From positions 4,133 through 68,132 of the IMG/VR virus record IMGVR_UViG_3300044568_002024: a DNA stretch of 64,000 nt. One strand, 5' to 3'. Source of the DNA: a virus. Shown one piece after another: positions 1 through 64,000 of the stretch (within the stretch, counting starts at the first letter, position 1; each line of letters starts with the position of its first letter). The translations under genes and the position numbers were made by a program. The notes below the pieces were generated by a model. That model made no database searches. It had not been told where the DNA came from and was given only the letters and a program-made list of their open reading frames with translations.

Positions 1-2
1 AA

Positions 3-1010
3 ACAGAAAAGGCTGAACAAGGAAACCTACATCGTGATAGTAAGGTTTTGATTGTTGATGGGATGAATTTATTTATACGCACCTTTTCTGCCATTCCCAC
101 ATTAAACGAAGATGGTGTTCATGTTGGTGGTCTTTCTGGCTTCTTAAAGTCTCTTGGAGCAACAATCCGTATGGTTAATCCCACGCGGGTTGTTGTGGTC
201 TTTGATGGTAAGGGTGGTTCACAAAGAAGAAAAGAAATTTATTCAAACTATAAGGAAGGTAGGGCAATCAAATCAAGGTTAAACCGTGTAGTAGGATTTG
301 AGGATATTGATGATGAGCAATCATCTATCAAATATCAACTGTTTCGTGTTTTTTCATTCCTACAAAATCTGCCACTAACAATACTCTCCATTGATAAAAT
401 CGAAGCAGATGATGCGATTGCCTACCTTTCTTCTTATTTCAAAGAAAAATGTGTTATCCTATCAAACGATAGAGACTTTTTGCAATTAGTCTCCGATAGG
501 GTTGGTGTTTATTTGCCAACTAAAAAGAAAATGTATACTCCAGAAAATCTTTTGGAAGAAACTGGTATATGGTGTGAGAACTACATCATATACAAATCAA
601 TTCTTGGTGACAAGAGCGATAATGTTGCTGGTATAAAAGGTATTGGTGACAAATCAATTCTCAAACATTTCCCTATATTATCAGAAAAAAGAAAAATAAA
701 TTTGGAAATGTTCATAGAATTTTGTAAATTGTATGATAACAAATCGAAGGCAATTCAAGAACTAAAACAAAATCTGAAAGTGTTGGAAACCAATCATCGT
801 ATAATGCAACTTGAAGATGTTGATATTCCATCATCAACTAAATCTACAATTCGTAACATAGTTGATGGTGAAATTGGTGGAATAAATAAGATTGAGTTAG
901 ACAAATTGTTTGTAGAAGATAAACTACAAAATGTTTTATTGAATTGGGACGAGTGGTTGAAGAAAAATTTTACAACATTAAATTCGATTAGGAACAAGTA
1001 TGCAGGATAA
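3..1010 (+). CDS. 5'-3' exonuclease / flap endonuclease (T4 RNase H / Pol I N-terminal type), 5'-truncated by window edge
   Basis: Frame open from base 3; motifs IVDGMN, VVFDGKGG, EADDAIA, SNDRDFLQL, GDKSDNVAGIKGIG (H3TH). Confidence 0.92.
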   Translation, partial: TEKAEQGNLHRDSKVLIVDGMNLFIRTFSAIPTLNEDGVHVGGLSGFLKSLGATIRMVNPTRVVVVFDGKGGSQRRKEIYSNYKEGRAIKSRLNRVVGFEDIDDEQSSIKYQLFRVFSFLQNLPLTILSIDKIEADDAIAYLSSYFKEKCVILSNDRDFLQLVSDRVGVYLPTKKKMYTPENLLEETGIWCENYIIYKSILGDKSDNVAGIKGIGDKSILKHFPILSEKRKINLEMFIEFCKLYDNKSKAIQELKQNLKVLETNHRIMQLEDVDIPSSTKSTIRNIVDGEIGGINKIELDKLFVEDKLQNVLLNWDEWLKKNFTTLNSIRNKYAG

Positions 1011-2352
1011 TTTATCCCAATACGGACATACATTTCAAACAAAAGTTATCACATCACTATTAAACGATAGGTCATTCTTACAACAAGTTTCAGATATAAT
1101 TGAACCAACTTACTTTGAGTCTCAGGCAAATAATTGGATTGTTGCTAGGATAATGTCTTATTATGAAAAGTATAGAACTGCACCAACTGCTGAAGTATTC
1201 AAATCGGAATTGATACAAGTTGAAGATAAAGTTTTGAAAAGCACTATTGCAGATGCTTTGAAAGAAAGTGCAAAATATAAAGACAGCACAGATGGTGAAT
1301 ATGTAAAATTAACTACATTAGAGTTTTGTAAAAATCAAAAGATGAAGGTTGCAATAATTGAGTCTGTTGATTTGCTAAAGAGTGGTAAATATGATTTGAT
1401 AAAAAAGAAAGTTGATAATGCACTTAAAGCTGGAACTGACAAGGATATTGGTCACGATTACATAATTGATGTTGCAGCTCGTTATGAAGAAGGAGCAAGA
1501 ACTTGTGTATCTACTGGTTGGAATGTTGTTGATGATATTACAAATGGTGGACTTGCTGAAGGTGAACTTGGTGTTATCATTGCACCTGCCGGCGGTGGTA
1601 AGTCTTGGGGATTGGTTAGTCTTGCGGCGAATGCAGTTAGAGCGGGTAAGAGAGTTATTTATTACACACTTGAATTAAATCAGTTTTATGTTGCTCGCCG
1701 ATTTGATGCATTCTTTACAAAGATTGCTTTTCAAAATCTTGGTGAAGAACATGCACAGGAAAAAATTCGTGATACAATGGAAACTATCAAGGGTGACCTG
1801 ATTGTAAAGTATTACCCAACTAAAACTGCAAGTATAACAACCGTGTCATCACATATAGAAAAATGTATTAGTCAAGGTAAAAAACCAGATTTGGTTATTG
1901 TTGATTATGCAGATTTGCTTAGACCGTCAAAAGCCGGTGATAAACGATTAGAGTTGAATGATATTTATGAGGACCTTCGTGGTATCGGTGGAACTTATGA
2001 AATACCTATTTGGACTGCATCACAGGCAAATCGTTCTGCTCTTGAAGATGATGTTATCGAAGGTGGTAAAGTTTCAGAATCATACAATAAAATTATGATT
2101 GCAGATTTCATCATGTCACTATCAAGAAAACTAAATGATAAGGTTGGTGGAACAGGTAGATGGCATATTATCAAAAATCGTTTTGGTCCAGATGGTATGA
2201 CATTCCCAAGTAAAATAAATACAATGACTGGTCACATTGAGATATATGAACCATCATCTGATATGGGACAAAGTGTTACTACTTCCATGAAAGGTGAGGT
2301 AAATGTTAAGAAAGCCCTTTCACAGAAATTCAAAGAATTAGAAGGATTCTAA
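1000..2352 (+). CDS. Replicative DNA helicase, DnaB/T4 gp41-like
   Basis: Walker A APAGGGKS, YYTLEL, IVDYADLL, WTASQANR, IIKNRFG. Confidence 0.92.
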   Translation: MQDNLSQYGHTFQTKVITSLLNDRSFLQQVSDIIEPTYFESQANNWIVARIMSYYEKYRTAPTAEVFKSELIQVEDKVLKSTIADALKESAKYKDSTDGEYVKLTTLEFCKNQKMKVAIIESVDLLKSGKYDLIKKKVDNALKAGTDKDIGHDYIIDVAARYEEGARTCVSTGWNVVDDITNGGLAEGELGVIIAPAGGGKSWGLVSLAANAVRAGKRVIYYTLELNQFYVARRFDAFFTKIAFQNLGEEHAQEKIRDTMETIKGDLIVKYYPTKTASITTVSSHIEKCISQGKKPDLVIVDYADLLRPSKAGDKRLELNDIYEDLRGIGGTYEIPIWTASQANRSALEDDVIEGGKVSESYNKIMIADFIMSLSRKLNDKVGGTGRWHIIKNRFGPDGMTFPSKINTMTGHIEIYEPSSDMGQSVTTSMKGEVNVKKALSQKFKELEGF

Positions 2353-2429
2353 TACTTATACCTGACTTCGTTTCGTATCATGTTTCGTTTGTTACGATGA
2401 ATGATATTATCAACAAACGAGGTTTAAGA

Positions 2430-3005
2430 ATGAAAACACGAATTAGTCATGTAAACGGTAAATATGACTTGGAAACGAGTGCCGATTTATGTGAAGTGTT
2501 TTGTGTTCCAACTGGAGAATCATCCAGAGAATTATTTGAAAGTGGATGGTTGCCTGCCGGAAATGACGAGTGGTATCAATGTAGGTCTGCTCGTGTAAAA
2601 CTAAATCCTATTTCTGGTAACAGAAGAAGGAAGTTAAAAAAAATAAAAGTTTCTAATGATGGTGACTACATACAAATTTTAGAAAATGTAAAACATTTAT
2701 ATCCATCAGTAGTATTTGGCGAAGTTAAAAATGCATTATCAAAACCACACGAAATTTACTATTTCAATGATGATGTTTTTTCTATACTAAATTGGTATGA
2801 TGACATACCATATGTTCCTGTTTTACTCGGTGGTAGATTAGACAAGACTGGTGTAACACCAATAGTTCACTACTACTTTATAGACAAATTGGTTGGAAAC
2901 AACTATCCTTATTTATACATTTCCGAATGGTATGAACAGTTCCACTACAAATCAAAATTGCCTGGATTTGAATGGTGGAATGGGGAAAACTGGGTTACAA
3001 AATAA
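2430..3005 (+). CDS. Putative aminoacyl-tRNA-protein transferase (Bpt/ATE-like)
   Basis: ATG 2430 after GAGG; LFESGW..WYQCRSARV..NRRRKLKK and C-terminal YLYISEWY..YKSKLPGFEWW resemble Bpt/ATE N- and C-terminal motifs. Confidence 0.5.
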   Translation: MKTRISHVNGKYDLETSADLCEVFCVPTGESSRELFESGWLPAGNDEWYQCRSARVKLNPISGNRRRKLKKIKVSNDGDYIQILENVKHLYPSVVFGEVKNALSKPHEIYYFNDDVFSILNWYDDIPYVPVLLGGRLDKTGVTPIVHYYFIDKLVGNNYPYLYISEWYEQFHYKSKLPGFEWWNGENWVTK

Positions 3006-3112
3006 TTTGAAAAAACCCAATTTTTTATTCAAAACCATATACTTATCTGTGTATGGTTTTGTTTTATAGTAGCAAAATAACGTTTTCAATAAAAAAATCA
3101 ATGGAGAAATAA

Positions 3113-4966
3113 ATGGACATTAGCAATCGCATCTTGTCTGAAATTACTGTTTATATGAAATATGCTCGTTTCATTCCAGAAAAAAATCGTAGGGAAACAT
3201 GGGAAGAATTGGTAACTAGAAATAAAGAAATGCACCAAAGAAAATACCCGCAATTAAAAGACGAGATTGAAAATGTCTATAAATTTGTGTATGATAAAAA
3301 AGTTTTACCATCAATGCGTTCATTGCAGTTTGGTGGTAAACCAATAGAGATTTCTCCTAACAGAATTTACAACTGTGCTTATTTGCCGATTGATGACTGG
3401 CGTGCATTTGGTGAAGTGATGTTTCTTCTTCTTGGTGGAACTGGTGTTGGTTATTCTGTTCAGAAACATCATGTTGAAGAACTACCTGCAATCCACAGAC
3501 CAAAGAGTAAAGAAAGAAGATTTCTTATTAGTGATTCAATCGAAGGTTGGGCAGATGCAGTTAAGGCATTGATGAAGTCATACTTTACAGGTGGTTCATC
3601 TATTCGTTTTGATTATTCAGATATTCGTCACAAAGGTGCTCGTCTGATTACAAGTGGTGGTAAGGCACCTGGTCCAGAACCGCTTCGTATTTGTATTGAG
3701 AAGATTAGAGCAATACTTGATTTGAAACAAGACGGTGATCAACTTTCATCTATTGAAGTTCACGATATTGTTTGTCATATTGCAGATGCAGTTCTTGCCG
3801 GTGGTATTCGCCGTGCCGCTCTTATATCTCTTTTCTCTGCTGATGATGACGATATGATTTCATGTAAGTTTGGAAATTGGTGGGAACTCAATCCACAAAG
3901 AGGCAGAGCTAATAATTCTGCTGTTCTTCTTCGTAGTAAAGTTTCCGAAGAATTTTTCAAAACAATTTGGAAGAAAATAGAATTATCGAATGCAGGTGAA
4001 CCTGGTATTTATCTTTCAAACGATAAAGATTGGGGAACAAACCCTTGTTGTGAGATTGCACTTCGTCCTTTCCAATTCTGTAATCTTTGTGAGGTAAATG
4101 TTTCCGATGTTGAAAGTCAAGAAGATTTGGATGCAAGAGTTCGTGCCGCTTCTTTCATTGGAACATTACAAGCCGGATATACGGACTTCCATTACCTACG
4201 TCCTATATGGCAAAGAACAACAGAAAAGGATGCACTCCTCGGTGTTGGTATGACTGGTATAGGTTCTGGTAAAGTTCAAAAATTAGATTTGAAGGCGGCT
4301 GCTAAAGTTTCTCGTGAGGAAAACGAAAGAGTTGCTGGTATCATCGGTATCAATCGTAGTGCAAGAACAACAACAATTAAACCTGCTGGAACATCATCAT
4401 TGACATTAGGTTGTTCATCAGGCATTCATGCATGGCACAATGATTTTTATTTACGCCGTGTTCGTGTTGGTAAGAATGAGGCAATTTATTCTTATCTTGC
4501 AATCAATCATCCTGAATTAGTTGAAGATGAATACTTCCGTCCACATGATACTGCTGTTATTGGTGTTCCACAAAAGGCACCAGACGGTGCTATTATGAGA
4601 ACCGAATCACCATTGCAGTTGTTGGAAAGAGTAAAGTGGTTCAATCAGAATTGGATTAAACCTGGACACAGAACTGGTATGAATACTCATAACATTTCCG
4701 CAACAGTTTCAATCCGTGAACATGAATGGGATGCCGTTGGTAATTGGATGTGGGAAAACAAAGAACACTTCAATGGCCTTTCGGTATTGCCTTATGATGG
4801 TGGAACATATATTCAGGCACCATTTGAAGATATTACAGAAGAAAAATATAATCAGTTGATGGAAACATTGCATGATGTTGATTTGTCCAAAATAGTAGAA
4901 TTGGATGATAATACTGATTTATCAGGCGAACTTGCTTGTGCCGGTGGTGCTTGTGAAATAAAATAA
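3113..4966 (+). CDS. nrdJ: Class II (adenosylcobalamin-dependent) ribonucleotide reductase
   Basis: LPSMRSLQFGG, YNCAY, GGIRRAA, TNPCCEI, TTIKPAGT, C-terminal CAGGACE. Confidence 0.92.
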   Translation: MDISNRILSEITVYMKYARFIPEKNRRETWEELVTRNKEMHQRKYPQLKDEIENVYKFVYDKKVLPSMRSLQFGGKPIEISPNRIYNCAYLPIDDWRAFGEVMFLLLGGTGVGYSVQKHHVEELPAIHRPKSKERRFLISDSIEGWADAVKALMKSYFTGGSSIRFDYSDIRHKGARLITSGGKAPGPEPLRICIEKIRAILDLKQDGDQLSSIEVHDIVCHIADAVLAGGIRRAALISLFSADDDDMISCKFGNWWELNPQRGRANNSAVLLRSKVSEEFFKTIWKKIELSNAGEPGIYLSNDKDWGTNPCCEIALRPFQFCNLCEVNVSDVESQEDLDARVRAASFIGTLQAGYTDFHYLRPIWQRTTEKDALLGVGMTGIGSGKVQKLDLKAAAKVSREENERVAGIIGINRSARTTTIKPAGTSSLTLGCSSGIHAWHNDFYLRRVRVGKNEAIYSYLAINHPELVEDEYFRPHDTAVIGVPQKAPDGAIMRTESPLQLLERVKWFNQNWIKPGHRTGMNTHNISATVSIREHEWDAVGNWMWENKEHFNGLSVLPYDGGTYIQAPFEDITEEKYNQLMETLHDVDLSKIVELDDNTDLSGELACAGGACEIK

Positions 4967-5011
4967 AAAGAATAGTGTTATAGTTCTTTGACATAATTTA
5001 GGAGAAAAGTT

Positions 5012-5323
5012 ATGGAAAATTTTTTAATGCCATTTTTAATGGGTATATGTGCGGTTACAGTTGTGGCACTAATCACAGTTGTAGTTGTGGGTATATTCCG
5101 AATTAACAGATTAACCAAAGAACTTGATAGAACCGTAAAAGAGATTGACAGTATTAAAAGGGTTATTGATTCAAGGGTAGATTCACTTCGTTCAATTCTT
5201 GAAAAGGAAGACTTAAATCTTCATCAAAGAATTGACAATATGTTTACATACATAGATGGTCAAGATAGGGACTTGCATCAAAGAATTGACGAATTGGGTA
5301 GACAAAATACAATTAACAAATAA
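5012..5323 (+). CDS. Membrane-anchored coiled-coil protein
   Basis: N-terminal hydrophobic helix, heptad-rich body with duplicated LHQRID. Confidence 0.7.
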   Translation: MENFLMPFLMGICAVTVVALITVVVVGIFRINRLTKELDRTVKEIDSIKRVIDSRVDSLRSILEKEDLNLHQRIDNMFTYIDGQDRDLHQRIDELGRQNTINK

Positions 5324-5373
5324 TTATTATTAACACGGTTGAAGAACTATAACACTTACTATTTTTGAAAAAC

Positions 5374-6249
5374 ATGATTAAATTAAAAGATATATTATTA
5401 GAAGGTGGAAATTTATTTGCAGATGCAGTTGGTATAAAACAAAGTGAAGTTATGCCAACGGTCAAAAAAATAGAAACTGATATTTTGAAACCATTGGGAT
5501 TGATTGGATTCGGAACTGATTGTTTCATATTAGGAAGTGCAGGGAAGAAACCTGCCGACCAATTATCCGGTGATTTAGATATTGGTATTTCTATGGATCA
5601 AATTGCTTCGGCCAATGAATTGAAATTGAGTGAGGTATTTAATTGGATGTCAGACAAATTAAGTGCCATGGGATATGAAACAGAACCAATGCGTGGGTTT
5701 TCACAAATATCTATACCATACGAAATAGTCGGTAGAAATACCGGTGAACCAGTTCAAGTAGATTTTATGTTATCGAATAATTTGAATTGGACACAATTTG
5801 TTTATTCGTCTCCAGATTATTCAAAGAGTGAATCAAAATATAAATCTGCGTATAGAAACTTTTTATTGGGTGCAGTTGTTGCTGCATTTGATTACAAAGT
5901 ATTGAAGAAAACAGATAAAGATGTTCCGATTGAAATTCAAAAATATGTAATGAGACATGATAAAGGAATTTTCAATCTGATAAAAAATTATTCTGGCAAA
6001 GGCGGTGGCGTAATTAAGTCCGGAAAAACAATAGCCGGAAGTGAGAGTTTTTTAACACAAACACCGGAAGAAATGGTGAATTTCTTTTTAGGTGATCAAT
6101 ATAGCCCTATGGATATTTCATCATTTGAAAAACTACATGATGTTGTTTTTAACAAACAGAGTAAAGTTTCAGGAATGAGAGAACTAATCCGTAAGTTTTT
6201 TATTCAAAATATAACCGATGCAAAATTACCGATACCGGAAATTGTATAG
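5374..6249 (+). CDS. Pol-beta-superfamily nucleotidyltransferase-like protein with MIKLKDILLE leader
   Basis: LGSAGKK...SGDLDIG (GS..DxD) plus third Asp in VQVDFML. Confidence 0.6.
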   Translation: MIKLKDILLEGGNLFADAVGIKQSEVMPTVKKIETDILKPLGLIGFGTDCFILGSAGKKPADQLSGDLDIGISMDQIASANELKLSEVFNWMSDKLSAMGYETEPMRGFSQISIPYEIVGRNTGEPVQVDFMLSNNLNWTQFVYSSPDYSKSESKYKSAYRNFLLGAVVAAFDYKVLKKTDKDVPIEIQKYVMRHDKGIFNLIKNYSGKGGGVIKSGKTIAGSESFLTQTPEEMVNFFLGDQYSPMDISSFEKLHDVVFNKQSKVSGMRELIRKFFIQNITDAKLPIPEIV

Positions 6250-6267
6250 GTTATCAAAGGAGGTTTT

Positions 6268-6447
6268 ATGTCAAAGCAAGAAATCTATGCACAACTGACA
6301 AATCTATTCAATGAGTTTACAGTTGCACACAATTCAACAAAAAAGAAAGATGCAGCGGCTGCTCGTAAGGCGGCAAGTGCAATCAAAAAGTTGATTACAC
6401 CATACAATCAGGCATCTGTTGCCGAAGCAAAAGAAGCAAAATCTTAA
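6268..6447 (+). CDS. Small basic Hc1 (histone H1-like) protein; not in ORF track
   Basis: AAGGAGG SD then MSKQEIYAQLTNLFNEFTVAHNSTKKKDAAAARKAASAIKKLITPYNQASVAEAKEAKS, followed by terminator. Confidence 0.65.
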   Translation: MSKQEIYAQLTNLFNEFTVAHNSTKKKDAAAARKAASAIKKLITPYNQASVAEAKEAKS

Positions 6448-6451
6448 ACTT

Positions 6452-6477
6452 GGGTGATGGAAACATCACCCTTTTTT
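6452..6477 (+). terminator. Rho-independent terminator
   Basis: GGGTGATG-GAAA-CATCACCC then T6. Confidence 0.9.
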
Positions 6478-6486
6478 GTTTATCCC

Positions 6487-6495
6487 ATATTTATA
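6487..6495 (+). promoter_or_regulatory. Putative late promoter ATATTTATA
   Basis: One of ~12 strand-matched intergenic copies. Confidence 0.6.
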
Positions 6496-6542
6496 TTTAC
6501 AATAGTATTTTTCACACAAAGGTAACTACATGGGATGGCGTA

Positions 6543-6746
6543 ATGTTAAGAGGAAGTGCAAGAAAATACAAAGATGTGCTGGCAAAAGTATGTTTAATAC
6601 TTGGGACTTTTTTCAATCCGCTTGGATTCGATGCGGCTTTTGCTTTAGTGACAAAACTTACAGAGAGTTACGTACTTACCGATATTATATTCTATTCGGT
6701 GGCGCTGTTCTTTTTTGGACTTTATTTTTTATTATCCCGTAAATAA
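6543..6746 (+). CDS. Small two-TM membrane protein (overlaps alternative frame 6530-6742)
   Basis: Hydrophobic VCLILGTFFNPLGFD and IIFYSVALFFFGLYFLL; coding frame uncertain. Confidence 0.5.
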   Translation: MLRGSARKYKDVLAKVCLILGTFFNPLGFDAAFALVTKLTESYVLTDIIFYSVALFFFGLYFLLSRK

Positions 6747-6758
6747 TTGGAGGAAATG

Positions 6759-7109
6759 ATGAGTATTTCATCTAGAAAACAACTTTTAGAAGAAGCAGGT
6801 AAAGTATTGAAAATGATTCGTGAAGTAGACGAGGGATTAGACAAGAAAGTAAAATCTGCACTTAAAAAAATTGAAACTGCAATCGAAGAGAAAGGAGATA
6901 AAACACAAGCTCTTATAGAACTTGCCAAACTTCTTGGTGAAAAAAAATGTGTTACTAAATTAGAAGCCATAAAAGAAATTGAAAAGGCAGAGGAAGGGAC
7001 TCCATATTTTATAGATCAATATAAAAAAGAAGTTGAAAAATGTTTAATGGATATTGCTAGAGAAAAATTTGATTCAGATGAATATGGTGCTGTTATCAGT
7101 GCTATCTGA
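6759..7109 (+). CDS. Hypothetical helical protein
   Basis: GGAGG SD; phage-typical composition. Confidence 0.7.
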   Translation: MSISSRKQLLEEAGKVLKMIREVDEGLDKKVKSALKKIETAIEEKGDKTQALIELAKLLGEKKCVTKLEAIKEIEKAEEGTPYFIDQYKKEVEKCLMDIAREKFDSDEYGAVISAI

Positions 7110-7141
7110 TTTTTTTATTGTTATGTGAGTAATTTTATATT

Positions 7142-9661
7142 ATGAATATCCTAAATTTATTAACGGAATGGTCTAAATCAAAACCTTTTTTATCCGATTT
7201 GCTTAATCGAAATAGTGATTGGAAAGATGTTTTATTTCTTGGTTCAAGATCAATAGGTCCAAGATGGTTAAATGAAGAAGGTGCTGCAAAAGAAGAAGCA
7301 GCAATTCTTGAAGCTGCGGGACCTATACCATTTGGAACAAAAGCTGTTCCAATACTATACCCTTGTTATGCTACTAAATGGGAAACATTTGAAGGTAATA
7401 AATTTTATTTTGACGATACTCCAATAGATTTGCCTAAAAACGGTAAATGGAAATATAGATTACCAGTTACTTATGATTTAGCTAAAAAAACGTTTCAAGC
7501 AAATTCTATTGATACCATTTACCCAAATGTAAGTAATATAAAAATAGAGGATAGATCAAAAGGTGGATTCAGAGAAACCGATCACTATTTTGTTAGATCA
7601 AATGGAGAAGTTTGGATAAAGGGTAATACTCCATATTTGAATTTGGCTATAACTGTTAATTGGAAAAACGATTCAGGCGGTTCAAACTCAACTCGTATAG
7701 AAATACCACCAGAAGATTTTATATTAAATGGTAAATTGATTTCTGTATCTGATAGAAAAGTTAGAGTTCCATATCGTCCTTGCTATGAAGGTTTTGAAAA
7801 TTTATATGAAATAAAAGACTATGTAGTAACATTTAATAGAAAAGTATGTCATTCTTCATATGACACAAATGATGCTATTGATTCGGTTCTAATGAACGGA
7901 CCATCAAATCCCGCACCTCCTAGATTTAATCCAGATGGAACACTAGCACCTTGGTCAGAATTTGCAACTTTCAAAGAAGGTATTTTTGCATACACACGTG
8001 ATTATACAGAAGAAACTGTTGAACAAACCGTAATTGATGACAGAGGGAATCCAACTGGACAAAAAAGTATAGGATATGAAATAGTAGAAGCTGGTGCTAG
8101 TCTTAAATATATTGGTGGAAAGACTTGGGGTGAGGCGTTCAAAAAAGTAAATAAAGATACTGGATTGCCTCTAAATGGATATACTCAAAATGCATATGAA
8201 CCAGAAGAAGATGCTTTATATTATTTATCTGCTAGTATAGAAACCAGAACAACAACGATAAAAGAATATACCAATCAAACTCGTTTTTCCGATTTGTTGA
8301 ATTGTGAATGTATCGAGTTAAACATAATAACACCACCAACTATTAACAGATTTTTGACACCAGATTGTGATTGTACTGTTACAGTAAGTGAAGAAATTTA
8401 TATTATCTGTCCTGATCAATTTACAACTAAAGCATACAATGAATATCTAAATGGAAGACAGACTCCGCCTGAAATAGATGATTTGATTGATCCAAATGAT
8501 CCATTGGCAATAGAGCCGACTTATAGAAGAATAATAACTGCAGATCCATGTGAGTTTGGGGATGATTCTAGTAGAGTATGGCAAAGATTTGCATCCAGAG
8601 ACATTAGAGATATTGTTAAAAATGAAATTGATGGATTATTTGATGGTCAAGAAACAATAGATTGTTATTCTACTGGTTCAACTCAAAATGAGTTAAGTAA
8701 GGCATATTACTATGATGTTACTAAATGTGATATATGTGAGGTTAGTAAATCATATTTTTCAGTTTCATTCGGTCATTATGCTGGTTCTGGATCTTTGTTT
8801 GAATCATTTGAGGATGAAGATTCTCCATCTAGATCAATTTTTAGTCAATATAGACTGAAGGCACTTGATGATTTTTCCGAAAACTTTACATATTACAATA
8901 ATGGATCAATCAATACATCTAACATGATTTATGTTATGACTTTCAATCGAAATTCTATAAAAGATAGAATAGATCCTGGAAATTTTCAAATCAATCTTTC
9001 TGAATTAAACGGAACATCATATTCAAACATTTTTTATACGGGAAGTAATGTTCAAGTTAGTTCATCAAATAAAATACTTTCTCTTATAGATAATTCCGGT
9101 GACTTAACTGACATGAGTTCTTGTTCTGAATTGAATGCAATGTATTCTTTTGATATTGTTAGTGGTTCATTAACATCTGGAATACATTCATCTGGAGTTG
9201 GTAATGTATCTTCAAATCCAAATCTAACAACTTATGGTAAAGTTTATCCAAATTTGGGCGTTATAGTTTTGGATGCTGATATGTTAAATTCAGAATTGAA
9301 TTTTAACACGGTTACTGGTAGTAATATAAATGGGGATAATCACTATAAACTTTTTACATCATTGAGTGGATCTGCTGCTTTAGGGCAACCAAGTAAATTT
9401 AGAAATTCAAGACAAAGAAATATAAAAAATTACTCTGTTAGAATTGCTCCCGTTGAATGTAATGTTTCAAATAATCCAACATATTTGAAAGAATACGGTA
9501 GATTAAAATACGCCTGTTTCATAGAAAATCCAGTTACATACATAACAACAGTTGGTCTTTACAATAGTGCCAAAGAGTTACTTGCTATTGCAAAATTAAG
9601 TAAGCCAATTAAAAAAACAAAAGATGATACTGTTGATATAAAAATTAGACTCGGTTTGTAA
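7142..9661 (+). CDS. Probable virion structural (tail/baseplate-type) protein
   Basis: 839 aa, beta-rich S/G/N/T composition, C-terminal YITTVGLYN..ELLAIAKLSKPIKK tail-collar-like motif. Confidence 0.6.
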   Translation: MNILNLLTEWSKSKPFLSDLLNRNSDWKDVLFLGSRSIGPRWLNEEGAAKEEAAILEAAGPIPFGTKAVPILYPCYATKWETFEGNKFYFDDTPIDLPKNGKWKYRLPVTYDLAKKTFQANSIDTIYPNVSNIKIEDRSKGGFRETDHYFVRSNGEVWIKGNTPYLNLAITVNWKNDSGGSNSTRIEIPPEDFILNGKLISVSDRKVRVPYRPCYEGFENLYEIKDYVVTFNRKVCHSSYDTNDAIDSVLMNGPSNPAPPRFNPDGTLAPWSEFATFKEGIFAYTRDYTEETVEQTVIDDRGNPTGQKSIGYEIVEAGASLKYIGGKTWGEAFKKVNKDTGLPLNGYTQNAYEPEEDALYYLSASIETRTTTIKEYTNQTRFSDLLNCECIELNIITPPTINRFLTPDCDCTVTVSEEIYIICPDQFTTKAYNEYLNGRQTPPEIDDLIDPNDPLAIEPTYRRIITADPCEFGDDSSRVWQRFASRDIRDIVKNEIDGLFDGQETIDCYSTGSTQNELSKAYYYDVTKCDICEVSKSYFSVSFGHYAGSGSLFESFEDEDSPSRSIFSQYRLKALDDFSENFTYYNNGSINTSNMIYVMTFNRNSIKDRIDPGNFQINLSELNGTSYSNIFYTGSNVQVSSSNKILSLIDNSGDLTDMSSCSELNAMYSFDIVSGSLTSGIHSSGVGNVSSNPNLTTYGKVYPNLGVIVLDADMLNSELNFNTVTGSNINGDNHYKLFTSLSGSAALGQPSKFRNSRQRNIKNYSVRIAPVECNVSNNPTYLKEYGRLKYACFIENPVTYITTVGLYNSAKELLAIAKLSKPIKKTKDDTVDIKIRLGL

Positions 9662-9668
9662 AAAAAAA

Positions 9669-9700
9669 TTTGCTTATTTGGTTAAATTTTCTTATATTTG
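9669..9700 (+). promoter_or_regulatory. Bacteroidota-type -33/-7 promoter
   Basis: TTTG-N20-TATATTTG. Confidence 0.7.
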
Positions 9701-9732
9701 ATTATGATGTTAAACAAAATTGAGGTTTCATT

Positions 9733-10125
9733 GTGACCAATCAAGAAGTATACGATATTGGTAAAAAACTAGAATCATTTAATTACATAAATCAATATGA
9801 TTTGGATAATTACTACATAGGTTATTTGATTCAAGTTGAAAATACAATCTATCAAGTTATCGTAAATCAACATAATTTGTTAATTGATCCATACGAAGAA
9901 GCAGAGGTATTTAGATCATTTGGATTAGATGGTGGTAAATCTCTTGTCAATGGTATAAACGCACATTTTCCTTTTCCAAATGATGATGATGATGAATCAA
10001 AACACGATCTTAATGTTGATCCTTTTGAACTGATTTCAAAATTCGATGAGAATGGGGATGAGATAAAAGATACATCGGCAAATAAAATGAATGTGAATTT
10101 AACAGATTTTAATAAACCTTGGTAA
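9733..10125 (+). CDS. Hypothetical acidic protein
   Basis: GAGG SD, GTG start. Confidence 0.65.
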   Translation: MTNQEVYDIGKKLESFNYINQYDLDNYYIGYLIQVENTIYQVIVNQHNLLIDPYEEAEVFRSFGLDGGKSLVNGINAHFPFPNDDDDESKHDLNVDPFELISKFDENGDEIKDTSANKMNVNLTDFNKPW

Positions 10126-10128
10126 GTT

Positions 10129-10386
10129 ATGATTACAATTAAACATTTCACTGCATCGTGGTGTCAGCCATGTAAGCAACTGTCTCCTATTATGAGAGAG
10201 TTGAGTTCCCAAAATCCAACAGTTGGCTATCAAGTAATTGATATTGATAACAACTCTCATGTTGCACAACAATATGGTGTTCGTGCAGTTCCAACAATAG
10301 TTTTTGAGAAGCACGGTTCTGTTGTTCAAACAGTTGTTGGTGTCCAACCAAAATCATATTATCAAAATCTTATCAATAGTCTGTAA
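10129..10386 (+). CDS. trxA: Thioredoxin
   Basis: FTASWCQPCK, VRAVPT. Confidence 0.93.
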   Translation: MITIKHFTASWCQPCKQLSPIMRELSSQNPTVGYQVIDIDNNSHVAQQYGVRAVPTIVFEKHGSVVQTVVGVQPKSYYQNLINSL

Positions 10387-10394
10387 GGTGATTC

Positions 10395-11144
10395 ATGTCA
10401 GACTTCTTTCAGTATGATACGAAAGATGTCACAATAACTTTACCTGATGTTGTCATTGAAAGACATGAAAACATTTGGGTAGTCCGTGATGACTTACTTC
10501 CTGGTGGAACAAAAAGAAGATTTTTATATCGTTATCTTCAATCGCAATCTCATGTGAGAGAATGGGTATATGCATCACCGAGAGTTGGCTATGCTCAAGT
10601 TGCACTTGCTTATGTTTGTAAAGACTTGGGATTGAAAGCAACCGTTATCATTCCGAAAGGAAAACATCTACCATTAACAGACGAAGCAATCTCTATCGGT
10701 GCAAACATTATAGAAGTTCCAATGGGATTTCTTACACACATTCAACACGTTGCTAAAAAGTATGCAGTAGAAACTCCTGGCTCACAATTACTTCCGTTTG
10801 GTCTTGACCATCCTGTTGTTATAGATGAAGTTGCTAGAATTGCAAGTTCACTACCGATACAACCGAAAGAAATTTGGTCATGTATAAGTTCAGGTGTTCT
10901 TTCAAGAGGTTTGCAGAAGGCGTGGCCAAATGCAAAAGTATATGGTGTCAGAGTTGGTCACAACACTACTGATAGAGAAAAAGGTAGGGCAGAGATTTTC
11001 ATATCGAAGTATAAATTCACACAAAAATGTAAACCCGCAGAGAAACCACCGTTTCCATCTTCGGATTATTACGATTCAAAAGTTTGGTCATTTATTAAAG
11101 AACGGGCATCAGATGATGCTTTATTTTGGAATGTAGGAGGATAA
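10395..11144 (+). CDS. Fold-type II PLP-dependent enzyme (ACC deaminase/Cys desulfhydrase-like; possible DNA hypermodification enzyme)
   Basis: VVRDDLLPGGTKRR Schiff-base Lys motif, GYAQVALA, SSGVLSRG, LFWNVG. Confidence 0.75.
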   Translation: MSDFFQYDTKDVTITLPDVVIERHENIWVVRDDLLPGGTKRRFLYRYLQSQSHVREWVYASPRVGYAQVALAYVCKDLGLKATVIIPKGKHLPLTDEAISIGANIIEVPMGFLTHIQHVAKKYAVETPGSQLLPFGLDHPVVIDEVARIASSLPIQPKEIWSCISSGVLSRGLQKAWPNAKVYGVRVGHNTTDREKGRAEIFISKYKFTQKCKPAEKPPFPSSDYYDSKVWSFIKERASDDALFWNVGG

Positions 11145-11145
11145 A

Positions 11146-11646
11146 ATGAGTTTAGTTGGCAAATGGTTTCCCAATTACAAATTAAATTACACAAATGATT
11201 TGGATTTAACAGTAAAATTTCGTAAATTAGTTCCTGAAGCAGTAACACCGGAGTATGCTCAAAACGGTGATGCTGGTTTAGATTTAACTGCAACATCATT
11301 TAGATTTACTGATACATTCATGGAATACGGAACAGGTATTGCTGTAGAAATTCCAAGTGGTCATGTTGGTCTTCTGTTTCCGAGAAGTTCAATCACAAAG
11401 GCACCATCTGGTGTTTCATTGAAAAATTCAGTTGGAGTTATTGATTCAAATTATCGTGGTGAGATACTCGTTAGATTTGAAAAACCAACACATGAAACTT
11501 ATGTTGAAAATCATATTCCAGTTGTTGGTGACAAAGTTGCTCAGTTGATAATTCTGCCATACCCAAAGGTTTATTTTGAAGAAGTTCAAGAATTGTCTGA
11601 TACTAATAGAGGTAACGGTGGATTTGGTTCAACGGATAAAAAATGA
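11146..11646 (+). CDS. dut: Trimeric dUTPase
   Basis: AGLDL, PRSS, GVIDSNYRGE, AQLII, RGNGGFGST. Confidence 0.95.
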   Translation: MSLVGKWFPNYKLNYTNDLDLTVKFRKLVPEAVTPEYAQNGDAGLDLTATSFRFTDTFMEYGTGIAVEIPSGHVGLLFPRSSITKAPSGVSLKNSVGVIDSNYRGEILVRFEKPTHETYVENHIPVVGDKVAQLIILPYPKVYFEEVQELSDTNRGNGGFGSTDKK

Positions 11647-11651
11647 TTTGT

Positions 11652-11660
11652 ATATTTATA
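11652..11660 (+). promoter_or_regulatory. Putative late promoter ATATTTATA
   Basis: Intergenic, 30 bp before ATG 11691. Confidence 0.6.
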
Positions 11661-11690
11661 GTAAACTGATTTTCATAACAGAGAGAAATT

Positions 11691-12338
11691 ATGGCAAAGT
11701 TAAAACATCTATTACCCGATAAACAATTAAATGAGAGTGGTCTTGCTCGTTTAGCAAAACATATGTCTGAACATGACTGTGGAACAATAACTGCATTCCG
11801 TTCAAAAGAGGGATGTGCGGGTCCAGAAGACAAATCATATACAAAGGCAGATAATCAAAAAAGAAATAAACAACTTTATGCAAATCTTCAAATGTTAGGA
11901 TATGCCGCTACTGCCGTTCATGGTGCATACATTGAAAACTATGGAACGCCAGATGCAAAGGAAGTTAGAGAAAATGTATATTTCGTTGTTGATATTCGTG
12001 ATAAAGGATCTTTGCGCAATGATCTTGAAAATCTTGGTAACAAGTATCAACAAGATTCTGTATTGTTTATACCAAAAGGTGGCGAAGGATCAATCTTAAT
12101 CGGAACAAATGATTGTAAAAATTCTTATCCTGGATTTGGTAGAGAAATGAAATTCAGAGATAGAAAGATGGGGCAAGGTGGGGAATTTATGACAAAGATT
12201 TCAGGCAGGCCTTTCATGTTTGAAAGTAATTTGCTAGAAACAGTTATAGATGATAACTACTTTCAACATGCAAATATAATGGGTAAGTGGGCAACCAAGA
12301 CTATTGCAAAGGGCGATTGGAAAGATATTGATATTTAA
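11691..12338 (+). CDS. Hypothetical phage protein with MAKLKHLL..LNE leader
   Basis: CGTITAFRS, NQKRNKQL, YQQDSVLF. Confidence 0.7.
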   Translation: MAKLKHLLPDKQLNESGLARLAKHMSEHDCGTITAFRSKEGCAGPEDKSYTKADNQKRNKQLYANLQMLGYAATAVHGAYIENYGTPDAKEVRENVYFVVDIRDKGSLRNDLENLGNKYQQDSVLFIPKGGEGSILIGTNDCKNSYPGFGREMKFRDRKMGQGGEFMTKISGRPFMFESNLLETVIDDNYFQHANIMGKWATKTIAKGDWKDIDI

Positions 12339-12359
12339 TGTTTAACTAAAAGGTTTACT

Positions 12360-12644
12360 ATGAGCCGGTCATATAGAAAAAATTCAATAATAGGCAATAC
12401 GGGTTCATCTGAAAAATACGATAAAGTTCATGCTCACAGAAAGAGTAGGAAACAAATAAAGGATCATATTGCAGCAACTCATGGTGATTTAGATTCATTA
12501 CAAGAAATTCTAATGCCAATAGAAGATGAAGTATCTGATAATTGGACATCTTCAAAGGATGGTAAAACTTATTGGGATATAAATGAAAATGAAAATGATT
12601 CAGATTGGTTAAAAGATTTTAAGAAAAAACTTATGAGGAAATGA
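12360..12644 (+). CDS. Hypothetical basic protein
   Basis: MSRSYRK start, AAGGT SD. Confidence 0.7.
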   Translation: MSRSYRKNSIIGNTGSSEKYDKVHAHRKSRKQIKDHIAATHGDLDSLQEILMPIEDEVSDNWTSSKDGKTYWDINENENDSDWLKDFKKKLMRK

Positions 12645-12946
12645 TTGTTATGGATTTTATTATGGTTGAACCTGTTAGAAACAAATTAAGTGCATTTCAT
12701 TTTGATGGTAGTGAAAAATCTGCAAACGAAGCGCTTGATAAATGGGATTGTATCATCGGAAGAAGTGAGAATTTTGATAACAAATATGTAATAACATTTT
12801 CATCTAGTAAACAATGTTTTCCTAATGGATATATTGTTCTTGAAAATCAGGAACCAACTCCATATACACAAGATGAATTTATTAAGAAATATCAAATAGT
12901 ATACAATCTTAGAGACCGTGTGGGGAATTTTTATACAACAGATTAA
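12641..12946 (+). CDS. Hypothetical protein
   Basis: ATGA overlap with upstream gene. Confidence 0.65.
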   Translation: MIVMDFIMVEPVRNKLSAFHFDGSEKSANEALDKWDCIIGRSENFDNKYVITFSSSKQCFPNGYIVLENQEPTPYTQDEFIKKYQIVYNLRDRVGNFYTTD

Positions 12947-12957
12947 AATGGTGTTTC

Positions 12958-14184
12958 GTGGATCAAGATTACTTCCAACAATTTTACGGTATGGAACCGT
13001 ATCTTACAATAACTGCTGAACAAATAACATACATAAAAGAAAACTTCGATAAAGAATACGTAAAGGATCGTCTTGCTGAAATAGCAATGACATATCCTTT
13101 ACCGTATGCTGAAATTACTATTGACGATGCACAACGAGAGTTTCTAAAACTTAAAGGTATTCGTTGGAACGAACTTCTAAAAGAAGGAGAGTGGTTTCCA
13201 AGAAAGGCATCTGAACCAAAATATGCTTTGATATATGAAGGAAAACAGTTATATTTCAGTCGTTTGAATACTGGCAATGATGCATCAAATTATTTCCAAC
13301 AAAAGAATCGTTGGGAAGTTGATGCGTCAGTTTCGCCAGGTCCTGCTAGAACATGGTCTAACCATAAGTTTATGAAATCACTAATGGGTTCTATGTATTC
13401 GCTCAAGATGGAAACACTTGGTAAATCAGAATTAAGAACGATGTTAGGACTTCGTAAATATATCTGTTCACAATTCAAACCAAATGTTGCTAAAGTTCTA
13501 TACGAAATGTTAGGTGCAAAGAATGTATTGGACTTTTCTATGGGATGGGGTGACAGACTTGCTGGTTTTTATGCAGCATCTTGTACCCAACATTATGTTG
13601 GATTGGATCCAAGAGTAGAGAATCATCCGATATATGAAGAACAAAAAGAGTTCTATGAAAAGAATTTAGGTTTCTTTGAAAGTAAAAAGAAAACAAATTT
13701 CTATACATCACCAGCAGAAGATTTTGATTTCACACAATATCCGGAACACTTTGACTTGGTGTTTACATCGCCTCCGTATTTTAATGTTGAAAAGTATTCG
13801 CAATCAAACACACAAAGTTGGGTTCGATATAAAGGTATTGATGAATGGAATAAAAACTTTCTGCATAAAACATTGAGTAATATCATCCCATCATTGAGAG
13901 TTGGTGGTATTATGGCAATAAACATTGCAGATGTTTACACAAACTCTGCATGGTCTACCGGTCGTCAATGGTTAGAGATAACAAATCCAATGAGTGATTT
14001 CCTTGTAGAGAATGGAATGGAATATATCGGTTGTATCGGAATGGAAATGTCAAAGAGACCAAACTCTGCCGGTGCCGGAACTGCAACAAGAGACGGACAC
14101 TTCCTTGATGATAGTGTAGAATTTGCAGAAAAGAATAAAGATAAAAAGTTTTGTGAACCAATATGGATGTTTAGAAGAGTTTAA
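12958..14184 (+). CDS. DNA amino-methyltransferase (m6A/m4C) paralog 1
   Basis: LDFSMGWGDR (SAM motif I), FTSPPYF (motif IV), C-terminal EPIWMF. Confidence 0.8.
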   Translation: MDQDYFQQFYGMEPYLTITAEQITYIKENFDKEYVKDRLAEIAMTYPLPYAEITIDDAQREFLKLKGIRWNELLKEGEWFPRKASEPKYALIYEGKQLYFSRLNTGNDASNYFQQKNRWEVDASVSPGPARTWSNHKFMKSLMGSMYSLKMETLGKSELRTMLGLRKYICSQFKPNVAKVLYEMLGAKNVLDFSMGWGDRLAGFYAASCTQHYVGLDPRVENHPIYEEQKEFYEKNLGFFESKKKTNFYTSPAEDFDFTQYPEHFDLVFTSPPYFNVEKYSQSNTQSWVRYKGIDEWNKNFLHKTLSNIIPSLRVGGIMAINIADVYTNSAWSTGRQWLEITNPMSDFLVENGMEYIGCIGMEMSKRPNSAGAGTATRDGHFLDDSVEFAEKNKDKKFCEPIWMFRRV

Positions 14185-14185
14185 T

Positions 14186-16702
14186 ATGTATCAAAACATT
14201 TTCGTAAAAACAAATACAAAAGAAGCATGGGTTTGGGATGATGTCAAAGGTTTAATGCACTTTGAATATACTCCGTATGCTTACAAGAAAGATCCTAATG
14301 GTAAATATGTTTCTCTTTATGGGGATAAACTTTCAAAGGTTACAAACTTTGTTAAAAATGATCCAGACTTATTTGAATCTGATATTGCAGAGACAACGCG
14401 TATTCTTGTTGATATGTATGGTGATTCAGATATGCCATCAAAGGGCATTGTAACCATGACATTCGATATTGAGGTGGAAATGATTACAGGTCTTCCGGAT
14501 CCAACACAAGGAAATAATGAAGTCACATCTATTGCATATCACGACTCTGCATCAGACCATTATACAATTCTCGTATTGGATAAGAAAAGAAAGTTGGAAT
14601 CGAAAACCACGGATAACAAAACAGTGATTCCATGCTACGATGAAAAAACTTTGTTATTGAAATTCATAGATGCAATTCAAGAAATCCAACCTCATGTTAT
14701 GACCGGTTGGAATTGTGATGCGTTCGATATTCCATATTTGTATAATCGTATCAAAAGAGTTCTTGGAAAAAAACAAGCACAAAATCTTTCTGTTATCGGC
14801 GAAATGTTTTACTCACCATATAGAAATCGTTACACAATCGGTGGAACATCGGTGCTTGATTACATGACTGTTTACAAAAAGTTTTCATATAAGGAATTGC
14901 CATCGTATGCCCTAAACTATGTTTGTAATACCGAACTTGGTCGTGGTAAGGTTGAGTATGAGGGAAATCTTGATGACTTGATGGAAAATGATATTGATAC
15001 ATTCATTGAATACAACATTACAGACGTTGAGTTGGTAATTGAATTAGATAAGAAATTACAATACATTGATTTGGTTAGAGGTATCGCCCATGTCGGTCAT
15101 GTTCCTTATGAAGACTTTGTTTATTCGTCAAAGTATCTTGAAGGTGCGATGCTCACATATCTGAAACACATTGGTGGGGTTGTTGCACCAAACAAACCAG
15201 CAGATAGACAAGAGAAGATGCAAGAATTGAAAGATAGTGGAGAGAAAGGATTCATTGGAGCATTCGTTAAGGATCCTGTACCTGGTAGATATGAGTGGAT
15301 GTATGACTTGGACTTAACATCACTTTATCCGTCAATCATTATGACATTAAACATTTCACCTGAAACAAAGATTGCTAAGATTGATAATTGGGATGCAGAA
15401 CAATTTCTTCGTGGTAATGTAGATGAATATATTGTTGGTGGTGAAAAGGTATCGAAAGAAAAGTTAAAGGCATTTTTGGATAAATACAAATACACAGTTG
15501 CATCAAACGGTGTTATGTATAGTTCAGAAAGAACGGGACTAATTCCTGCAATTCTTTCTGATTGGTTTGATAAACGAGTTGAATACAAAGATGAAATGAA
15601 GAAATGGGGTAAAGCTGGTGACACAGCAAAATATGAGTTCTATAAGAAAAGACAGTTGGTTCAAAAGATTCTTCTTAATTCTATGTATGGTATTTTAGGT
15701 CTACCTGCATTTCGTTTTTATGATATTGATAATGCTGAGGCGGTTACTCTTTCTGGTCAAACTGTGATTAAGAAAACAGAAGCGGCAATCAATATGAAAT
15801 ACAACAAAGAATTGAAAACGGATGATACAGATTATGTTCAATATGTTGATACTGATTCCGTGTTTGTTTCATGTTTGCCACTCGTTAAGAATAGATTTCC
15901 AGATATTGATACTGATGATATTGAATTGATGACACCAAAGATTTATGAGATTGCAACGGAAGTTCAAAATTATGTCAATCAATTCTATGATGTATTTGCT
16001 AAAAAGATATTCAATACGGAAAAACACAGATTAGAAATCAAACAAGAAATGATTGGTAGGACTGGCTTCTGGCAAAAGAAAAAGAGATATGCTCTTTGGA
16101 TTATATCTGACAACGGTGTTCCGATGGATAAATTGGAAGTGAAAGGTTTGGATATTGTTCGTTCATCATTCCCCAAATCATTTCAGAAACTTATGAGAGA
16201 AGTCATGGTGGATATTCTCAAAGACAAGGACAAGGAAGAAATAGATGAAAACATATTGACTTTCAAACGAAAATTGAATACAGTTTTGTATTCAGAGGTT
16301 GCCAAAACATCTTCGATAAAAGATATTAAAAAATATGCAAGTATGGTAAGTGATGATGTTCTTGGTAAGTTTGGTAAAGGAACGCCATCACATATCAAGG
16401 CGGCCATGAACTACAATAATCTGTTAAAAGTATTTGGTTGTCCTCCAAAGTTTCCGCCAATCAAAAATGGTGATAAGGTTAAGATTGCTTATTTGAAAAA
16501 CAACAAATACGGATTGGAAGAGTTGGCGTTTCGTGGTGATTCGGATCCAGAACAAATCATTGAATTTATCAAAGAACATTTTGATGCCAATGAATTATTT
16601 GTGTCTGAATTGGATGGCAAGTTAAGAAACTTTTATGAGGCAATGAAGTGGGATTTCCCAACAGAGAATAAAAAAGTTGCACAAAAGTTTTTTTCGTTTT
16701 GA
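14186..16702 (+). CDS. polB: Family B DNA polymerase (T4 gp43-like)
   Basis: FDIE, TGWNCDAFDIPY, YNITDV exonuclease motifs; DLTSLYPS, KILLNSMYG, YVDTDS, KKRYA. Confidence 0.97.
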   Translation: MYQNIFVKTNTKEAWVWDDVKGLMHFEYTPYAYKKDPNGKYVSLYGDKLSKVTNFVKNDPDLFESDIAETTRILVDMYGDSDMPSKGIVTMTFDIEVEMITGLPDPTQGNNEVTSIAYHDSASDHYTILVLDKKRKLESKTTDNKTVIPCYDEKTLLLKFIDAIQEIQPHVMTGWNCDAFDIPYLYNRIKRVLGKKQAQNLSVIGEMFYSPYRNRYTIGGTSVLDYMTVYKKFSYKELPSYALNYVCNTELGRGKVEYEGNLDDLMENDIDTFIEYNITDVELVIELDKKLQYIDLVRGIAHVGHVPYEDFVYSSKYLEGAMLTYLKHIGGVVAPNKPADRQEKMQELKDSGEKGFIGAFVKDPVPGRYEWMYDLDLTSLYPSIIMTLNISPETKIAKIDNWDAEQFLRGNVDEYIVGGEKVSKEKLKAFLDKYKYTVASNGVMYSSERTGLIPAILSDWFDKRVEYKDEMKKWGKAGDTAKYEFYKKRQLVQKILLNSMYGILGLPAFRFYDIDNAEAVTLSGQTVIKKTEAAINMKYNKELKTDDTDYVQYVDTDSVFVSCLPLVKNRFPDIDTDDIELMTPKIYEIATEVQNYVNQFYDVFAKKIFNTEKHRLEIKQEMIGRTGFWQKKKRYALWIISDNGVPMDKLEVKGLDIVRSSFPKSFQKLMREVMVDILKDKDKEEIDENILTFKRKLNTVLYSEVAKTSSIKDIKKYASMVSDDVLGKFGKGTPSHIKAAMNYNNLLKVFGCPPKFPPIKNGDKVKIAYLKNNKYGLEELAFRGDSDPEQIIEFIKEHFDANELFVSELDGKLRNFYEAMKWDFPTENKKVAQKFFSF

Positions 16703-16728
16703 TAATTCAAGTTTTTTTCGTATATTTG
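16698..16728 (+). promoter_or_regulatory. Bacteroidota-type -33/-7 promoter
   Basis: TTTG-N19-TATATTTG upstream of clamp gene. Confidence 0.7.
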
Positions 16729-16763
16729 TATACATTATTTACTAATCATTAAGGATTTTTGTT

Positions 16764-17483
16764 ATGGAAAAATCAAAATTGCTCAACTTTATCAGCAAGT
16801 ATCACTTGGGTAAGTTGATTCAATCTGTTGCTTGGAATGTAAACAGTGGTCTATCTACTCGTTTTATTTCCGATGATAAATGTGTTGTTGGTGAAGTTAA
16901 GTTAAAAAGTTTTCAAGGTGACGATTGGAAGTTTGGTGTTTACAATACAGACTTGCTTGTAAGTTTGTTGGGTGTTCTTGGTAACACAGTAAACTTTCAA
17001 GTCAATGGTGCCGGTGATAAGGCATTCTCATTGACTATTGATGACAAATCAACTACTGTAAACTATATGTTGGCTGACCTTGCAGTTATTCCACCTGCAC
17101 CAGACCTTAAAGAATTGCCACCATTTGAATTGGATATTACAATTACAAAAGAATTTATTGATAAATTTATCAAAGCTAAATCTGCTTTGTCTGATATTGA
17201 GAAGTTCACTGTATTGAAGAATGAAAAATTGAACAAATATCAAATTGTTCTTGGTTATTCAAATACAAATTCAAATCGTATCTCGATTGATATTGACTGC
17301 AATGCAAGTGGGGATATCGATCCTATTAGTTTCTCTGCAAAATACTTTAATGGTATTCTTGCCGCTAATAAAGACCTTAATGGTGGAACACTTAAAGTTT
17401 CTTCACAAGGTTTGGCAAAAGTTGAATTTGATATTGATGACTTTGAAGCAAAGTATTATTTGGTAAAATTGGATAACAACTAA
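16764..17483 (+). CDS. Sliding clamp (gp45/PCNA-like)
   Basis: 239 aa, FGVYNTDLLVSLL, LKVSSQGLAKVEF, YYLV; between polymerase and clamp loader. Confidence 0.75.
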   Translation: MEKSKLLNFISKYHLGKLIQSVAWNVNSGLSTRFISDDKCVVGEVKLKSFQGDDWKFGVYNTDLLVSLLGVLGNTVNFQVNGAGDKAFSLTIDDKSTTVNYMLADLAVIPPAPDLKELPPFELDITITKEFIDKFIKAKSALSDIEKFTVLKNEKLNKYQIVLGYSNTNSNRISIDIDCNASGDIDPISFSAKYFNGILAANKDLNGGTLKVSSQGLAKVEFDIDDFEAKYYLVKLDNN

Positions 17484-19105
17484 TGAAAAAGTATTTCTAT
17501 GAAAAAAGTGATGTCCTATCTTGGCCATCAAATATAACATACGGTGAACTTGTATCATATGATATGGATAAGTTTACTGAATGGGTTGAAGAATTGCGTC
17601 AAAGGTTTTTGAAAGATTGGGATGAAAACGGAAAGCCGCCACTCGTTGGCAGGAGTGAAGAAGAAATCGTGCAATCATTTTCAAAACTTCGTCAATTCAA
17701 TACATCAAAGATTTTTCATAGTCCAGAAAAAGGTAATGACGCTGACATCATCGGCGTCATTGCCAATTTTTCTAAAAATGGTTCTGCCGCCAATCAATTC
17801 TTCCCAACGATGTTAAAGACAAAAATTGGGGGTGGAACATCGGAAGAAACTGCGAGATCTATTTACGATTTCTTCACAGATGAAATGAAAGATACTTTTC
17901 TTCATGTTATGAAAAGAACTCTTTACAATGACTCAATGTATTTGTATAGTAAATCAATTTCTTCAAATCAAATTAGAAATCCATATTTTCGTGAGGGAGA
18001 AACACTTCGAGATTTCTTTTTAGCATTCAAGAATGGTGATGGTAGATTTGATGGTCAAGGTTTGCGTATTTCAAAAATATCATGCACACTTGATACATAC
18101 AATAAAAAGTATACGAAGTATTTGACTATAAAGGCAGATGAAATTCGTGAGTTTGTAAAGGATGGAACACTTGATGAAAGTATGACATTTTATCTTGGTG
18201 AAATTGATGAATTGACTGATACATTTATGATTAAAAAAGATGGAGAAGAACCAAGAGTTAATGTGTTTTTAGTCCGTGTATATGAAAAGAGTGCACGATT
18301 GTTTCCACAGGCATTCCAGATATTCCGTATTTCATTCTCACAACCGGCTGTAAACTTTCCACCAATGACTGCAAAGTTTTTGTATGAACATTTTACAAAA
18401 CATATTCCTGCAAGTGAAACTGTTACAGTTTATGATCCAAGTTCAGGATGGGGTGGAAGAATACTTGGTGCAATGTCTGTCAGTCGTGCAATACATTATG
18501 TTGGAACTGATCCCAATACTGATAATTTTATTTCTGATTTGGGAATATCAAGATATGAATATCTTGCTGATTTTTATTTGAAGTCCATCGGTGAGAAAGG
18601 TAGTTCTCTATCATCAAGATTTTTTGATGTAAAAGAAAACCACACCTATGAAGTTTTCCAAGACGGTTCGGAAGTAATTCAACACAATTCTAAATTCAAA
18701 AAATATGAAGGTAAGTTAGATTTTGCTTTCACATCGCCTCCATATTTTAATCGTGAAATGTATTCTGATGATGAAACGCAGTCATACAAATCACATGGCG
18801 AGTATGCAGATTGGAGAGATAACTTTCTTCGCCCAACACTTGAAACTGCTGTTAGATATTTGAAAAACGATAGATACCTTTGTTGGAACATTGCAAATAT
18901 CAAAGTATCTGCAAATAAAACAATTCATCTTGAAGAAGATTCTATTGAGATATTGAAATCACTTGGTATGGAATACAAAGGTAAAATCTGTATGTTAATG
19001 ACAAAGATGATTGGTAATTCCGATCCAGAGAGACTTGCAAATAAAGTTTTATTCAACGGTGAGTGGTTCAAACACGAACCGATATTTGTTTTCAGAAAAC
19101 CATAA
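17483..19105 (+). CDS. DNA amino-methyltransferase paralog 2
   Basis: YDPSSGWGGR, FTSPPYF, HEPIFVF. Confidence 0.8.
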   Translation: MKKYFYEKSDVLSWPSNITYGELVSYDMDKFTEWVEELRQRFLKDWDENGKPPLVGRSEEEIVQSFSKLRQFNTSKIFHSPEKGNDADIIGVIANFSKNGSAANQFFPTMLKTKIGGGTSEETARSIYDFFTDEMKDTFLHVMKRTLYNDSMYLYSKSISSNQIRNPYFREGETLRDFFLAFKNGDGRFDGQGLRISKISCTLDTYNKKYTKYLTIKADEIREFVKDGTLDESMTFYLGEIDELTDTFMIKKDGEEPRVNVFLVRVYEKSARLFPQAFQIFRISFSQPAVNFPPMTAKFLYEHFTKHIPASETVTVYDPSSGWGGRILGAMSVSRAIHYVGTDPNTDNFISDLGISRYEYLADFYLKSIGEKGSSLSSRFFDVKENHTYEVFQDGSEVIQHNSKFKKYEGKLDFAFTSPPYFNREMYSDDETQSYKSHGEYADWRDNFLRPTLETAVRYLKNDRYLCWNIANIKVSANKTIHLEEDSIEILKSLGMEYKGKICMLMTKMIGNSDPERLANKVLFNGEWFKHEPIFVFRKP

Positions 19106-19106
19106 T

Positions 19107-20171
19107 ATGAAAGTAGATAGTGAAAGTTTAGGTAAATTTTTTGATGTTGATCCGCTAGAAGTTCGTCTGTGGAAAGAAACGGGCGAATACTTTGCAGGTA
19201 AAAGAGAATTGGATGATACGATTGATTGTATCTTTCAGTATTACCGCAAACATGGTTATCCGTATATGAAAATCACCGAACAAGAAAAACATGAACACAT
19301 GAGAAAACTTCAACAGTTTGATTATGATTCTATTTTCAAAGATGGTGATATAATTCAAACCATGAACGGACTTCGATTGGCGTGGTCATACTTTCCTCAT
19401 GCAATGGAAGTAAAGTGTGGCAATTCTAAAATGTCTCCTATGGATAATTTTTTGAATGACCAAACATTCAAAATGACTATTCGTAAATGTTTGAAATGGT
19501 TATCAAAACATTGGGGTGGTTCTTTTCAAGAAAACCGTTTGCGTCAATCACTTAAAATATATTCTGGTGTTCAAGGTGTTTCCAATTTCAGACCAACTGC
19601 CGCCGGTGTTATCTATAAAAAATATGGCGGTGACGGTGTTATGTGGGATATGTCTTGCGGTTGGGGTGGAAGATTGGTGGGTGCTCTTGCATCACCATAC
19701 ATCAAAACGTATATCGGAACTGAACCATCTACAAAAACATTTGAAGGACTATGTAAACTTCGTGATGACTTTGATTATCTTGGGAAAGATATTCAATTAA
19801 ACATGATGGGTTCAGAAGATTATCTTCCAGAAGCAGAAACATTAGACTTATGTTTTACTTCACCACCATATTTTGATACAGAAAAATATGCAGATGAAGA
19901 AACACAGTCATACAATAAGTTTCCAACAAGAGAAGATTGGGGTTCTGGTTTCTTACAAGGGACATTTCGGAATTGTTATCATGGATTGAAAAAGGGTGGC
20001 TATATGTTAATCAACATAGCCAACACACCAAAGTATAAAGACCTCGAAGAAATGACTATAAAGTATGCCAACTTAGTTGGCTTTACTCATACTGATACCC
20101 TACAACTGATACTATCTGCCGTCATGGGTGCAGGATATAAAAGAGAGCCAATCTTTGTTTTTCAAAAATAA
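19107..20171 (+). CDS. DNA amino-methyltransferase paralog 3
   Basis: WDMSCGWGGR, FTSPPYF, REPIFVF; ATG 19107 just after upstream stop. Confidence 0.8.
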   Translation: MKVDSESLGKFFDVDPLEVRLWKETGEYFAGKRELDDTIDCIFQYYRKHGYPYMKITEQEKHEHMRKLQQFDYDSIFKDGDIIQTMNGLRLAWSYFPHAMEVKCGNSKMSPMDNFLNDQTFKMTIRKCLKWLSKHWGGSFQENRLRQSLKIYSGVQGVSNFRPTAAGVIYKKYGGDGVMWDMSCGWGGRLVGALASPYIKTYIGTEPSTKTFEGLCKLRDDFDYLGKDIQLNMMGSEDYLPEAETLDLCFTSPPYFDTEKYADEETQSYNKFPTREDWGSGFLQGTFRNCYHGLKKGGYMLINIANTPKYKDLEEMTIKYANLVGFTHTDTLQLILSAVMGAGYKREPIFVFQK

Positions 20172-20203
20172 TTTGGATCTTATCTAGAAATTTTGTATAT
20201 TAG
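20172..20203 (+). promoter_or_regulatory. Bacteroidota-type promoter variant
   Basis: TTTG-N20-TATATTAG. Confidence 0.6.
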
Positions 20204-20234
20204 TATATGAATTTATCAAACATTAAGGTATGTT

Positions 20235-21173
20235 ATGTTTAACCCCTCACACACAATTTGGAATGAAAAGTATCGTCCACAGACACTTGACACTTATGTT
20301 GGCAACGATACTGTAAAGGCAACCTTTCAACAATATATTGACACAAACGATGTTCCTCACTTACTACTTTATGGCGATGCTGGTAGTGGTAAAACCACAC
20401 TTGCCAAGATTGTTGCAAATACTATTGCAAAAGATAACTACATTTATATCAACGCATCTGATGAAAACTCCGTAGATACGGTTCGTGATAAAATCAAACA
20501 GTTTGCTTCTTCGATTGGTTTCGGTGGATTGAAATTGATTATCCTTGATGAATGTGATTACATGACACCGAATGCGCAGGCGGCACTTCGTAATGTGATT
20601 GAAACATTCAGTAAGACTACTCGTTTCATTTTGACTTGTAACTATGTAGATAAGATTATCGATCCTATCCAGTCTCGTTGTCAGATATTCAATATAGTTC
20701 CGCCATCGAAGAAAGAAGTTGCTTCACACCTTGTAAAAATTCTTGATGGTGAAAATGTAAAGTATGAGAAAGATAGTCTTGTAACAATTATCAATCAATC
20801 TTATCCAGATATTCGCCGTGTGATTAACACAACTCAAAGATGTGTTATCGGTGGTGTTTTGAAATTGGATGAAACAACTTTAGTAGAACACAATTATCTT
20901 TCTTCTATTGTTGATATTCTCAAATCAAGTAAGAACAAAAAAGAAAAGTTTGATGGTATTCGTCAGTTACTTGCTGATAATCATGTTAGAGACTTTAATC
21001 AGATGTTTCGTTATCTGTATGATAATGTTGATACATTCGCCAATGGTTTTGTTTCAACTATCATCTTGATAATTGCAGAAGCACAATACAAAGACAGTTT
21101 TGTTGTAGACCATGAAATAAATGCCATGGCTATGTTTATTCAAATTATTATGGAAATTGACCAACGGAGGTAA
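20235..21173 (+). CDS. Clamp loader AAA+ subunit (RFC small / T4 gp44-like)
   Basis: WNEKYRPQTL, GDAGSGKTT, INASDE, IILDECD, QSRC, YPDIRR. Confidence 0.95.
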   Translation: MFNPSHTIWNEKYRPQTLDTYVGNDTVKATFQQYIDTNDVPHLLLYGDAGSGKTTLAKIVANTIAKDNYIYINASDENSVDTVRDKIKQFASSIGFGGLKLIILDECDYMTPNAQAALRNVIETFSKTTRFILTCNYVDKIIDPIQSRCQIFNIVPPSKKEVASHLVKILDGENVKYEKDSLVTIINQSYPDIRRVINTTQRCVIGGVLKLDETTLVEHNYLSSIVDILKSSKNKKEKFDGIRQLLADNHVRDFNQMFRYLYDNVDTFANGFVSTIILIIAEAQYKDSFVVDHEINAMAMFIQIIMEIDQRR

Positions 21174-21175
21174 CA

Positions 21176-21442
21176 ATGAGTGTGTATGACATTAACGGTG
21201 GTGGAGAAATACCACAACAGCAACAACAAGTAAATGTAGACTTAAATCAGGCAACTGATATTGAATGTTCAAAATGTGGTGGTAAGTTTTTCCACGAAGT
21301 AACATTCTTCAAAAAGATTTCTGCACTTCTTTCACCAACTGGACAAGAAGGTATTTTACCAATTCCAACTTATGCGTGTTTGGAATGTGGTAACATCAAT
21401 GATGAATTTTTACCAAGCAAAAGACAACAACTTAATGATTAA
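21176..21442 (+). CDS. Zinc-ribbon protein
   Basis: CSKC...CLEC. Confidence 0.75.
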   Translation: MSVYDINGGGEIPQQQQQVNVDLNQATDIECSKCGGKFFHEVTFFKKISALLSPTGQEGILPIPTYACLECGNINDEFLPSKRQQLND

Positions 21443-21450
21443 GGATTATC

Positions 21451-21906
21451 ATGGCTGCAAAAAGTTTATTTGATCATATTAAAGGTGTCACTATTCGTAA
21501 AACGAAATGGGAAGACCTTTCAGAAGAAGATACTAAATCATGGAGCAACTATATGATTGCTCGTTTCTTTTCAATGGAACCTGAATTTGTTGAAGCTATA
21601 AATGAGTTTCAAACATATTCAAATGGAATACTATCTTCAAAGGATTACTATAAACTTTTACATGATGTCCTCCCAAAAAAATCGTTCTTTCTCAAATACA
21701 TAAAAGGTAAAAACAAAATAGATATTGAACCAGAAATGGTATCAGTATTCTGCAACCATTATGAATTGGGAAGGAACGAAGTCTATGGGTATATCAAATA
21801 TCTGGCAAAAGAAAATCCAGATGAATTGATTGGTATACTAAAACAGTATGGAACATCTGAAGCAGATATTAAAAAATTTGAAAAACAATTAAAGACTGTA
21901 AAATGA
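21451..21906 (+). CDS. Clamp loader small subunit (T4 gp62-like)
   Basis: SLFDHI, WSNYMIARFFSM, LPKKSFFLKYIK; position after gp44-like gene. Confidence 0.65.
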   Translation: MAAKSLFDHIKGVTIRKTKWEDLSEEDTKSWSNYMIARFFSMEPEFVEAINEFQTYSNGILSSKDYYKLLHDVLPKKSFFLKYIKGKNKIDIEPEMVSVFCNHYELGRNEVYGYIKYLAKENPDELIGILKQYGTSEADIKKFEKQLKTVK

Positions 21907-22289
21907 GGAATACTAAAATGGCAATCACCGAAAGAGATTTGGGTATAAAACAATCAGAAGTTGTCACAGAAATGGAAAAGAAATTTCCTGTTATGACTGC
22001 TGAGTTTAAGCGTATTCAACAGGCACAATATGAATTGTTTTGTGCAAAACAGAGTAACTATGGTCCAGACAATATATCAATGGGTAGTTCTCTTGAACGA
22101 GAAGAAGACCGCAAACTTTCCCTACAAGGTTTGTTTTTTAGATTGAACGATAAAATAAACCGTTACAAACAAATGATTATGTTTGGATCAAAAGATGCAG
22201 TTGGTGAAAGTCTTGATGATACATTCAAAGATATTTCAGTATATGGTATTATCACACAACTTGTTCAGTCTGGCAAGTGGGGTAAATAA
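21903..22289 (+). CDS. Nucleotide-modification-associated domain 1 (Nmad1/DUF1599-like)
   Basis: KQSNYG, RLNDKINR, ESLDDTFKDISVYGII. Confidence 0.7.
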   Translation: MRNTKMAITERDLGIKQSEVVTEMEKKFPVMTAEFKRIQQAQYELFCAKQSNYGPDNISMGSSLEREEDRKLSLQGLFFRLNDKINRYKQMIMFGSKDAVGESLDDTFKDISVYGIITQLVQSGKWGK

Positions 22290-23200
22290 TGGCCAACAGA
22301 AAAGTATCTTTCTCACAATATCAAATGTGGAAAGTCTGTCCTCATAGATGGAAACTGAATTACATAGATAAACACTATACGTATCAACCATCAACCGCTG
22401 CTCTTTTTGGAACGGTTATGCATGAGGTATTGCAAGAATATGTAAAAAACATTTATGAGAAATCAATCGTTGAGGCAAATAAACTTGACCTTGATGAAAT
22501 GTTACACACGGGCATTCGTAGTGAATATAAAAAACTTCTCGAAGAAGCAAAGGGTATTCATTTCTCAAATGATAAAGAGTTGAAAGAATACTATTCCGAT
22601 GGTGTTCAAATTATTCAATGGTTTAAGGCACATCGTGCAGACTTCTTTCAAAAGAAAGATTATGAATTGGTTGGTATAGAAGTTCCGATAAACATAGTTC
22701 CACTTGAAACTCACCCAACAGTAAAGTTAGTTGGGTTTCTTGATTTGGTAATTAAGAATACCAAAACAGGAGACATATACATATATGATTTCAAAACTAG
22801 CACGAATGGTTGGAACAAATATGCAAAGACGGATAAAGTAAAAACTTCACAGTTGATACTCTACAAAACATATTATGCAAAACAATATGGTGTTAGTCCG
22901 GAACAAATACACATTGAGTATTTAATTCTTCGGCGTAAAATAATGGAAAACGCTGAGTATGAAGCGATGAAACAAAGAGTTCAAAGATTTGAACCATCCA
23001 ACGGCAAAGTTTCACAGAACAATATCAAGAAAGAAATTGCAGAGTTTATCACAACAAACTTTACGGAAGAAGGTGAGTATCGTTTGGATGTTATACAAAC
23101 GCCAGATGCAGGACGTGATTATTCAAATTGTAAATACTGTGAGTTTAATAAAAACGAAGAACTCTGTCCGAAAGAACAAAGAAATACTTTACCGTTCTAA
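22289..23200 (+). CDS. PD-(D/E)XK nuclease, RecB/Cas4-like with four-Cys cluster motif
   Basis: CPHRW, GFLDL, IYDFKT, QLILY, CKYCEF..LCP. Confidence 0.85.
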   Translation: MANRKVSFSQYQMWKVCPHRWKLNYIDKHYTYQPSTAALFGTVMHEVLQEYVKNIYEKSIVEANKLDLDEMLHTGIRSEYKKLLEEAKGIHFSNDKELKEYYSDGVQIIQWFKAHRADFFQKKDYELVGIEVPINIVPLETHPTVKLVGFLDLVIKNTKTGDIYIYDFKTSTNGWNKYAKTDKVKTSQLILYKTYYAKQYGVSPEQIHIEYLILRRKIMENAEYEAMKQRVQRFEPSNGKVSQNNIKKEIAEFITTNFTEEGEYRLDVIQTPDAGRDYSNCKYCEFNKNEELCPKEQRNTLPF

Positions 23201-23241
23201 AAATAAATCTACTATTTTCTAATGTTTTCTAAAATTAGTAC

Positions 23242-23250
23242 ATATTTATA
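23242..23250 (+). promoter_or_regulatory. Putative late promoter ATATTTATA
   Basis: Upstream of RHH/glycosyltransferase operon. Confidence 0.55.
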
Positions 23251-23278
23251 TGTATATGTTTAATCATTCGAGAATGTT

Positions 23279-23431
23279 GTGAACGCAAAATCAAAATACT
23301 CCAGTATTCAAATACGTAATCAACTCAAAGAAGAATTGGTAAATTATTGTAGTGATAATGGATATAAGTTGAGTGGGTTGGTAGAAAAACTAATTCTTAA
23401 TCATTTAACCGGAAGTTTAGGTGTTTCGTGA
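23279..23431 (+). CDS. Small ribbon-helix-helix-like DNA-binding protein; not in ORF track
   Basis: GTG start; KYSSIQIRNQLKEELVNYCSDNGYKLSGLVEKLI; GTGA overlap with next gene. Confidence 0.6.
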   Translation: MNAKSKYSSIQIRNQLKEELVNYCSDNGYKLSGLVEKLILNHLTGSLGVS

Positions 23432-24813
23432 AAATAGCTCAATTGGCAATCATTGACCTATCAGTTTATAGGGGCATACATACATTCACTAAAAATATAT
23501 CATCACTTGATAGTGTTGATACTTTTTATTTTAACCCAAGTGAAACAAACAATTTCAAATCTGAATATCAGAACTGTATAGATATTTCCGAAATGGAAAT
23601 AGCTGAATTGAAAGATAAATTGGAAGGTTATGATATTGTTGTTTTGAACCTCAACAAATTTATCTACGATGTTGATGGTATTCAAAAAAGAAAACCAGAA
23701 CATAGAGAAAGACTGATTGAATTGGCAAAGATGTATTGTCAGTTGAATACTATAACTGCATTCTTTGACCACGAGATATATCCGTATGAAGGCATGCACT
23801 TCAATACCATTTGTGTTCCGGCATTCATAAAGTATAGTGATTACTACTTAACATACACTCCGTTCTTTGTAGATGCCTTGAAAGAATATATTGGAATGAG
23901 AGGAACTTCCAACTATACTTTTCAAGTAGGTGGTTATATTGACATGAGTATTTATGACAAGTGGATTGAAAAGTCGTGGTTAGATAAAAAAGAATTACCA
24001 TACATTTCAGAATGTGCTTACTATGCAAAATTCAAAGGTCATGGGAACTTCAAACCAATAGTAGAAACGATGAATAAGATGGGACTTAGAGACTTGTCTG
24101 GTAAGAAATTGGTTCATATTGGAAATACATACTCACCCGAAAATTATTTCAATCATGTAAAGATATTGGCAGAACACGCGAATGTTTCTCGTAAAACTTT
24201 TAGTGATACATTTCTTCCGGACTTTGATTTGGATCCAACTGTATTCAAAGTTTTTGATAACCATAAACCCATGATACTTGCAGGAACATACACGATGGAA
24301 AGTATGATGGACTTTTTATCTGGTTGTAGATTTAGTATATCAACAACAAATACAAAAGTGCCGTTTTTCGGAATGTTCATTACACCGAGATTTGAATATG
24401 CTCAAATAGAAAAAAACTTAATGACTATTCCAATCTATGATAAAACATATATTGATTTGTTTAAGGGAACAGAATTTTCTGAATTAGTTTTATCTTATGA
24501 CATAAATGATTTGGAAAATTCATTAAAAAGTCTTATATTAGAGATTCAAAGATTAGAACAAGATGAAGAAGAATATAACAGACGAAGATTGAGATTGATA
24601 CGATTAACAAGAGATATGAATAAACTTGATAACTTTGTTCGTGATATGCAAACAATAGTTTCAAACGGTAAAAGAAATAAAGACGATTATTCGGAAGATT
24701 GGTTTAATTCTTCGTTAGAACAAATGGGTTACAAATTCAAACCATACCGTAAAATGCTTATTAACATGAACGGTGTTTCGTCAAACACAACAAAAAAGTT
24801 TTTTAACATATAA
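23428..24813 (+). CDS. T4 alpha-glucosyltransferase-like GT-B enzyme (putative DNA glycosyltransferase)
   Basis: Colinear matches to recalled T4 AGT motifs: YDIVVLN, FFDHE, YTFQ, SWLDKKE, GNTYSP, KPMILAGTY..SMMDFLS, FEYAQIE..TIPIY, YDINDLE. Confidence 0.65.
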   Translation: MKIAQLAIIDLSVYRGIHTFTKNISSLDSVDTFYFNPSETNNFKSEYQNCIDISEMEIAELKDKLEGYDIVVLNLNKFIYDVDGIQKRKPEHRERLIELAKMYCQLNTITAFFDHEIYPYEGMHFNTICVPAFIKYSDYYLTYTPFFVDALKEYIGMRGTSNYTFQVGGYIDMSIYDKWIEKSWLDKKELPYISECAYYAKFKGHGNFKPIVETMNKMGLRDLSGKKLVHIGNTYSPENYFNHVKILAEHANVSRKTFSDTFLPDFDLDPTVFKVFDNHKPMILAGTYTMESMMDFLSGCRFSISTTNTKVPFFGMFITPRFEYAQIEKNLMTIPIYDKTYIDLFKGTEFSELVLSYDINDLENSLKSLILEIQRLEQDEEEYNRRRLRLIRLTRDMNKLDNFVRDMQTIVSNGKRNKDDYSEDWFNSSLEQMGYKFKPYRKMLINMNGVSSNTTKKFFNI

Positions 24814-24822
24814 AGGTTTCAC

Positions 24823-26247
24823 ATGGCAAAGAAAAAGATATTACTACTGTCAGATGATTTGAGACTAACATCCGGAATAGCAACTGTATCAAGAGATATG
24901 GTAATTGGAACCGCAAAAGAATTTGATTGGATTCAAGTTGGTGCTGCTATAAATCATCCAGAAAAAGGAAAGGTCTTAGATTTATCAGAAGACTTGAAAA
25001 AAAATCATGGCATAGAAAATGCATCCGTCAAAATATATTGTAACGATGGGTATGGTGATCCATTTTTAATTCGTAGACTTATTGATATTGAAAAACCAGA
25101 TGCCATTTTACATTTTACAGATCCAAGATTTTGGGGTTGGTTATATGATATGGAACATGAAATACGGCAAAAAATGCCATTGATGTATCTAAACATTTGG
25201 GATGGTGCAGGTTTGATAGGTGATACACCAACTGATCCAATGTGGAATAAAGAGGCATATTCAAGTTGTGATTCGTTAATGGCAATTTCAAAACAAACAT
25301 ATGGTTTGAATCATAGAATACTTACAAGGTTTGGCGAGAACACAGAAAACAATCGTATAACCTATATTCCACATGGAATCAATACTGATGTATTCACTCC
25401 AATCAATGAAACTCATATTCATTCAGATGCTTTGAAATTTGAAAATACAAGACTTCGTGGTGACAATAAAAATAAATTTATTGTTATGTGGAATAATAGA
25501 AATATACACAGAAAACATCCAGGTGATGTAGTTCTTTCTTACAAACACTTTTGTCAATTAGTTGATAAAAATGGTGGAAACGCTGCTGAAGATTGTCTGT
25601 TATTGATGCACACACAAACTATAGATCCAAATGGAACTGATTTATTATCATTGGTCAGTGAACTTTGCAATGATTACAACGTTTTATTCGATGATAAAGT
25701 TATACCGTCTGAAAGATTAAACGTTTTGTATAATTGTGCAGATGTTGTTGTTAATATGGCATCAAATGAAGGTTTTGGTTTAGGAACTGCGGAATCATTA
25801 TCAGCTGGAACACCAATAGTTGTGAATGTTACAGGTGGATTGCAAGACCAATGTGGTTTTATCAATCCAGAAACAAATGAATACTTCACGGCTGATGATT
25901 ATATTAAAGTTCATACATTACATAGAAAAGATATTTGGGGTGATTTGAAACACGGCGAATGGGTTAAACCGGTTTGGCCGTCAAATATATCGTTACAGGG
26001 TTCGGTTCCAACTCCATACATTTTTGATGACCGTGCAGATTTCAGAGAAATCGGTAATGCAATTTATGAATGGTATTGCACATCAAAAGAAGAAAGAACA
26101 TCTGCTGGATTAAAAGGCCGTGAATTTATTATGAATGAAACGGTTGGTATGTCAAGAGAAAATATGGCAGAAAGAATAATTGAAAGTATCAATAATACAT
26201 TTGATACATTTACTACAAGAAAAAGATTTGAATTACATTTAGCGTGA
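24823..26247 (+). CDS. GT4 glycosyltransferase
   Basis: YIPHGI, NNRNIHRKHPGD, NEGFGLGTAE, TGGLQDQ. Confidence 0.9.
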   Translation: MAKKKILLLSDDLRLTSGIATVSRDMVIGTAKEFDWIQVGAAINHPEKGKVLDLSEDLKKNHGIENASVKIYCNDGYGDPFLIRRLIDIEKPDAILHFTDPRFWGWLYDMEHEIRQKMPLMYLNIWDGAGLIGDTPTDPMWNKEAYSSCDSLMAISKQTYGLNHRILTRFGENTENNRITYIPHGINTDVFTPINETHIHSDALKFENTRLRGDNKNKFIVMWNNRNIHRKHPGDVVLSYKHFCQLVDKNGGNAAEDCLLLMHTQTIDPNGTDLLSLVSELCNDYNVLFDDKVIPSERLNVLYNCADVVVNMASNEGFGLGTAESLSAGTPIVVNVTGGLQDQCGFINPETNEYFTADDYIKVHTLHRKDIWGDLKHGEWVKPVWPSNISLQGSVPTPYIFDDRADFREIGNAIYEWYCTSKEERTSAGLKGREFIMNETVGMSRENMAERIIESINNTFDTFTTRKRFELHLA

Positions 26248-26254
26248 GGATAAA

Positions 26255-27574
26255 ATGAGTTACAAACCGGAATTAGTTTTTTGTGGACCCGTTACTACTG
26301 TTAGTGGATATGGTGCTCATGCTAGAGATTTAGTTTTATCACTTATCAAAATGGATAAATTCAAAATATCTATTGTTCCTATAAATTGGGGACATACACC
26401 GATGAATGCTTTGAATCCAGATAATGTTGAACATAAACAAATTTTAGATTTGATAAGAACAGGACCATTACAGTCGCAACCTGATGTATGGATGCAATGC
26501 ACTATACCAAATGAATTTAATCCAGTCGGTAAGTTCAACATAGGAATAACAGCTGGTATAGAAACCGATGTTTGTTCTGGCGAATTTATAGAGGGATGTA
26601 ATAAAATGAACATGGTTATAGTTCCATCTAAACATGCAAAGTGGGTATTGGAAAACACACAATACGATAAACGTGACAAAAATACAAATCAATTAGTTGG
26701 AAAAGTTTCCTTGAAAACTCCAGTAGAAGTTCTTCACGAGGGAGTTAGAACTGAGATTTACAATCAAGGTGTAAAGAATAGTGAAGAACTTTATTCAGAA
26801 CTTGATAAGATAGTAGAAAATTTTGCATTCTTATTCGTAGGTCATTGGATGAAGGGCGATTTTGGTCAAGATAGGAAAGATGTTTCAGGATTAGTTCATA
26901 CTTTCATTGAAACATTTGGCGATACACCTAATCCACCAGCTCTGGTCTTAAAAACATCATCGGGAACATTTTCAGTAACAGATAGAAGTAGATTAGTTGA
27001 AAAAGTTAATTTGATTCGCCAAATGAGTAAGAAGAAGTATTTACCAAATGTTTACATACTTCATGGTGATTTGACTGATTATGAAATGAACGGTTTATAC
27101 AATCATCCAAAAATAAAGGCATTCGTTTCTTTTACAAAGGGTGAAGGGTATGGAAGACCTATTGCAGAATTTATGACAACCGGTAAACCAGTTCTTGTTC
27201 CTGGATGGAGTGGTCAAGCCGATTTTGTTGATGAAAAATTCAATACATACTTAAAGGGTGAATTAAAAGAAGTTGATAAGAGTTCTATTTGGGAGGGCGT
27301 AATAAACGCAGGTTCAAAATGGTTTAATGTTGATTATCAATTTGCATCAAAGATAATGCAAAAGATATATTCAAATTATGGAACAAGTCTTCTTTCTTCA
27401 AAGAAGAATATAAATCAAATGAATACAAAATGGTCATTTGATTCAATGACTACTAAATTTGAATCTATGTTAGAAACATATTTGCCCAAATTTGCTGAGA
27501 AAGTTAAAATCAATCTTCCTCAATTAAAAGAACTTCCAAAATTAACCAAACTTAAAAAAGAGGAACTGAAATGA
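26255..27574 (+). CDS. GT4 glycosyltransferase
   Basis: SGYGAHAR, DRKDV, GEGYGRPIAE. Confidence 0.9.
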   Translation: MSYKPELVFCGPVTTVSGYGAHARDLVLSLIKMDKFKISIVPINWGHTPMNALNPDNVEHKQILDLIRTGPLQSQPDVWMQCTIPNEFNPVGKFNIGITAGIETDVCSGEFIEGCNKMNMVIVPSKHAKWVLENTQYDKRDKNTNQLVGKVSLKTPVEVLHEGVRTEIYNQGVKNSEELYSELDKIVENFAFLFVGHWMKGDFGQDRKDVSGLVHTFIETFGDTPNPPALVLKTSSGTFSVTDRSRLVEKVNLIRQMSKKKYLPNVYILHGDLTDYEMNGLYNHPKIKAFVSFTKGEGYGRPIAEFMTTGKPVLVPGWSGQADFVDEKFNTYLKGELKEVDKSSIWEGVINAGSKWFNVDYQFASKIMQKIYSNYGTSLLSSKKNINQMNTKWSFDSMTTKFESMLETYLPKFAEKVKINLPQLKELPKLTKLKKEELK

Positions 27575-28200
27575 TTTCATATACAATAACTGCCTGTAAT
27601 GAAGAAAAAGAACTTTTGAATTTGTTGGAATCTCTAACACCACATATCACCGATGATGATCAATTGGTTATACAACTGGATATTGAAAGAGTTACCCAAG
27701 AAGTGAGAGAAGTTGTTTATCAGTATTTGGATAAAGTAAAAAATATGGTAGTGGTAGAATTTCCATTGTCAAATGATTTTGCTTCATTTAAGAACAATCT
27801 AAAAACTCATTGCACAAAAGATTGGATATTCAACATTGATGCCGATGAAGTTCCATCTTCCTTTTTATTATCAAATATAAAATCCATATTGAAAACAAAT
27901 GAAGAAGTAGATATGTTTTTGGTTCCAAGATGGAATACAGTATTCGGTATAACTGGAGATCATATTGAAAAATGGGGTTGGAAATTTGATGAACAAGACA
28001 GAGTTAATTGGCCTGATTATCAAACCAGAATATACAAAAACAAAGAATCAATAGTTTGGGTTAATAAAGTCCATGAGAGAATACAGGGTTTTGATACATA
28101 TACAAATTTGCCAGAAGATGAGGCATATTGTTTGTATCACATGAAATCTATAAACAAACAAGAAAGTCAAAACTTATTTTATCAAAACATGGAAAGATAA
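27571..28200 (+). CDS. GT2 glycosyltransferase
   Basis: DFASFKN, IDADE, PDYQTR, VHE. Confidence 0.88.
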   Translation: MISYTITACNEEKELLNLLESLTPHITDDDQLVIQLDIERVTQEVREVVYQYLDKVKNMVVVEFPLSNDFASFKNNLKTHCTKDWIFNIDADEVPSSFLLSNIKSILKTNEEVDMFLVPRWNTVFGITGDHIEKWGWKFDEQDRVNWPDYQTRIYKNKESIVWVNKVHERIQGFDTYTNLPEDEAYCLYHMKSINKQESQNLFYQNMER

Positions 28201-28203
28201 CAA

Positions 28204-28965
28204 ATGGAGAATTTGTTGATTGGTGCCATAAGTGGCAATTATGAAATAAAAGATATTAGTCGTTGGATAGAATCATCCAATGGGTTTGATTGTGACAGAA
28301 TACTATTGTTGTATAACAATACAAATCAATCTTTGTCTGATTACATTATGAATAATAATGTTGATGTTATAGTTCCAGAATTTGATTTTCATGCAACTCA
28401 GATTAAACAATTTGAAACAAACACTGCAAATAACAATTTAGAGACATCGTATAATTTAATACATAACATTAGATTTTTACATATATGGAAATTGTTAAAT
28501 GATGTAAAATATGAAAAAGTTTTAGTGACTGATGTTCGTGATGTTTATTTTAACAATGAACCATTTGATAAAATTCCAAATGATATGATAGTTGCATCTA
28601 GCGAAGAAATTGAATATGAAAAAGAAAATTGGAATAATAGACATATGTTTTTGAATCTTGGGATAATTGGAACTGAATTATTATCCAACAAGAAAATTTA
28701 CAATGTTGGTGTATTCGGTGGTGGTGGTGAATATGTTAAGAACATTTCGAGAGACATATATCTTATGTCTGTTGGTAAACAGTTGGTTGCTGATCAAACA
28801 TCATTTAATTACTTAATACAAACATCCTATAAAAACAATGTTTTGTTTACTGATTTGAAAGATAAGTTTGCTGTTCATTTAGATGTTGTTTCAAAAGGTT
28901 TAGTTGAGTTTGATTTATCAACTATGAAAGATTATTCTATTATCCATCAATATGATAGACTATGA
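28204..28965 (+). CDS. GT-A fold glycosyltransferase-like protein
   Basis: TDVRDVYF DxD motif, NVGVFGG, DQTSFN, IIHQYDR. Confidence 0.75.
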   Translation: MENLLIGAISGNYEIKDISRWIESSNGFDCDRILLLYNNTNQSLSDYIMNNNVDVIVPEFDFHATQIKQFETNTANNNLETSYNLIHNIRFLHIWKLLNDVKYEKVLVTDVRDVYFNNEPFDKIPNDMIVASSEEIEYEKENWNNRHMFLNLGIIGTELLSNKKIYNVGVFGGGGEYVKNISRDIYLMSVGKQLVADQTSFNYLIQTSYKNNVLFTDLKDKFAVHLDVVSKGLVEFDLSTMKDYSIIHQYDRL

Positions 28966-29678
28966 AGTATTCAATAATAATATCTTACCGAAATAGAGAA
29001 GAACATTTGTCTAAACTTTTACCAAGACTTAGATCACAATTTTCAAATGAAGATTATGAAATAATTGTAGTGGAACAAAATGACAATGATAAATTTCAAA
29101 AAAACTCTTTATACAATATAGCTGCTAAAAAATCAAATGGCGATATACTCGTATTTCACGATGTAGATTATTATCCAGTTTCAGATGTTTCGTATTACAC
29201 AGATTCAGAAACGCCTCTTTATCCAGTTGGTAAAGTTAAATTTTTGGCAGAAGATGATACTGAAAGGGATTACAACGATATACCAACTGGTTATAGAAAT
29301 TTTCATATATCAGTTGGTGATCATTCTGGAGGTGTATTTGTTTTACATAAGAATATATTTGAAAAGATTGGTGGTCTGAATCCTTACTATAAAGGTTGGG
29401 GCAAAGAAGATGATGATACAAGAGAGAGATTGAGATTTCATGGGTATCAATGGAAAAGAAATACAAATGGATTGTTTTATGCACTATACCATGAAGATAG
29501 TAAACCGGATGATTACGATATTGATTTTATCAACAATCATAAAATACATTCAAAAATAAAAGAATGTTTGAATTTGGGATTTAACAATGTATCTGCCGAT
29601 GTTGATCGATACGATGCAGATACAGATTTAATTTGGTTAAAAGTTAGTAATTTTATTTATGATGAGGTTAGTATATGA
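28962..29678 (+). CDS. GT7/GT2 galactosyltransferase-like protein
   Basis: YRNREEHL, FHDVD, GWGKEDDD. Confidence 0.85.
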   Translation: MKYSIIISYRNREEHLSKLLPRLRSQFSNEDYEIIVVEQNDNDKFQKNSLYNIAAKKSNGDILVFHDVDYYPVSDVSYYTDSETPLYPVGKVKFLAEDDTERDYNDIPTGYRNFHISVGDHSGGVFVLHKNIFEKIGGLNPYYKGWGKEDDDTRERLRFHGYQWKRNTNGLFYALYHEDSKPDDYDIDFINNHKIHSKIKECLNLGFNNVSADVDRYDADTDLIWLKVSNFIYDEVSI

Positions 29679-30535
29679 AAATTTTAGTAAAGACTATTGG
29701 TTTTATTGGTGACAATATATTTGCATCTTCGGTTGCAAAGAAATTAAAAAAGAAGCATGGCAAAGATTGTGTAGTGGATTTCAAACTTTCAATTCTTGCT
29801 CCATTTGAATTGATATACAACAATCCGAATATAGACAATGTTTATTTCGGAGAATGTGATGAAAGTAATTATGACATTGTTCATCAACTATATCCAATCA
29901 ATAGAGAGAAAACACCAATAGATCAATTTCAATTACAATGTGGTATTGATAAAGTAGATACAACTTATGAAGTGTTCACTACACCTGCAATAGATTCGTT
30001 GATAAATCAGGCATTTCAGCCTTATAGGAAAAATGGAAATCTTTTAGTTGCTGTTCAAACTAATTGGGAAGAAAAAAGTTTCTTATTCACAGAAGAAGAA
30101 TATGAAAAGGGCATTGATGTGCCTAATTTAGGATATGGTGGAAAACGCCGTGATATAAGTTTTATTGTCAGTCAATTAAATTCAAATGAAAATATAACAT
30201 TAGTTCCAGTTGGAAAACAAAATGGATATAACCAAACAACTGCTGAAGTTAGCACCGTTAGTGAATTATCATTGACAACATCCATAATAAAAGAATGTGA
30301 TTACTTTATAGGTTCAGAAGGAGGTCTTTCAAACATTGCAGCCGGTGTTGGAACAAAGACTATCATTACAGGAGATTTCGTTCATCAACTATATGGATGG
30401 AACGGTGTCATTGAAAAAAATGAAGAACCAAAATTAGGACCAAAATTTTATTTTCCAAAATTTGGTCATGTCACTCTAAATCCGTATATTACAGATGAAG
30501 AAGTTGTTGAAGAACTAAATAAACTTTTGGTATGA
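29675..30535 (+). CDS. GT9 (heptosyltransferase-like) protein
   Basis: FIGDNIF, NNPNID, FIGSEGGLSNIAAGVG. Confidence 0.75.
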   Translation: MKILVKTIGFIGDNIFASSVAKKLKKKHGKDCVVDFKLSILAPFELIYNNPNIDNVYFGECDESNYDIVHQLYPINREKTPIDQFQLQCGIDKVDTTYEVFTTPAIDSLINQAFQPYRKNGNLLVAVQTNWEEKSFLFTEEEYEKGIDVPNLGYGGKRRDISFIVSQLNSNENITLVPVGKQNGYNQTTAEVSTVSELSLTTSIIKECDYFIGSEGGLSNIAAGVGTKTIITGDFVHQLYGWNGVIEKNEEPKLGPKFYFPKFGHVTLNPYITDEEVVEELNKLLV

Positions 30536-31221
30536 GTAAATACAGAGAATATGCACTTAAACTAATACACCAAAGATATTTGGATGCGAGAATATCTTTG
30601 TTTGATGTATTTCCGTATGGAGAATTATTATTGAATTTTTCAAAAGAATGTAATCATATTACTGAAATGATATTGTCTCCGATAAATAACAAACTTTCTT
30701 TTACTTGGACAATGTTATATGGACTGCATCAATCAAAAGAAAAACACAAAACCATTTATGGAAAAGACGTTGATAAAAAAATAGTATCACTTTCAAAAGA
30801 TAAATTTCATAATGAATTGGCATATGTTATGGATTTGGCCATTTATTCTGATATTCAATTTGAAATGTTTAGATTGAAACACAAAATTAAGTTTGAACAA
30901 ACCGATATGTTATTTCTTTATGTTGATAGTCGTTCATCTATTAACGATAATGAATATAAAATCCATAGTGATATTTTAGAAAACTTGAACAAGTATAGCC
31001 AATTTATCAACAAGTATATTTTAATTTACGATATGAATTTTGATAAAAATTTGGATTTCAATTTGACAAGTGTAAAAAATGATATTGGAGCAAAATCAGC
31101 TTCGATTGAATTTTTACAAAACAATCACGATTGGTCATTGTTAAAATCACCAAATACAGAATTTAGATTTACCATATTAAAAAGAGCAGAGGAAAACTTA
31201 TATGCAAAAGATATACTCTAA
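30532..31221 (+). CDS. Degenerate class I methyltransferase-like protein
   Basis: KECNHITEM, TDMLF, KYILIYD, IEFL..N..W; Gly motif absent. Confidence 0.45.
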   Translation: MSKYREYALKLIHQRYLDARISLFDVFPYGELLLNFSKECNHITEMILSPINNKLSFTWTMLYGLHQSKEKHKTIYGKDVDKKIVSLSKDKFHNELAYVMDLAIYSDIQFEMFRLKHKIKFEQTDMLFLYVDSRSSINDNEYKIHSDILENLNKYSQFINKYILIYDMNFDKNLDFNLTSVKNDIGAKSASIEFLQNNHDWSLLKSPNTEFRFTILKRAEENLYAKDIL

Positions 31222-31621
31222 AATTGAACCCGAAAAACTATTACACATAATTGTTCGGAAAGATGATTTCAAACCAGGTAGAGAAGATATTGTTGAAGAA
31301 AATCAATTCATACAATGTTCTATTCTACAAATGGAAAATGGAAAAACATTCAAACCACATAAACATATTTGGAAAGAAAGAACTCGTAATGTAATTGCAC
31401 AGGAAAGTTGGATTGTTGTCCAAGGCAGTGTTAAATGTATTTTTTATGATATTGATGATACACTTATTGCAGAACCAATACTGTATCCTGGTGATGCAAG
31501 TTTTACTCTTGAAGGTGGACATAATTATGAAATACTTGAAGACGATACATTAGTTTACGAATATAAAACTGGACCATATGAAGGGCAGTTAATGGATAAG
31601 ATTTTCTTGGAGATAAAATGA
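31202..31621 (+). CDS. WbuC-like cupin
   Basis: PHKH, QESW, GGHNYE, EYKTGPY. Confidence 0.8.
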   Translation: MQKIYSKIEPEKLLHIIVRKDDFKPGREDIVEENQFIQCSILQMENGKTFKPHKHIWKERTRNVIAQESWIVVQGSVKCIFYDIDDTLIAEPILYPGDASFTLEGGHNYEILEDDTLVYEYKTGPYEGQLMDKIFLEIK

Positions 31622-32562
31622 AATTTTCAAATGTTAAAATAAAGGGATCAAGTTCTTATCTTCCAGACACTATTCTTACGAATGAAACGATAGAATCGAG
31701 AGTTGATACAACAAGTGAATGGATAAAACAAAAACTTGGTATAGATGAACGCCGTATTGTTGATGGGGAATTGCCATCGGACATGGGCTACAAAGTTGCA
31801 GTGAAGGCATTAGAAGATGCTGGTATAGACAAAGAAGATTTAGATTTGATAATAGTTGCAACATCAAGTCCAGAAAAAATATCACCATCAACCGCCTGTA
31901 TAATACATAATAAACTTGAAATAATAAAAGATGTTCCAGCATTTGATGTAAATGCAGTTTGTTCTGGATTCATATATGCATTGACTATTGGTGCAACCTT
32001 TATCAGTAGTGGTGTCTATAAAAATGTTCTTGTTATTGCAACAGAATCATATTCTAAAATAACAGACTGGAACCATAAGCATTCTGTATTCTTCGGTGAT
32101 GGTGCCGGTGCAGTTGTTCTCGGTCAATCTAATAAAGGTTGGATGTATAGTGAACTATTGGCAAATGGTAATGGAACCGGAATGACTGGTTTTAATCTTA
32201 ATCCTGGTGAAACATTTAACATGATAGGAAAAGAAGTTTGGGATCAAGCGATTAAAGTCTTGCCACCATCTATAAAAAGTGTATTGGAAAAAACAGAAAC
32301 AAATGTAAATGATATAAAAATGTTGGTTCCACATCAACCGAGTATAAACATATTGAAAATAGTTGCAGGTGAAATCGGTTTACCTATGGATAGAGTAAAG
32401 ACAGTTATGCACAAATATGCAAATATAGCGGGTGCATCTATACCTATTGCTCTTGATGAGGCAATTAAATCGGATGAAATAGTGGAAGGTGATAAAATAC
32501 TTTTAACTGCAATCGGTTCTGGATGGGCATGGGGTTCTATACTTGTAAATAATGAGGATTGA
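31618..32562 (+). CDS. fabH: Beta-ketoacyl-ACP synthase III (FabH-like)
   Basis: GIDERR, NAVCSGF, FGDGAGA, PHQPS, YANIAGAS (Cys-His-Asn triad). Confidence 0.92.
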   Translation: MKFSNVKIKGSSSYLPDTILTNETIESRVDTTSEWIKQKLGIDERRIVDGELPSDMGYKVAVKALEDAGIDKEDLDLIIVATSSPEKISPSTACIIHNKLEIIKDVPAFDVNAVCSGFIYALTIGATFISSGVYKNVLVIATESYSKITDWNHKHSVFFGDGAGAVVLGQSNKGWMYSELLANGNGTGMTGFNLNPGETFNMIGKEVWDQAIKVLPPSIKSVLEKTETNVNDIKMLVPHQPSINILKIVAGEIGLPMDRVKTVMHKYANIAGASIPIALDEAIKSDEIVEGDKILLTAIGSGWAWGSILVNNED

Positions 32563-32565
32563 TAT

Positions 32566-33099
32566 ATGTTAGATAAATTAAAAAGTTATGGCAATGATGT
32601 TCGTATACATGAATTATCTGTTATTACTAGACCAGAATTGGTTGAAGTTGGAAATCATATCGCAATAGATATGTGGACATATATTTCAACACAGGCAATT
32701 TTAGGAAACTACATACACATTGCACCGAGTGTTTCTATAATAGGTGGTGCATCTGCAAAAATAATAATGGAAGATTTTACAAATATAGGTTCTGGCGGAA
32801 GGATTGTTTGTGCAACAGATGATTTCAGTCAAGGACTAATTTCACCGGTAGTTCCAATACAACATAGAACTGTAATAAATTTGCCTGTTGTTTTTAAGAA
32901 GTTTTCTACTCTCGGTGTTAATTGTAGTGTATTACCGGGTGTAACACTCGGAGAAGGTAGTATCGTTGGTGCAAATTCAGTTGTAACGAAAGATACAGAA
33001 CCATGGATGATATATGCAGGTAGTCCTGCAAGACCAATACGAATGAGAGATAGAGATAGAATTTTGAAAAGTGCAAAAGAATTATTAGGAGAAATTTAA
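32566..33099 (+). CDS. Left-handed beta-helix acyltransferase
   Basis: Hexapeptide repeats, VLPGVTLGEGSIVGANSVVTKD, AGSPAR. Confidence 0.9.
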   Translation: MLDKLKSYGNDVRIHELSVITRPELVEVGNHIAIDMWTYISTQAILGNYIHIAPSVSIIGGASAKIIMEDFTNIGSGGRIVCATDDFSQGLISPVVPIQHRTVINLPVVFKKFSTLGVNCSVLPGVTLGEGSIVGANSVVTKDTEPWMIYAGSPARPIRMRDRDRILKSAKELLGEI

Positions 33100-33998
33100 T
33101 GAATACTAACTATTCAACAGACCGTAATGCTTTAGACATACCTTGGATCGAATCACCATTTTTTTATAGTTTATTAGAAAATTCTAATTTAACAGAAGAA
33201 CAAAAGACCATGTGTATAAACTTTCACGAGAAGGGTTATGTCATAATTGATTTGAATTTGGATGATAGTGAAATAGAACCGATAGTAAATGATATGTATG
33301 ATGCATTGAATGTTGAATCTACTGTATTTCATGCAGACCATTTTACATATTCAGATTCAAAAAGAATTTTTGAACAATGGAAACGGAGCGATTCTATTGC
33401 AAAATTAACACTACATCCAAAAATAACCGAAACATTGACTACGTTATATGGTAAAGAACCGTTTCCATTTTCCACTATAAATTTCATAAAGGGCAGTAAT
33501 CAACCTATGCATAGCGATGTCATTCATTTTCATACCGTTCCGAGTCTTTGGATGTGTGGAGTTTGGGTTGCATTTGAAGATGTGAATGAAACAAATGGTT
33601 CATTGCAAATAATACCGGGTAGTCATAAGTGGTCTGCCTATGAATACCATAATTTGAAGTTACCACATCCTGATACATTGGAGAATGGTGAGGCAGTAAC
33701 ATATAGACAATACGAACACTTTGTCAAATCTTTAATAGAAAATAACAAAGTTGATCCATATATTGTTGAATTAAAAAAGGGACAATCACTTATTTGGGCA
33801 GCAAATATGTTACACGGTGGTTGTAATGTAGAAGGTGTCACAGACCTAAATAATACACGATTGACACAAGCGATTCATTATTTCTTTGGTGATTGTGAAC
33901 AATACTACCATCCTATGTTTAGTGATGTTCCCAATGCAAAATATGCAAAGAAATGGTGTGATGATACTAATAATATAAAAACTTATTTGGATAAATGA
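33099..33998 (+). CDS. PhyH-family Fe(II)/2OG dioxygenase
   Basis: QPMHSD, GVWVAFED, NGSL.IIPGSH, LHGG. Confidence 0.88.
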   Translation: MNTNYSTDRNALDIPWIESPFFYSLLENSNLTEEQKTMCINFHEKGYVIIDLNLDDSEIEPIVNDMYDALNVESTVFHADHFTYSDSKRIFEQWKRSDSIAKLTLHPKITETLTTLYGKEPFPFSTINFIKGSNQPMHSDVIHFHTVPSLWMCGVWVAFEDVNETNGSLQIIPGSHKWSAYEYHNLKLPHPDTLENGEAVTYRQYEHFVKSLIENNKVDPYIVELKKGQSLIWAANMLHGGCNVEGVTDLNNTRLTQAIHYFFGDCEQYYHPMFSDVPNAKYAKKWCDDTNNIKTYLDK

Positions 33999-34600
33999 TT
34001 ATGTTTCAGTTAGTTCAAGAATTTGAAAAAGAGATTGCAAAATTCTTTGGTTCACCATTTGCTATTGCAGTTGATAGTTGCACTCACGGTATTGAACTTG
34101 CATTGCGTTATACTGGTGCTAAAAAGATAAGTGTCCCAAAACGCACATATATTTCAATTCCATTTCTTGCAAATAAACTTAACATAGAGTTGGAATGGAA
34201 AGACGAAGAATGGTTAGATTATTATTATCTGACTAATAATATAATTGATGCTGCAGTTTTGTGGAAAGAAAATAGTTACATTCCAAATACAATGATGGGT
34301 GTTAGTTTTCAATATCAAAAACATTTATCACTTGGTAGGGGTGGCGTTCTTTTATTGGATAATGAAATAGATGCCATTGAGATAAAAAAAATGTCTTATG
34401 ACGGAAGATTGCCGGTTATACCATGGAGAGAACAAAACATATCCACCATTGGTTATCACTACTACATGACACCAGAAACTGCAAAGAACGGTTTGGAAAA
34501 ATTACCAGATGCAATAAAAACTAAACCTAGACAATGGGTTGTTTCGGATTGGCCAGATTTAACAGAAATGAAAGTATTCAAAAATAATATAGGACTATGA
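33995..34600 (+). CDS. Short DegT/DnrJ-family sugar aminotransferase
   Basis: VDSCTHGIELAL, IIDAA, SFQYQKHLSLGRGG; only 201 aa. Confidence 0.8.
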   Translation: MIMFQLVQEFEKEIAKFFGSPFAIAVDSCTHGIELALRYTGAKKISVPKRTYISIPFLANKLNIELEWKDEEWLDYYYLTNNIIDAAVLWKENSYIPNTMMGVSFQYQKHLSLGRGGVLLLDNEIDAIEIKKMSYDGRLPVIPWREQNISTIGYHYYMTPETAKNGLEKLPDAIKTKPRQWVVSDWPDLTEMKVFKNNIGL

Positions 34601-34601
34601 C

Positions 34602-35582
34602 ATGATTAAGAAAAAAGCATTCATAACTGGAATAGGTGGACAAGATGGTTCATATTTGGCAGAATATCTAGTAGGAATTGGGTATGATGTCTATGGAATA
34701 ATAAGAAGAAACTCTACACCAGAACACCAACAAAGTAGACTTGATGGTGGTAACAAAGATATAAAAGTGTTCTATGGCGATTTGTTAGACCAATCCAGTT
34801 TAGAACGATTACTTTCAGAAATAATGCCGGATGAAATATACAATCTTGCGGCACAAAGTCATGTTAGAGTTAGTTTTGATATACCACAATTTACTGTCCA
34901 AACAAATGCAGTTGGTGTTCTAAACATACTTGATGCTTATAGGAGAATCTGTCCTAATGCCAAATTCTATCAGGCATCATCATCTGAAATGTTCGGTAGT
35001 TCTGTTGATGAAGATGGGTTCCAAAGGGAAACAACTCTAATGAAACCAGTTTCACCTTATGGTTGCTCAAAAGTTTTTGCATATAACATTGTTCGTAATT
35101 ACAGAAACTCATATGATCTTCATGCAAGTAATGGTATTCTTTTTAATCACGAATCACCAAGACGAGGATCTAATTTTGTAACAAACAAAGTTGTTAAAAC
35201 TGCAGTTAGGATAAAACTTGGGTTGGATGATTCATTGGAATTGGGCAACCTAGATTCATTTAGAGATTGGGGACACTCGAAAGATTATGTTAGGGCAATG
35301 CATCTTATATTACAACAAGATACTCCAGATGATTGGGTTGTTGCAACTGGCGAAACTCGTTCTGTTAGAGAAATGTGTGAATACGTTTTTTCCAAACTCG
35401 GGTTGGATTACAAAGATTATGTAATTCAAAATCCAAAGTTTTTAAGACCAGAAGAACTGCCTTATCTAAAAGGAGATTCTACTAAAATAAGATCTTTACT
35501 CGGTTGGAAGCCCGAATATACTTTCAATACAACTATGGATGAAATGGTAAATCATTGGATGAATGTTTTTGGAGGAAGATAA
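34602..35582 (+). CDS. gmd: GDP-mannose 4,6-dehydratase
   Basis: ITGIGGQDGSYL, LAAQSHV, SPYGCSK, LFNHESPRRG, RDWGH. Confidence 0.95.
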   Translation: MIKKKAFITGIGGQDGSYLAEYLVGIGYDVYGIIRRNSTPEHQQSRLDGGNKDIKVFYGDLLDQSSLERLLSEIMPDEIYNLAAQSHVRVSFDIPQFTVQTNAVGVLNILDAYRRICPNAKFYQASSSEMFGSSVDEDGFQRETTLMKPVSPYGCSKVFAYNIVRNYRNSYDLHASNGILFNHESPRRGSNFVTNKVVKTAVRIKLGLDDSLELGNLDSFRDWGHSKDYVRAMHLILQQDTPDDWVVATGETRSVREMCEYVFSKLGLDYKDYVIQNPKFLRPEELPYLKGDSTKIRSLLGWKPEYTFNTTMDEMVNHWMNVFGGR

Positions 35583-36448
35583 TGGAAAGATTAAATGCAT
35601 TTATGTGTAATCCTGGAAACTTTGGTGATAAAGAAGTTGCAGAACAATGGCCATGTTTTCCAAGTAAGTATTTACATTGGACCCCTTATGAAATGCAAGA
35701 CATTGCCATTTGGATTGACTGTTGGGATTCACCGTGTATAAAAGAAATAACACGAACAGATATAAAATATAAAATTGCAGTATTGGTAGAACCGAGAGTT
35801 CTTGCGCCTTGGCATTATCAATTTGTATTAGATAATGAAGAAAATTTTGATTTGATATTCAGCACATACATAGACTTTGGTTCTGATTCAAAAAACCCTA
35901 ATAAATTTAGAAAATTTCCAGGTGGTGCTAGAACGCTAATCCATCCAGAAGAATGGAATGTATATCAAAAATCAAAAAATATATCTACAATCATGTCACA
36001 CAAATCTTATATGCCTGGTCATAAATTAAGACATGAGATAAGAGAAAGACATGGTAACTTGTTTGAATCAATTATTGATTATGTTAATCCGGATTTTAAT
36101 TCAAAATTTTTAGGATTAAAGGATTATCGATTTGAACTCGTTATAGAAAATGAAGACGATATGTTTTTTTCTGAAAAGTTATTAGATTCTATGTTATGTG
36201 GTTGCATTCCTATTTATTGGACAGATAGAGACACATCGTATCTTGATATGTTCGATAAGAACGGTATAGTATTTTTCAAAGACGCTGATGATTTTTTTGA
36301 AAAACTTTTAAGTGGAATGTTCACAGAAGAATTTTACAATGAAAGGATGGATGCAATAAAACACAATTTTGAAGAAGCAAAAAAATACATATCACTTGGC
36401 GATATGCTTTGGGATAATGGTATCAAAGATTTAATAGGAACAAAATGA
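35582..36448 (+). CDS. GT10 fucosyltransferase-like protein
   Basis: YRFELVIEN..FFSEKLLD..LCGCIPIYW. Confidence 0.78.
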   Translation: MERLNAFMCNPGNFGDKEVAEQWPCFPSKYLHWTPYEMQDIAIWIDCWDSPCIKEITRTDIKYKIAVLVEPRVLAPWHYQFVLDNEENFDLIFSTYIDFGSDSKNPNKFRKFPGGARTLIHPEEWNVYQKSKNISTIMSHKSYMPGHKLRHEIRERHGNLFESIIDYVNPDFNSKFLGLKDYRFELVIENEDDMFFSEKLLDSMLCGCIPIYWTDRDTSYLDMFDKNGIVFFKDADDFFEKLLSGMFTEEFYNERMDAIKHNFEEAKKYISLGDMLWDNGIKDLIGTK

Positions 36449-37155
36449 ATAACATAAAAGTAATATACAGAATATCAGACGCTGGTTACAATAAAGTTAA
36501 ACCACTTTATATTAACAATGCCAATTGTCTACAAAATGCAGTTAGAGTTTTTGGAAAAGAAAACTTCCATGTGATTGCAGATAATGTATCGGAAGAAACA
36601 AAAAGAATAATTCGGCAATCGGGTGATATAGAAGATGAACAGATTGATTATGTTTCCGTTGGACATGGTGCGGGAACTTTTAATTTGGCATTGGATTTGG
36701 CATTGAAACAAGATGAAGAAACGCTTGTTTATTTCCTTGAAAATGATTATATTCATAAATCAAATTCATATAAGATAATGTTAGAAGGAATTGAATTGGG
36801 TGCAGACTATGTTAGTTTATATGACCATCCCGATAAATACATTCCTGCAAATAGAGGTGGTAATAAATTTGTAGATGAAGACGGTGGTGAGATAACAAAG
36901 ATATACCTATCCGAATCTTGTCATTGGAAATTGGCAAACAGCACTACTATGACTTTTGCAGGTAAGGTAAAGTCTTTGAAAAGAGATGAGGCGATACTTC
37001 GTAAGTGGACAAACATGGGACACTACCCAAGAGATTTTGATATGTTTTTAGAATTAAGAGAGAATGGAGTTTCATTGATGACACCTATTCCTGGTTTTTC
37101 AACTCACGGTGAAACTGCATGGTTGTCACCGCTAACTGATTGGGGACAAATATGA
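36445..37155 (+). CDS. GT-A fold glycosyltransferase-like protein
   Basis: YFLENDYIH, YDHPDKY, STTMTF, PGFSTHGE. Confidence 0.7.
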   Translation: MNNIKVIYRISDAGYNKVKPLYINNANCLQNAVRVFGKENFHVIADNVSEETKRIIRQSGDIEDEQIDYVSVGHGAGTFNLALDLALKQDEETLVYFLENDYIHKSNSYKIMLEGIELGADYVSLYDHPDKYIPANRGGNKFVDEDGGEITKIYLSESCHWKLANSTTMTFAGKVKSLKRDEAILRKWTNMGHYPRDFDMFLELRENGVSLMTPIPGFSTHGETAWLSPLTDWGQI

Positions 37156-37940
37156 TTTCAGTAATAATACCATCTTATAGAAATCCAAAGTGTTTGGATA
37201 TTTGCCTGAAATCTGCATTAGAAAATCAAACATATGATAATGAAATAATAGTTGTAATAGATGGATTCGTTGAAGAATCACAACATATTATTGATGAATA
37301 TAGTAACAGAGTTTCATTTATACCAATAGAACAAAATTCCGGTATGCAATATGCACTAAATGCTGGAACATACAATGCAACGAATGAATGGGTATTGATT
37401 GTAAATGATGATAATGTTTTTCCGAAAGATTGGGACACTATTCTTGAAAAAGACTTTGTGGATAAATTGGTGATAACGCCAAATCAAATTGAAAGAACAC
37501 CAAGTATATTCAATTTTGTTACACTTGATTTCGGTGGTGTTGATGATTTCGATTTAATACGATATACATTAGAGGAACAAAACCACAGAGAAGATTTACT
37601 AACAAATGATGGTGAGATATTCCCTTTCGTAATGCAAAAGAAATACTACATGGCATCCGGTGGGTTTGATACAATATATGATTCACCATTTATTTGTGAT
37701 TGGGATTTCTTCTTGAAGTTAGAATTGATTGGTCTTAATTTTTTAAGAAGTAGAAAATTAAACTTCTATCATTTCGGTAGTATGGCAACAAAGAACGGAT
37801 CAGAATCAAATAGATTCAGAGAAAGTGAAATGATTGCTGCAGAAACATTTGAATATAAATGGGGATTCAAACCATTTAGAACTCTAGGAAATTCACATTC
37901 ACCAAAAGGAAACATTGTTAAAGGAATAATGTATGAATGA
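37152..37940 (+). CDS. GT2 glycosyltransferase
   Basis: ISVIIPSY, VNDDNV, GGFD, CDWDF, YHFGS. Confidence 0.9.
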   Translation: MISVIIPSYRNPKCLDICLKSALENQTYDNEIIVVIDGFVEESQHIIDEYSNRVSFIPIEQNSGMQYALNAGTYNATNEWVLIVNDDNVFPKDWDTILEKDFVDKLVITPNQIERTPSIFNFVTLDFGGVDDFDLIRYTLEEQNHREDLLTNDGEIFPFVMQKKYYMASGGFDTIYDSPFICDWDFFLKLELIGLNFLRSRKLNFYHFGSMATKNGSESNRFRESEMIAAETFEYKWGFKPFRTLGNSHSPKGNIVKGIMYE

Positions 37941-38934
37941 TAAAACTATATTGATTACTGGTGGCGCGGGTTTACTTGGTGCTAGACTTTCGGATTGGAT
38001 TGTAACAAATCAACCAGAATATAAAGTTGTTTCTGTTGATAATTTATCAGGTGGTTACATTGAAAATATAAATCCCAATGTTACTTTTTATGAGGCAGAT
38101 TGTGTTGATAGAAAACAAATTGAGGATATATTCAACAGACACAAACCAACTTATGTATATCACATGGCTGCATACGCAGCTGAAGGATTGTCACCATTCA
38201 TTCGTTGTTTTAATTATGAGAACAATCTTTTGGCTACCGCTAACATTGTTAATAACTGCATCAAACATAGTGTAGACAGATTGGTATTCACATCAACAAT
38301 GGCAGTTTATGGTCATGGTAATCCTCCTTTTGATGAATCACATCAACCTACACCTATAGATCCATATGGTGTTGCAAAGTTTGGGTGTGAACAGGATATA
38401 CAGATTGCAGGTGAACAACATGGTTTGGATTGGTGTATAATCAGACCACACAATGTTTACGGTATAAAACAAAACATTTGGGACAAATATAGAAATGTTC
38501 TTGGTATTTGGATGTATCAAGTTCTTAACAATAAACCAATGACGATATATGGTGACGGTGATCAAGTTCGTTCATTCAGCTATATTGATGATTGTCTTGA
38601 ACCACTTTGGAAGGCAGCAGTAGATTATCGTGCGTCAAAACAGATAATAAATTTAGGTGGAACAAAGGATTGTAGTATAAATGAAGCAAACGATATTCTC
38701 AAATCAGTTATTGGATATGGTGAAACTATACACCTTGAACCAAGACATGAAGTAAAGTATGCACATCCTACTTGGAAAAAATCTGTTGATTTACTTGATT
38801 ATACAGACAAGACATCACTCGAAGATGGATTAAGACAAATGTGGAATTGGGCAAAGGAACAGCCGATGCGTGAACAATTCATTTGGAATGAATATGAATT
38901 GGACAAGGGCATATATTCTTTTTGGAAAAAATAA
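37933..38934 (+). CDS. NAD-dependent NDP-sugar epimerase/dehydratase
   Basis: ITGGAGLLG, TSTMAVYG, PYGVAK, RPHNVYG. Confidence 0.92.
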   Translation: MNDKTILITGGAGLLGARLSDWIVTNQPEYKVVSVDNLSGGYIENINPNVTFYEADCVDRKQIEDIFNRHKPTYVYHMAAYAAEGLSPFIRCFNYENNLLATANIVNNCIKHSVDRLVFTSTMAVYGHGNPPFDESHQPTPIDPYGVAKFGCEQDIQIAGEQHGLDWCIIRPHNVYGIKQNIWDKYRNVLGIWMYQVLNNKPMTIYGDGDQVRSFSYIDDCLEPLWKAAVDYRASKQIINLGGTKDCSINEANDILKSVIGYGETIHLEPRHEVKYAHPTWKKSVDLLDYTDKTSLEDGLRQMWNWAKEQPMREQFIWNEYELDKGIYSFWKK

Positions 38935-38954
38935 TGTTAAATGAAATTAACCAT

Positions 38955-38963
38955 ATATTTATA
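38955..38963 (+). promoter_or_regulatory. Putative late promoter ATATTTATA
   Basis: Intergenic before 39000. Confidence 0.6.
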
Positions 38964-38999
38964 GCTGAAGTTTAACATTTAATTTTTTGGAGTATAGAG

Positions 39000-39356
39000 A
39001 TGCATGAGATAGCAAGCACTCTTGTTGCGATTCAAACACAATTAAGATTCTTTCATTGGCAAACAAAATCATACGCTCGTCACCAGGCATATGGGGGAAC
39101 ATATAGTGCCATGAATGAATTGATCGATGGATTTGTTGAAGTTCTTATGGGAAAGTACGGCAGAGTTCCTGCATTGCCATTCAAACTTTACAATAGAAAT
39201 GAAAAGGATATTATCGCTTTTATTGATGAAACAATTTTATATCTATTAAATTTGGATAATGTTCTAAACACACAAACAGATACAGACTTGTTAAATATCC
39301 GCGATGAAATGGTTGCAGAGTTTAACAAACTTCGTTATTTAATTACATTAAAGTAA
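39000..39356 (+). CDS. Ferritin/Dps-like four-helix protein (DUF5856-like)
   Basis: FHWQTKSYARHQA, IDGFVE, NIRDEM..YLITLK. Confidence 0.7.
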   Translation: MHEIASTLVAIQTQLRFFHWQTKSYARHQAYGGTYSAMNELIDGFVEVLMGKYGRVPALPFKLYNRNEKDIIAFIDETILYLLNLDNVLNTQTDTDLLNIRDEMVAEFNKLRYLITLK

Positions 39357-39378
39357 AACTAATTAAAAGGTGGTTACT

Positions 39379-39567
39379 ATGAGTGAAGAAACAAAACTCA
39401 ATGAAAATCAAGAATCAAAAGGTCTAGGAGACACTATTGCAAAAATGACCCATGCTATTGGGTTAGACAAAGTTGCTGAGAATGTTGCTAAGGCAGTTGG
39501 AAAAGAAGATTGTGGTTGTAATAAAAGACGCCAGAAATTAAATGATATGTTCCCGTATAATAGATGA
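39379..39567 (+). CDS. Small hypothetical phage protein
   Basis: GLGDTIAK..DCGCNKRR. Confidence 0.7.
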   Translation: MSEETKLNENQESKGLGDTIAKMTHAIGLDKVAENVAKAVGKEDCGCNKRRQKLNDMFPYNR

Positions 39568-39758
39568 TACCGAAAGATATACATAAGATTGCAGATAAGA
39601 TTGCGGTGAAATGGGATGGGGATAAAAACTTCATGTCATGGTGTCAAGATACCGTTGGTAAAAGACATCTTGATGATATGACAGAGGTAGAATTGATCAT
39701 GATATACAATAGATTAAAAAATGGTAAATACCCACTGTCATTGAATAAAGATGCCTAA
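39564..39758 (+). CDS. Hypothetical protein
   Basis: Translationally coupled ORF. Confidence 0.6.
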   Translation: MIPKDIHKIADKIAVKWDGDKNFMSWCQDTVGKRHLDDMTEVELIMIYNRLKNGKYPLSLNKDA

Positions 39759-40182
39759 TATAAATCATATATCACCGGAAGAACTTTCTAAAATAATTAA
39801 ACCGGGAGCGGCTGGTGTTTTAACCATGACCGCCTCCGGTGAATTTCTTTTAACAAAAAGAACATCAAAGGCACATTATCTAGGTGGTCATTGGTCTGTT
39901 CCATCTGGAGAGGTGGATGTTAATAAATTAGAATCAATGGAAGACTGTGCTCGTAGAGAGTTTTTTGAGGAAACAACACATCAGATCCCATTGGATGCAA
40001 AATTAACCTGTATTGATAGATACTTTACAGATGACAGAATATATTTTTTATTTTTGTATAAAGTCAAAAAACGTTTTTTCGTTAAGATAGATTGGGAACA
40101 CGAAGATGTAAATTGGTTCACAAAAGAAAATTTACCACAACCAATATCTTCACAAATTTACGATGCAATACAAAGACTTTGA
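39751..40182 (+). CDS. NUDIX hydrolase
   Basis: WSVPSGEV..E..EDCARREFFEET Nudix box. Confidence 0.88.
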   Translation: MPNINHISPEELSKIIKPGAAGVLTMTASGEFLLTKRTSKAHYLGGHWSVPSGEVDVNKLESMEDCARREFFEETTHQIPLDAKLTCIDRYFTDDRIYFLFLYKVKKRFFVKIDWEHEDVNWFTKENLPQPISSQIYDAIQRL

Positions 40183-40193
40183 TATTTATTATT

Positions 40194-40550
40194 ATGAAAA
40201 ATAACAAAACATATAAAGAATTACAAGATGCGAAATACATCATGGATATGATGAAAGAGGATGTGTTTGGACATAGAGTAACATCGTATTCACCAAAAGA
40301 TACACTTCGTTTGAAAAACAAACTAATGCAACCAACAACTGATGCTGAAAAGGAAATGTTTGTTGCTACGGTTGAACCCCTAATGAAAAGAAAAACATAC
40401 ATATCTCCGGATAAAGATGCATTTCTTGATTCATTTGTTGATTTAGATACCAGAGTCAGTCAAAGAGATTTCAGTCAACCAGAAGATGACATGGATGAGT
40501 TGGATTATTTGTTTGGTGGCATAGAAGATATTTTGGATGATGATGAATAA
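40194..40550 (+). CDS. Hypothetical protein
   Basis: ATG immediately after ATATTTATT motif at 40182. Confidence 0.6.
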   Translation: MKNNKTYKELQDAKYIMDMMKEDVFGHRVTSYSPKDTLRLKNKLMQPTTDAEKEMFVATVEPLMKRKTYISPDKDAFLDSFVDLDTRVSQRDFSQPEDDMDELDYLFGGIEDILDDDE

Positions 40551-40618
40551 ACTGCTTTTTAATTTGAAATAATTTTAGTATATTTGTATATTCTCCGTTG
40601 GAGATATTGGAGATTGTA

Positions 40619-41209
40619 ATGAACCCAATGAAACGAATCATAATCGAAGAAGCTGCTAAAGTTTTGAGAGAAGTGAAAAAACAAAAAAGAGTAAGTCCGG
40701 TTAAGTCTAATTTATTTGAGGCAATAAAAACTGCGGATATAGTTAAGAACAATCCTAAAAAATATAGAATAGCGAAAAAACTTATTGCTATTAGTGAAAA
40801 TAAATTTATCAAAGAAAGAAACCGTCTAAAAGAAGAACATGGTCCAGAGGATGAATCCGAAATGGCAAAGGCACAATTAGCTGCAATCATGGAAAAATCT
40901 AATGAACTTTATAGAATGTTAGACGGAGTATCACATCTTGAAGATTGGTTACAATATAAACTTTCAATCGCAGAAAACTATATTGATGCAGTTCATGGTT
41001 ATATGAAATACTTTAACGGAGGTGAAGAAATGGAATCAGACGAACAGTATGATGATCAATGGGATGATGTTGAAGAAGAAGATTTTAATGACGAAGATGC
41101 GGAATACTATGATGATGAATCCGAAGAAAATTTTGATGATTTCGATGATTATGATTTTGAAGATGATTATGAAGATTTCGATGAAGATGATGAGGAATTT
41201 ATTGTATAA
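40619..41209 (+). CDS. Hypothetical protein with very acidic C-terminal tail
   Basis: ESEMAKAQL, LEDWLQYKL; D/E-rich last ~60 aa; TATATTTG at 40579. Confidence 0.75.
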   Translation: MNPMKRIIIEEAAKVLREVKKQKRVSPVKSNLFEAIKTADIVKNNPKKYRIAKKLIAISENKFIKERNRLKEEHGPEDESEMAKAQLAAIMEKSNELYRMLDGVSHLEDWLQYKLSIAENYIDAVHGYMKYFNGGEEMESDEQYDDQWDDVEEEDFNDEDAEYYDDESEENFDDFDDYDFEDDYEDFDEDDEEFIV

Positions 41210-41228
41210 GTTAAAGGAAGATAAATGA

Positions 41229-41432
41229 ATGGTTGCTGATTTTATATTCGTTGATGGATGGAGATTCTTTTCTTCAAAAGGAAATTACCTATACATAACA
41301 GAAGAAGATTTGAAAAACTATGCAGAAAACGGTTTAACGATAGATGAAATAAAATCAATATCATTTTCTTATCTAACTTCTCAAAATTTATTTGATTTTT
41401 CAGTAGTGGACAACATAGACCATGAATTTTGA
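41229..41432 (+). CDS. Hypothetical protein
   Basis: In-operon ORF. Confidence 0.55.
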   Translation: MVADFIFVDGWRFFSSKGNYLYITEEDLKNYAENGLTIDEIKSISFSYLTSQNLFDFSVVDNIDHEF

Positions 41433-41706
41433 TACAAGAACTGTTATAGACATAATAAATCTAAACAATGATTTCAAAGAATCATTATTTGAATTGATAT
41501 TGGAAGAACAATCAATGATTGATAACACCGATGAATTTCGTGATAAAATTTTCATTGAAACTGTTACGCCAATGGTTAAGAATAAAATAAAAGATTTTTT
41601 GTTTCGTAAGGAATTAACAAAGATGAATTTGGGAATCCTAAAAGGAATAATAAATCTAAACAATGTAGATTACAAATATCTTATTGAAGATGTTACATCG
41701 TTTTAA
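41422..41706 (+). CDS. Hypothetical protein
   Basis: In-operon ORF. Confidence 0.6.
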   Translation: MNFDTRTVIDIINLNNDFKESLFELILEEQSMIDNTDEFRDKIFIETVTPMVKNKIKDFLFRKELTKMNLGILKGIINLNNVDYKYLIEDVTSF

Positions 41707-41720
41707 CAAAAGGTTTTGAA

Positions 41721-41903
41721 ATGAATAAGTTTTTTGAATTTCTTTCGATGGGAATTGTTACACCCATCTTCTATCTTATTTACTCTTTATTTGCAATCAT
41801 ATTTACATTTGCTTTAGGATTACCCATTGCTATTGGGATATACTTTATACAAATGGTTATGAACTGGATATTTGAAGGAGGTTTTTATCATGCCAACTTA
41901 TGA
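41721..41903 (+). CDS. Small membrane protein
   Basis: Two hydrophobic segments, AAGG SD. Confidence 0.6.
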   Translation: MNKFFEFLSMGIVTPIFYLIYSLFAIIFTFALGLPIAIGIYFIQMVMNWIFEGGFYHANL

Positions 41904-42081
41904 TTTTGAATGTGACAAATGTGGTAGAATTGACGAATACTATGTCCCACTAACAAATTCCGTTCCGGATAAATGTGCTTGTGGAAAAAATCCAAAACTA
42001 AATAAATTAGAATCTTTCTCAAAGAGTAAAGCAATACTCAATACAGATGGATTCTATGAAACAGATTACAAAAATAAGTGA
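41890..42081 (+). CDS. FmdB-family zinc-ribbon protein
   Basis: MPTYDFECDKCG..CACG..GFYETDYK; AAGGAGG SD. Confidence 0.85.
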   Translation: MPTYDFECDKCGRIDEYYVPLTNSVPDKCACGKNPKLNKLESFSKSKAILNTDGFYETDYKNK

Positions 42082-42088
42082 GGTTACT

Positions 42089-42421
42089 ATGAATTATCCC
42101 AAACATAGACTGGGAAAAAATGTTGTGGTTAGATTGGCACCACAAGTTGGCGTTATGGAATGTGAACTTAGACATTTGATTAGGGCATTTGGACAACCAA
42201 CATTCTCAACTGAATCAGGTGATGATTTTGATGGTGTAGAAAAGGTTGCATGGCATATTGAATTTGAAACTGGTCATGTTGCTAAAATATCAGATGTTCG
42301 CCCATTTGGTTTGCATGAAATGCAAATCAACAGCATAAAAGAATGGAAAGTAAATGCACATGATGAGCAAGTATACGAGTGGATAAAAGAAAAGATTAGG
42401 GATGCCAACCCAATGGGTTAA
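42089..42421 (+). CDS. Hypothetical phage protein
   Basis: LIRAFGQP..KVAWHIEF; GAGG SD. Confidence 0.7.
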   Translation: MNYPKHRLGKNVVVRLAPQVGVMECELRHLIRAFGQPTFSTESGDDFDGVEKVAWHIEFETGHVAKISDVRPFGLHEMQINSIKEWKVNAHDEQVYEWIKEKIRDANPMG

Positions 42422-42428
42422 TTTTTGT

Positions 42429-42459
42429 TTTGATCTTATCTTCAAATTTGTTATATTAG
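42429..42459 (+). promoter_or_regulatory. Bacteroidota-type promoter variant
   Basis: TTTGATCTT..TATATTAG, 19-bp spacer. Confidence 0.65.
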
Positions 42460-42492
42460 TATAGTTAATAATTTTCAAAAGGAGTTTAGACA

Positions 42493-42909
42493 ATGAGATA
42501 TATCATTGCCTTATTCCTCGCAGTTGGCATATTAACTGCGAGTGACACCAAGACACATCTACATAAATGTTGTGTGAGTGGTGGTAATAGTAATGCAACA
42601 CTTGGTCAAGTTGTTGCAGGTTTCAAGAACGGGTTTCATGTTGGCATTCGTATTCCAAAACGAGTGGCATTGTCCGTAGAAGAAACAAGAAATGTCGATG
42701 GTTTGGTTTATCCGAACCCGTGTTATGGCGTTGCAACTGTTGGTATGGACAATGTTAAATCAATTCAAGTATCTGACCTGTATGGTAAGTTTCTAACAGA
42801 GGGGATTGATGTTTTTACCAGAACTATCACATTCACAAATCGTGGTGTGTATATTGTTAGAGTTACAACAAACTCTAATGTTACTTATTCAACAATTATC
42901 ATTTACTAA
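42493..42909 (+). CDS. Secreted protein with T9SS type A C-terminal sorting domain
   Basis: Signal peptide; VYPNP, IQVSDLYGK, GVYIVRV, TIIIY. Confidence 0.75.
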   Translation: MRYIIALFLAVGILTASDTKTHLHKCCVSGGNSNATLGQVVAGFKNGFHVGIRIPKRVALSVEETRNVDGLVYPNPCYGVATVGMDNVKSIQVSDLYGKFLTEGIDVFTRTITFTNRGVYIVRVTTNSNVTYSTIIIY

Positions 42910-42929
42910 TTTTAAGAGGTTTTATTACA

Positions 42930-44105
42930 ATGCGTTATTTTATTTTGGCACTTGTTGCTCTCGTTTCGTTTAATGCTTTCGCTGGAACAAACATTCAATA
43001 TCAGGCACATGCACCTGCTGGTTCACCAACCGAAACAAAGTTTTCTATCTACATTGCAGATAGTTCTTTCGATGAAAACTCACATCTTAATTCCAATGCA
43101 CTTTGGTATCGTGAGAATGAAAACATTGAAATCAACAATGGTATTATCAATTATCTTATTGAGAATGTTGCAGATAACATTTTGATTGATAACTATGGTA
43201 AGAAATTGTTTGTATATGCGTATGTAGATGGTGTATCACTCGGTAGATTACAGATTCGTAGTGTTCCATACTCACTTCTTTCAACTTATTCATTGGAAGC
43301 TGCTGAGGCAAAACATTCACAAACATCCGATAAAGCTAAATTGTCAGATAGTTCAAAGAAATCTGCCCATGCTGTTAATTCAAATCGTTCACTAACTGCT
43401 GAATATGCAGACTCAACTGCAGTCAGTAACCGTTCAAATACAAGTGGATATTCAGATACAAGTAGAGCCGCTGGTAAGGCAACTCTTTCAGACTTGGCAA
43501 CCTATGCTTCAACGGCTGCACATTCTGCCAAGTCCGATACTGCAAGATATGCTTTAGATGCAGGTCATGCTTTTGATGCAGACACATCAGTATTTGCGTA
43601 TGATGCAGACCATGCTAATTTTGCATCAACATCTGCATTTGCAACAAATTCTGCTCGTTCAGTTCTTGCAGATACGGCAAAAACATTGGTTGATAATTCA
43701 ATAGAACATCGTAACTTTCAACCAGAATCCGTTAGACTTTCATCACTTGAAGGAAGTTCAACTGCTCCCGTTGGTTCATACGCAGTTCGTGGAACTAACG
43801 GAATTTCGTGGGAAGTTAATCCACAACACAGAACAAGTAATGTTCAAGTCTATACCGCCGCCCCAACAAGTATTCCTGGAGATACACGATGGATTGTCAG
43901 TCGTGTTGCGGTCGATTACAACATTACATCACCTACAAATCCAGTTGTTGGTCAGCTCATTTCCATCTTCAATGGTTCAACTGCAAATACAGTTACTCTT
44001 TTGAACTCGGTATGGAATTTCGATACTGCAATGATTTATGCTATTTATCCAAACCAATCAAGAACACTTTGGTTCAATGGAACCAATTGGGTAGTTGTAG
44101 AATAA
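42930..44105 (+). CDS. Secreted fibre-like protein with Ala/Ser/Thr/Asp repeats
   Basis: Signal peptide, IQYQA, SVPYSL, ~140 aa of ADSA/SDTA-type repeats. Confidence 0.7.
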   Translation: MRYFILALVALVSFNAFAGTNIQYQAHAPAGSPTETKFSIYIADSSFDENSHLNSNALWYRENENIEINNGIINYLIENVADNILIDNYGKKLFVYAYVDGVSLGRLQIRSVPYSLLSTYSLEAAEAKHSQTSDKAKLSDSSKKSAHAVNSNRSLTAEYADSTAVSNRSNTSGYSDTSRAAGKATLSDLATYASTAAHSAKSDTARYALDAGHAFDADTSVFAYDADHANFASTSAFATNSARSVLADTAKTLVDNSIEHRNFQPESVRLSSLEGSSTAPVGSYAVRGTNGISWEVNPQHRTSNVQVYTAAPTSIPGDTRWIVSRVAVDYNITSPTNPVVGQLISIFNGSTANTVTLLNSVWNFDTAMIYAIYPNQSRTLWFNGTNWVVVE

Positions 44106-44139
44106 TATCTCAATAACCATGTGTTAATGGAGTTACGAA

Positions 44140-44170
44140 GTCGCCAGATTATCTCTGGCGATTTCTGTTT
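44140..44170 (+). terminator. Rho-independent terminator
   Basis: TCGCCAGA-TTATC-TCTGGCGA then TTTCTGTTT. Confidence 0.8.
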
Positions 44171-44219
44171 ATATCCAATGTTTACATATTTATATGTACC
44201 TTAAACATGGGAGACCTTA

Positions 44220-44855
44220 ATGGCACAACTAAATGCAAATACTCCTTATGTACAATGTTACATAAGAAAAGAAATAACAGGTTATGATAAACACTTACAC
44301 GGTTACATATTCGGTGTAAAATCTATGTTAAATTATCCTATGCTATTTCATTTTCAGAGTGAGATTGGTGCTATATTTTGGAATATGCCAATTAGTGCAT
44401 TCTTTCATAAAGAAAATTTCGATATACTATCAGACAATGAACAAAAGAGATTACAGTTATTACAGACTTGGGATTGTCAATCAACGGCAATATCAGTTTG
44501 TTGTTTCAAATTCTTACAACATAAAAGAGTAGATATTTTTTGTAGAGATAAAAAATGGCGCAGTGGAATATATCATTTTACAATAGATGATTACTATACG
44601 GATCCTAATGAAATTCATGTTGGTTATTCACAAGACATGGATAGTAAGTGTTATCATTTTATAGAAATGGAAGATGGAAACTTCTGTATTCATCCAAACA
44701 ATCTATTAAGATGGCACAATCCAGATTTCGTTGTTCCATATGATAAGAACAAACCACCTAAAATACGAATTAACAATCCACTAATGTCAAGTGAAGATAT
44801 TGACCGCAGTTATGGAAATACTGCTTATTACTTTTACAACAATGAAGTTGATTGA
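44220..44855 (+). CDS. Hypothetical phage protein
   Basis: CYIRKE, GAIFWNMPISAF, QTWDC, PNNLLRW; ATATTTATA at 44186. Confidence 0.75.
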   Translation: MAQLNANTPYVQCYIRKEITGYDKHLHGYIFGVKSMLNYPMLFHFQSEIGAIFWNMPISAFFHKENFDILSDNEQKRLQLLQTWDCQSTAISVCCFKFLQHKRVDIFCRDKKWRSGIYHFTIDDYYTDPNEIHVGYSQDMDSKCYHFIEMEDGNFCIHPNNLLRWHNPDFVVPYDKNKPPKIRINNPLMSSEDIDRSYGNTAYYFYNNEVD

Positions 44856-44906
44856 TTTGTAAATTATTACATATTTATATGTGATATATTATTAACGGAG
44901 TATTTA

Positions 44907-45290
44907 ATGAAAGATTTGGTAAACGAGGGAAGACATTTACAAGATAAATTCAAAGACAAATTGAAAGAGGAATTAACGGGTCCTTCAAAGGCAGATATTC
45001 ACTATAAAATAAATCATCCAGTTCTTACTATACTAACCATACAGGATGACAAATCTGCATTTTCTGGTAATAGAGGAACAACTCGTATGCAAATTGTGTT
45101 TGGATTGAAGTCTCCTGCAATTAACACAATGGCTGATCCAGAAATGCTTATGCGTGATGCTTCAAAAATTGCCAGAGATATATGTGGTAAACTTGATAAC
45201 TACAATACAACTCATAATTCAGGTAGACCACAACAACAAGGAAATAATATAATAGTTCCGGTTAGAGTTGAACACTGGACAGGTGATTGA
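44907..45290 (+). CDS. Hypothetical protein (MKDLVNEGR leader)
   Basis: ATATTTATA at 44871, GGAG SD. Confidence 0.7.
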   Translation: MKDLVNEGRHLQDKFKDKLKEELTGPSKADIHYKINHPVLTILTIQDDKSAFSGNRGTTRMQIVFGLKSPAINTMADPEMLMRDASKIARDICGKLDNYNTTHNSGRPQQQGNNIIVPVRVEHWTGD

Positions 45291-45291
45291 T

Positions 45292-45612
45292 ATGAAAGAC
45301 TTAGTAAATGATGGTAGAAAATTACAAGATAACTTTCGTAAAAAATTATTGAAAGAAGATGTATTTCAAGATTTGGGAATATCACTTTCACCAAAAGCAA
45401 AAGAAGAAGTATTAACTAACAGACTCACAAACAATCCGCAATACATTAGTGCAGTTCAACACGAATGGGATTTTTTTAGTGTTAATGAAAAAGAAGCAAA
45501 ATCGGAAGATGTTGCAATGATGTTAGAAAAATTAAGAAAAAATAATTGGAACAACACACCAGAAGATTGGGCTAAACTTCATGTAACAGAATTTTTTGCA
45601 AACAAGGAGTGA
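45292..45612 (+). CDS. Hypothetical protein (MKDLVNDGR leader)
   Basis: N-terminus paralogous to 44907. Confidence 0.7.
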   Translation: MKDLVNDGRKLQDNFRKKLLKEDVFQDLGISLSPKAKEEVLTNRLTNNPQYISAVQHEWDFFSVNEKEAKSEDVAMMLEKLRKNNWNNTPEDWAKLHVTEFFANKE

Positions 45613-46223
45613 GTGAAATGGATATTGGTAAATTGAACGGTAAAATTCCAGATATTGTCTATGATGAAATACAATCTGTGATAAATACTTTTTTAATAAA
45701 TACACCAATTAGATTGTCACATTTTCTCGGCCAATGTGCACATGAAAGTGGAAATTTTAAGTTTATATCTGAAAATCTAAATTATTCAACCAAAGGTTTG
45801 ATTGCAACATTTCCAAAGTATTTCAAACAACCAGGACTTGCAGAAGCATATGCCAGAAATCCTGAAAGGATTGCATCAAGAGTTTATGCAGATAGAATGG
45901 GTAACGGCGTTGAAGGTAGTGGGGATGGCTGGAAATTTAGAGGCAGAGGTTACATACAATTAACAGGTAAAAATAACTACTTTGCATTTGATAAGTTTGT
46001 AAATGAAGATATTGTATCAAATCCAAATTTGGTTGCAAGTAAATATCCCTTATTATCTGCAGGTTGGTTTTTTCATAAGAACAAATTGAATAGTATTTCA
46101 GATAAAGGTTTGACTGAGCAGGTTATATTAGAATTGACTAAAAGAATAAACGGTGGAACTAATGGATTACAAGACCGTATAAAATACACAATAAAGTTTG
46201 GTAAAATACTTGGAGTAATTTGA
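45609..46223 (+). CDS. GH19 chitinase-like endolysin
   Basis: HFLGQCAHESG, FRGRGYIQLTGKNNY, TKRINGGTNGL. Confidence 0.92.
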   Translation: MSEMDIGKLNGKIPDIVYDEIQSVINTFLINTPIRLSHFLGQCAHESGNFKFISENLNYSTKGLIATFPKYFKQPGLAEAYARNPERIASRVYADRMGNGVEGSGDGWKFRGRGYIQLTGKNNYFAFDKFVNEDIVSNPNLVASKYPLLSAGWFFHKNKLNSISDKGLTEQVILELTKRINGGTNGLQDRIKYTIKFGKILGVI

Positions 46224-46224
46224 A

Positions 46225-47457
46225 ATGAATAGAAAAAATGATATGTCCCTTGTTAAATTACTGAAAGAGATAATGATTTCAGAGGGAGATACATCTGGCT
46301 CAACTGATGCAGAAAATGTATTAGCAATTCTTATGAGTAATCAAGGAATGACGAAAGAAGAATTTGCTAAATTTTACAAAACAAAAAATGTAGATGCTGT
46401 ATTTTTGAAAGATTATTTTGCAAGATTTCTGAATGGAAAGCCAATTGATGTTTATTACGGAGCCATTAAGAATATAAAGGCTGAAAAATTACCAGTAAAC
46501 GCAAAACAGGTTGGTGATGCTAATTTTGGAACAACCCAAATGTGGCAATCATATGGGGGTATCAAGTCTGTTCGTTCAAAGGCAGATGTAATAGGACAAG
46601 GAGTAACATATTCTGTAAAAAATGCAAGCACACAGGTTAGAGTTCTTGATGCATCTGCTCCACAGATAATAGCGTTGATTCATTGTGCCATGGATAAAAC
46701 TAAAAACACTCAAAAGGTTAGAGAGACTATTAGGAAAAGATTGACAACACTAAAAGAATTATCCAATGAAGAAGGCGCAAAATTGTCAAGAATGTTTGGT
46801 GGAAAAAAATATGGACTCGGTGAATTGAGAAAACTACTTGATACAAATATGAAGGCATTGATTAAACAATACGATGACAATACCGCTGAAATGAATGTTG
46901 AGATTGAAGCAATTTTTGATCAAATTCAAAGTGAAAAAGATTTCAAAGATGCATTTATTTATGAATCATTATCCGGAAAAACAATGTTGGGTGAAAATTC
47001 CGATGGTAGAGCAGATGCTATTTTGACATGGACTGCTGATTTTTCACAAGTTAAAAGCCATGACATAAAAGATGTTACAACAAAAATAACTTCCAATTTT
47101 AAGATACCAAAGTTTGCATCAAAAAGTAGTGGTGTTAGAATCACAAAAACTATACAAATGTTTTTTCAAGACACTTCAAAAGAAGTAGACAAATTGGCTA
47201 CACAAGAAAATATATTGATTAAAAAAAGAAATAGTAGACTGATAACAGAGGGTGCCTTTTCTGATTTGTGGAATACATTACAACAGAAAGGAATGGACGT
47301 TATTAAAAAATTGATAAAGGCCATAATGGATTTCATTAAAAAGGTAACGGATAAAATATCAGGCGCCATTACTGATTTGTTATCTGTGTTGGGTTTTGAA
47401 GTTCAAATACAAGGTGATTACAGTTTAGATGCTTCAATAAATTATGAAAGTTTGTGA
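46225..47457 (+). CDS. Hypothetical protein, possible PD-(D/E)XK-like fold; likely virion-packaged
   Basis: SKADV..YSVKN; LLKE..ISEG leader; C-terminal amphipathic helix after LITEG. Confidence 0.6.
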   Translation: MNRKNDMSLVKLLKEIMISEGDTSGSTDAENVLAILMSNQGMTKEEFAKFYKTKNVDAVFLKDYFARFLNGKPIDVYYGAIKNIKAEKLPVNAKQVGDANFGTTQMWQSYGGIKSVRSKADVIGQGVTYSVKNASTQVRVLDASAPQIIALIHCAMDKTKNTQKVRETIRKRLTTLKELSNEEGAKLSRMFGGKKYGLGELRKLLDTNMKALIKQYDDNTAEMNVEIEAIFDQIQSEKDFKDAFIYESLSGKTMLGENSDGRADAILTWTADFSQVKSHDIKDVTTKITSNFKIPKFASKSSGVRITKTIQMFFQDTSKEVDKLATQENILIKKRNSRLITEGAFSDLWNTLQQKGMDVIKKLIKAIMDFIKKVTDKISGAITDLLSVLGFEVQIQGDYSLDASINYESL

Positions 47458-47741
47458 TTATGTTAGATTCGTTTTGGGCAAGTTTGGAGATAGATGATAT
47501 ATCTGATTTAGGATATACGGAAAACTCTCCGTATAAAACACAAGAACAAAAAGAAGATGTATTGGAAAAGATAGATTGGGTGTTACTAAAATTACATAAG
47601 ATAAAAGATAAGAGAAAATATGATTATGATATTGTAACAAGTGTAAAAAACAAAATAAAGTTTAACGATTGTTCATTGACTATTAAGGGTGTGGAATTTC
47701 TTAATTTGATAACGAATGATTTGAAACAGGACATCTTCTAA
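47454..47741 (+). CDS. Hypothetical protein
   Basis: GTGA overlap. Confidence 0.6.
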   Translation: MIMLDSFWASLEIDDISDLGYTENSPYKTQEQKEDVLEKIDWVLLKLHKIKDKRKYDYDIVTSVKNKIKFNDCSLTIKGVEFLNLITNDLKQDIF

Positions 47742-47746
47742 AAAGA

Positions 47747-47773
47747 AAACCCCATGAATTTCATGGGGTTTTT
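47747..47773. terminator. Bidirectional terminator between convergent gene blocks
   Basis: AAACCCCATGA-ATT-TCATGGGGTTT with A and T tracts. Confidence 0.88.
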
Positions 47774-47778
47774 ATTTA

Positions 47779-48942
47779 TCATTCAAATGCTTTACTACCA
47801 ATCAACTTTACTATTTCTTCAAATACTTTTTCAGATTCTTTCATTTCATCAACTTTAATTTTGAATTTATTCAAGTTGTGTTCTATCGCTTGGTCGAATG
47901 TTGATAGGTAAGCATCCCCTTTCTTTTTTCTAATAGTTCCAACCCAAAGAATTGCCTGTATCTCCAATGGTTCCATGTTGAATCTTTCTGCAAGATCATG
48001 TGTCTTTTTTGAAAGATATTGGTAATTACTATTCTTTGCTAGTATCTTTCTTTTTTCTTCTGTATTCAAATGTGGATAGAAGAATGTTGCCATCCAAATG
48101 TCCATTGTAACGGGCATCCAACCTGTTTCTGTTTTGTATGTTGGATCCAAAAGATTAAGACAGAATGATAATATCTTCTCGGATGATATAACTTTCGTGT
48201 CCATCAATGCTCCAGTGTCTTGTCTAATGTGTCTACCTAATTCTTGTGCTAAGTCTGTCTTTTGAAATTGATAACCCTTTTCTTTGTACAGTTTCAATGT
48301 TCTTAATATGTTTGGCAAAACAGTTGGAAGACTTTTGTTACCCTTAATCATTCCCTTAACGGTTGCTAAATTCTTAAATTCATTTCTTTGTTTTATACTT
48401 TGATACAATTCAGAACTTGACATTTGTATCATTCTTAATAATTGTGCTTCTGTTTTTGGATCAGAAAGGTCTCTTTTTATTCCAGTATAAACTTGTGATG
48501 CAAGTTTGAAGTTATCTGATAGTCTTGAAAATGATGCAAAAATTCCTAAGAGAAGAAGAAACAAACAACCATCTGATTCTTCCATTGCTGATAGAATTTT
48601 TGTATTCATTTCTTCATACCATTTTTTTGCTGCTAATCCCAAGTCCACGATTTCTTCAACTCCATCAAAAACGGATTTGTCTATCTTCAAAACATACCCA
48701 CCTTCTTCTAATTCTGCAGATGTCATTTGTAGATATTTTGGTTTTTCTTTTTCTTCCAATTCCATTTCAACAAATGGTGTAACATCTGCACCAACTTGTT
48801 TAGCGAAATCATTTAAGTCTTGAAATTCCTTTGCATCCAATTCAAAACCAACTTCACCACCTTCAAACATTAGAGTGAAACGTTTTTTTCTTTGTTGCAA
48901 AGGTGTTAATTTTTCTTCAATGAGTTTTTTTAATCGTATCAT
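47779..48942 (-). CDS. Hypothetical protein, possible HhH-glycosylase-like fold; MIRLKKLIEE leader
   Basis: KWYEE, EKILSF..NL, PVTMDIWM, EIQAILWV. Confidence 0.55.
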   Translation of the reverse strand: MIRLKKLIEEKLTPLQQRKKRFTLMFEGGEVGFELDAKEFQDLNDFAKQVGADVTPFVEMELEEKEKPKYLQMTSAELEEGGYVLKIDKSVFDGVEEIVDLGLAAKKWYEEMNTKILSAMEESDGCLFLLLLGIFASFSRLSDNFKLASQVYTGIKRDLSDPKTEAQLLRMIQMSSSELYQSIKQRNEFKNLATVKGMIKGNKSLPTVLPNILRTLKLYKEKGYQFQKTDLAQELGRHIRQDTGALMDTKVISSEKILSFCLNLLDPTYKTETGWMPVTMDIWMATFFYPHLNTEEKRKILAKNSNYQYLSKKTHDLAERFNMEPLEIQAILWVGTIRKKKGDAYLSTFDQAIEHNLNKFKIKVDEMKESEKVFEEIVKLIGSKAFE

Positions 48943-49385
48943 TCTATTATCCTTATCATATTTTTGGTGTATAAATAAACTGCAGCTGCAGCTCCTGCCA
49001 TTTTTGCATCTGTTCTTTCCCTCTTAGCAACAATAACAGTTGCCAATATATCACCAGATGGTGAACGCCCTTCTCTAACTCTATTTGATGTATCTATGTT
49101 GGCTATAACTTTTCCAGTTGTACTTTCTCCCAATCTAACGAATGGTGTAACAAATCTTGCAAGTATTCTTCCAGATGGTGACCGTCCTAATCTAATTTTA
49201 TCTCGGTCTATTGTGAGTAGTATATCACCAGATGGTGAACGTCCTTCTCGTATTGAGTTTTCATTAAAGTTTAAGAATATGTTTCCAGATGGAGACCTAC
49301 CTAACTTTATTACATTGGCAACTGGAGTGTTTATGTTGAACCCCAAACCAAATACTTCATTTAATATGTCTTTTAATTTAATCAT
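48939..49385 (-). CDS. Five-repeat beta protein (GRSPSG repeats); MIKLKDILNE leader
   Basis: 19-20 aa repeats; 57-bp DNA period. Confidence 0.7.
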   Translation of the reverse strand: MIKLKDILNEVFGLGFNINTPVANVIKLGRSPSGNIFLNFNENSIREGRSPSGDILLTIDRDKIRLGRSPSGRILARFVTPFVRLGESTTGKVIANIDTSNRVREGRSPSGDILATVIVAKRERTDAKMAGAAAAVYLYTKNMIRIIE

Positions 49386-50163
49386 ATTTTTCCGGATCAA
49401 TGTATGGTATTCCTAAATCCAAATGAAACTGTTTGTCTGATGCTTTATATGATTCCTGTGTTTCGTCATTGAAGTCGGTTGTGTATTGCCAGTTCCAAAA
49501 TAAATTATCTGGTGTATCAAATCCGAATGCACCCAACACACTTTTTTGAACTACGGTTACATTTGCACCGTTCCAATTTTGTCCTATACAAATAAAACCC
49601 GCTTGTTTATCTTTCAGTAAATTTTCTTCACCTAGTGTTGTATGTCTGTTTTCTATCCAAGTCAATCTCTCTATCAGTTTTTGATATTCCGCATTTGTTT
49701 GTCCCCAACGGATAGATGCAAAGAAAATAACTATATCTGCTTTGAATAGTTCTTTACTCACCATCCATAATTGATCTTCTTTATCATTTACTGATGCCCA
49801 GCATCTGTGATGTCCTGTTGGATTTTTCTTCTTGTCCTTTAATACGGAATCTATAACACCACAAGTATTACCTGTTTTATGTGATACATTGCCTTCACAT
49901 GGGTATATTTTCACTTGTGGTATATCAATCCATTCTGATTTGTTTGGTATCTGTTCTTTGATGAATAAGGCAAGTTCTGTTGATTTTGGCAATTCTAATT
50001 CAACACCACCTGCGGAATACTCCGTGTTAAACGGGTATCGTGTTGATGTTGTTAAAAACAAAACACGTTTCGATGGTTGTAGTGATAGATATGATATGGT
50101 ATCACTAACCACACCAGATATGTCTCTACGTTTTAGTAACGATGCTAAAGATGGTATTGCCAT
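49378..50163 (-). CDS. Flavodoxin-like / iron-sulfur flavoprotein (FMN reductase family)
   Basis: TTSTR, IYPCEGNVS..CG..RCWAS, ADIVIFFASIRWG, LIERL. Confidence 0.75.
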   Translation of the reverse strand: MAIPSLASLLKRRDISGVVSDTISYLSLQPSKRVLFLTTSTRYPFNTEYSAGGVELELPKSTELALFIKEQIPNKSEWIDIPQVKIYPCEGNVSHKTGNTCGVIDSVLKDKKKNPTGHHRCWASVNDKEDQLWMVSKELFKADIVIFFASIRWGQTNAEYQKLIERLTWIENRHTTLGEENLLKDKQAGFICIGQNWNGANVTVVQKSVLGAFGFDTPDNLFWNWQYTTDFNDETQESYKASDKQFHLDLGIPYIDPEKYD

Positions 50164-50195
50164 TTTATCAAATTAAAGTTTAGAAAAATACTAAC

Positions 50196-50204
50196 TATAA
50201 ATAT
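50196..50204 (-). promoter_or_regulatory. Putative late promoter ATATTTATA (minus strand)
   Basis: TATAAATAT on +, 32 bp upstream of 50163. Confidence 0.6.
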
Positions 50205-50210
50205 ATGCTA

Positions 50211-50246
50211 AAAAAAATCCCACCCAAAAAAATGAGTGGGATTTTT
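50211..50246 (-). terminator. Terminator after groEL
   Basis: AAAAATCCCAC...GTGGGATTTTT inverted repeat. Confidence 0.75.
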
Positions 50247-50251
50247 CAAAA

Positions 50252-52239
<1,988 letters not shown>

Positions 52240-52266
52240 AAAACCTCCAAATTAAATTTGTATAAA

Positions 52267-52965
52267 TTAACTTTCCGATTCGGATTCTTCATCCCAATCG
52301 AAAAACTTTTCTTGTTCTTCTTTTTTCTTTTCTTCTTGTTGTCTGATTCTTTCTTCTAATCTTCTACGGTATCTGCCGTCTCTTGGGCGTTTCTCGCCAT
52401 ACCACGGTGTCTTTGATACTGTTCCATATGTCCATCCTTGATATGATGTTGATGGTGTTCTTACAAGATTGAAGTAACAATTAAAACACAACAAACGAAG
52501 ATTCTCTAAACGAGTATTCCGCCAGTTGTTATCTATGAAGTCTATCAGTAGTGGATAGTTCCCATCAGTCATTCTTGGTTCATCCCAACCACACGCCGCA
52601 CATGAACACGGAATCCATCCTGACAGTAATAATCGCTTTCGTAACTTTCTTGAATCGTATGCAGGATGTTTACCATCAAGTATATCCTCTAACTTTTCTT
52701 TGTAACCTTTGTTACAATCAAATGATTTACCATTCCACTTGTCATCTTTCTTTTCTCTTGTTAGTGGAATACCAATCTTTGAATGTAGTTCAAATAATGT
52801 TTTGCCTGTTTCGGAATCAATATGTTGCTTAGCCCACTTCTTATATGTGCGATAATCTACTTTTAGAAATCTGGAAGCATCTTTATTACCGAAACTATTT
52901 TGCATTGCATAACGGATTTGTGCTTCCGTTAATATCAAAGGTGGTCTACCCTTTTTTCCATTCAT
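52267..52965 (-). CDS. HTH + degenerate HNH/Zn-finger protein
   Basis: GRPPL, ASRFLKVDYRTYKKW, CAACG, LLIDFIDNNWRN..NLRLLCFNC; ATATTTATA motif at 53000-53008. Confidence 0.65.
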   Translation of the reverse strand: MNGKKGRPPLILTEAQIRYAMQNSFGNKDASRFLKVDYRTYKKWAKQHIDSETGKTLFELHSKIGIPLTREKKDDKWNGKSFDCNKGYKEKLEDILDGKHPAYDSRKLRKRLLLSGWIPCSCAACGWDEPRMTDGNYPLLIDFIDNNWRNTRLENLRLLCFNCYFNLVRTPSTSYQGWTYGTVSKTPWYGEKRPRDGRYRRRLEERIRQQEEKKKEEQEKFFDWDEESESES

Positions 52966-53075
52966 AACATACTATCTCATAACACTAAAACATTGTAGAT
53001 ATAAATATGGTATAATATATCAAAACCACAAACAAATATACAAAAACTTTTGGTAACAAACAAGCAAAAATAAAA

Positions 53076-53097
53076 AAGGTGAGTATAAACTCACCTT
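53076..53097 (-). terminator. Rho-independent terminator
   Basis: AAGGTGAG-TATAAA-CTCACCTT, A-tract on +. Confidence 0.8.
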
Positions 53098-53101
53098 AAT
53101 T

Positions 53102-53683
53102 TTATCGTTGGTCTAACAGAGCAAAGTCTGTTATTCGGAAATGGTTATATGGATTAATTGTTCTCTTACGATACCATACGCCCCCACCATCCCATTCTCT
53201 ACCGCTTTTACCGGAAGATGTATTACCTTCAATGGTAGTTCCACCTTTCCCTTTCCATTTATCAACGAACCCAACATGACCAAACATTGTTGTTCCTCTA
53301 CGCCAAACCACTACGGTTCCCATAGGAATGTCCATGTTTGAGTTCACAACTTTCGTAGCACGGATTGTCTTGTTCTTCGTAATGAAGTGTCTGGCTAAAC
53401 CAGAACGAACACGCATAGACTTTATCTTAGCACTATCAAGACAGAATGAAACGAATGCTCCACACCATTGATTACCGGGTCTCAATCCAACTGATTTTAG
53501 AAATCTGTTTACCCAATAACCGCTGTTGTTTCCTTCCTCTTTCGTTCCAACGAATCCGTAAGCAATGTTTCTAACCCTTTCACCGTCTGTCTGTTCAACT
53601 GTTTGAGAAGCAGAGAGCAGCGGTAAGGATGTTAGCAAACAACCAAATAGCGTAAGCAATAGGATTTTCTGAAAGTATCTCAC
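53102..53683 (-). CDS. CHAP-domain peptidoglycan hydrolase with signal peptide
   Basis: QWCGAFV, GHVGFV, TIEGNTS; AAGGAGGTGA SD before GTG. Confidence 0.85.
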   Translation of the reverse strand: MRYFQKILLLTLFGCLLTSLPLLSASQTVEQTDGERVRNIAYGFVGTKEEGNNSGYWVNRFLKSVGLRPGNQWCGAFVSFCLDSAKIKSMRVRSGLARHFITKNKTIRATKVVNSNMDIPMGTVVVWRRGTTMFGHVGFVDKWKGKGGTTIEGNTSSGKSGREWDGGGVWYRKRTINPYNHFRITDFALLDQR

Positions 53684-53858
53684 GAGTCTTCACCTCCTTA
53701 ATCAAGAATGAATCAACAAACCATGCAGCTCCAACGGCAAGTGCATACTTACTCAAACCAACAGCGAATGTGCTGAAGTTACCATCCCCAAATGTTGCAC
53801 CGATTGCTATTACGGATAAAACAAGTAATGGTATGAATGTGTTTAAGGTATCTAACAT
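53595..53858 (-). CDS. Small three-TM protein, holin-like
   Basis: Three hydrophobic segments, overlaps CHAP gene, late-type motif at 53897. Confidence 0.55.
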   Translation of the reverse strand: MLDTLNTFIPLLVLSVIAIGATFGDGNFSTFAVGLSKYALAVGAAWFVDSFLIKEVKTREILSENPIAYAIWLFANILTAALCFSNS

Positions 53859-53903
53859 GATATAACCTCATATAATAAATAAAACATAACTACCATAATA
53901 AAT

Positions 53904-53933
53904 ATGGGTAGTGATTAAAAAACCACTACCCAT
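53904..53933 (-). terminator. Hairpin downstream of tRNA-Leu
   Basis: ATGGGTAGTG-N10-CACTACCCAT. Confidence 0.7.
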
Positions 53934-53939
53934 TGCTTG

Positions 53940-54024
53940 TAGTCCGGGTGGGACTCGAACCCACACGAAGATTACTCCTCTCAGGATTTTAAGTCCTGTG
54001 CGTCTGCCATTTCGCCACCGGACC
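53940..54024 (-). tRNA. trnL: tRNA-Leu(TAA), CCA not encoded
   Basis: GGTCCGG/CCGGACT acceptor, D arm TGGCGAAATGGCAGACGC, CAGGA-CTTAAAA-TCCTG anticodon arm, long variable arm, GGTTCGAGTCC. Confidence 0.93.
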
Positions 54025-54028
54025 CAAA

Positions 54029-54358
54029 TCAAATCTTGTATACGAAATTGTAAAACTCTTTCTGTAAGTATTCTGGAAGTCTATTCGTTATCCTATCCTC
54101 AAACATATAAGGAAATAATTCCACAACGTTTTCAGTCTCACAATAAATTAACATTTGTTCCAACATTTGTTTCTTTGTCTTATGGTCGCGAATAAGATTG
54201 TTGAAATAGTCTCTCAAATCTTCTTCGGTGGTGGATCCAATAGAATCATTCTCATAGTATTCACGGTGTATAAAATTCTTTGCGTTCTGTAATAGTTTCA
54301 GTTGTGAATCACATTGGTCAATCCACTCTCTTATCATGTCTGTCGTTATGTCTCTCAT
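54029..54358 (-). CDS. Hypothetical protein
   Basis: GGAG SD; early-region ORF. Confidence 0.65.
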
Positions 54359-54359
54359 G

Positions 54360-54512
54360 TCATTCTCCAAATACTTCTAAGAAACCACGAATTGCGGATA
54401 GAAACTTTCCACCGATAAATAGAAACAGTACCGCATTTGCTAGACCCAAACCAATCAACCAATTTGTCATGCGGTCGCCGCGGTTTTCCAGTATTGCCTT
54501 TGATTCTTTCAT
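54360..54512 (-). CDS. Small membrane protein; not in ORF track
   Basis: MKESKAILENRGDRMTNWLIGLGLANAVLFLFIGGKFL.., AAGGA SD. Confidence 0.5.
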   Translation of the reverse strand: MKESKAILENRGDRMTNWLIGLGLANAVLFLFIGGKFLSAIRGFLEVFGE

Positions 54513-54873
54513 ATTATTTTCCTTTGTGATTGTGCTCGGTATGTTCCAACTTCAAACTTCGTTTGAGTTTGTCACACACCTCACCACTTACTTCTTTGAA
54601 AATATCATCCACAGTATCATCCCAATTAGGGCAGTATTCAACACAGTCAATCCAATTAACCACAACACAGTGTCCATCAACAGGTCAACAGTTCTTGGAC
54701 TATCCTCTGTCCACACTCTCGGTTTACCTTTGAACGTCATCATGCGAATACCTCGTCTAACACACATTCAAATACAAAGTCTGTTCCGTATTCTGCATTC
54801 TCCATAGCCAATTCATGTGATGAATAAACACCACGAATCTCACAGAAACTTTGGTTGTAAAGCACATAGACTT

Positions 54874-55047
54874 TCATCGGTGCCTCCTTAAAATATGTTT
54901 AATAAATTCCCAATCCGTGTGGGTTTGATTACCACCACTACGCCGTGTGTTCCAACGGATGCGAACACGATTTATCCAATCAATGAAACTTGTTACACCC
55001 AAGACAAGTGCAATCGTGAGTAAAACGGATGCGATGATTTCACTCAT
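54874..55047 (-). CDS. Small membrane protein
   Basis: MSEIIASVLLTIALVLGV, GGAG SD. Confidence 0.5.
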   Translation of the reverse strand: MSEIIASVLLTIALVLGVTSFIDWINRVRIRWNTRRSGGNQTHTDWEFIKHILRRHR

Positions 55048-55235
55048 AGGTATAACTCCAATACACCGGATGCAAGAGCAGACCATAGGGCATACTTACA
55101 AATATCCGCGTGTAACCAAGCGGCGTCACGAGACCATAACAATTTACGGTTTATGTGGTAGATAATCATTAGTACGGTAGCGGAGACACCCGCCCATGCT
55201 GCGATAAAGAGTAAGGTGAATGTTAGATATTCCAT
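55044..55235 (-). CDS. Small membrane protein
   Basis: Two hydrophobic helices, AAGGA SD. Confidence 0.55.
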   Translation of the reverse strand: MEYLTFTLLFIAAWAGVSATVLMIIYHINRKLLWSRDAAWLHADICKYALWSALASGVLELYL

Positions 55236-55451
55236 TATATGATTCCTTATTGATTGGTGATAAACCCAATGGGCTTGGGTGCAAAATGTTCTTGAAGCAC
55301 TTGTTGAGCAGAGATAAGACTTCCATCATCGTCACGGACAAAGAGCTGTGGTCTATCGGCTTCCGGAAGACCTTCAATGATTCTCGCCATCGTTTGATTA
55401 AAGGAACGACCGGAGAGCTTTGACAGGCCGATAAGATATTCGAGACTTGGG

Positions 55452-55733
55452 TTAAACATGATTACCTCGGCCATCGGTTGCGGTTCCGTCATCGTTGTAC
55501 GACCATGAATCATCAGATGGTTCTTCGTTCTCATGTTCGGGTTCCACAAAGTATTCGTCATACAATACTCTCAGGACTTCATCATCGGTGTAAGCATATC
55601 CACCGAATCCATATTCCAATACCTCACGCCAATCGGGTAGTATATCATTGTCCAATTCAAAGTCAATGATAGCATCCACTATCTCTTGTCTTGTGTAGCC
55701 ATGATGAAAGATTGTTTCTTCATTGTGTGTCAT
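55452..55733 (-). CDS. Acidic early protein, paralog family A
   Basis: TRQEIVDAI..GFGGY..TDDEVL. Confidence 0.6.
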   Translation of the reverse strand: MTHNEETIFHHGYTRQEIVDAIIDFELDNDILPDWREVLEYGFGGYAYTDDEVLRVLYDEYFVEPEHENEEPSDDSWSYNDDGTATDGRGNHV

Positions 55734-55972
55734 TGGTCTGTCTCCTTATTTACGGGTTGGTCAATTCTGATACTGTCAAAAACAAGTCTGTGAAATTCTG
55801 TCCAACGGGCACCACAACCACATTCCATTTCATAGAAATAAAACTCGTCACCGATACCACTATCAAGATGATCTATGAACGCATCCGAATGACATTCTGG
55901 ACATTCATTTTCCTTTATGAAATAACCTTTGTATTTCTGTCCAACATCGTAGTATTCTTCAATCCAATCCAT
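55730..55972 (-). CDS. Small zinc-finger protein
   Basis: CPEC...CGCG. Confidence 0.65.
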   Translation of the reverse strand: MDWIEEYYDVGQKYKGYFIKENECPECHSDAFIDHLDSGIGDEFYFYEMECGCGARWTEFHRLVFDSIRIDQPVNKETDQ

Positions 55973-55994
55973 TGAGTTATCCTTTATTGATATA

Positions 55995-56026
55995 CAAATA
56001 TACGGAATTAGTTTGAGACTACCAAA
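55995..56026 (-). promoter_or_regulatory. Bacteroidota-type early promoter
   Basis: TTTG-N20-TATATTTG on minus strand. Confidence 0.7.
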
Positions 56027-56235
56027 GGATTTTTTACTTTGTTAGTTGGCGTCCGAAGAGCAAGTCTGTATGTGTCCATTGGGATTGCGGTCACATTACG
56101 GACATCCTGCAAGTTTGTGTTGAATACCGCATCCTCTTCGGCGTCTCTCTCACAAGATGCCCAAGTTGCATAGGTAAACAGTTCTTGGTGGTCATCTTCA
56201 AGTATGACCATCCATTCTTGATAGGTATTTATCAT
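56008..56235 (-). CDS. Hypothetical early protein
   Basis: Coupled ORF. Confidence 0.55.
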   Translation of the reverse strand: MINTYQEWMVILEDDHQELFTYATWASCERDAEEDAVFNTNLQDVRNVTAIPMDTYRLALRTPTNKVKNPLVVSN

Positions 56236-56657
56236 CTATGTTCCCCATTGTAAACTTCAAAAATAACTGGACATTCCTCACCGTTTTCATCTTCTTCATT
56301 TTCATAGAGCCAGTCAGCATCCGTGTTCAATATATTCAGTTCCTCAGCAAGTTCTTCGTTGGTATATTCCACCCAACCTTTGACACCAGATTCCATCATA
56401 TCAAGATAGTATTCTATCATATCGTGAACACCTATATCGTATGGATTAAATCTCTCTGAGTTCCATTCACGCAATGTATCGATTGCCTTTGCCCTTTCAA
56501 TCCTACGGACAAATGCAGTTCCCCATTCGGGATGTTCAATCTTTGTATAACCTTCTCGCCATTCCTCACCGTTACTGTGAGTAGGCGTAGTCTTTAGTTC
56601 ATTCATTTTCTTCTCAATTCCTTGCCAATCAATTTGTGATGGATGCGGCATAGACAT
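56232..56657 (-). CDS. Acidic early protein, paralog family A
   Basis: ERAKAIDTL..GVKGW..YTNEELAEEL. Confidence 0.65.
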   Translation of the reverse strand: MSMPHPSQIDWQGIEKKMNELKTTPTHSNGEEWREGYTKIEHPEWGTAFVRRIERAKAIDTLREWNSERFNPYDIGVHDMIEYYLDMMESGVKGWVEYTNEELAEELNILNTDADWLYENEEDENGEECPVIFEVYNGEHR

Positions 56658-56678
56658 AGTTTTATTCCTTGTTAATGT

Positions 56679-56900
56679 TTATTCTATAATAAATGTTTCA
56701 CTTGTGCCATAATGTCTGTAAAGTTCTGCTATCAATTCTTCATCGTTCATGTTTACCAAACCTTTATGGCTGGTTCCGTTGAGTTGCCAATCAATCCAAA
56801 CGTGTTCCATTTCACTGAGGTATTCGGTGCAAAAGTCAATTACCAAATCGATTGCTTCTTGTTTGCTTACAACTTTAACTTCTCTTGTTTCGATTCTCAT
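56679..56900 (-). CDS. Acidic early protein, paralog family A
   Basis: SKQEAIDLV..GTSHKG..MNDEELIAEL. Confidence 0.65.
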   Translation of the reverse strand: MRIETREVKVVSKQEAIDLVIDFCTEYLSEMEHVWIDWQLNGTSHKGLVNMNDEELIAELYRHYGTSETFIIE

Positions 56901-56925
56901 TGTGTTATTCCTTAATTGTTAATGT

Positions 56926-57171
56926 TTAATTCCAACGGTATTCTTGTATAGATTGTATAATGTCACATGATATAATCATCGCGTGTGTATGTCTTATCTT
57001 TGCGTATTCAGCTGCCTTCAGGTATTCCCCACGGATAAGTTCATACCTTTCCGTATCGGGTTCTTCATGGTTCAGAATATCCTTCAATGCATCATAGGTT
57101 TCACTAGCATTGTGATACTTTACCAACAAGTCTGTTGCAAGTTCGTATGCATGGTCATCTTGTAAAAACAT
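56926..57171 (-). CDS. Hypothetical early protein
   Basis: Operonic ORF. Confidence 0.55.
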   Translation of the reverse strand: MFLQDDHAYELATDLLVKYHNASETYDALKDILNHEEPDTERYELIRGEYLKAAEYAKIRHTHAMIISCDIIQSIQEYRWN

Positions 57172-57174
57172 GGT

Positions 57175-57411
57175 TCACCATTGGGTAATTTTGATATTCG
57201 TAAATTCATTAAAGTCTCTGCGGGTAAAATTAAATTCACCATCGAATGCAGCACCGGTTCGGTGATTCTCAATATACCGCACCCAAGAACGATTTGTTCC
57301 AGTCACGGTGCAGTCAATCCACTTGCCTCTACTTGGGCAATACCATTGGAATTTAGTGCCACGCTTAACATGGTGTGACCTTTTGTCTCGGATATGTGGT
57401 TTCCTTACCAT
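57175..57411 (-). CDS. Hypothetical basic early protein
   Basis: GAGG SD. Confidence 0.55.
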   Translation of the reverse strand: MVRKPHIRDKRSHHVKRGTKFQWYCPSRGKWIDCTVTGTNRSWVRYIENHRTGAAFDGEFNFTRRDFNEFTNIKITQW

Positions 57412-57764
57412 GATGACCTCGGGTTGTTTAGGTAAGCGGGTCCGTATAGATCATATTCGGCTGTTCCTTCTAACAGATTACCACGAGCGTGTTTTGCAGG
57501 TGCCTTGAATGATGCAGCTTTGAGCAAGTCTCCTCGTTTGTATGGTATGCCACTCACAGTCATGTCTTGTAGGGCAACAAAACCCCAAACAGACTTTACT
57601 CCGCCGGCAGGACCACGGTTAGTTTCTGAAATAATCTTAGCATACTTGTTGCCGTATTGGACTGAATACAGCCATGTTTTGTTTGTATCAAGTTCTGGTA
57701 GTCTATGGTTTACTAAAAACCCAATAGCAGATACAAGACTGGGTGTTTGTGTTGTTGTATTCAT
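57405..57764 (-). CDS. Hypothetical phage protein
   Basis: GNKYAKI..SVWGFV..GDLLKAASFKAPAKHARGN, a motif recalled from other large phages. Confidence 0.75.
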   Translation of the reverse strand: MNTTTQTPSLVSAIGFLVNHRLPELDTNKTWLYSVQYGNKYAKIISETNRGPAGGVKSVWGFVALQDMTVSGIPYKRGDLLKAASFKAPAKHARGNLLEGTAEYDLYGPAYLNNPRSSW

Positions 57765-58006
57765 TATCTAACTCCTGTATATTCTGAAATTGGTTTGACG
57801 GTTTCTACCATTACATGACTGTCAGGAATTCCACGCAAAGTGTTCAAGACAATATGTAAACTTTTTTTGGTTTCAAATTCAAATTCAACATCTGGAATGA
57901 TAGTATTACCAATGATGCGGTATTCTTTGATATTCCTACCCATCGCTCTCACAAATTCAAATACATCATTGACGCCTTCGGCTCTCATTTTATATGTCAT
58001 TATCAT
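57764..58006 (-). CDS. Hypothetical early protein
   Basis: YKMRAE..PDVEFEF..DSHVMVET. Confidence 0.65.
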   Translation of the reverse strand: MIMTYKMRAEGVNDVFEFVRAMGRNIKEYRIIGNTIIPDVEFEFETKKSLHIVLNTLRGIPDSHVMVETVKPISEYTGVR

Positions 58007-58031
58007 GGTTGTTATCCTTATAGTTTATTGT

Positions 58032-58202
58032 TTATCGTGTGCAAAGACCAGCATCAATCAATGTCATTGCGATTCTACCATACCAGCCTTGCAATCCCCA
58101 AACATCGCCACTATCAATTAGTGACTGAAATGATTGGATATACAGTTCTTCACTACATTCTGGGTTGCATTCGATATTCATAACTGCATCAATGGTGCTC
58201 AT
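58032..58202 (-). CDS. Small phage protein; not in ORF track
   Basis: MSTIDAVMNIE..FQSLIDSGDVWGLQGWYGRIAMTLIDAG; AAGGA SD. Confidence 0.7.
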   Translation of the reverse strand: MSTIDAVMNIECNPECSEELYIQSFQSLIDSGDVWGLQGWYGRIAMTLIDAGLCTR

Positions 58203-58214
58203 GGTTGTTGTTCC

Positions 58215-58421
58215 TTATTGTTTGTTGTATGTATTGATATAGATACTGGATGTGATCGAATTTTCTACACCGAAGATTTGTTGGAACGAAGCGTTTGCAA
58301 TGTCACTGGCTTCTCCAAAACTGTAAGCATGAATCTTGCGTTCTGGAATTGAAACTACTTTGTTGTTGTAAACACCAGAAACGGTGACTACATATTCGCG
58401 AATGTGTTTTGTGGTTTCCAT
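58215..58421 (-). CDS. Hypothetical early protein
   Basis: AAGGA..AACAACC-ATG. Confidence 0.6.
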   Translation of the reverse strand: METTKHIREYVVTVSGVYNNKVVSIPERKIHAYSFGEASDIANASFQQIFGVENSITSSIYINTYNKQ

Positions 58422-58439
58422 GGTTGTTTTTCCTTGTGG

Positions 58440-58562
58440 TTATTGTCTAAAATAATTCATTGCCATGTCTAGCAGACTATCAATACTGGATACAATGAGA
58501 ACAAACAGTATGATCCCGGTAATGATTACAGTCTCTTTGAGAATGTGTTTTAAGCGTTTCAT
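58440..58562 (-). CDS. Small membrane protein; not in ORF track
   Basis: MKRLKHILKETVIITGIILFVLIV.., AAGGA SD, promoter at 58585. Confidence 0.55.
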   Translation of the reverse strand: MKRLKHILKETVIITGIILFVLIVSSIDSLLDMAMNYFRQ

Positions 58563-58584
58563 TTTGTGTCCTTAACTTACTTTA

Positions 58585-58615
58585 CAAATATACGGAATTT
58601 TCAGATAAGATCAAA
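58585..58615 (-). promoter_or_regulatory. Bacteroidota-type early promoter
   Basis: GCTTTGATCT..CGTATATTTGTA, 19-bp spacer. Confidence 0.8.
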
Positions 58616-58835
58616 GCATTATTTTTGAAGATGGAATACCTGCACCATTTTTTACCGTGTCCACGGCTTCGGACAACAGAGCAATACGATACAAGACTGA
58701 TTCCTTGCGGTTCATATAGTCTATTGATTCCTCTAATGTCATTGGATTGACGCGGGTTTCTCTTTCACGGATGAGCTTTGAATAGTCAGACCAAGCATCT
58801 GATAGTTTATCGGTTAGTGTTTTCGAGAATAACAT
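58611..58835 (-). CDS. Hypothetical early protein
   Basis: AAGGA-AACAACC-ATG. Confidence 0.6.
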   Translation of the reverse strand: MLFSKTLTDKLSDAWSDYSKLIRERETRVNPMTLEESIDYMNRKESVLYRIALLSEAVDTVKNGAGIPSSKIML

Positions 58836-58869
58836 GGTTGTTTCCTTTGGTTGTTCTTAACTTACATTA

Positions 58870-58995
58870 CAAATATACGAACTTTTTTTGTAAGATCAAA
58901 GCACTATTTTTTATTTTTGTGGAATTGTTTTTGGTCTCAATTACCACCACCTTAACTTACAATACAAATATAAGGCATTGGCATGAAAGATCAAA
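58870..58995 (-). promoter_or_regulatory. Tandem early promoters (58870-58900, 58965-58995)
   Basis: Two TTTG-N19-TATATTTG units. Confidence 0.8.
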
Positions 58996-59105
58996 GCATT
59001 ACTTTATGGATATGAAATTTGTATTTAGACTGAATCTAAATAAGGAGGGTTATGCAAGTCGTTGATTTGTAAGGAGTTAGTAAGTCCTTTATTTTCAACG
59101 AGTTA
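58956..59105. repeat. Regulatory unit copy 1 (promoter + 21-bp palindrome + two 25-bp palindromes)
   Basis: First 43 bp match 60227-60269 at 40/43; same element order in both copies. Confidence 0.8.
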
Positions 59106-59121
59106 TGGGGGCATAAGAATA

Positions 59122-59145
59122 GGGTAGTTCCGTTAGAAACTACCC
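59122..59145 (-). terminator. Hairpin after ParB-like gene
   Basis: GGGTAGTT...AACTACCC. Confidence 0.55.
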
Positions 59146-59177
59146 CAGATTCGGTATGACATTTTGTCATGTGTCAA

Positions 59178-60065
59178 TTATGATATTTTCAATTTCATAT
59201 CATCTGAAAGTCCGTGGTTGTGGACCTCCAAAATTGCCTCCATGAATCCTTCTGAATCACCAAGGTTTTGAATTGACGGTGCATCTGCAAGTTGAATGTT
59301 TTTCAAAAACCTATCAAAACTGAAATCAGAAAACTCTAACACTTTTTTGAGGGCATAGATGAAGTCTCTTTTTACAACACCTTTTTTGTTGATCAATTTT
59401 GAATTTAGATACGGTCTAACTTCTTGAACATTATCCATCAGTTCTGTTGCCTCTTGTAGGAGGTTTACAACAAACTTTCCATTTTGCCATATTGTGTTTC
59501 TGTTTTCACCTTTTGGATATGATTCACCATACAATAAACCAATCGTAGTCCAATGACCAACATTGTATTTGTTTCGGAAAGTTTCGTAAACAGAATAGTC
59601 TTTTTTACCCTTTCCTTTCCAAAGTTTCAACCAGTCATTTTCTCTCCATGGTTTACCATTTTGGAATATGTTTACATGGTCAATGGTTAGTCCAGGTATA
59701 ACATAATAGTATATCTCACCACCACGACTTTGCAATGCCGTAAAACGATTTTGACCATCAATAATTTCATGGTTTTCGTTTACTATGATTGGGACCGGTA
59801 TGTAACCATTTTTGGTGAGATCACCAAATTCTTTTGAAACATAGTCAAGCGAATCAGTAATTGGGCTCAGCGTCTGGTTTGTTATGTCACGATTGAGTGG
59901 CAATAACTTGAACATACTGTAATCCTTTGTTTTGAACACTTGTCCAACAGCAGTTGATCCTTTCTTTGGTTTTTCTACACGAAGTTTCATCTTCTTGTAG
60001 TCTTTTTTGGACAATTTTTTTGCGGATGTGTTAAAACTGGTTTCGAGAGATTGATTAGCGCTCAT
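59178..60065 (-). CDS. ParB/Srx N-terminal-domain protein
   Basis: LNRDI, PIIVNENHEIIDGQNRFTAL. Confidence 0.75.
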   Translation of the reverse strand: MSANQSLETSFNTSAKKLSKKDYKKMKLRVEKPKKGSTAVGQVFKTKDYSMFKLLPLNRDITNQTLSPITDSLDYVSKEFGDLTKNGYIPVPIIVNENHEIIDGQNRFTALQSRGGEIYYYVIPGLTIDHVNIFQNGKPWRENDWLKLWKGKGKKDYSVYETFRNKYNVGHWTTIGLLYGESYPKGENRNTIWQNGKFVVNLLQEATELMDNVQEVRPYLNSKLINKKGVVKRDFIYALKKVLEFSDFSFDRFLKNIQLADAPSIQNLGDSEGFMEAILEVHNHGLSDDMKLKIS

Positions 60066-60141
60066 TGCCTAATCTCCTGTAATAGTAAAACAAAAATATA
60101 AATGTGGGTGAACACCACCCTTTTATTTCAAAGTTCATATA

Positions 60142-60266
60142 CAAATATAAGTAATTTTTCTGTAAGATCAAAGCATTATTTTTCTTTTTTTTGAACCACA
60201 ACCATTGGTTGTTTCGTGTTCATCATCTTACATTACAAATATAAGGCATAGGCGTGAAAGATCAAA
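60142..60266 (-). promoter_or_regulatory. Tandem early promoters (60142-60172, 60236-60266)
   Basis: Two TTTG-N19-TATATTTG units. Confidence 0.8.
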
Positions 60267-60385
60267 GCACTATTTTGAGATAATCAAATTCATATTTAGA
60301 CTGAATCCAAATAAGGTAGGTTGTATAAGTTGTTGATATGTAAAGACTTACATCCGGCCATAAGTCTTTTGTAATCAATGGGTTA
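60227..60385. repeat. Regulatory unit copy 2
   Basis: See copy 1. Confidence 0.8.
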
Positions 60386-60610
60386 CTGTGGTTTGATTAC
60401 GGCATAGTAGCCAGTCTCAATCTGAATATGCAACTTGTCCTTATTCATTATGCCAACCCTACCATCGCCGGTATCACGAAAATAGTAGTTCATATCCGAT
60501 ACATGAATGAGTTTCCAAGTTCTACGGAAATTGTTTGAGTTTTCCCATATACATTGTATGTAATCATGTATGGATATTATTCCATTATGTTCAGCAACTT
60601 CTGTGTTCAT
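60383..60610 (-). CDS. Hypothetical early protein
   Basis: ATG 60610 with AAGGT SD, downstream of tRNA-like element. Confidence 0.6.
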   Translation of the reverse strand: MNTEVAEHNGIISIHDYIQCIWENSNNFRRTWKLIHVSDMNYYFRDTGDGRVGIMNKDKLHIQIETGYYAVIKPQ

Positions 60611-60629
60611 AGTATAACCTTGAAATTTG

Positions 60630-60708
60630 TAGTCAGGGCAGGACTCGAACCTGATAAGCAACCATTTTCATGGACTCGGAAACCGTTCCTCATTACGCCC
60701 ACCTGACT
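60630..60708 (-). ncRNA. tRNA-like element without canonical anticodon arm
   Basis: AGTCAGG/CCTGACT acceptor stem, CAGG-TTCGAGT-CCTG T arm, irregular D/anticodon region. Confidence 0.65.
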
Positions 60709-60763
60709 AACCGGCATTTTTTATCTATTGAGTGGTTCACCATCCACTCGGTATCTAAAATAA

Positions 60764-61285
60764 TTATTGTCTAAAATAATGACCACGATTTTCAACATAG
60801 TCTTGCATTACAGTTTCCGCGGTTGTTCCCCAATCGATTGCAATATACCAAGGCAAATCTTTTGGTATCACTCCAGTATCTTCTAACAGACGCATAACAA
60901 ATGTCTCGTCATCATCCCATTGACCTTGATACATTTCATTAACATCCTCGAATGGAATATCACATTCGTATGCCGCCTGGAATACCTCTATCTCGTAGGA
61001 ATTATTATCGGAATAGAATATATCACAAAACTCATACAGTTCATCTGTATTGGTTATACCGAGATCTTCTAAATCACCATCGTCTATATGAATTTCAAAA
61101 TCACAATCTTCTTGTGTTATATTTTCAAATTTTTCAAATACACCAACATCTTCTGCTTGATCAAATGCAGCTGATATAATGTCATCGTGATCATAGGTGG
61201 TGTCATCAATGATAACATTTTCGGTTGTTTCACCGCCATCCCAACTAATGTCTACACTAATTTCAAATGTTTGTTTGTCACTCAT
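60764..61285 (-). CDS. ardA: ArdA-like antirestriction DNA mimic
   Basis: Highly acidic; YQGQWDDDETF..IPKDLPWYIAIDW..DYVENRGHYFR. Confidence 0.65.
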   Translation of the reverse strand: MSDKQTFEISVDISWDGGETTENVIIDDTTYDHDDIISAAFDQAEDVGVFEKFENITQEDCDFEIHIDDGDLEDLGITNTDELYEFCDIFYSDNNSYEIEVFQAAYECDIPFEDVNEMYQGQWDDDETFVMRLLEDTGVIPKDLPWYIAIDWGTTAETVMQDYVENRGHYFRQ

Positions 61286-61290
61286 GGTTG

Positions 61291-61548
61291 TTATTCCTGA
61301 ATTTTAATTATTGTAATATCATCGAAATACATTTTGAAAACACCTTCACTATTACGGACAATGGTTGCAATGTGTTCACCATCACCATTGAAATAGTTTA
61401 TTGTGTTCTGTCTTTTTCTGTCTGCCATTTTCTCGTATGTCTTTCCCATGTAGGAAACATAACGGTCTGCCAAGGAACCGGGGACAGCATAACCGAGAAA
61501 CAGGTGCATAGAGTTATTCGTAATGAAATCCTTTATAGTTCTGTTCAC
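61291..61548 (-). CDS. Hypothetical early protein
   Basis: GTG start with AAGGA SD. Confidence 0.6.
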   Translation of the reverse strand: MNRTIKDFITNNSMHLFLGYAVPGSLADRYVSYMGKTYEKMADRKRQNTINYFNGDGEHIATIVRNSEGVFKMYFDDITIIKIQE

Positions 61549-61579
61549 GGTTATGTTTCCTTCGGTATCTAAAATAAAT

Positions 61580-61930
61580 TTATTGTTTGTTTTGATTGCC
61601 TAACAACAATACCAAGCTATCCATCTTTTGTTCTAACTTGGTAAACGATGACCATAAGTCATCCCAATTATCAGAATTGGCATCATCCATATTGTCAGCA
61701 ATGTCACGAGCAATTTGTCTTGTGTCAATATCAACATATTCTGCAATGTTACTACCGATAGTGTATGGATCAATATCATCTACACTACGGCGAATATCAT
61801 CCATTTCATCCTTTATATCTGAAAGGGATTCATTGATACCGCGTTCAATGTCTTCCATTCTTACGATTGCGTTCTGCAGTTCTTCTGCAATAATAGGGGC
61901 GAGGATAGAGGCGAGAAATGTTTTCAACAT
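61580..61930 (-). CDS. Acidic coiled-coil protein
   Basis: AAGGA SD; promoter 61985-62015. Confidence 0.65.
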   Translation of the reverse strand: MLKTFLASILAPIIAEELQNAIVRMEDIERGINESLSDIKDEMDDIRRSVDDIDPYTIGSNIAEYVDIDTRQIARDIADNMDDANSDNWDDLWSSFTKLEQKMDSLVLLLGNQNKQ

Positions 61931-61984
61931 GGCGTTAGTCCTTAATGGTTAATAGTTAATGGTTACTGTATCAATTTTGATATA

Positions 61985-62015
61985 CAAATATAAGTAATTA
62001 TTCTGAAAGATCAAA
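61985..62015 (-). promoter_or_regulatory. Bacteroidota-type early promoter
   Basis: GCTTTGATCT..CTTATATTTGTA. Confidence 0.8.
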
Positions 62016-62018
62016 GCA

Positions 62019-62210
62019 CTATTCATCATTGTTAGTTGGCATTACATCACAGTCCTCAATGGTAATATCCTCCAACTTCATTTCGGAAATATCCTCAATG
62101 GAATTGTTCTTAGCAATCTCAATGAATTTATCTCTGATGTCCAAGTCTGTATCATCTTTGGTTGGTTCTATTACTGCAAAGAACCCGTTATAGCCAACTA
62201 ACTTACTCAT
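62019..62210 (-). CDS. Small acidic protein
   Basis: AAGGA SD. Confidence 0.6.
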   Translation of the reverse strand: MSKLVGYNGFFAVIEPTKDDTDLDIRDKFIEIAKNNSIEDISEMKLEDITIEDCDVMPTNNDE

Positions 62211-62240
62211 ATCAAATCCTTTCGGTATGTAAAATAATTA

Positions 62241-62483
62241 TCAATCCCATTCTGATAAGGTTGGACTTCTATCTTCCATACCACAACGGATAGCCAACTC
62301 AATGTCATGGTGGAACACAACGGTTTCGCCATCAATACTCATGCAGGTAATACCATTGAGTGCATCCCAAAATCTGTCCATGTTTATGCCAGGATAGTTC
62401 TCTAGCAGTTTCATATATTCATCGCGGGTGAAACCGTGTTTGTTTTTCGTTAAACAACTGTTTACTTCTTCTCGAATATCCAT
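62241..62483 (-). CDS. Hypothetical early protein
   Basis: GGAG SD. Confidence 0.65.
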   Translation of the reverse strand: MDIREEVNSCLTKNKHGFTRDEYMKLLENYPGINMDRFWDALNGITCMSIDGETVVFHHDIELAIRCGMEDRSPTLSEWD

Positions 62484-62514
62484 AGCAAAACTCCAACGGT
62501 AACTAAAATAATGC

Positions 62515-62727
62515 TTATACTACATACCAATTAAATACTATATTAACCATCAATGAAATCAATAACAATATGTTTCCCAATATGGCTTCACTCTTATAGA
62601 TATAGTATGCTCCGGCAATGAGACATACCAAACCTGTAATAACATTCCACCCACTTGTTGCAGGTTCAATATAGAATACGGTCAATGTTGCTATGGCCAA
62701 TCCATAACCAATGAGTTTATGTTTCAT
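62515..62727 (-). CDS. Small three-TM membrane protein
   Basis: Hydrophobic helices. Confidence 0.65.
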   Translation of the reverse strand: MKHKLIGYGLAIATLTVFYIEPATSGWNVITGLVCLIAGAYYIYKSEAILGNILLLISLMVNIVFNWYVV

Positions 62728-62750
62728 AAGGATTCCAACGGTATGTAAAA

Positions 62751-62963
62751 TTATCTTCCATGTAATTTGTTGATAGCTTCTGCTATCTCTTGTGGTGTAC
62801 GATAATCATAGTAAGTTGTAATCATAGCACCTTGTACATGAATCTTACTACCATCATATATCTTATTGATACTATCACGGTAGTCTGTTATATCCATAAT
62901 GTAGTCTGGATTTATGTAAGACACCACATTATTATAGGGATTTATTGTTTCAAACAAAACCAT
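62751..62963 (-). CDS. Hypothetical small beta protein
   Basis: ATG 62963 with GGAG SD; YINPDYI..TPQEI. Confidence 0.6.
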   Translation of the reverse strand: MVLFETINPYNNVVSYINPDYIMDITDYRDSINKIYDGSKIHVQGAMITTYYDYRTPQEIAEAINKLHGR

Positions 62964-62994
62964 AACAAAACTCCAACGGTACATAAAATAAAAC

Positions 62995-63840
62995 TTAATC
63001 AGTAAATGGTTCTAATCTCTCTGTTGCTAATCTAGCATCACCTTTAACAAAGACCAATACATTCTGGTGACACTTTGCTATCTTTCTACTACTATTCATA
63101 TACTTGAATGAACGCATTGCAGCTGTTGCAGGTTCCTGTAATAAAACAATATCATTATACAATAGACAACCATTCCTTTCAAATATGTCTATGGTCTTAC
63201 TCACAAACTTTCTATACATACCATTACGGTCTCTGGTATCACCAACAACAATGGCACAAAACCTATTATCACGGAGACTGCTCAAATGTCTTGATAGTAT
63301 CTGTTCGTATGTCACTTCAAACTCGGTATCATTCATGTTGGATATATCACCGGATATATCGGAATATGTTTCAAGGGAATAATACGGCGGACAAGTAAAA
63401 AGAAAATCATGTTCTTCACTATCCCATGTCAATGCATCCGAATGATACCATTGTGGTATTACATCATCACATATTTCCAATGACTGTTCCATATTCGATT
63501 GGACTTGTTCTCCCCGGATGTCAATGCCAATGTAGTGTCTGCCAGTCTTTGAAGCAACTATACCACGAACTGAACCACCTGCAAACGGATCAAAGATAGT
63601 ATCACCTTCTCTTGTGAACCATCTATACATGGCCTCACATAAGACTGGATCGAAGATTGATGTGGACTTCTGTTTTCTTTGCATGAGTTCGGAAAGGGAA
63701 AGGAGATTTTCTTCCCTACCGAGTTCTGATTGAATGCCAAGTGCCAACCAATATCTTCGTCTGTCCTTCCAATACTTTTGCTTCACATCCAATACGGATA
63801 TTGGCGGAACGGTGAATATGTCCTTCAATGTTCTGGTCAA
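62995..63840 (-). CDS. DNA amino-methyltransferase (distinct from the replisome paralogs)
   Basis: SIFDPVLCE, FDPFAGGSVRG, FTCPPYY, HQNVLVFVKG. Confidence 0.85.
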   Translation of the reverse strand: MTRTLKDIFTVPPISVLDVKQKYWKDRRRYWLALGIQSELGREENLLSLSELMQRKQKSTSIFDPVLCEAMYRWFTREGDTIFDPFAGGSVRGIVASKTGRHYIGIDIRGEQVQSNMEQSLEICDDVIPQWYHSDALTWDSEEHDFLFTCPPYYSLETYSDISGDISNMNDTEFEVTYEQILSRHLSSLRDNRFCAIVVGDTRDRNGMYRKFVSKTIDIFERNGCLLYNDIVLLQEPATAAMRSFKYMNSSRKIAKCHQNVLVFVKGDARLATERLEPFTD

Positions 63841-63880
63841 AACAATTCCAACGGTAACTAAAATAAAAATACTGTATATG

Positions 63881-63911
63881 CTAATATAACCAATATACAG
63901 ATAAGATCAAA
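63881..63911 (-). promoter_or_regulatory. Bacteroidota-type early promoter variant
   Basis: TTTGATCTT..TATATTAG, 19-bp spacer. Confidence 0.65.
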
Positions 63912-64000
63912 ACAATTATATGGATAAGATATGAATACTATATGAATAACACATGATACACACTATACAGACATATAAGAATAAGAAGAATAAGATACGG

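Follow-up and report, generated by a model that had tools for sequence, protein, structure and literature searches.

The window analysed here, a stretch of 64,000 nucleotides, appears to come from an uncultured phage of fresh water whose replisome is of T4 type and would comprise a family B polymerase (PolB), a trimeric gp45-like clamp and a gp44/62-like clamp loader. The original prediction had assigned six peptides carrying paired phenylalanines to PolB and to presumed modification enzymes, and all six are present in those genes, as read from the DNA and the translations. The order MTase 1 - PolB - clamp - MTase 2 - MTase 3 - clamp loader holds as well. The features are as follows:

10395..11144, + strand: PLP-dependent (PALP fold) enzyme (PF00291, 35.7 bits; phrog_7093, E 7e-39), N-terminus MSDFFQY (10395-10415)
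12958..14184, + strand: MTase 1, 408 aa from GTG 12958 (PF01555, 25.9 bits, just under the cut-off of 26.7)
12967..12993, + strand: MTase 1 N-terminal peptide DYFQQFYGM, missed by the original prediction
13663..13683, + strand: MTase 1 internal peptide NLGFFES, a weak case in the original prediction
14186..16702, + strand: PolB, family B DNA polymerase of T4 gp43 type (PF00136, E 9e-41; phrog_262, E 2e-185)
16676..16699, + strand: PolB C-terminal peptide VAQKFFSF, presumed clamp-binding tail
16764..17483, + strand: sliding clamp, 239 aa, distant gp45 analogue (phrog_223 "DNA polymerase processivity factor", E 6.4e-9)
17483..19105, + strand: MTase 2, 540 aa, N-terminal region of unknown function and SPPY amino-methyltransferase domain (PF01555, 28.2 bits, cut-off 26.7)
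18605..18631, + strand: MTase 2 loop peptide SLSSRFFDV, residues 375-383
19107..20171, + strand: MTase 3, 354 aa, SPPY amino-methyltransferase (PF01555, 30.6 bits)
19125..19148, + strand: MTase 3 N-terminal peptide SLGKFFDV, residues 7-14
20235..21173, + strand: clamp loader large subunit, gp44/RFC type (phrog_168, E 2e-86)
21451..21906, + strand: clamp loader small subunit, gp62 type (phrog_225, E 5e-10)
23428..24813, + strand: AGT-fold glycosyltransferase, 461 aa, GTG start (structure match, Foldseek)
24787..24810, + strand: AGT-like C-terminal peptide TTKKFFNI

Polymerase, clamp and clamp loader

The nearest isolate polymerase is that of Microcystis phage Mel-JY01 (61.9% identity). AQKFFSF is found in 15 of the 16 PolB tails compared, the sixteenth, that of Mel-JY01, being LSKFFNF. 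According to PMC2988020, the polymerase C-terminus of T4-type replisomes, the gp43 tail included, is a clamp epitope interchangeable with the ends of gp33 and gp55; in the sequences compared here, the tails of T4 gp43 and gp55 both contain SLDFL[FY]. The PolB peptide is the one most likely used to grip the sliding clamp.

The clamp produced neither a Pfam match nor a PDB sequence match, and it was modelled as a trimer with a pLDDT of 91 in the complex described below. Its gene lies between those of PolB and the clamp loader, the same arrangement being present in Mel-JY01. The gp62-like subunit is 42% identical to the "clamp loader A subunit" of Mel-JY01 and contains RFFSM, which is not a conserved FF peptide since Mel-JY01 has RWLSM.

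Peptides of the putative modification enzymes

No match to the AGT-like protein was obtained in Pfam or PHROG searches. Its AF2 model (pLDDT 81) retrieved T4 alpha-glucosyltransferase chains as all of the top nine Foldseek PDB matches (E 1e-10 to 2e-9, TM 0.63-0.71 on target), and an Atlas feature match led to the PF11440 cluster. In its C-terminal KKFFNI, KFF is as far from the C-terminus as it is in QKFFSF of PolB. KFFNI is present in 33 of 34 homologues and replaced by KFFSES in one of 61% identity, so that KFF is found in 34/34; the tail is invariant across 87-98% identity, while the linker in front of it varies (S/T/N/Q). Residues 454-461 have a pLDDT below 50, which was taken as a sign of exposure. 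The tail is therefore conserved and, by this prediction, exposed, as had been anticipated. Three partial genomes (38-70% complete) yielded no thymidylate-synthase-type hydroxymethylase.

The N-terminus of MTase 3, starting from ATG 19107, is MKVDSESLGKFFDV. KFFD[VI] occurs in 21/21 close relatives. The protein has 2463 homologues, and in 104 of the 120 listed the position and hydrophobic pattern of the peptide are kept, FF itself being found in only 17 of these 104, FL in 29 and VF in 21; three of the 120 lack the peptide as called. In marine phages the peptide reads TLGK[FL]IDVD beside a PolB that ends in IERFF; it thus does not closely track the PolB tail. The AF2 model has a mean pLDDT of 88.6, against 58 for residues 1-10. 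Since the peptide is predicted to form a short helix that runs directly into a conserved helical domain, it may have a structural role. Nevertheless, it is conserved as a hydrophobic pattern and modelled at low confidence, which speaks against burial and agrees with what had been proposed. In a structure search, Trm11 and further amino-methyltransferases proved similar to the Rossmann domain. Because the fold matches amino-methyltransferases of tRNA and rRNA together with methylases of type I restriction-modification systems, and the PF01555 scores lie at the cut-off, the DNA target of the MTases is a putative one.

Alignment identifies MTase 1, MTase 2 and MTase 3 as paralogues. The MTase 2 peptide is located in an insertion that MTase 3 lacks and that MTase 1 has in shorter form; on the MTase 3 model, the insertion point falls in the loop that joins helix 209-225 to strand 228-232. 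The [KRN]FF of the MTase 2 loop is kept in 12 sequence variants of 70-97% identity, whereas the preceding residues vary and contain indels. Here, too, the expected conservation was found, and placement in an insertion that the paralogues lack speaks for exposure. Judging by these alignments, the AGT-like tail and the MTase 2 loop would behave as a short linear motif, the peptide being kept while its flanks vary.

The GTG start of MTase 1 was chosen because marine homologues begin with ATG before the same peptide. This peptide, DYFQQFYGM, occupies the position of the MTase 3 peptide and is kept as DYF..FY.M in 11/12 variants of 47% to 98% identity, the exception, at 53%, having FR for FY. In the alignment, NLGFFES stands opposite the FF of the MTase 2 loop but lacks both the insertion and the basic residue; relatives of 52-53% identity have NLGWF or HQTFF in its place. 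It looks like a short conserved loop and is probably a structural element, so its proposed role as a clamp peptide was not upheld; it is the N-terminal DYFQQFYGM that resembles the peptide of MTase 3.

The N-terminal FF of the PLP enzyme is kept in its relatives, one of which (76%) reads MKKFFEY. In a marine homologue (same PHROGs, 22% identity, E 1e-5) it is instead the C-terminus that is extended, by about 39 residues ending in IEHNFF.

Motif frequency and recurrence in related phages

The 96 ORFs of the window (19,645 aa) contain 13 [KR]FF sites where about 5.4 are expected from residue frequencies, and the bare K/R-F-F is a weak signal because of this over-representation. An internal Zn-ribbon KFFHE, also present in Mel-JY01, is plausibly structural. 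The longer motif [KR]FF[DNS][VIFML] occurs five times, in PolB, MTase 2, MTase 3, the AGT-like protein and the gp62-like subunit; NLGFFES of MTase 1 and MSDFFQY of the PLP enzyme fall outside it. Terminal matches, defined as lying no more than 16 residues from the N-terminus or 12 from the C-terminus, are confined to PolB, MTase 3 and the AGT-like protein (3/96 ORFs; shuffled mean 0.036; 0/1000 shuffles reach 3), a count that is descriptive only, the motif having been defined post hoc from the same sequences; the genomes of relatives provide independent tests. Only PolB and the AGT-like protein (2/96 ORFs) have [KR]FF five residues from the C-terminus. Neighbouring glycosyltransferases had been said to lack such termini, and indeed the six ORFs that follow the AGT-like gene, among them two that match glycosyltransferase families, have FF at neither end.

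In Mel-JY01, two of 236 ORFs have the terminal motif (shuffled mean 0.06; 0/300 shuffles reach 2): PolB (NLSKFFNFK) and an unrelated PF01555 DNA methylase (E 2e-36; NIAKFFNMDKKEN) of a different class. The tail of this methylase is an add-on, since alignments to the 29 phage homologues listed stop at residues 399-418 of 434. In the marine relatives G003 and G004, whose PolB is 47% identical and ends IERFF-COOH, 4/106 and 3/74 ORFs, respectively, end in FF (shuffled means 0.31 and 0.10; 0/300 shuffles reach either count), though the two are mutually related and hence not independent. All of these ORFs adjoin pol and clamp; they code for PolB, a PALP enzyme, a CxxCxxCC protein and an SGNH-like ORF. 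Conversely, G001 and Mel-JY01 have no ORF that ends in FF, and no ORF of G003 or G004 has the KFFx-hydrophobic form. Thus, the tail style of accessory ORFs co-varies with that of PolB between lineages, each genome adding only one to three proteins when PolB is left out.

Proposed clamp docking, alternative explanations and relation to T4

A complex of the clamp trimer with residues 1-32 of MTase 3, the sole peptide modelled, was predicted in three runs. The ipSAE was 0.63 (runs 0.60, 0.65 and 0.63), compared to 0.00-0.01 for controls, the best reaching 0.01; the mark used is attained by 58/80 solved complexes and 2/110 mismatched pairs, in a calibration from which the present case differs by its own alignments and by its use of a trimer. 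At least 89% of contacts agree between runs, and the partner pLDDT is at least 62. L8, F11 and F12 of MTase 3 touch clamp residues 35-42, 113-119, 215-217 and 232-237, and the peptide sits on the clamp face that bears the protruding C-terminus. This result could stem from the model having memorised solved clamp-peptide complexes. The model supports docking of the MTase 3 peptide, and the clamp binding foreseen by the original prediction is to this extent retained, for that peptide and as a prediction; we infer that the other peptides dock in the same manner.

That the peptides are a coincidence, terminal KFF having arisen by chance and the conserved instances being buried fold elements with no common partner, we regard as unlikely. 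In favour of it, K, F, N and I are common in a genome of 33% G+C, the over-represented [KR]FF sites are mostly internal and plausibly structural (KFFHE is an example), and RFFSM with its RWLSM counterpart, the short loop housing NLGFFES and the helical MTase 3 peptide abutting a conserved domain all fit. However, terminal matches exceed shuffles in four genomes and in each of them consist of PolB and enzymes that adjoin pol and clamp or modify DNA; the shift of tail style with that of PolB, the invariance of the AGT-like tail behind a variable, low-confidence linker and the position of the Mel-JY01 methylase tail beyond the region common to its homologues also argue against chance. Cassettes could instead have entered at or near the 3' end of pol with a duplicated piece of it, leaving tails that are by-products rather than docking sites. 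The SGNH-like ORF of G003, directly behind PolB, does share 18 of its last 21 bases (SIERFF and stop) with pol and nothing further upstream, and compared with the gene order of Mel-JY01, MTases 1, 2 and 3 are inserted. Yet the AGT-like gene, whose end lies 8.1 kb downstream from the pol stop, has only 10 contiguous bases in common with the pol tail, and duplication of a 3' end does not yield the N-terminal peptides of MTases 3 and 1 or the internal one of MTase 2. Moreover, the three differences within codons of the G003 copy are all synonymous and the AGT-like tail is invariant while its linker drifts, both pointing to selection on the peptide. We consider such an origin very unlikely; it also concerns origin more than function, since scars can be put to use.

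It is likewise very improbable, in our estimate, that only the PolB and AGT-like tails are clamp motifs, the MTase peptides being an unrelated family-wide feature (a structural cap, or a substrate or oligomerisation element) of enzymes that may act on RNA. The MTase 3 peptide is indeed kept largely irrespective of the PolB tail, with FF in a minority of the matching homologues listed; its position is common to MTase 1 and MTase 3, which are about 25% identical, and therefore ancient; and the tRNA m2G methyltransferase Trm11 is among the best fold matches. On the other hand, the complex model places the conserved L..FF positions in the clamp pocket, a few of the listed homologues do without the peptide, and the likeness of SSLSS[KR]FFDV in the MTase 2 loop to the N-terminal ESL[GS]KFFDV of MTase 3, at a different site of the protein, suggests a portable module. 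Very improbable too, and the least probable of all, is that the peptides are genuine docking motifs for a partner other than the clamp, such as a chaperone or another hub of the replisome (SSB, helicase or primase), or that they serve as a signal for protease targeting or localisation. The phage has apparent GroES/GroEL-like genes (by N-terminal look only), and T4 alpha-glucosyltransferase, which binds gp45 (PMC13216743), has no gp43-like SLDFL tail in its sequence; clamp clients therefore need not copy the pol tail, nor need pol-like tails mean clamp binding. Nonetheless, the polymerase C-terminus of T4-type replisomes is a clamp epitope exchangeable with those of gp33 and gp55, the model puts the MTase 3 peptide on the C-terminus face while controls fail, and the genes are interleaved with those of clamp and loader.

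The best explanation, which we hold to be fairly likely, is that clamp-docking peptides of PolB type were grafted onto modification enzymes, which are held on clamps and modify fresh DNA. The original prediction knew of no description of such a phage system, but clamp-linked glycosylation is an idea already known from T4: in that phage alpha-glucosyltransferase binds to gp45, and the proposal was made that it works together with replication (Sommer 2004, as re-tested in PMC13216743). PMC13216743 reports that the enzyme co-purifies with gp45 and that the share of alpha-glucosylation is not determined mainly by clamp binding. Unlike the T4 enzyme, the AGT-like protein copies a PolB-type tail, in the same layout of variable linker and conserved epitope that PMC2988020 describes for gp55. 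T4 ligase binds gp45 via a loop insertion that copies the gp43 tail (PMC6212786), and the MTase 2 peptide is also found in a loop insertion. Clamp-tethered modification as first proposed is thus partly supported, through the three main peptides, which are conserved, apparently exposed and, in the case of MTase 3, docking in silico, but not as regards NLGFFES or the novelty of the glycosylation.

In the mechanism we propose, the C-terminal ...AQKFFSF of PolB would be the clamp-docking epitope, and the same hydrophobic peptide would have been grafted onto the AGT-fold glycosyltransferase as a flexible C-terminal tail, onto the N-terminus of MTase 3 and probably that of MTase 1, and into a loop insertion of the MTase 2 Rossmann domain. 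The L/F/F side chains would enter a pocket formed by a strand of the clamp N-domain, the proline-rich interdomain connector and the C-terminal strand. Clamps staying on newly made duplex would hold the enzymes, and we infer that these act on DNA bases, in a modification coupled to replication at the fork. With copies of the peptide on a glycosyltransferase and on two or three methyltransferases, the phage probably hooks DNA modification to its freshly copied DNA.

Replisome module and putative modification enzymes

The genes under study come from an uncultured phage represented by a 68-kb fragment (completeness 38% according to CheckV, G+C content ca. 33%). The genes of putative modification enzymes were predicted to be interleaved with those of the replisome, and MTase 1, family B polymerase (PolB), clamp, MTase 2, MTase 3 and loader genes indeed follow each other in this order.

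Genes of the module (window positions, strand, product and basis of assignment)
10129-10386, +, thioredoxin (WCQPCK-type sequence; thioredoxin at the syntenic place in phage Mel-JY01)
10395-11144, +, PALP-fold PLP enzyme (family matches)
11146-11646, +, dUTPase (family matches)
11691-12338, +, S-AdoMet-lyase-family protein (PF23780, 47.6 bits)
12958-14184, +, MTase 1 (PF01555 and paralogue alignment)
14186-16702, +, PolB (family matches)
16764-17483, +, clamp, 239 aa (phrog_223, E 6.4e-9)
17483-19105, +, MTase 2 (PF01555 and paralogue alignment)
19107-20171, +, MTase 3 (PF01555 and paralogue alignment)
20235-21173, +, gp44-like loader (family match)
21176-21442, +, Zn-ribbon protein (weak family match)
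21451-21906, +, gp62-like loader subunit (family match)
21903-22289, +, DUF1599 protein, 128 aa (weak, 20.9 bits against a cut-off of 25; also phrog_1485)
22289-23200, +, PD-(D/E)XK nuclease (family match)
23428-24813, +, AGT-like protein, 461 aa (without Pfam or PHROG family match)
24823-38934, +, long run of ORFs, the first two matching glycosyltransferase families

A megablast search of isolated phages with this region returned no match. The PolB of the nearest isolate, Microcystis phage Mel-JY01, is 61.9% identical to that of the window, the figure for all other isolates being at most 32%. The Mel-JY01 backbone is alike and comprises thioredoxin, PolB, a 753-nt ORF at the place of the clamp, loader, a small ORF, the loader A subunit, nuclease and glycosyltransferases. 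Since its replisome module contains no methyltransferases, the three methyltransferases of the window are lineage-specific insertions there. The position of the clamp gene, after PolB and before the gp44-like loader, matches that in Mel-JY01. The clamp had no match in Pfam, and a profile search of PDB sequences gave only chance-level matches; together with the phrog_223 match and synteny, this makes it a distant member of the gp45-type trimeric clamps.

The SAM-lyase-family protein (11691-12338, +) shares the module with three SAM-dependent methyltransferases, and a SAM destroyer beside SAM users is odd. DUF1599 stands for "nucleotide modification associated domain 1", and the weak match at 21903-22289 (+) hints at more nucleotide-modification chemistry. 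Outside the module, two ORFs of 546 and 108 aa (50252-52239, -) appear to resemble GroEL and GroES by their N-terminal sequences.

The three methyltransferases are paralogous to each other, with 24-27% identity; TSPPYF and GWG[GD]R are invariant in them, as they are in 30 homologues. We take these to be the (S/D)PPY catalytic motif IV and the glycine-rich SAM-binding motif I, respectively. Matches to PF01555, confined to the motif IV region, scored 25.9 (MTase 1), 28.2 (MTase 2) and 30.6 bits (MTase 3), i.e., below the gathering cut-off of 26.7 bits in the first case and just above it in the other two. The MTase 3 model (pLDDT 88.6) resembles amino-group methyltransferases acting on tRNA, rRNA or DNA, with fold matches to the tRNA m2G methyltransferase Trm11, Bud23 and M subunits of type I restriction-modification systems; we infer DNA as the target only from the place of these genes among those of the replisome.

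The 461-aa protein was modelled with a mean pLDDT of 81 and pTM of 0.84. Its nine best PDB matches found by Foldseek were all chains of T4 AGT (E 1e-10 to 2e-9, TMt 0.63-0.71), which outranked other GT-B enzymes. An Atlas feature match to a PF11440 cluster (score 0.95) is a lead only. No Pfam family, PF11440 included, was matched at E <= 0.01, and a profile of the AGT-like family retrieved only chance-level matches, and no AGT, from PDB sequences. Given the structural match to T4 AGT and the lack of a Pfam AGT sequence match, the protein is AGT-like in fold only. A PF11440 search of the partial genomes G000-G002 found nothing, control genomes being silent as well, and PF00303 (thymidylate synthase / hydroxymethylase) was not detected in these three genomes, which are only 38-70% complete. 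Searches of NCBIfam with the methyltransferases, the PLP enzyme and the AGT-like protein were uninformative.

Distribution of the polymerase-like peptide

According to the original prediction, the K/R-F-F peptide of the PolB tail recurs on DNA-modifying enzymes and tethers them to the clamp. All six peptides that it claimed are present as described. Compared to the cognate PolB tail QKFFSF, the peptides read [QK]KFFNI in the AGT-like protein, GKFFDV in MTase 3 and SRFFDV in MTase 2. The bare [KR]FF triplet is common in the window (13 sites, with ca. 5.4 expected from composition); five residues from the C-terminus it is found only in PolB and the 461-aa protein. A longer motif, [KR]FF[DNS][VIFML], stands at a terminus of three of the 96 ORFs (PolB, MTase 3 and the 461-aa protein), the shuffled mean being 0.036 with none of 1000 shuffles reaching three, but since this motif was defined post hoc from the window's own sequences, the decisive test is that in other genomes. 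The neighbouring glycosyltransferase ORFs were expected to lack such termini, and a terminal FF is absent from all six ORFs checked (24823-30535). We discarded the RFFSM of the gp62-like subunit as a possible sixth copy, since it lies inside a conserved block and reads RWLSM in Mel-JY01.

The KFFNI tail is kept in 33 of 34 homologues of the AGT-like protein (87-98% identity), the single 61% homologue ending in SKFFSES. The S/T/N/Q-rich stretch directly before the tail varies among homologues, and residues 454-461 were modelled with pLDDT below 50. The tails of the remote homologues P0156 and P0158 are ...RKLF and ...PGLF; viral and metagenome scans found no genomic loci for these two proteins.

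In MTase 2, the peptide is part of an insertion that is missing from MTase 3 and shorter in MTase 1. Among 12 sequence variants (70-97% identity), [KRN]FF is constant and the residues before it vary, with indels. The MTase 2 N-terminus (MKKYFYEK; 17483-17510, +) is aromatic too; nearly all of 20 variants keep it, apart from HFY and FFY in one each, and a 72% relative has MKKFFYEK.

The MTase 3 peptide is KFFD[VI] in 21 of 21 close relatives. A hydrophobic pattern at residues 8-12 is shared by 104 of the 120 best-matching homologues (out of 2463); these have FF in 17 cases, FL in 29 and VF in 21. Three of the 120 lack the peptide as called, and one is a fragment. Residues 1-10 have a mean pLDDT of 58, with a short helix at 5-11, and the peptide is continuous with the conserved domain. 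Thus, the polymerase-like peptide lies outside the catalytic fold in the AGT-like protein and MTase 2 and only in part in MTase 3.

For MTase 1, the proposed docking peptide NLGFFES proved to be a short loop with no basic residue and is unsupported. The place equivalent to the MTase 3 peptide is occupied by an N-terminal DYFQQFYGM, conserved down to 47% identity. The gene most likely starts at GTG 12958 rather than ATG 12991, since only then is DYFQQFYGM, which is encoded after an ATG in marine homologues, included.

In Mel-JY01, the longer motif is at a terminus of only two of 236 ORFs (shuffled mean 0.06; none of 300 shuffles reached two). The carriers are PolB (...NLSKFFNFK) and a 434-aa protein (...NIAKFFNMDKKEN), a clear PF01555 DNA methylase (E 2e-36) whose architecture is unlike that of the window methyltransferases. 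Alignments with its 29 listed homologues from other phages stop at residues 399-418 of 434, and the tail is therefore an add-on.

The PolB of three marine relatives (G003, G004 and G007) is 46-48% identical and ends in ...[ST]IERFF-COOH. An FF end is found in 4 of 106 ORFs of G003 (shuffled mean 0.31) and 3 of 74 ORFs of G004 (shuffled mean 0.10), none of 300 shuffles reaching the count in either of these genomes, which are related to each other. The FF-ending ORFs all adjoin pol and clamp genes. Besides PolB, they encode a PALP enzyme (...IEHNFF) and a CxxCxxCC protein (...IKH[EG]FF) in both genomes and an SGNH-like protein (...SIERFF) in G003. The PALP enzyme matches the same PHROGs as the window PLP enzyme (22% identity over the whole length); its FF is on a C-terminal extension of ca. 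39 residues, whereas that of the window enzyme is at the N-terminus, and one 76% relative of the latter starts with MKKFFEY. The CxxCxxCC protein gene directly follows the clamp gene, between the PALP enzyme gene and two MTase 1-like genes.

L138:12597-13145 (G004) and 51323-51871 (G003), CxxCxxCC putative Zn/Fe-binding protein (PF03692, 23.1 bits)

Kinship of the 182-aa G004 protein with the N-terminal region of MTase 2 was considered, but on comparison the two are unrelated. The SGNH-like 167-aa ORF (L135:10284-10787; 48284-48787 in G003) follows PolB immediately, has PolB's own SIERFF as its end and is absent from G004.

No FF-ending ORFs were found in partial genome G001 or Mel-JY01, and no KFFx-hydrophobic termini in G003 or G004; the tail style thus follows PolB between lineages. 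This co-variation, together with shifts of the peptide between termini and loops among homologues, is what a portable docking module would predict. We also observed that a 232-aa HNH endonuclease of the window (52267-52965, -; phrog_10822, E 2.5e-11) has a hydrophobic/acidic end, ...QEKFFDWDEESESES, kept in its G001 orthologue as ...EKFFDWDEI; to judge from the sequence, this may point to a further clamp client or be fortuitous.

Proposed docking on the clamp and alternative explanations

Modelling of the clamp trimer with the peptides, as the original prediction proposed, was carried out for MTase 3, using alignments of 39 sequences for the clamp and 30 for MTase 3 residues 1-32. In three runs, the peptide was predicted to dock in a pocket of the clamp with ipSAE of 0.60, 0.65 and 0.63, compared to 0.01 for the best control. 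Of 80 solved complexes, 58 attain the ipSAE mark, as do 2 of 110 mismatched pairs; our own alignments and the trimer differ from this calibration, and likeness to solved clamp-peptide complexes can yield a pass. The runs agreed in at least 89% of contacts, with partner pLDDT of at least 62. The modelled contacts of L8, F11 and F12 of MTase 3 are with a single clamp subunit and involve its residues 35-42 and 215-217, the proline-rich connector (113-119) and the C-terminal strand (232-237). The model supports binding of the MTase 3 peptide to the clamp.

That the shared peptides arose by chance or are structural motifs is made less likely by their excess at termini in four genomes and by tail styles that co-vary with those of PolB. 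Shared tails could also be scars of insertion events, and this is plausible for the SGNH-like ORF of G003, which has 18 of its last 21 bases in common with the pol 3' end. However, the three within-codon differences are all synonymous, and this ORF resembles a cassette in which a duplicate of the pol 3' end has been retained under selection. Scars do not explain the N-terminal and loop copies, and the AGT-like gene ends 8.1 kb from the pol stop codon and has only 10 bases in common with the pol tail. The MTase 3 peptide may instead be a family-wide structural feature, as it tracks PolB only loosely. A docking partner other than the clamp, shared by these proteins, is an unlikely alternative in our estimate.

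We consider a clamp tether to be the best explanation, and a fairly probable one, for three peptides: the tail of the AGT-like protein, the N-terminal peptide of MTase 3 and the loop of MTase 2. A shared tether peptide as originally proposed is supported in silico for these three proteins by conservation and exposure and, for MTase 3, also by the docking model; it is unsupported for NLGFFES of MTase 1. The N-terminus of MTase 1 and the PLP enzyme may be tethered likewise.

Comparison with known clamp clients and implications

The principle of clamp-tethered modification is already known. In T4, gp33, gp55 and gp43 are described as having a hydrophobic C-terminal clamp epitope behind a divergent flexible linker, with interchangeable tails (PMC2988020). 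The gp43 and gp55 tails, whose sequences we inspected, both contain SLDFL[FY]. Similarly, several proteins of the window phage end in a polymerase-type hydrophobic tail, and in the AGT-like protein, as in gp55, a variable linker precedes a hydrophobic epitope that is conserved at the C-terminus. Unlike gp33 and gp55, which are transcription factors, the putative clients in this phage comprise a glycosyltransferase and methyltransferases; the motif is KFFx-hydrophobic rather than SLDFL[FY], and two copies are N-terminal.

T4 ligase is reported to bind gp45 through a flexible loop, inserted in the catalytic domain and dispensable for catalysis, that copies the polymerase tail; for the peptide, a Kd of ca. 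10.7 uM and a crystal structure are given (PMC6212786). By analogy, this loop is a direct precedent for that of MTase 2, which is likewise an insertion, absent from paralogues, that bears a candidate polymerase-like peptide, although the enzyme that carries it is a methyltransferase.

T4 alpha-GT is the best structural match of the AGT-like protein, although the two are only 12-15% identical in structural alignments and the latter is ca. 60 residues longer. An interaction of T4 alpha-GT with gp45 was reportedly described by Sommer et al. in 2004. According to a further account, T4 alpha-GT co-purifies with gp45, a pull-down that was repeated, and its glucosylation of DNA has been proposed to accompany replication; the share of alpha-glucosylation is concluded to be set mainly by expression level and not by clamp binding (PMC13216743). 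The polymerase-like tail is explicit in the AGT-like protein, whereas the T4 alpha-GT C-terminus shows no gp43-like motif.

A eukaryotic analogue is the C5-cytosine methyltransferase DNMT1, which has a PIP box for PCNA; as reviewed, this clamp-binding motif raises its action on newly replicated DNA (PMC9690074). The window system differs in being phage-encoded, in comprising several enzymes and in its SPPY amino-methyltransferases. The canonical PIP box consensus is Qxx[LIM]xx[FY][FY]. Its L-x-x-F-F core can be recognized in MTase 3 (S-E-S-L-G-K-F-F), the Mel-JY01 PolB (L-S-K-F-F) and the Mel-JY01 methylase (I-A-K-F-F). MTase 3 lacks the first-position Q, and the window PolB and AGT-like tails have no L/I/M at that spacing. 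The window peptides are predicted to function in the manner of a PIP box without being canonical ones. In listings and abstracts of the freely accessible literature, we found neither clamp-bound phage DNA methyltransferases nor PLP or metal enzymes acting as phage clamp clients via copied polymerase tails.

A tentative and rather doubtful extension is that the PLP enzyme, the CxxCxxCC metal protein, the three amino-methyltransferases and the AGT-fold glycosyltransferase form a multi-step DNA modification pathway that uses the clamp as a tool-belt. Each enzyme would carry a portable copy of the polymerase docking peptide, at the N-terminus, C-terminus or in a loop depending on the orthologue, and base-modification steps would take place on clamps left behind the fork, so that DNA would be fully modified before host nucleases reach it.

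In practice, the polymerase tail could serve as an inexpensive sequence query for unrecognized DNA-acting enzymes of uncultured phages; here it flags the PALP enzyme, the CxxCxxCC protein and the SGNH-like protein. Whether restriction or CRISPR attack on a phage succeeds depends on modifications of its DNA, and new DNA is exposed until it is modified. If the clamp tether is real, a peptide placing methyltransferases and a sugar-transferase on the clamp would close this exposure gap. It would also extend the clients of gp45-type clamps beyond polymerase, ligase, late transcription factors and T4 alpha-GT, and would constitute a viral counterpart of DNMT1-PCNA.
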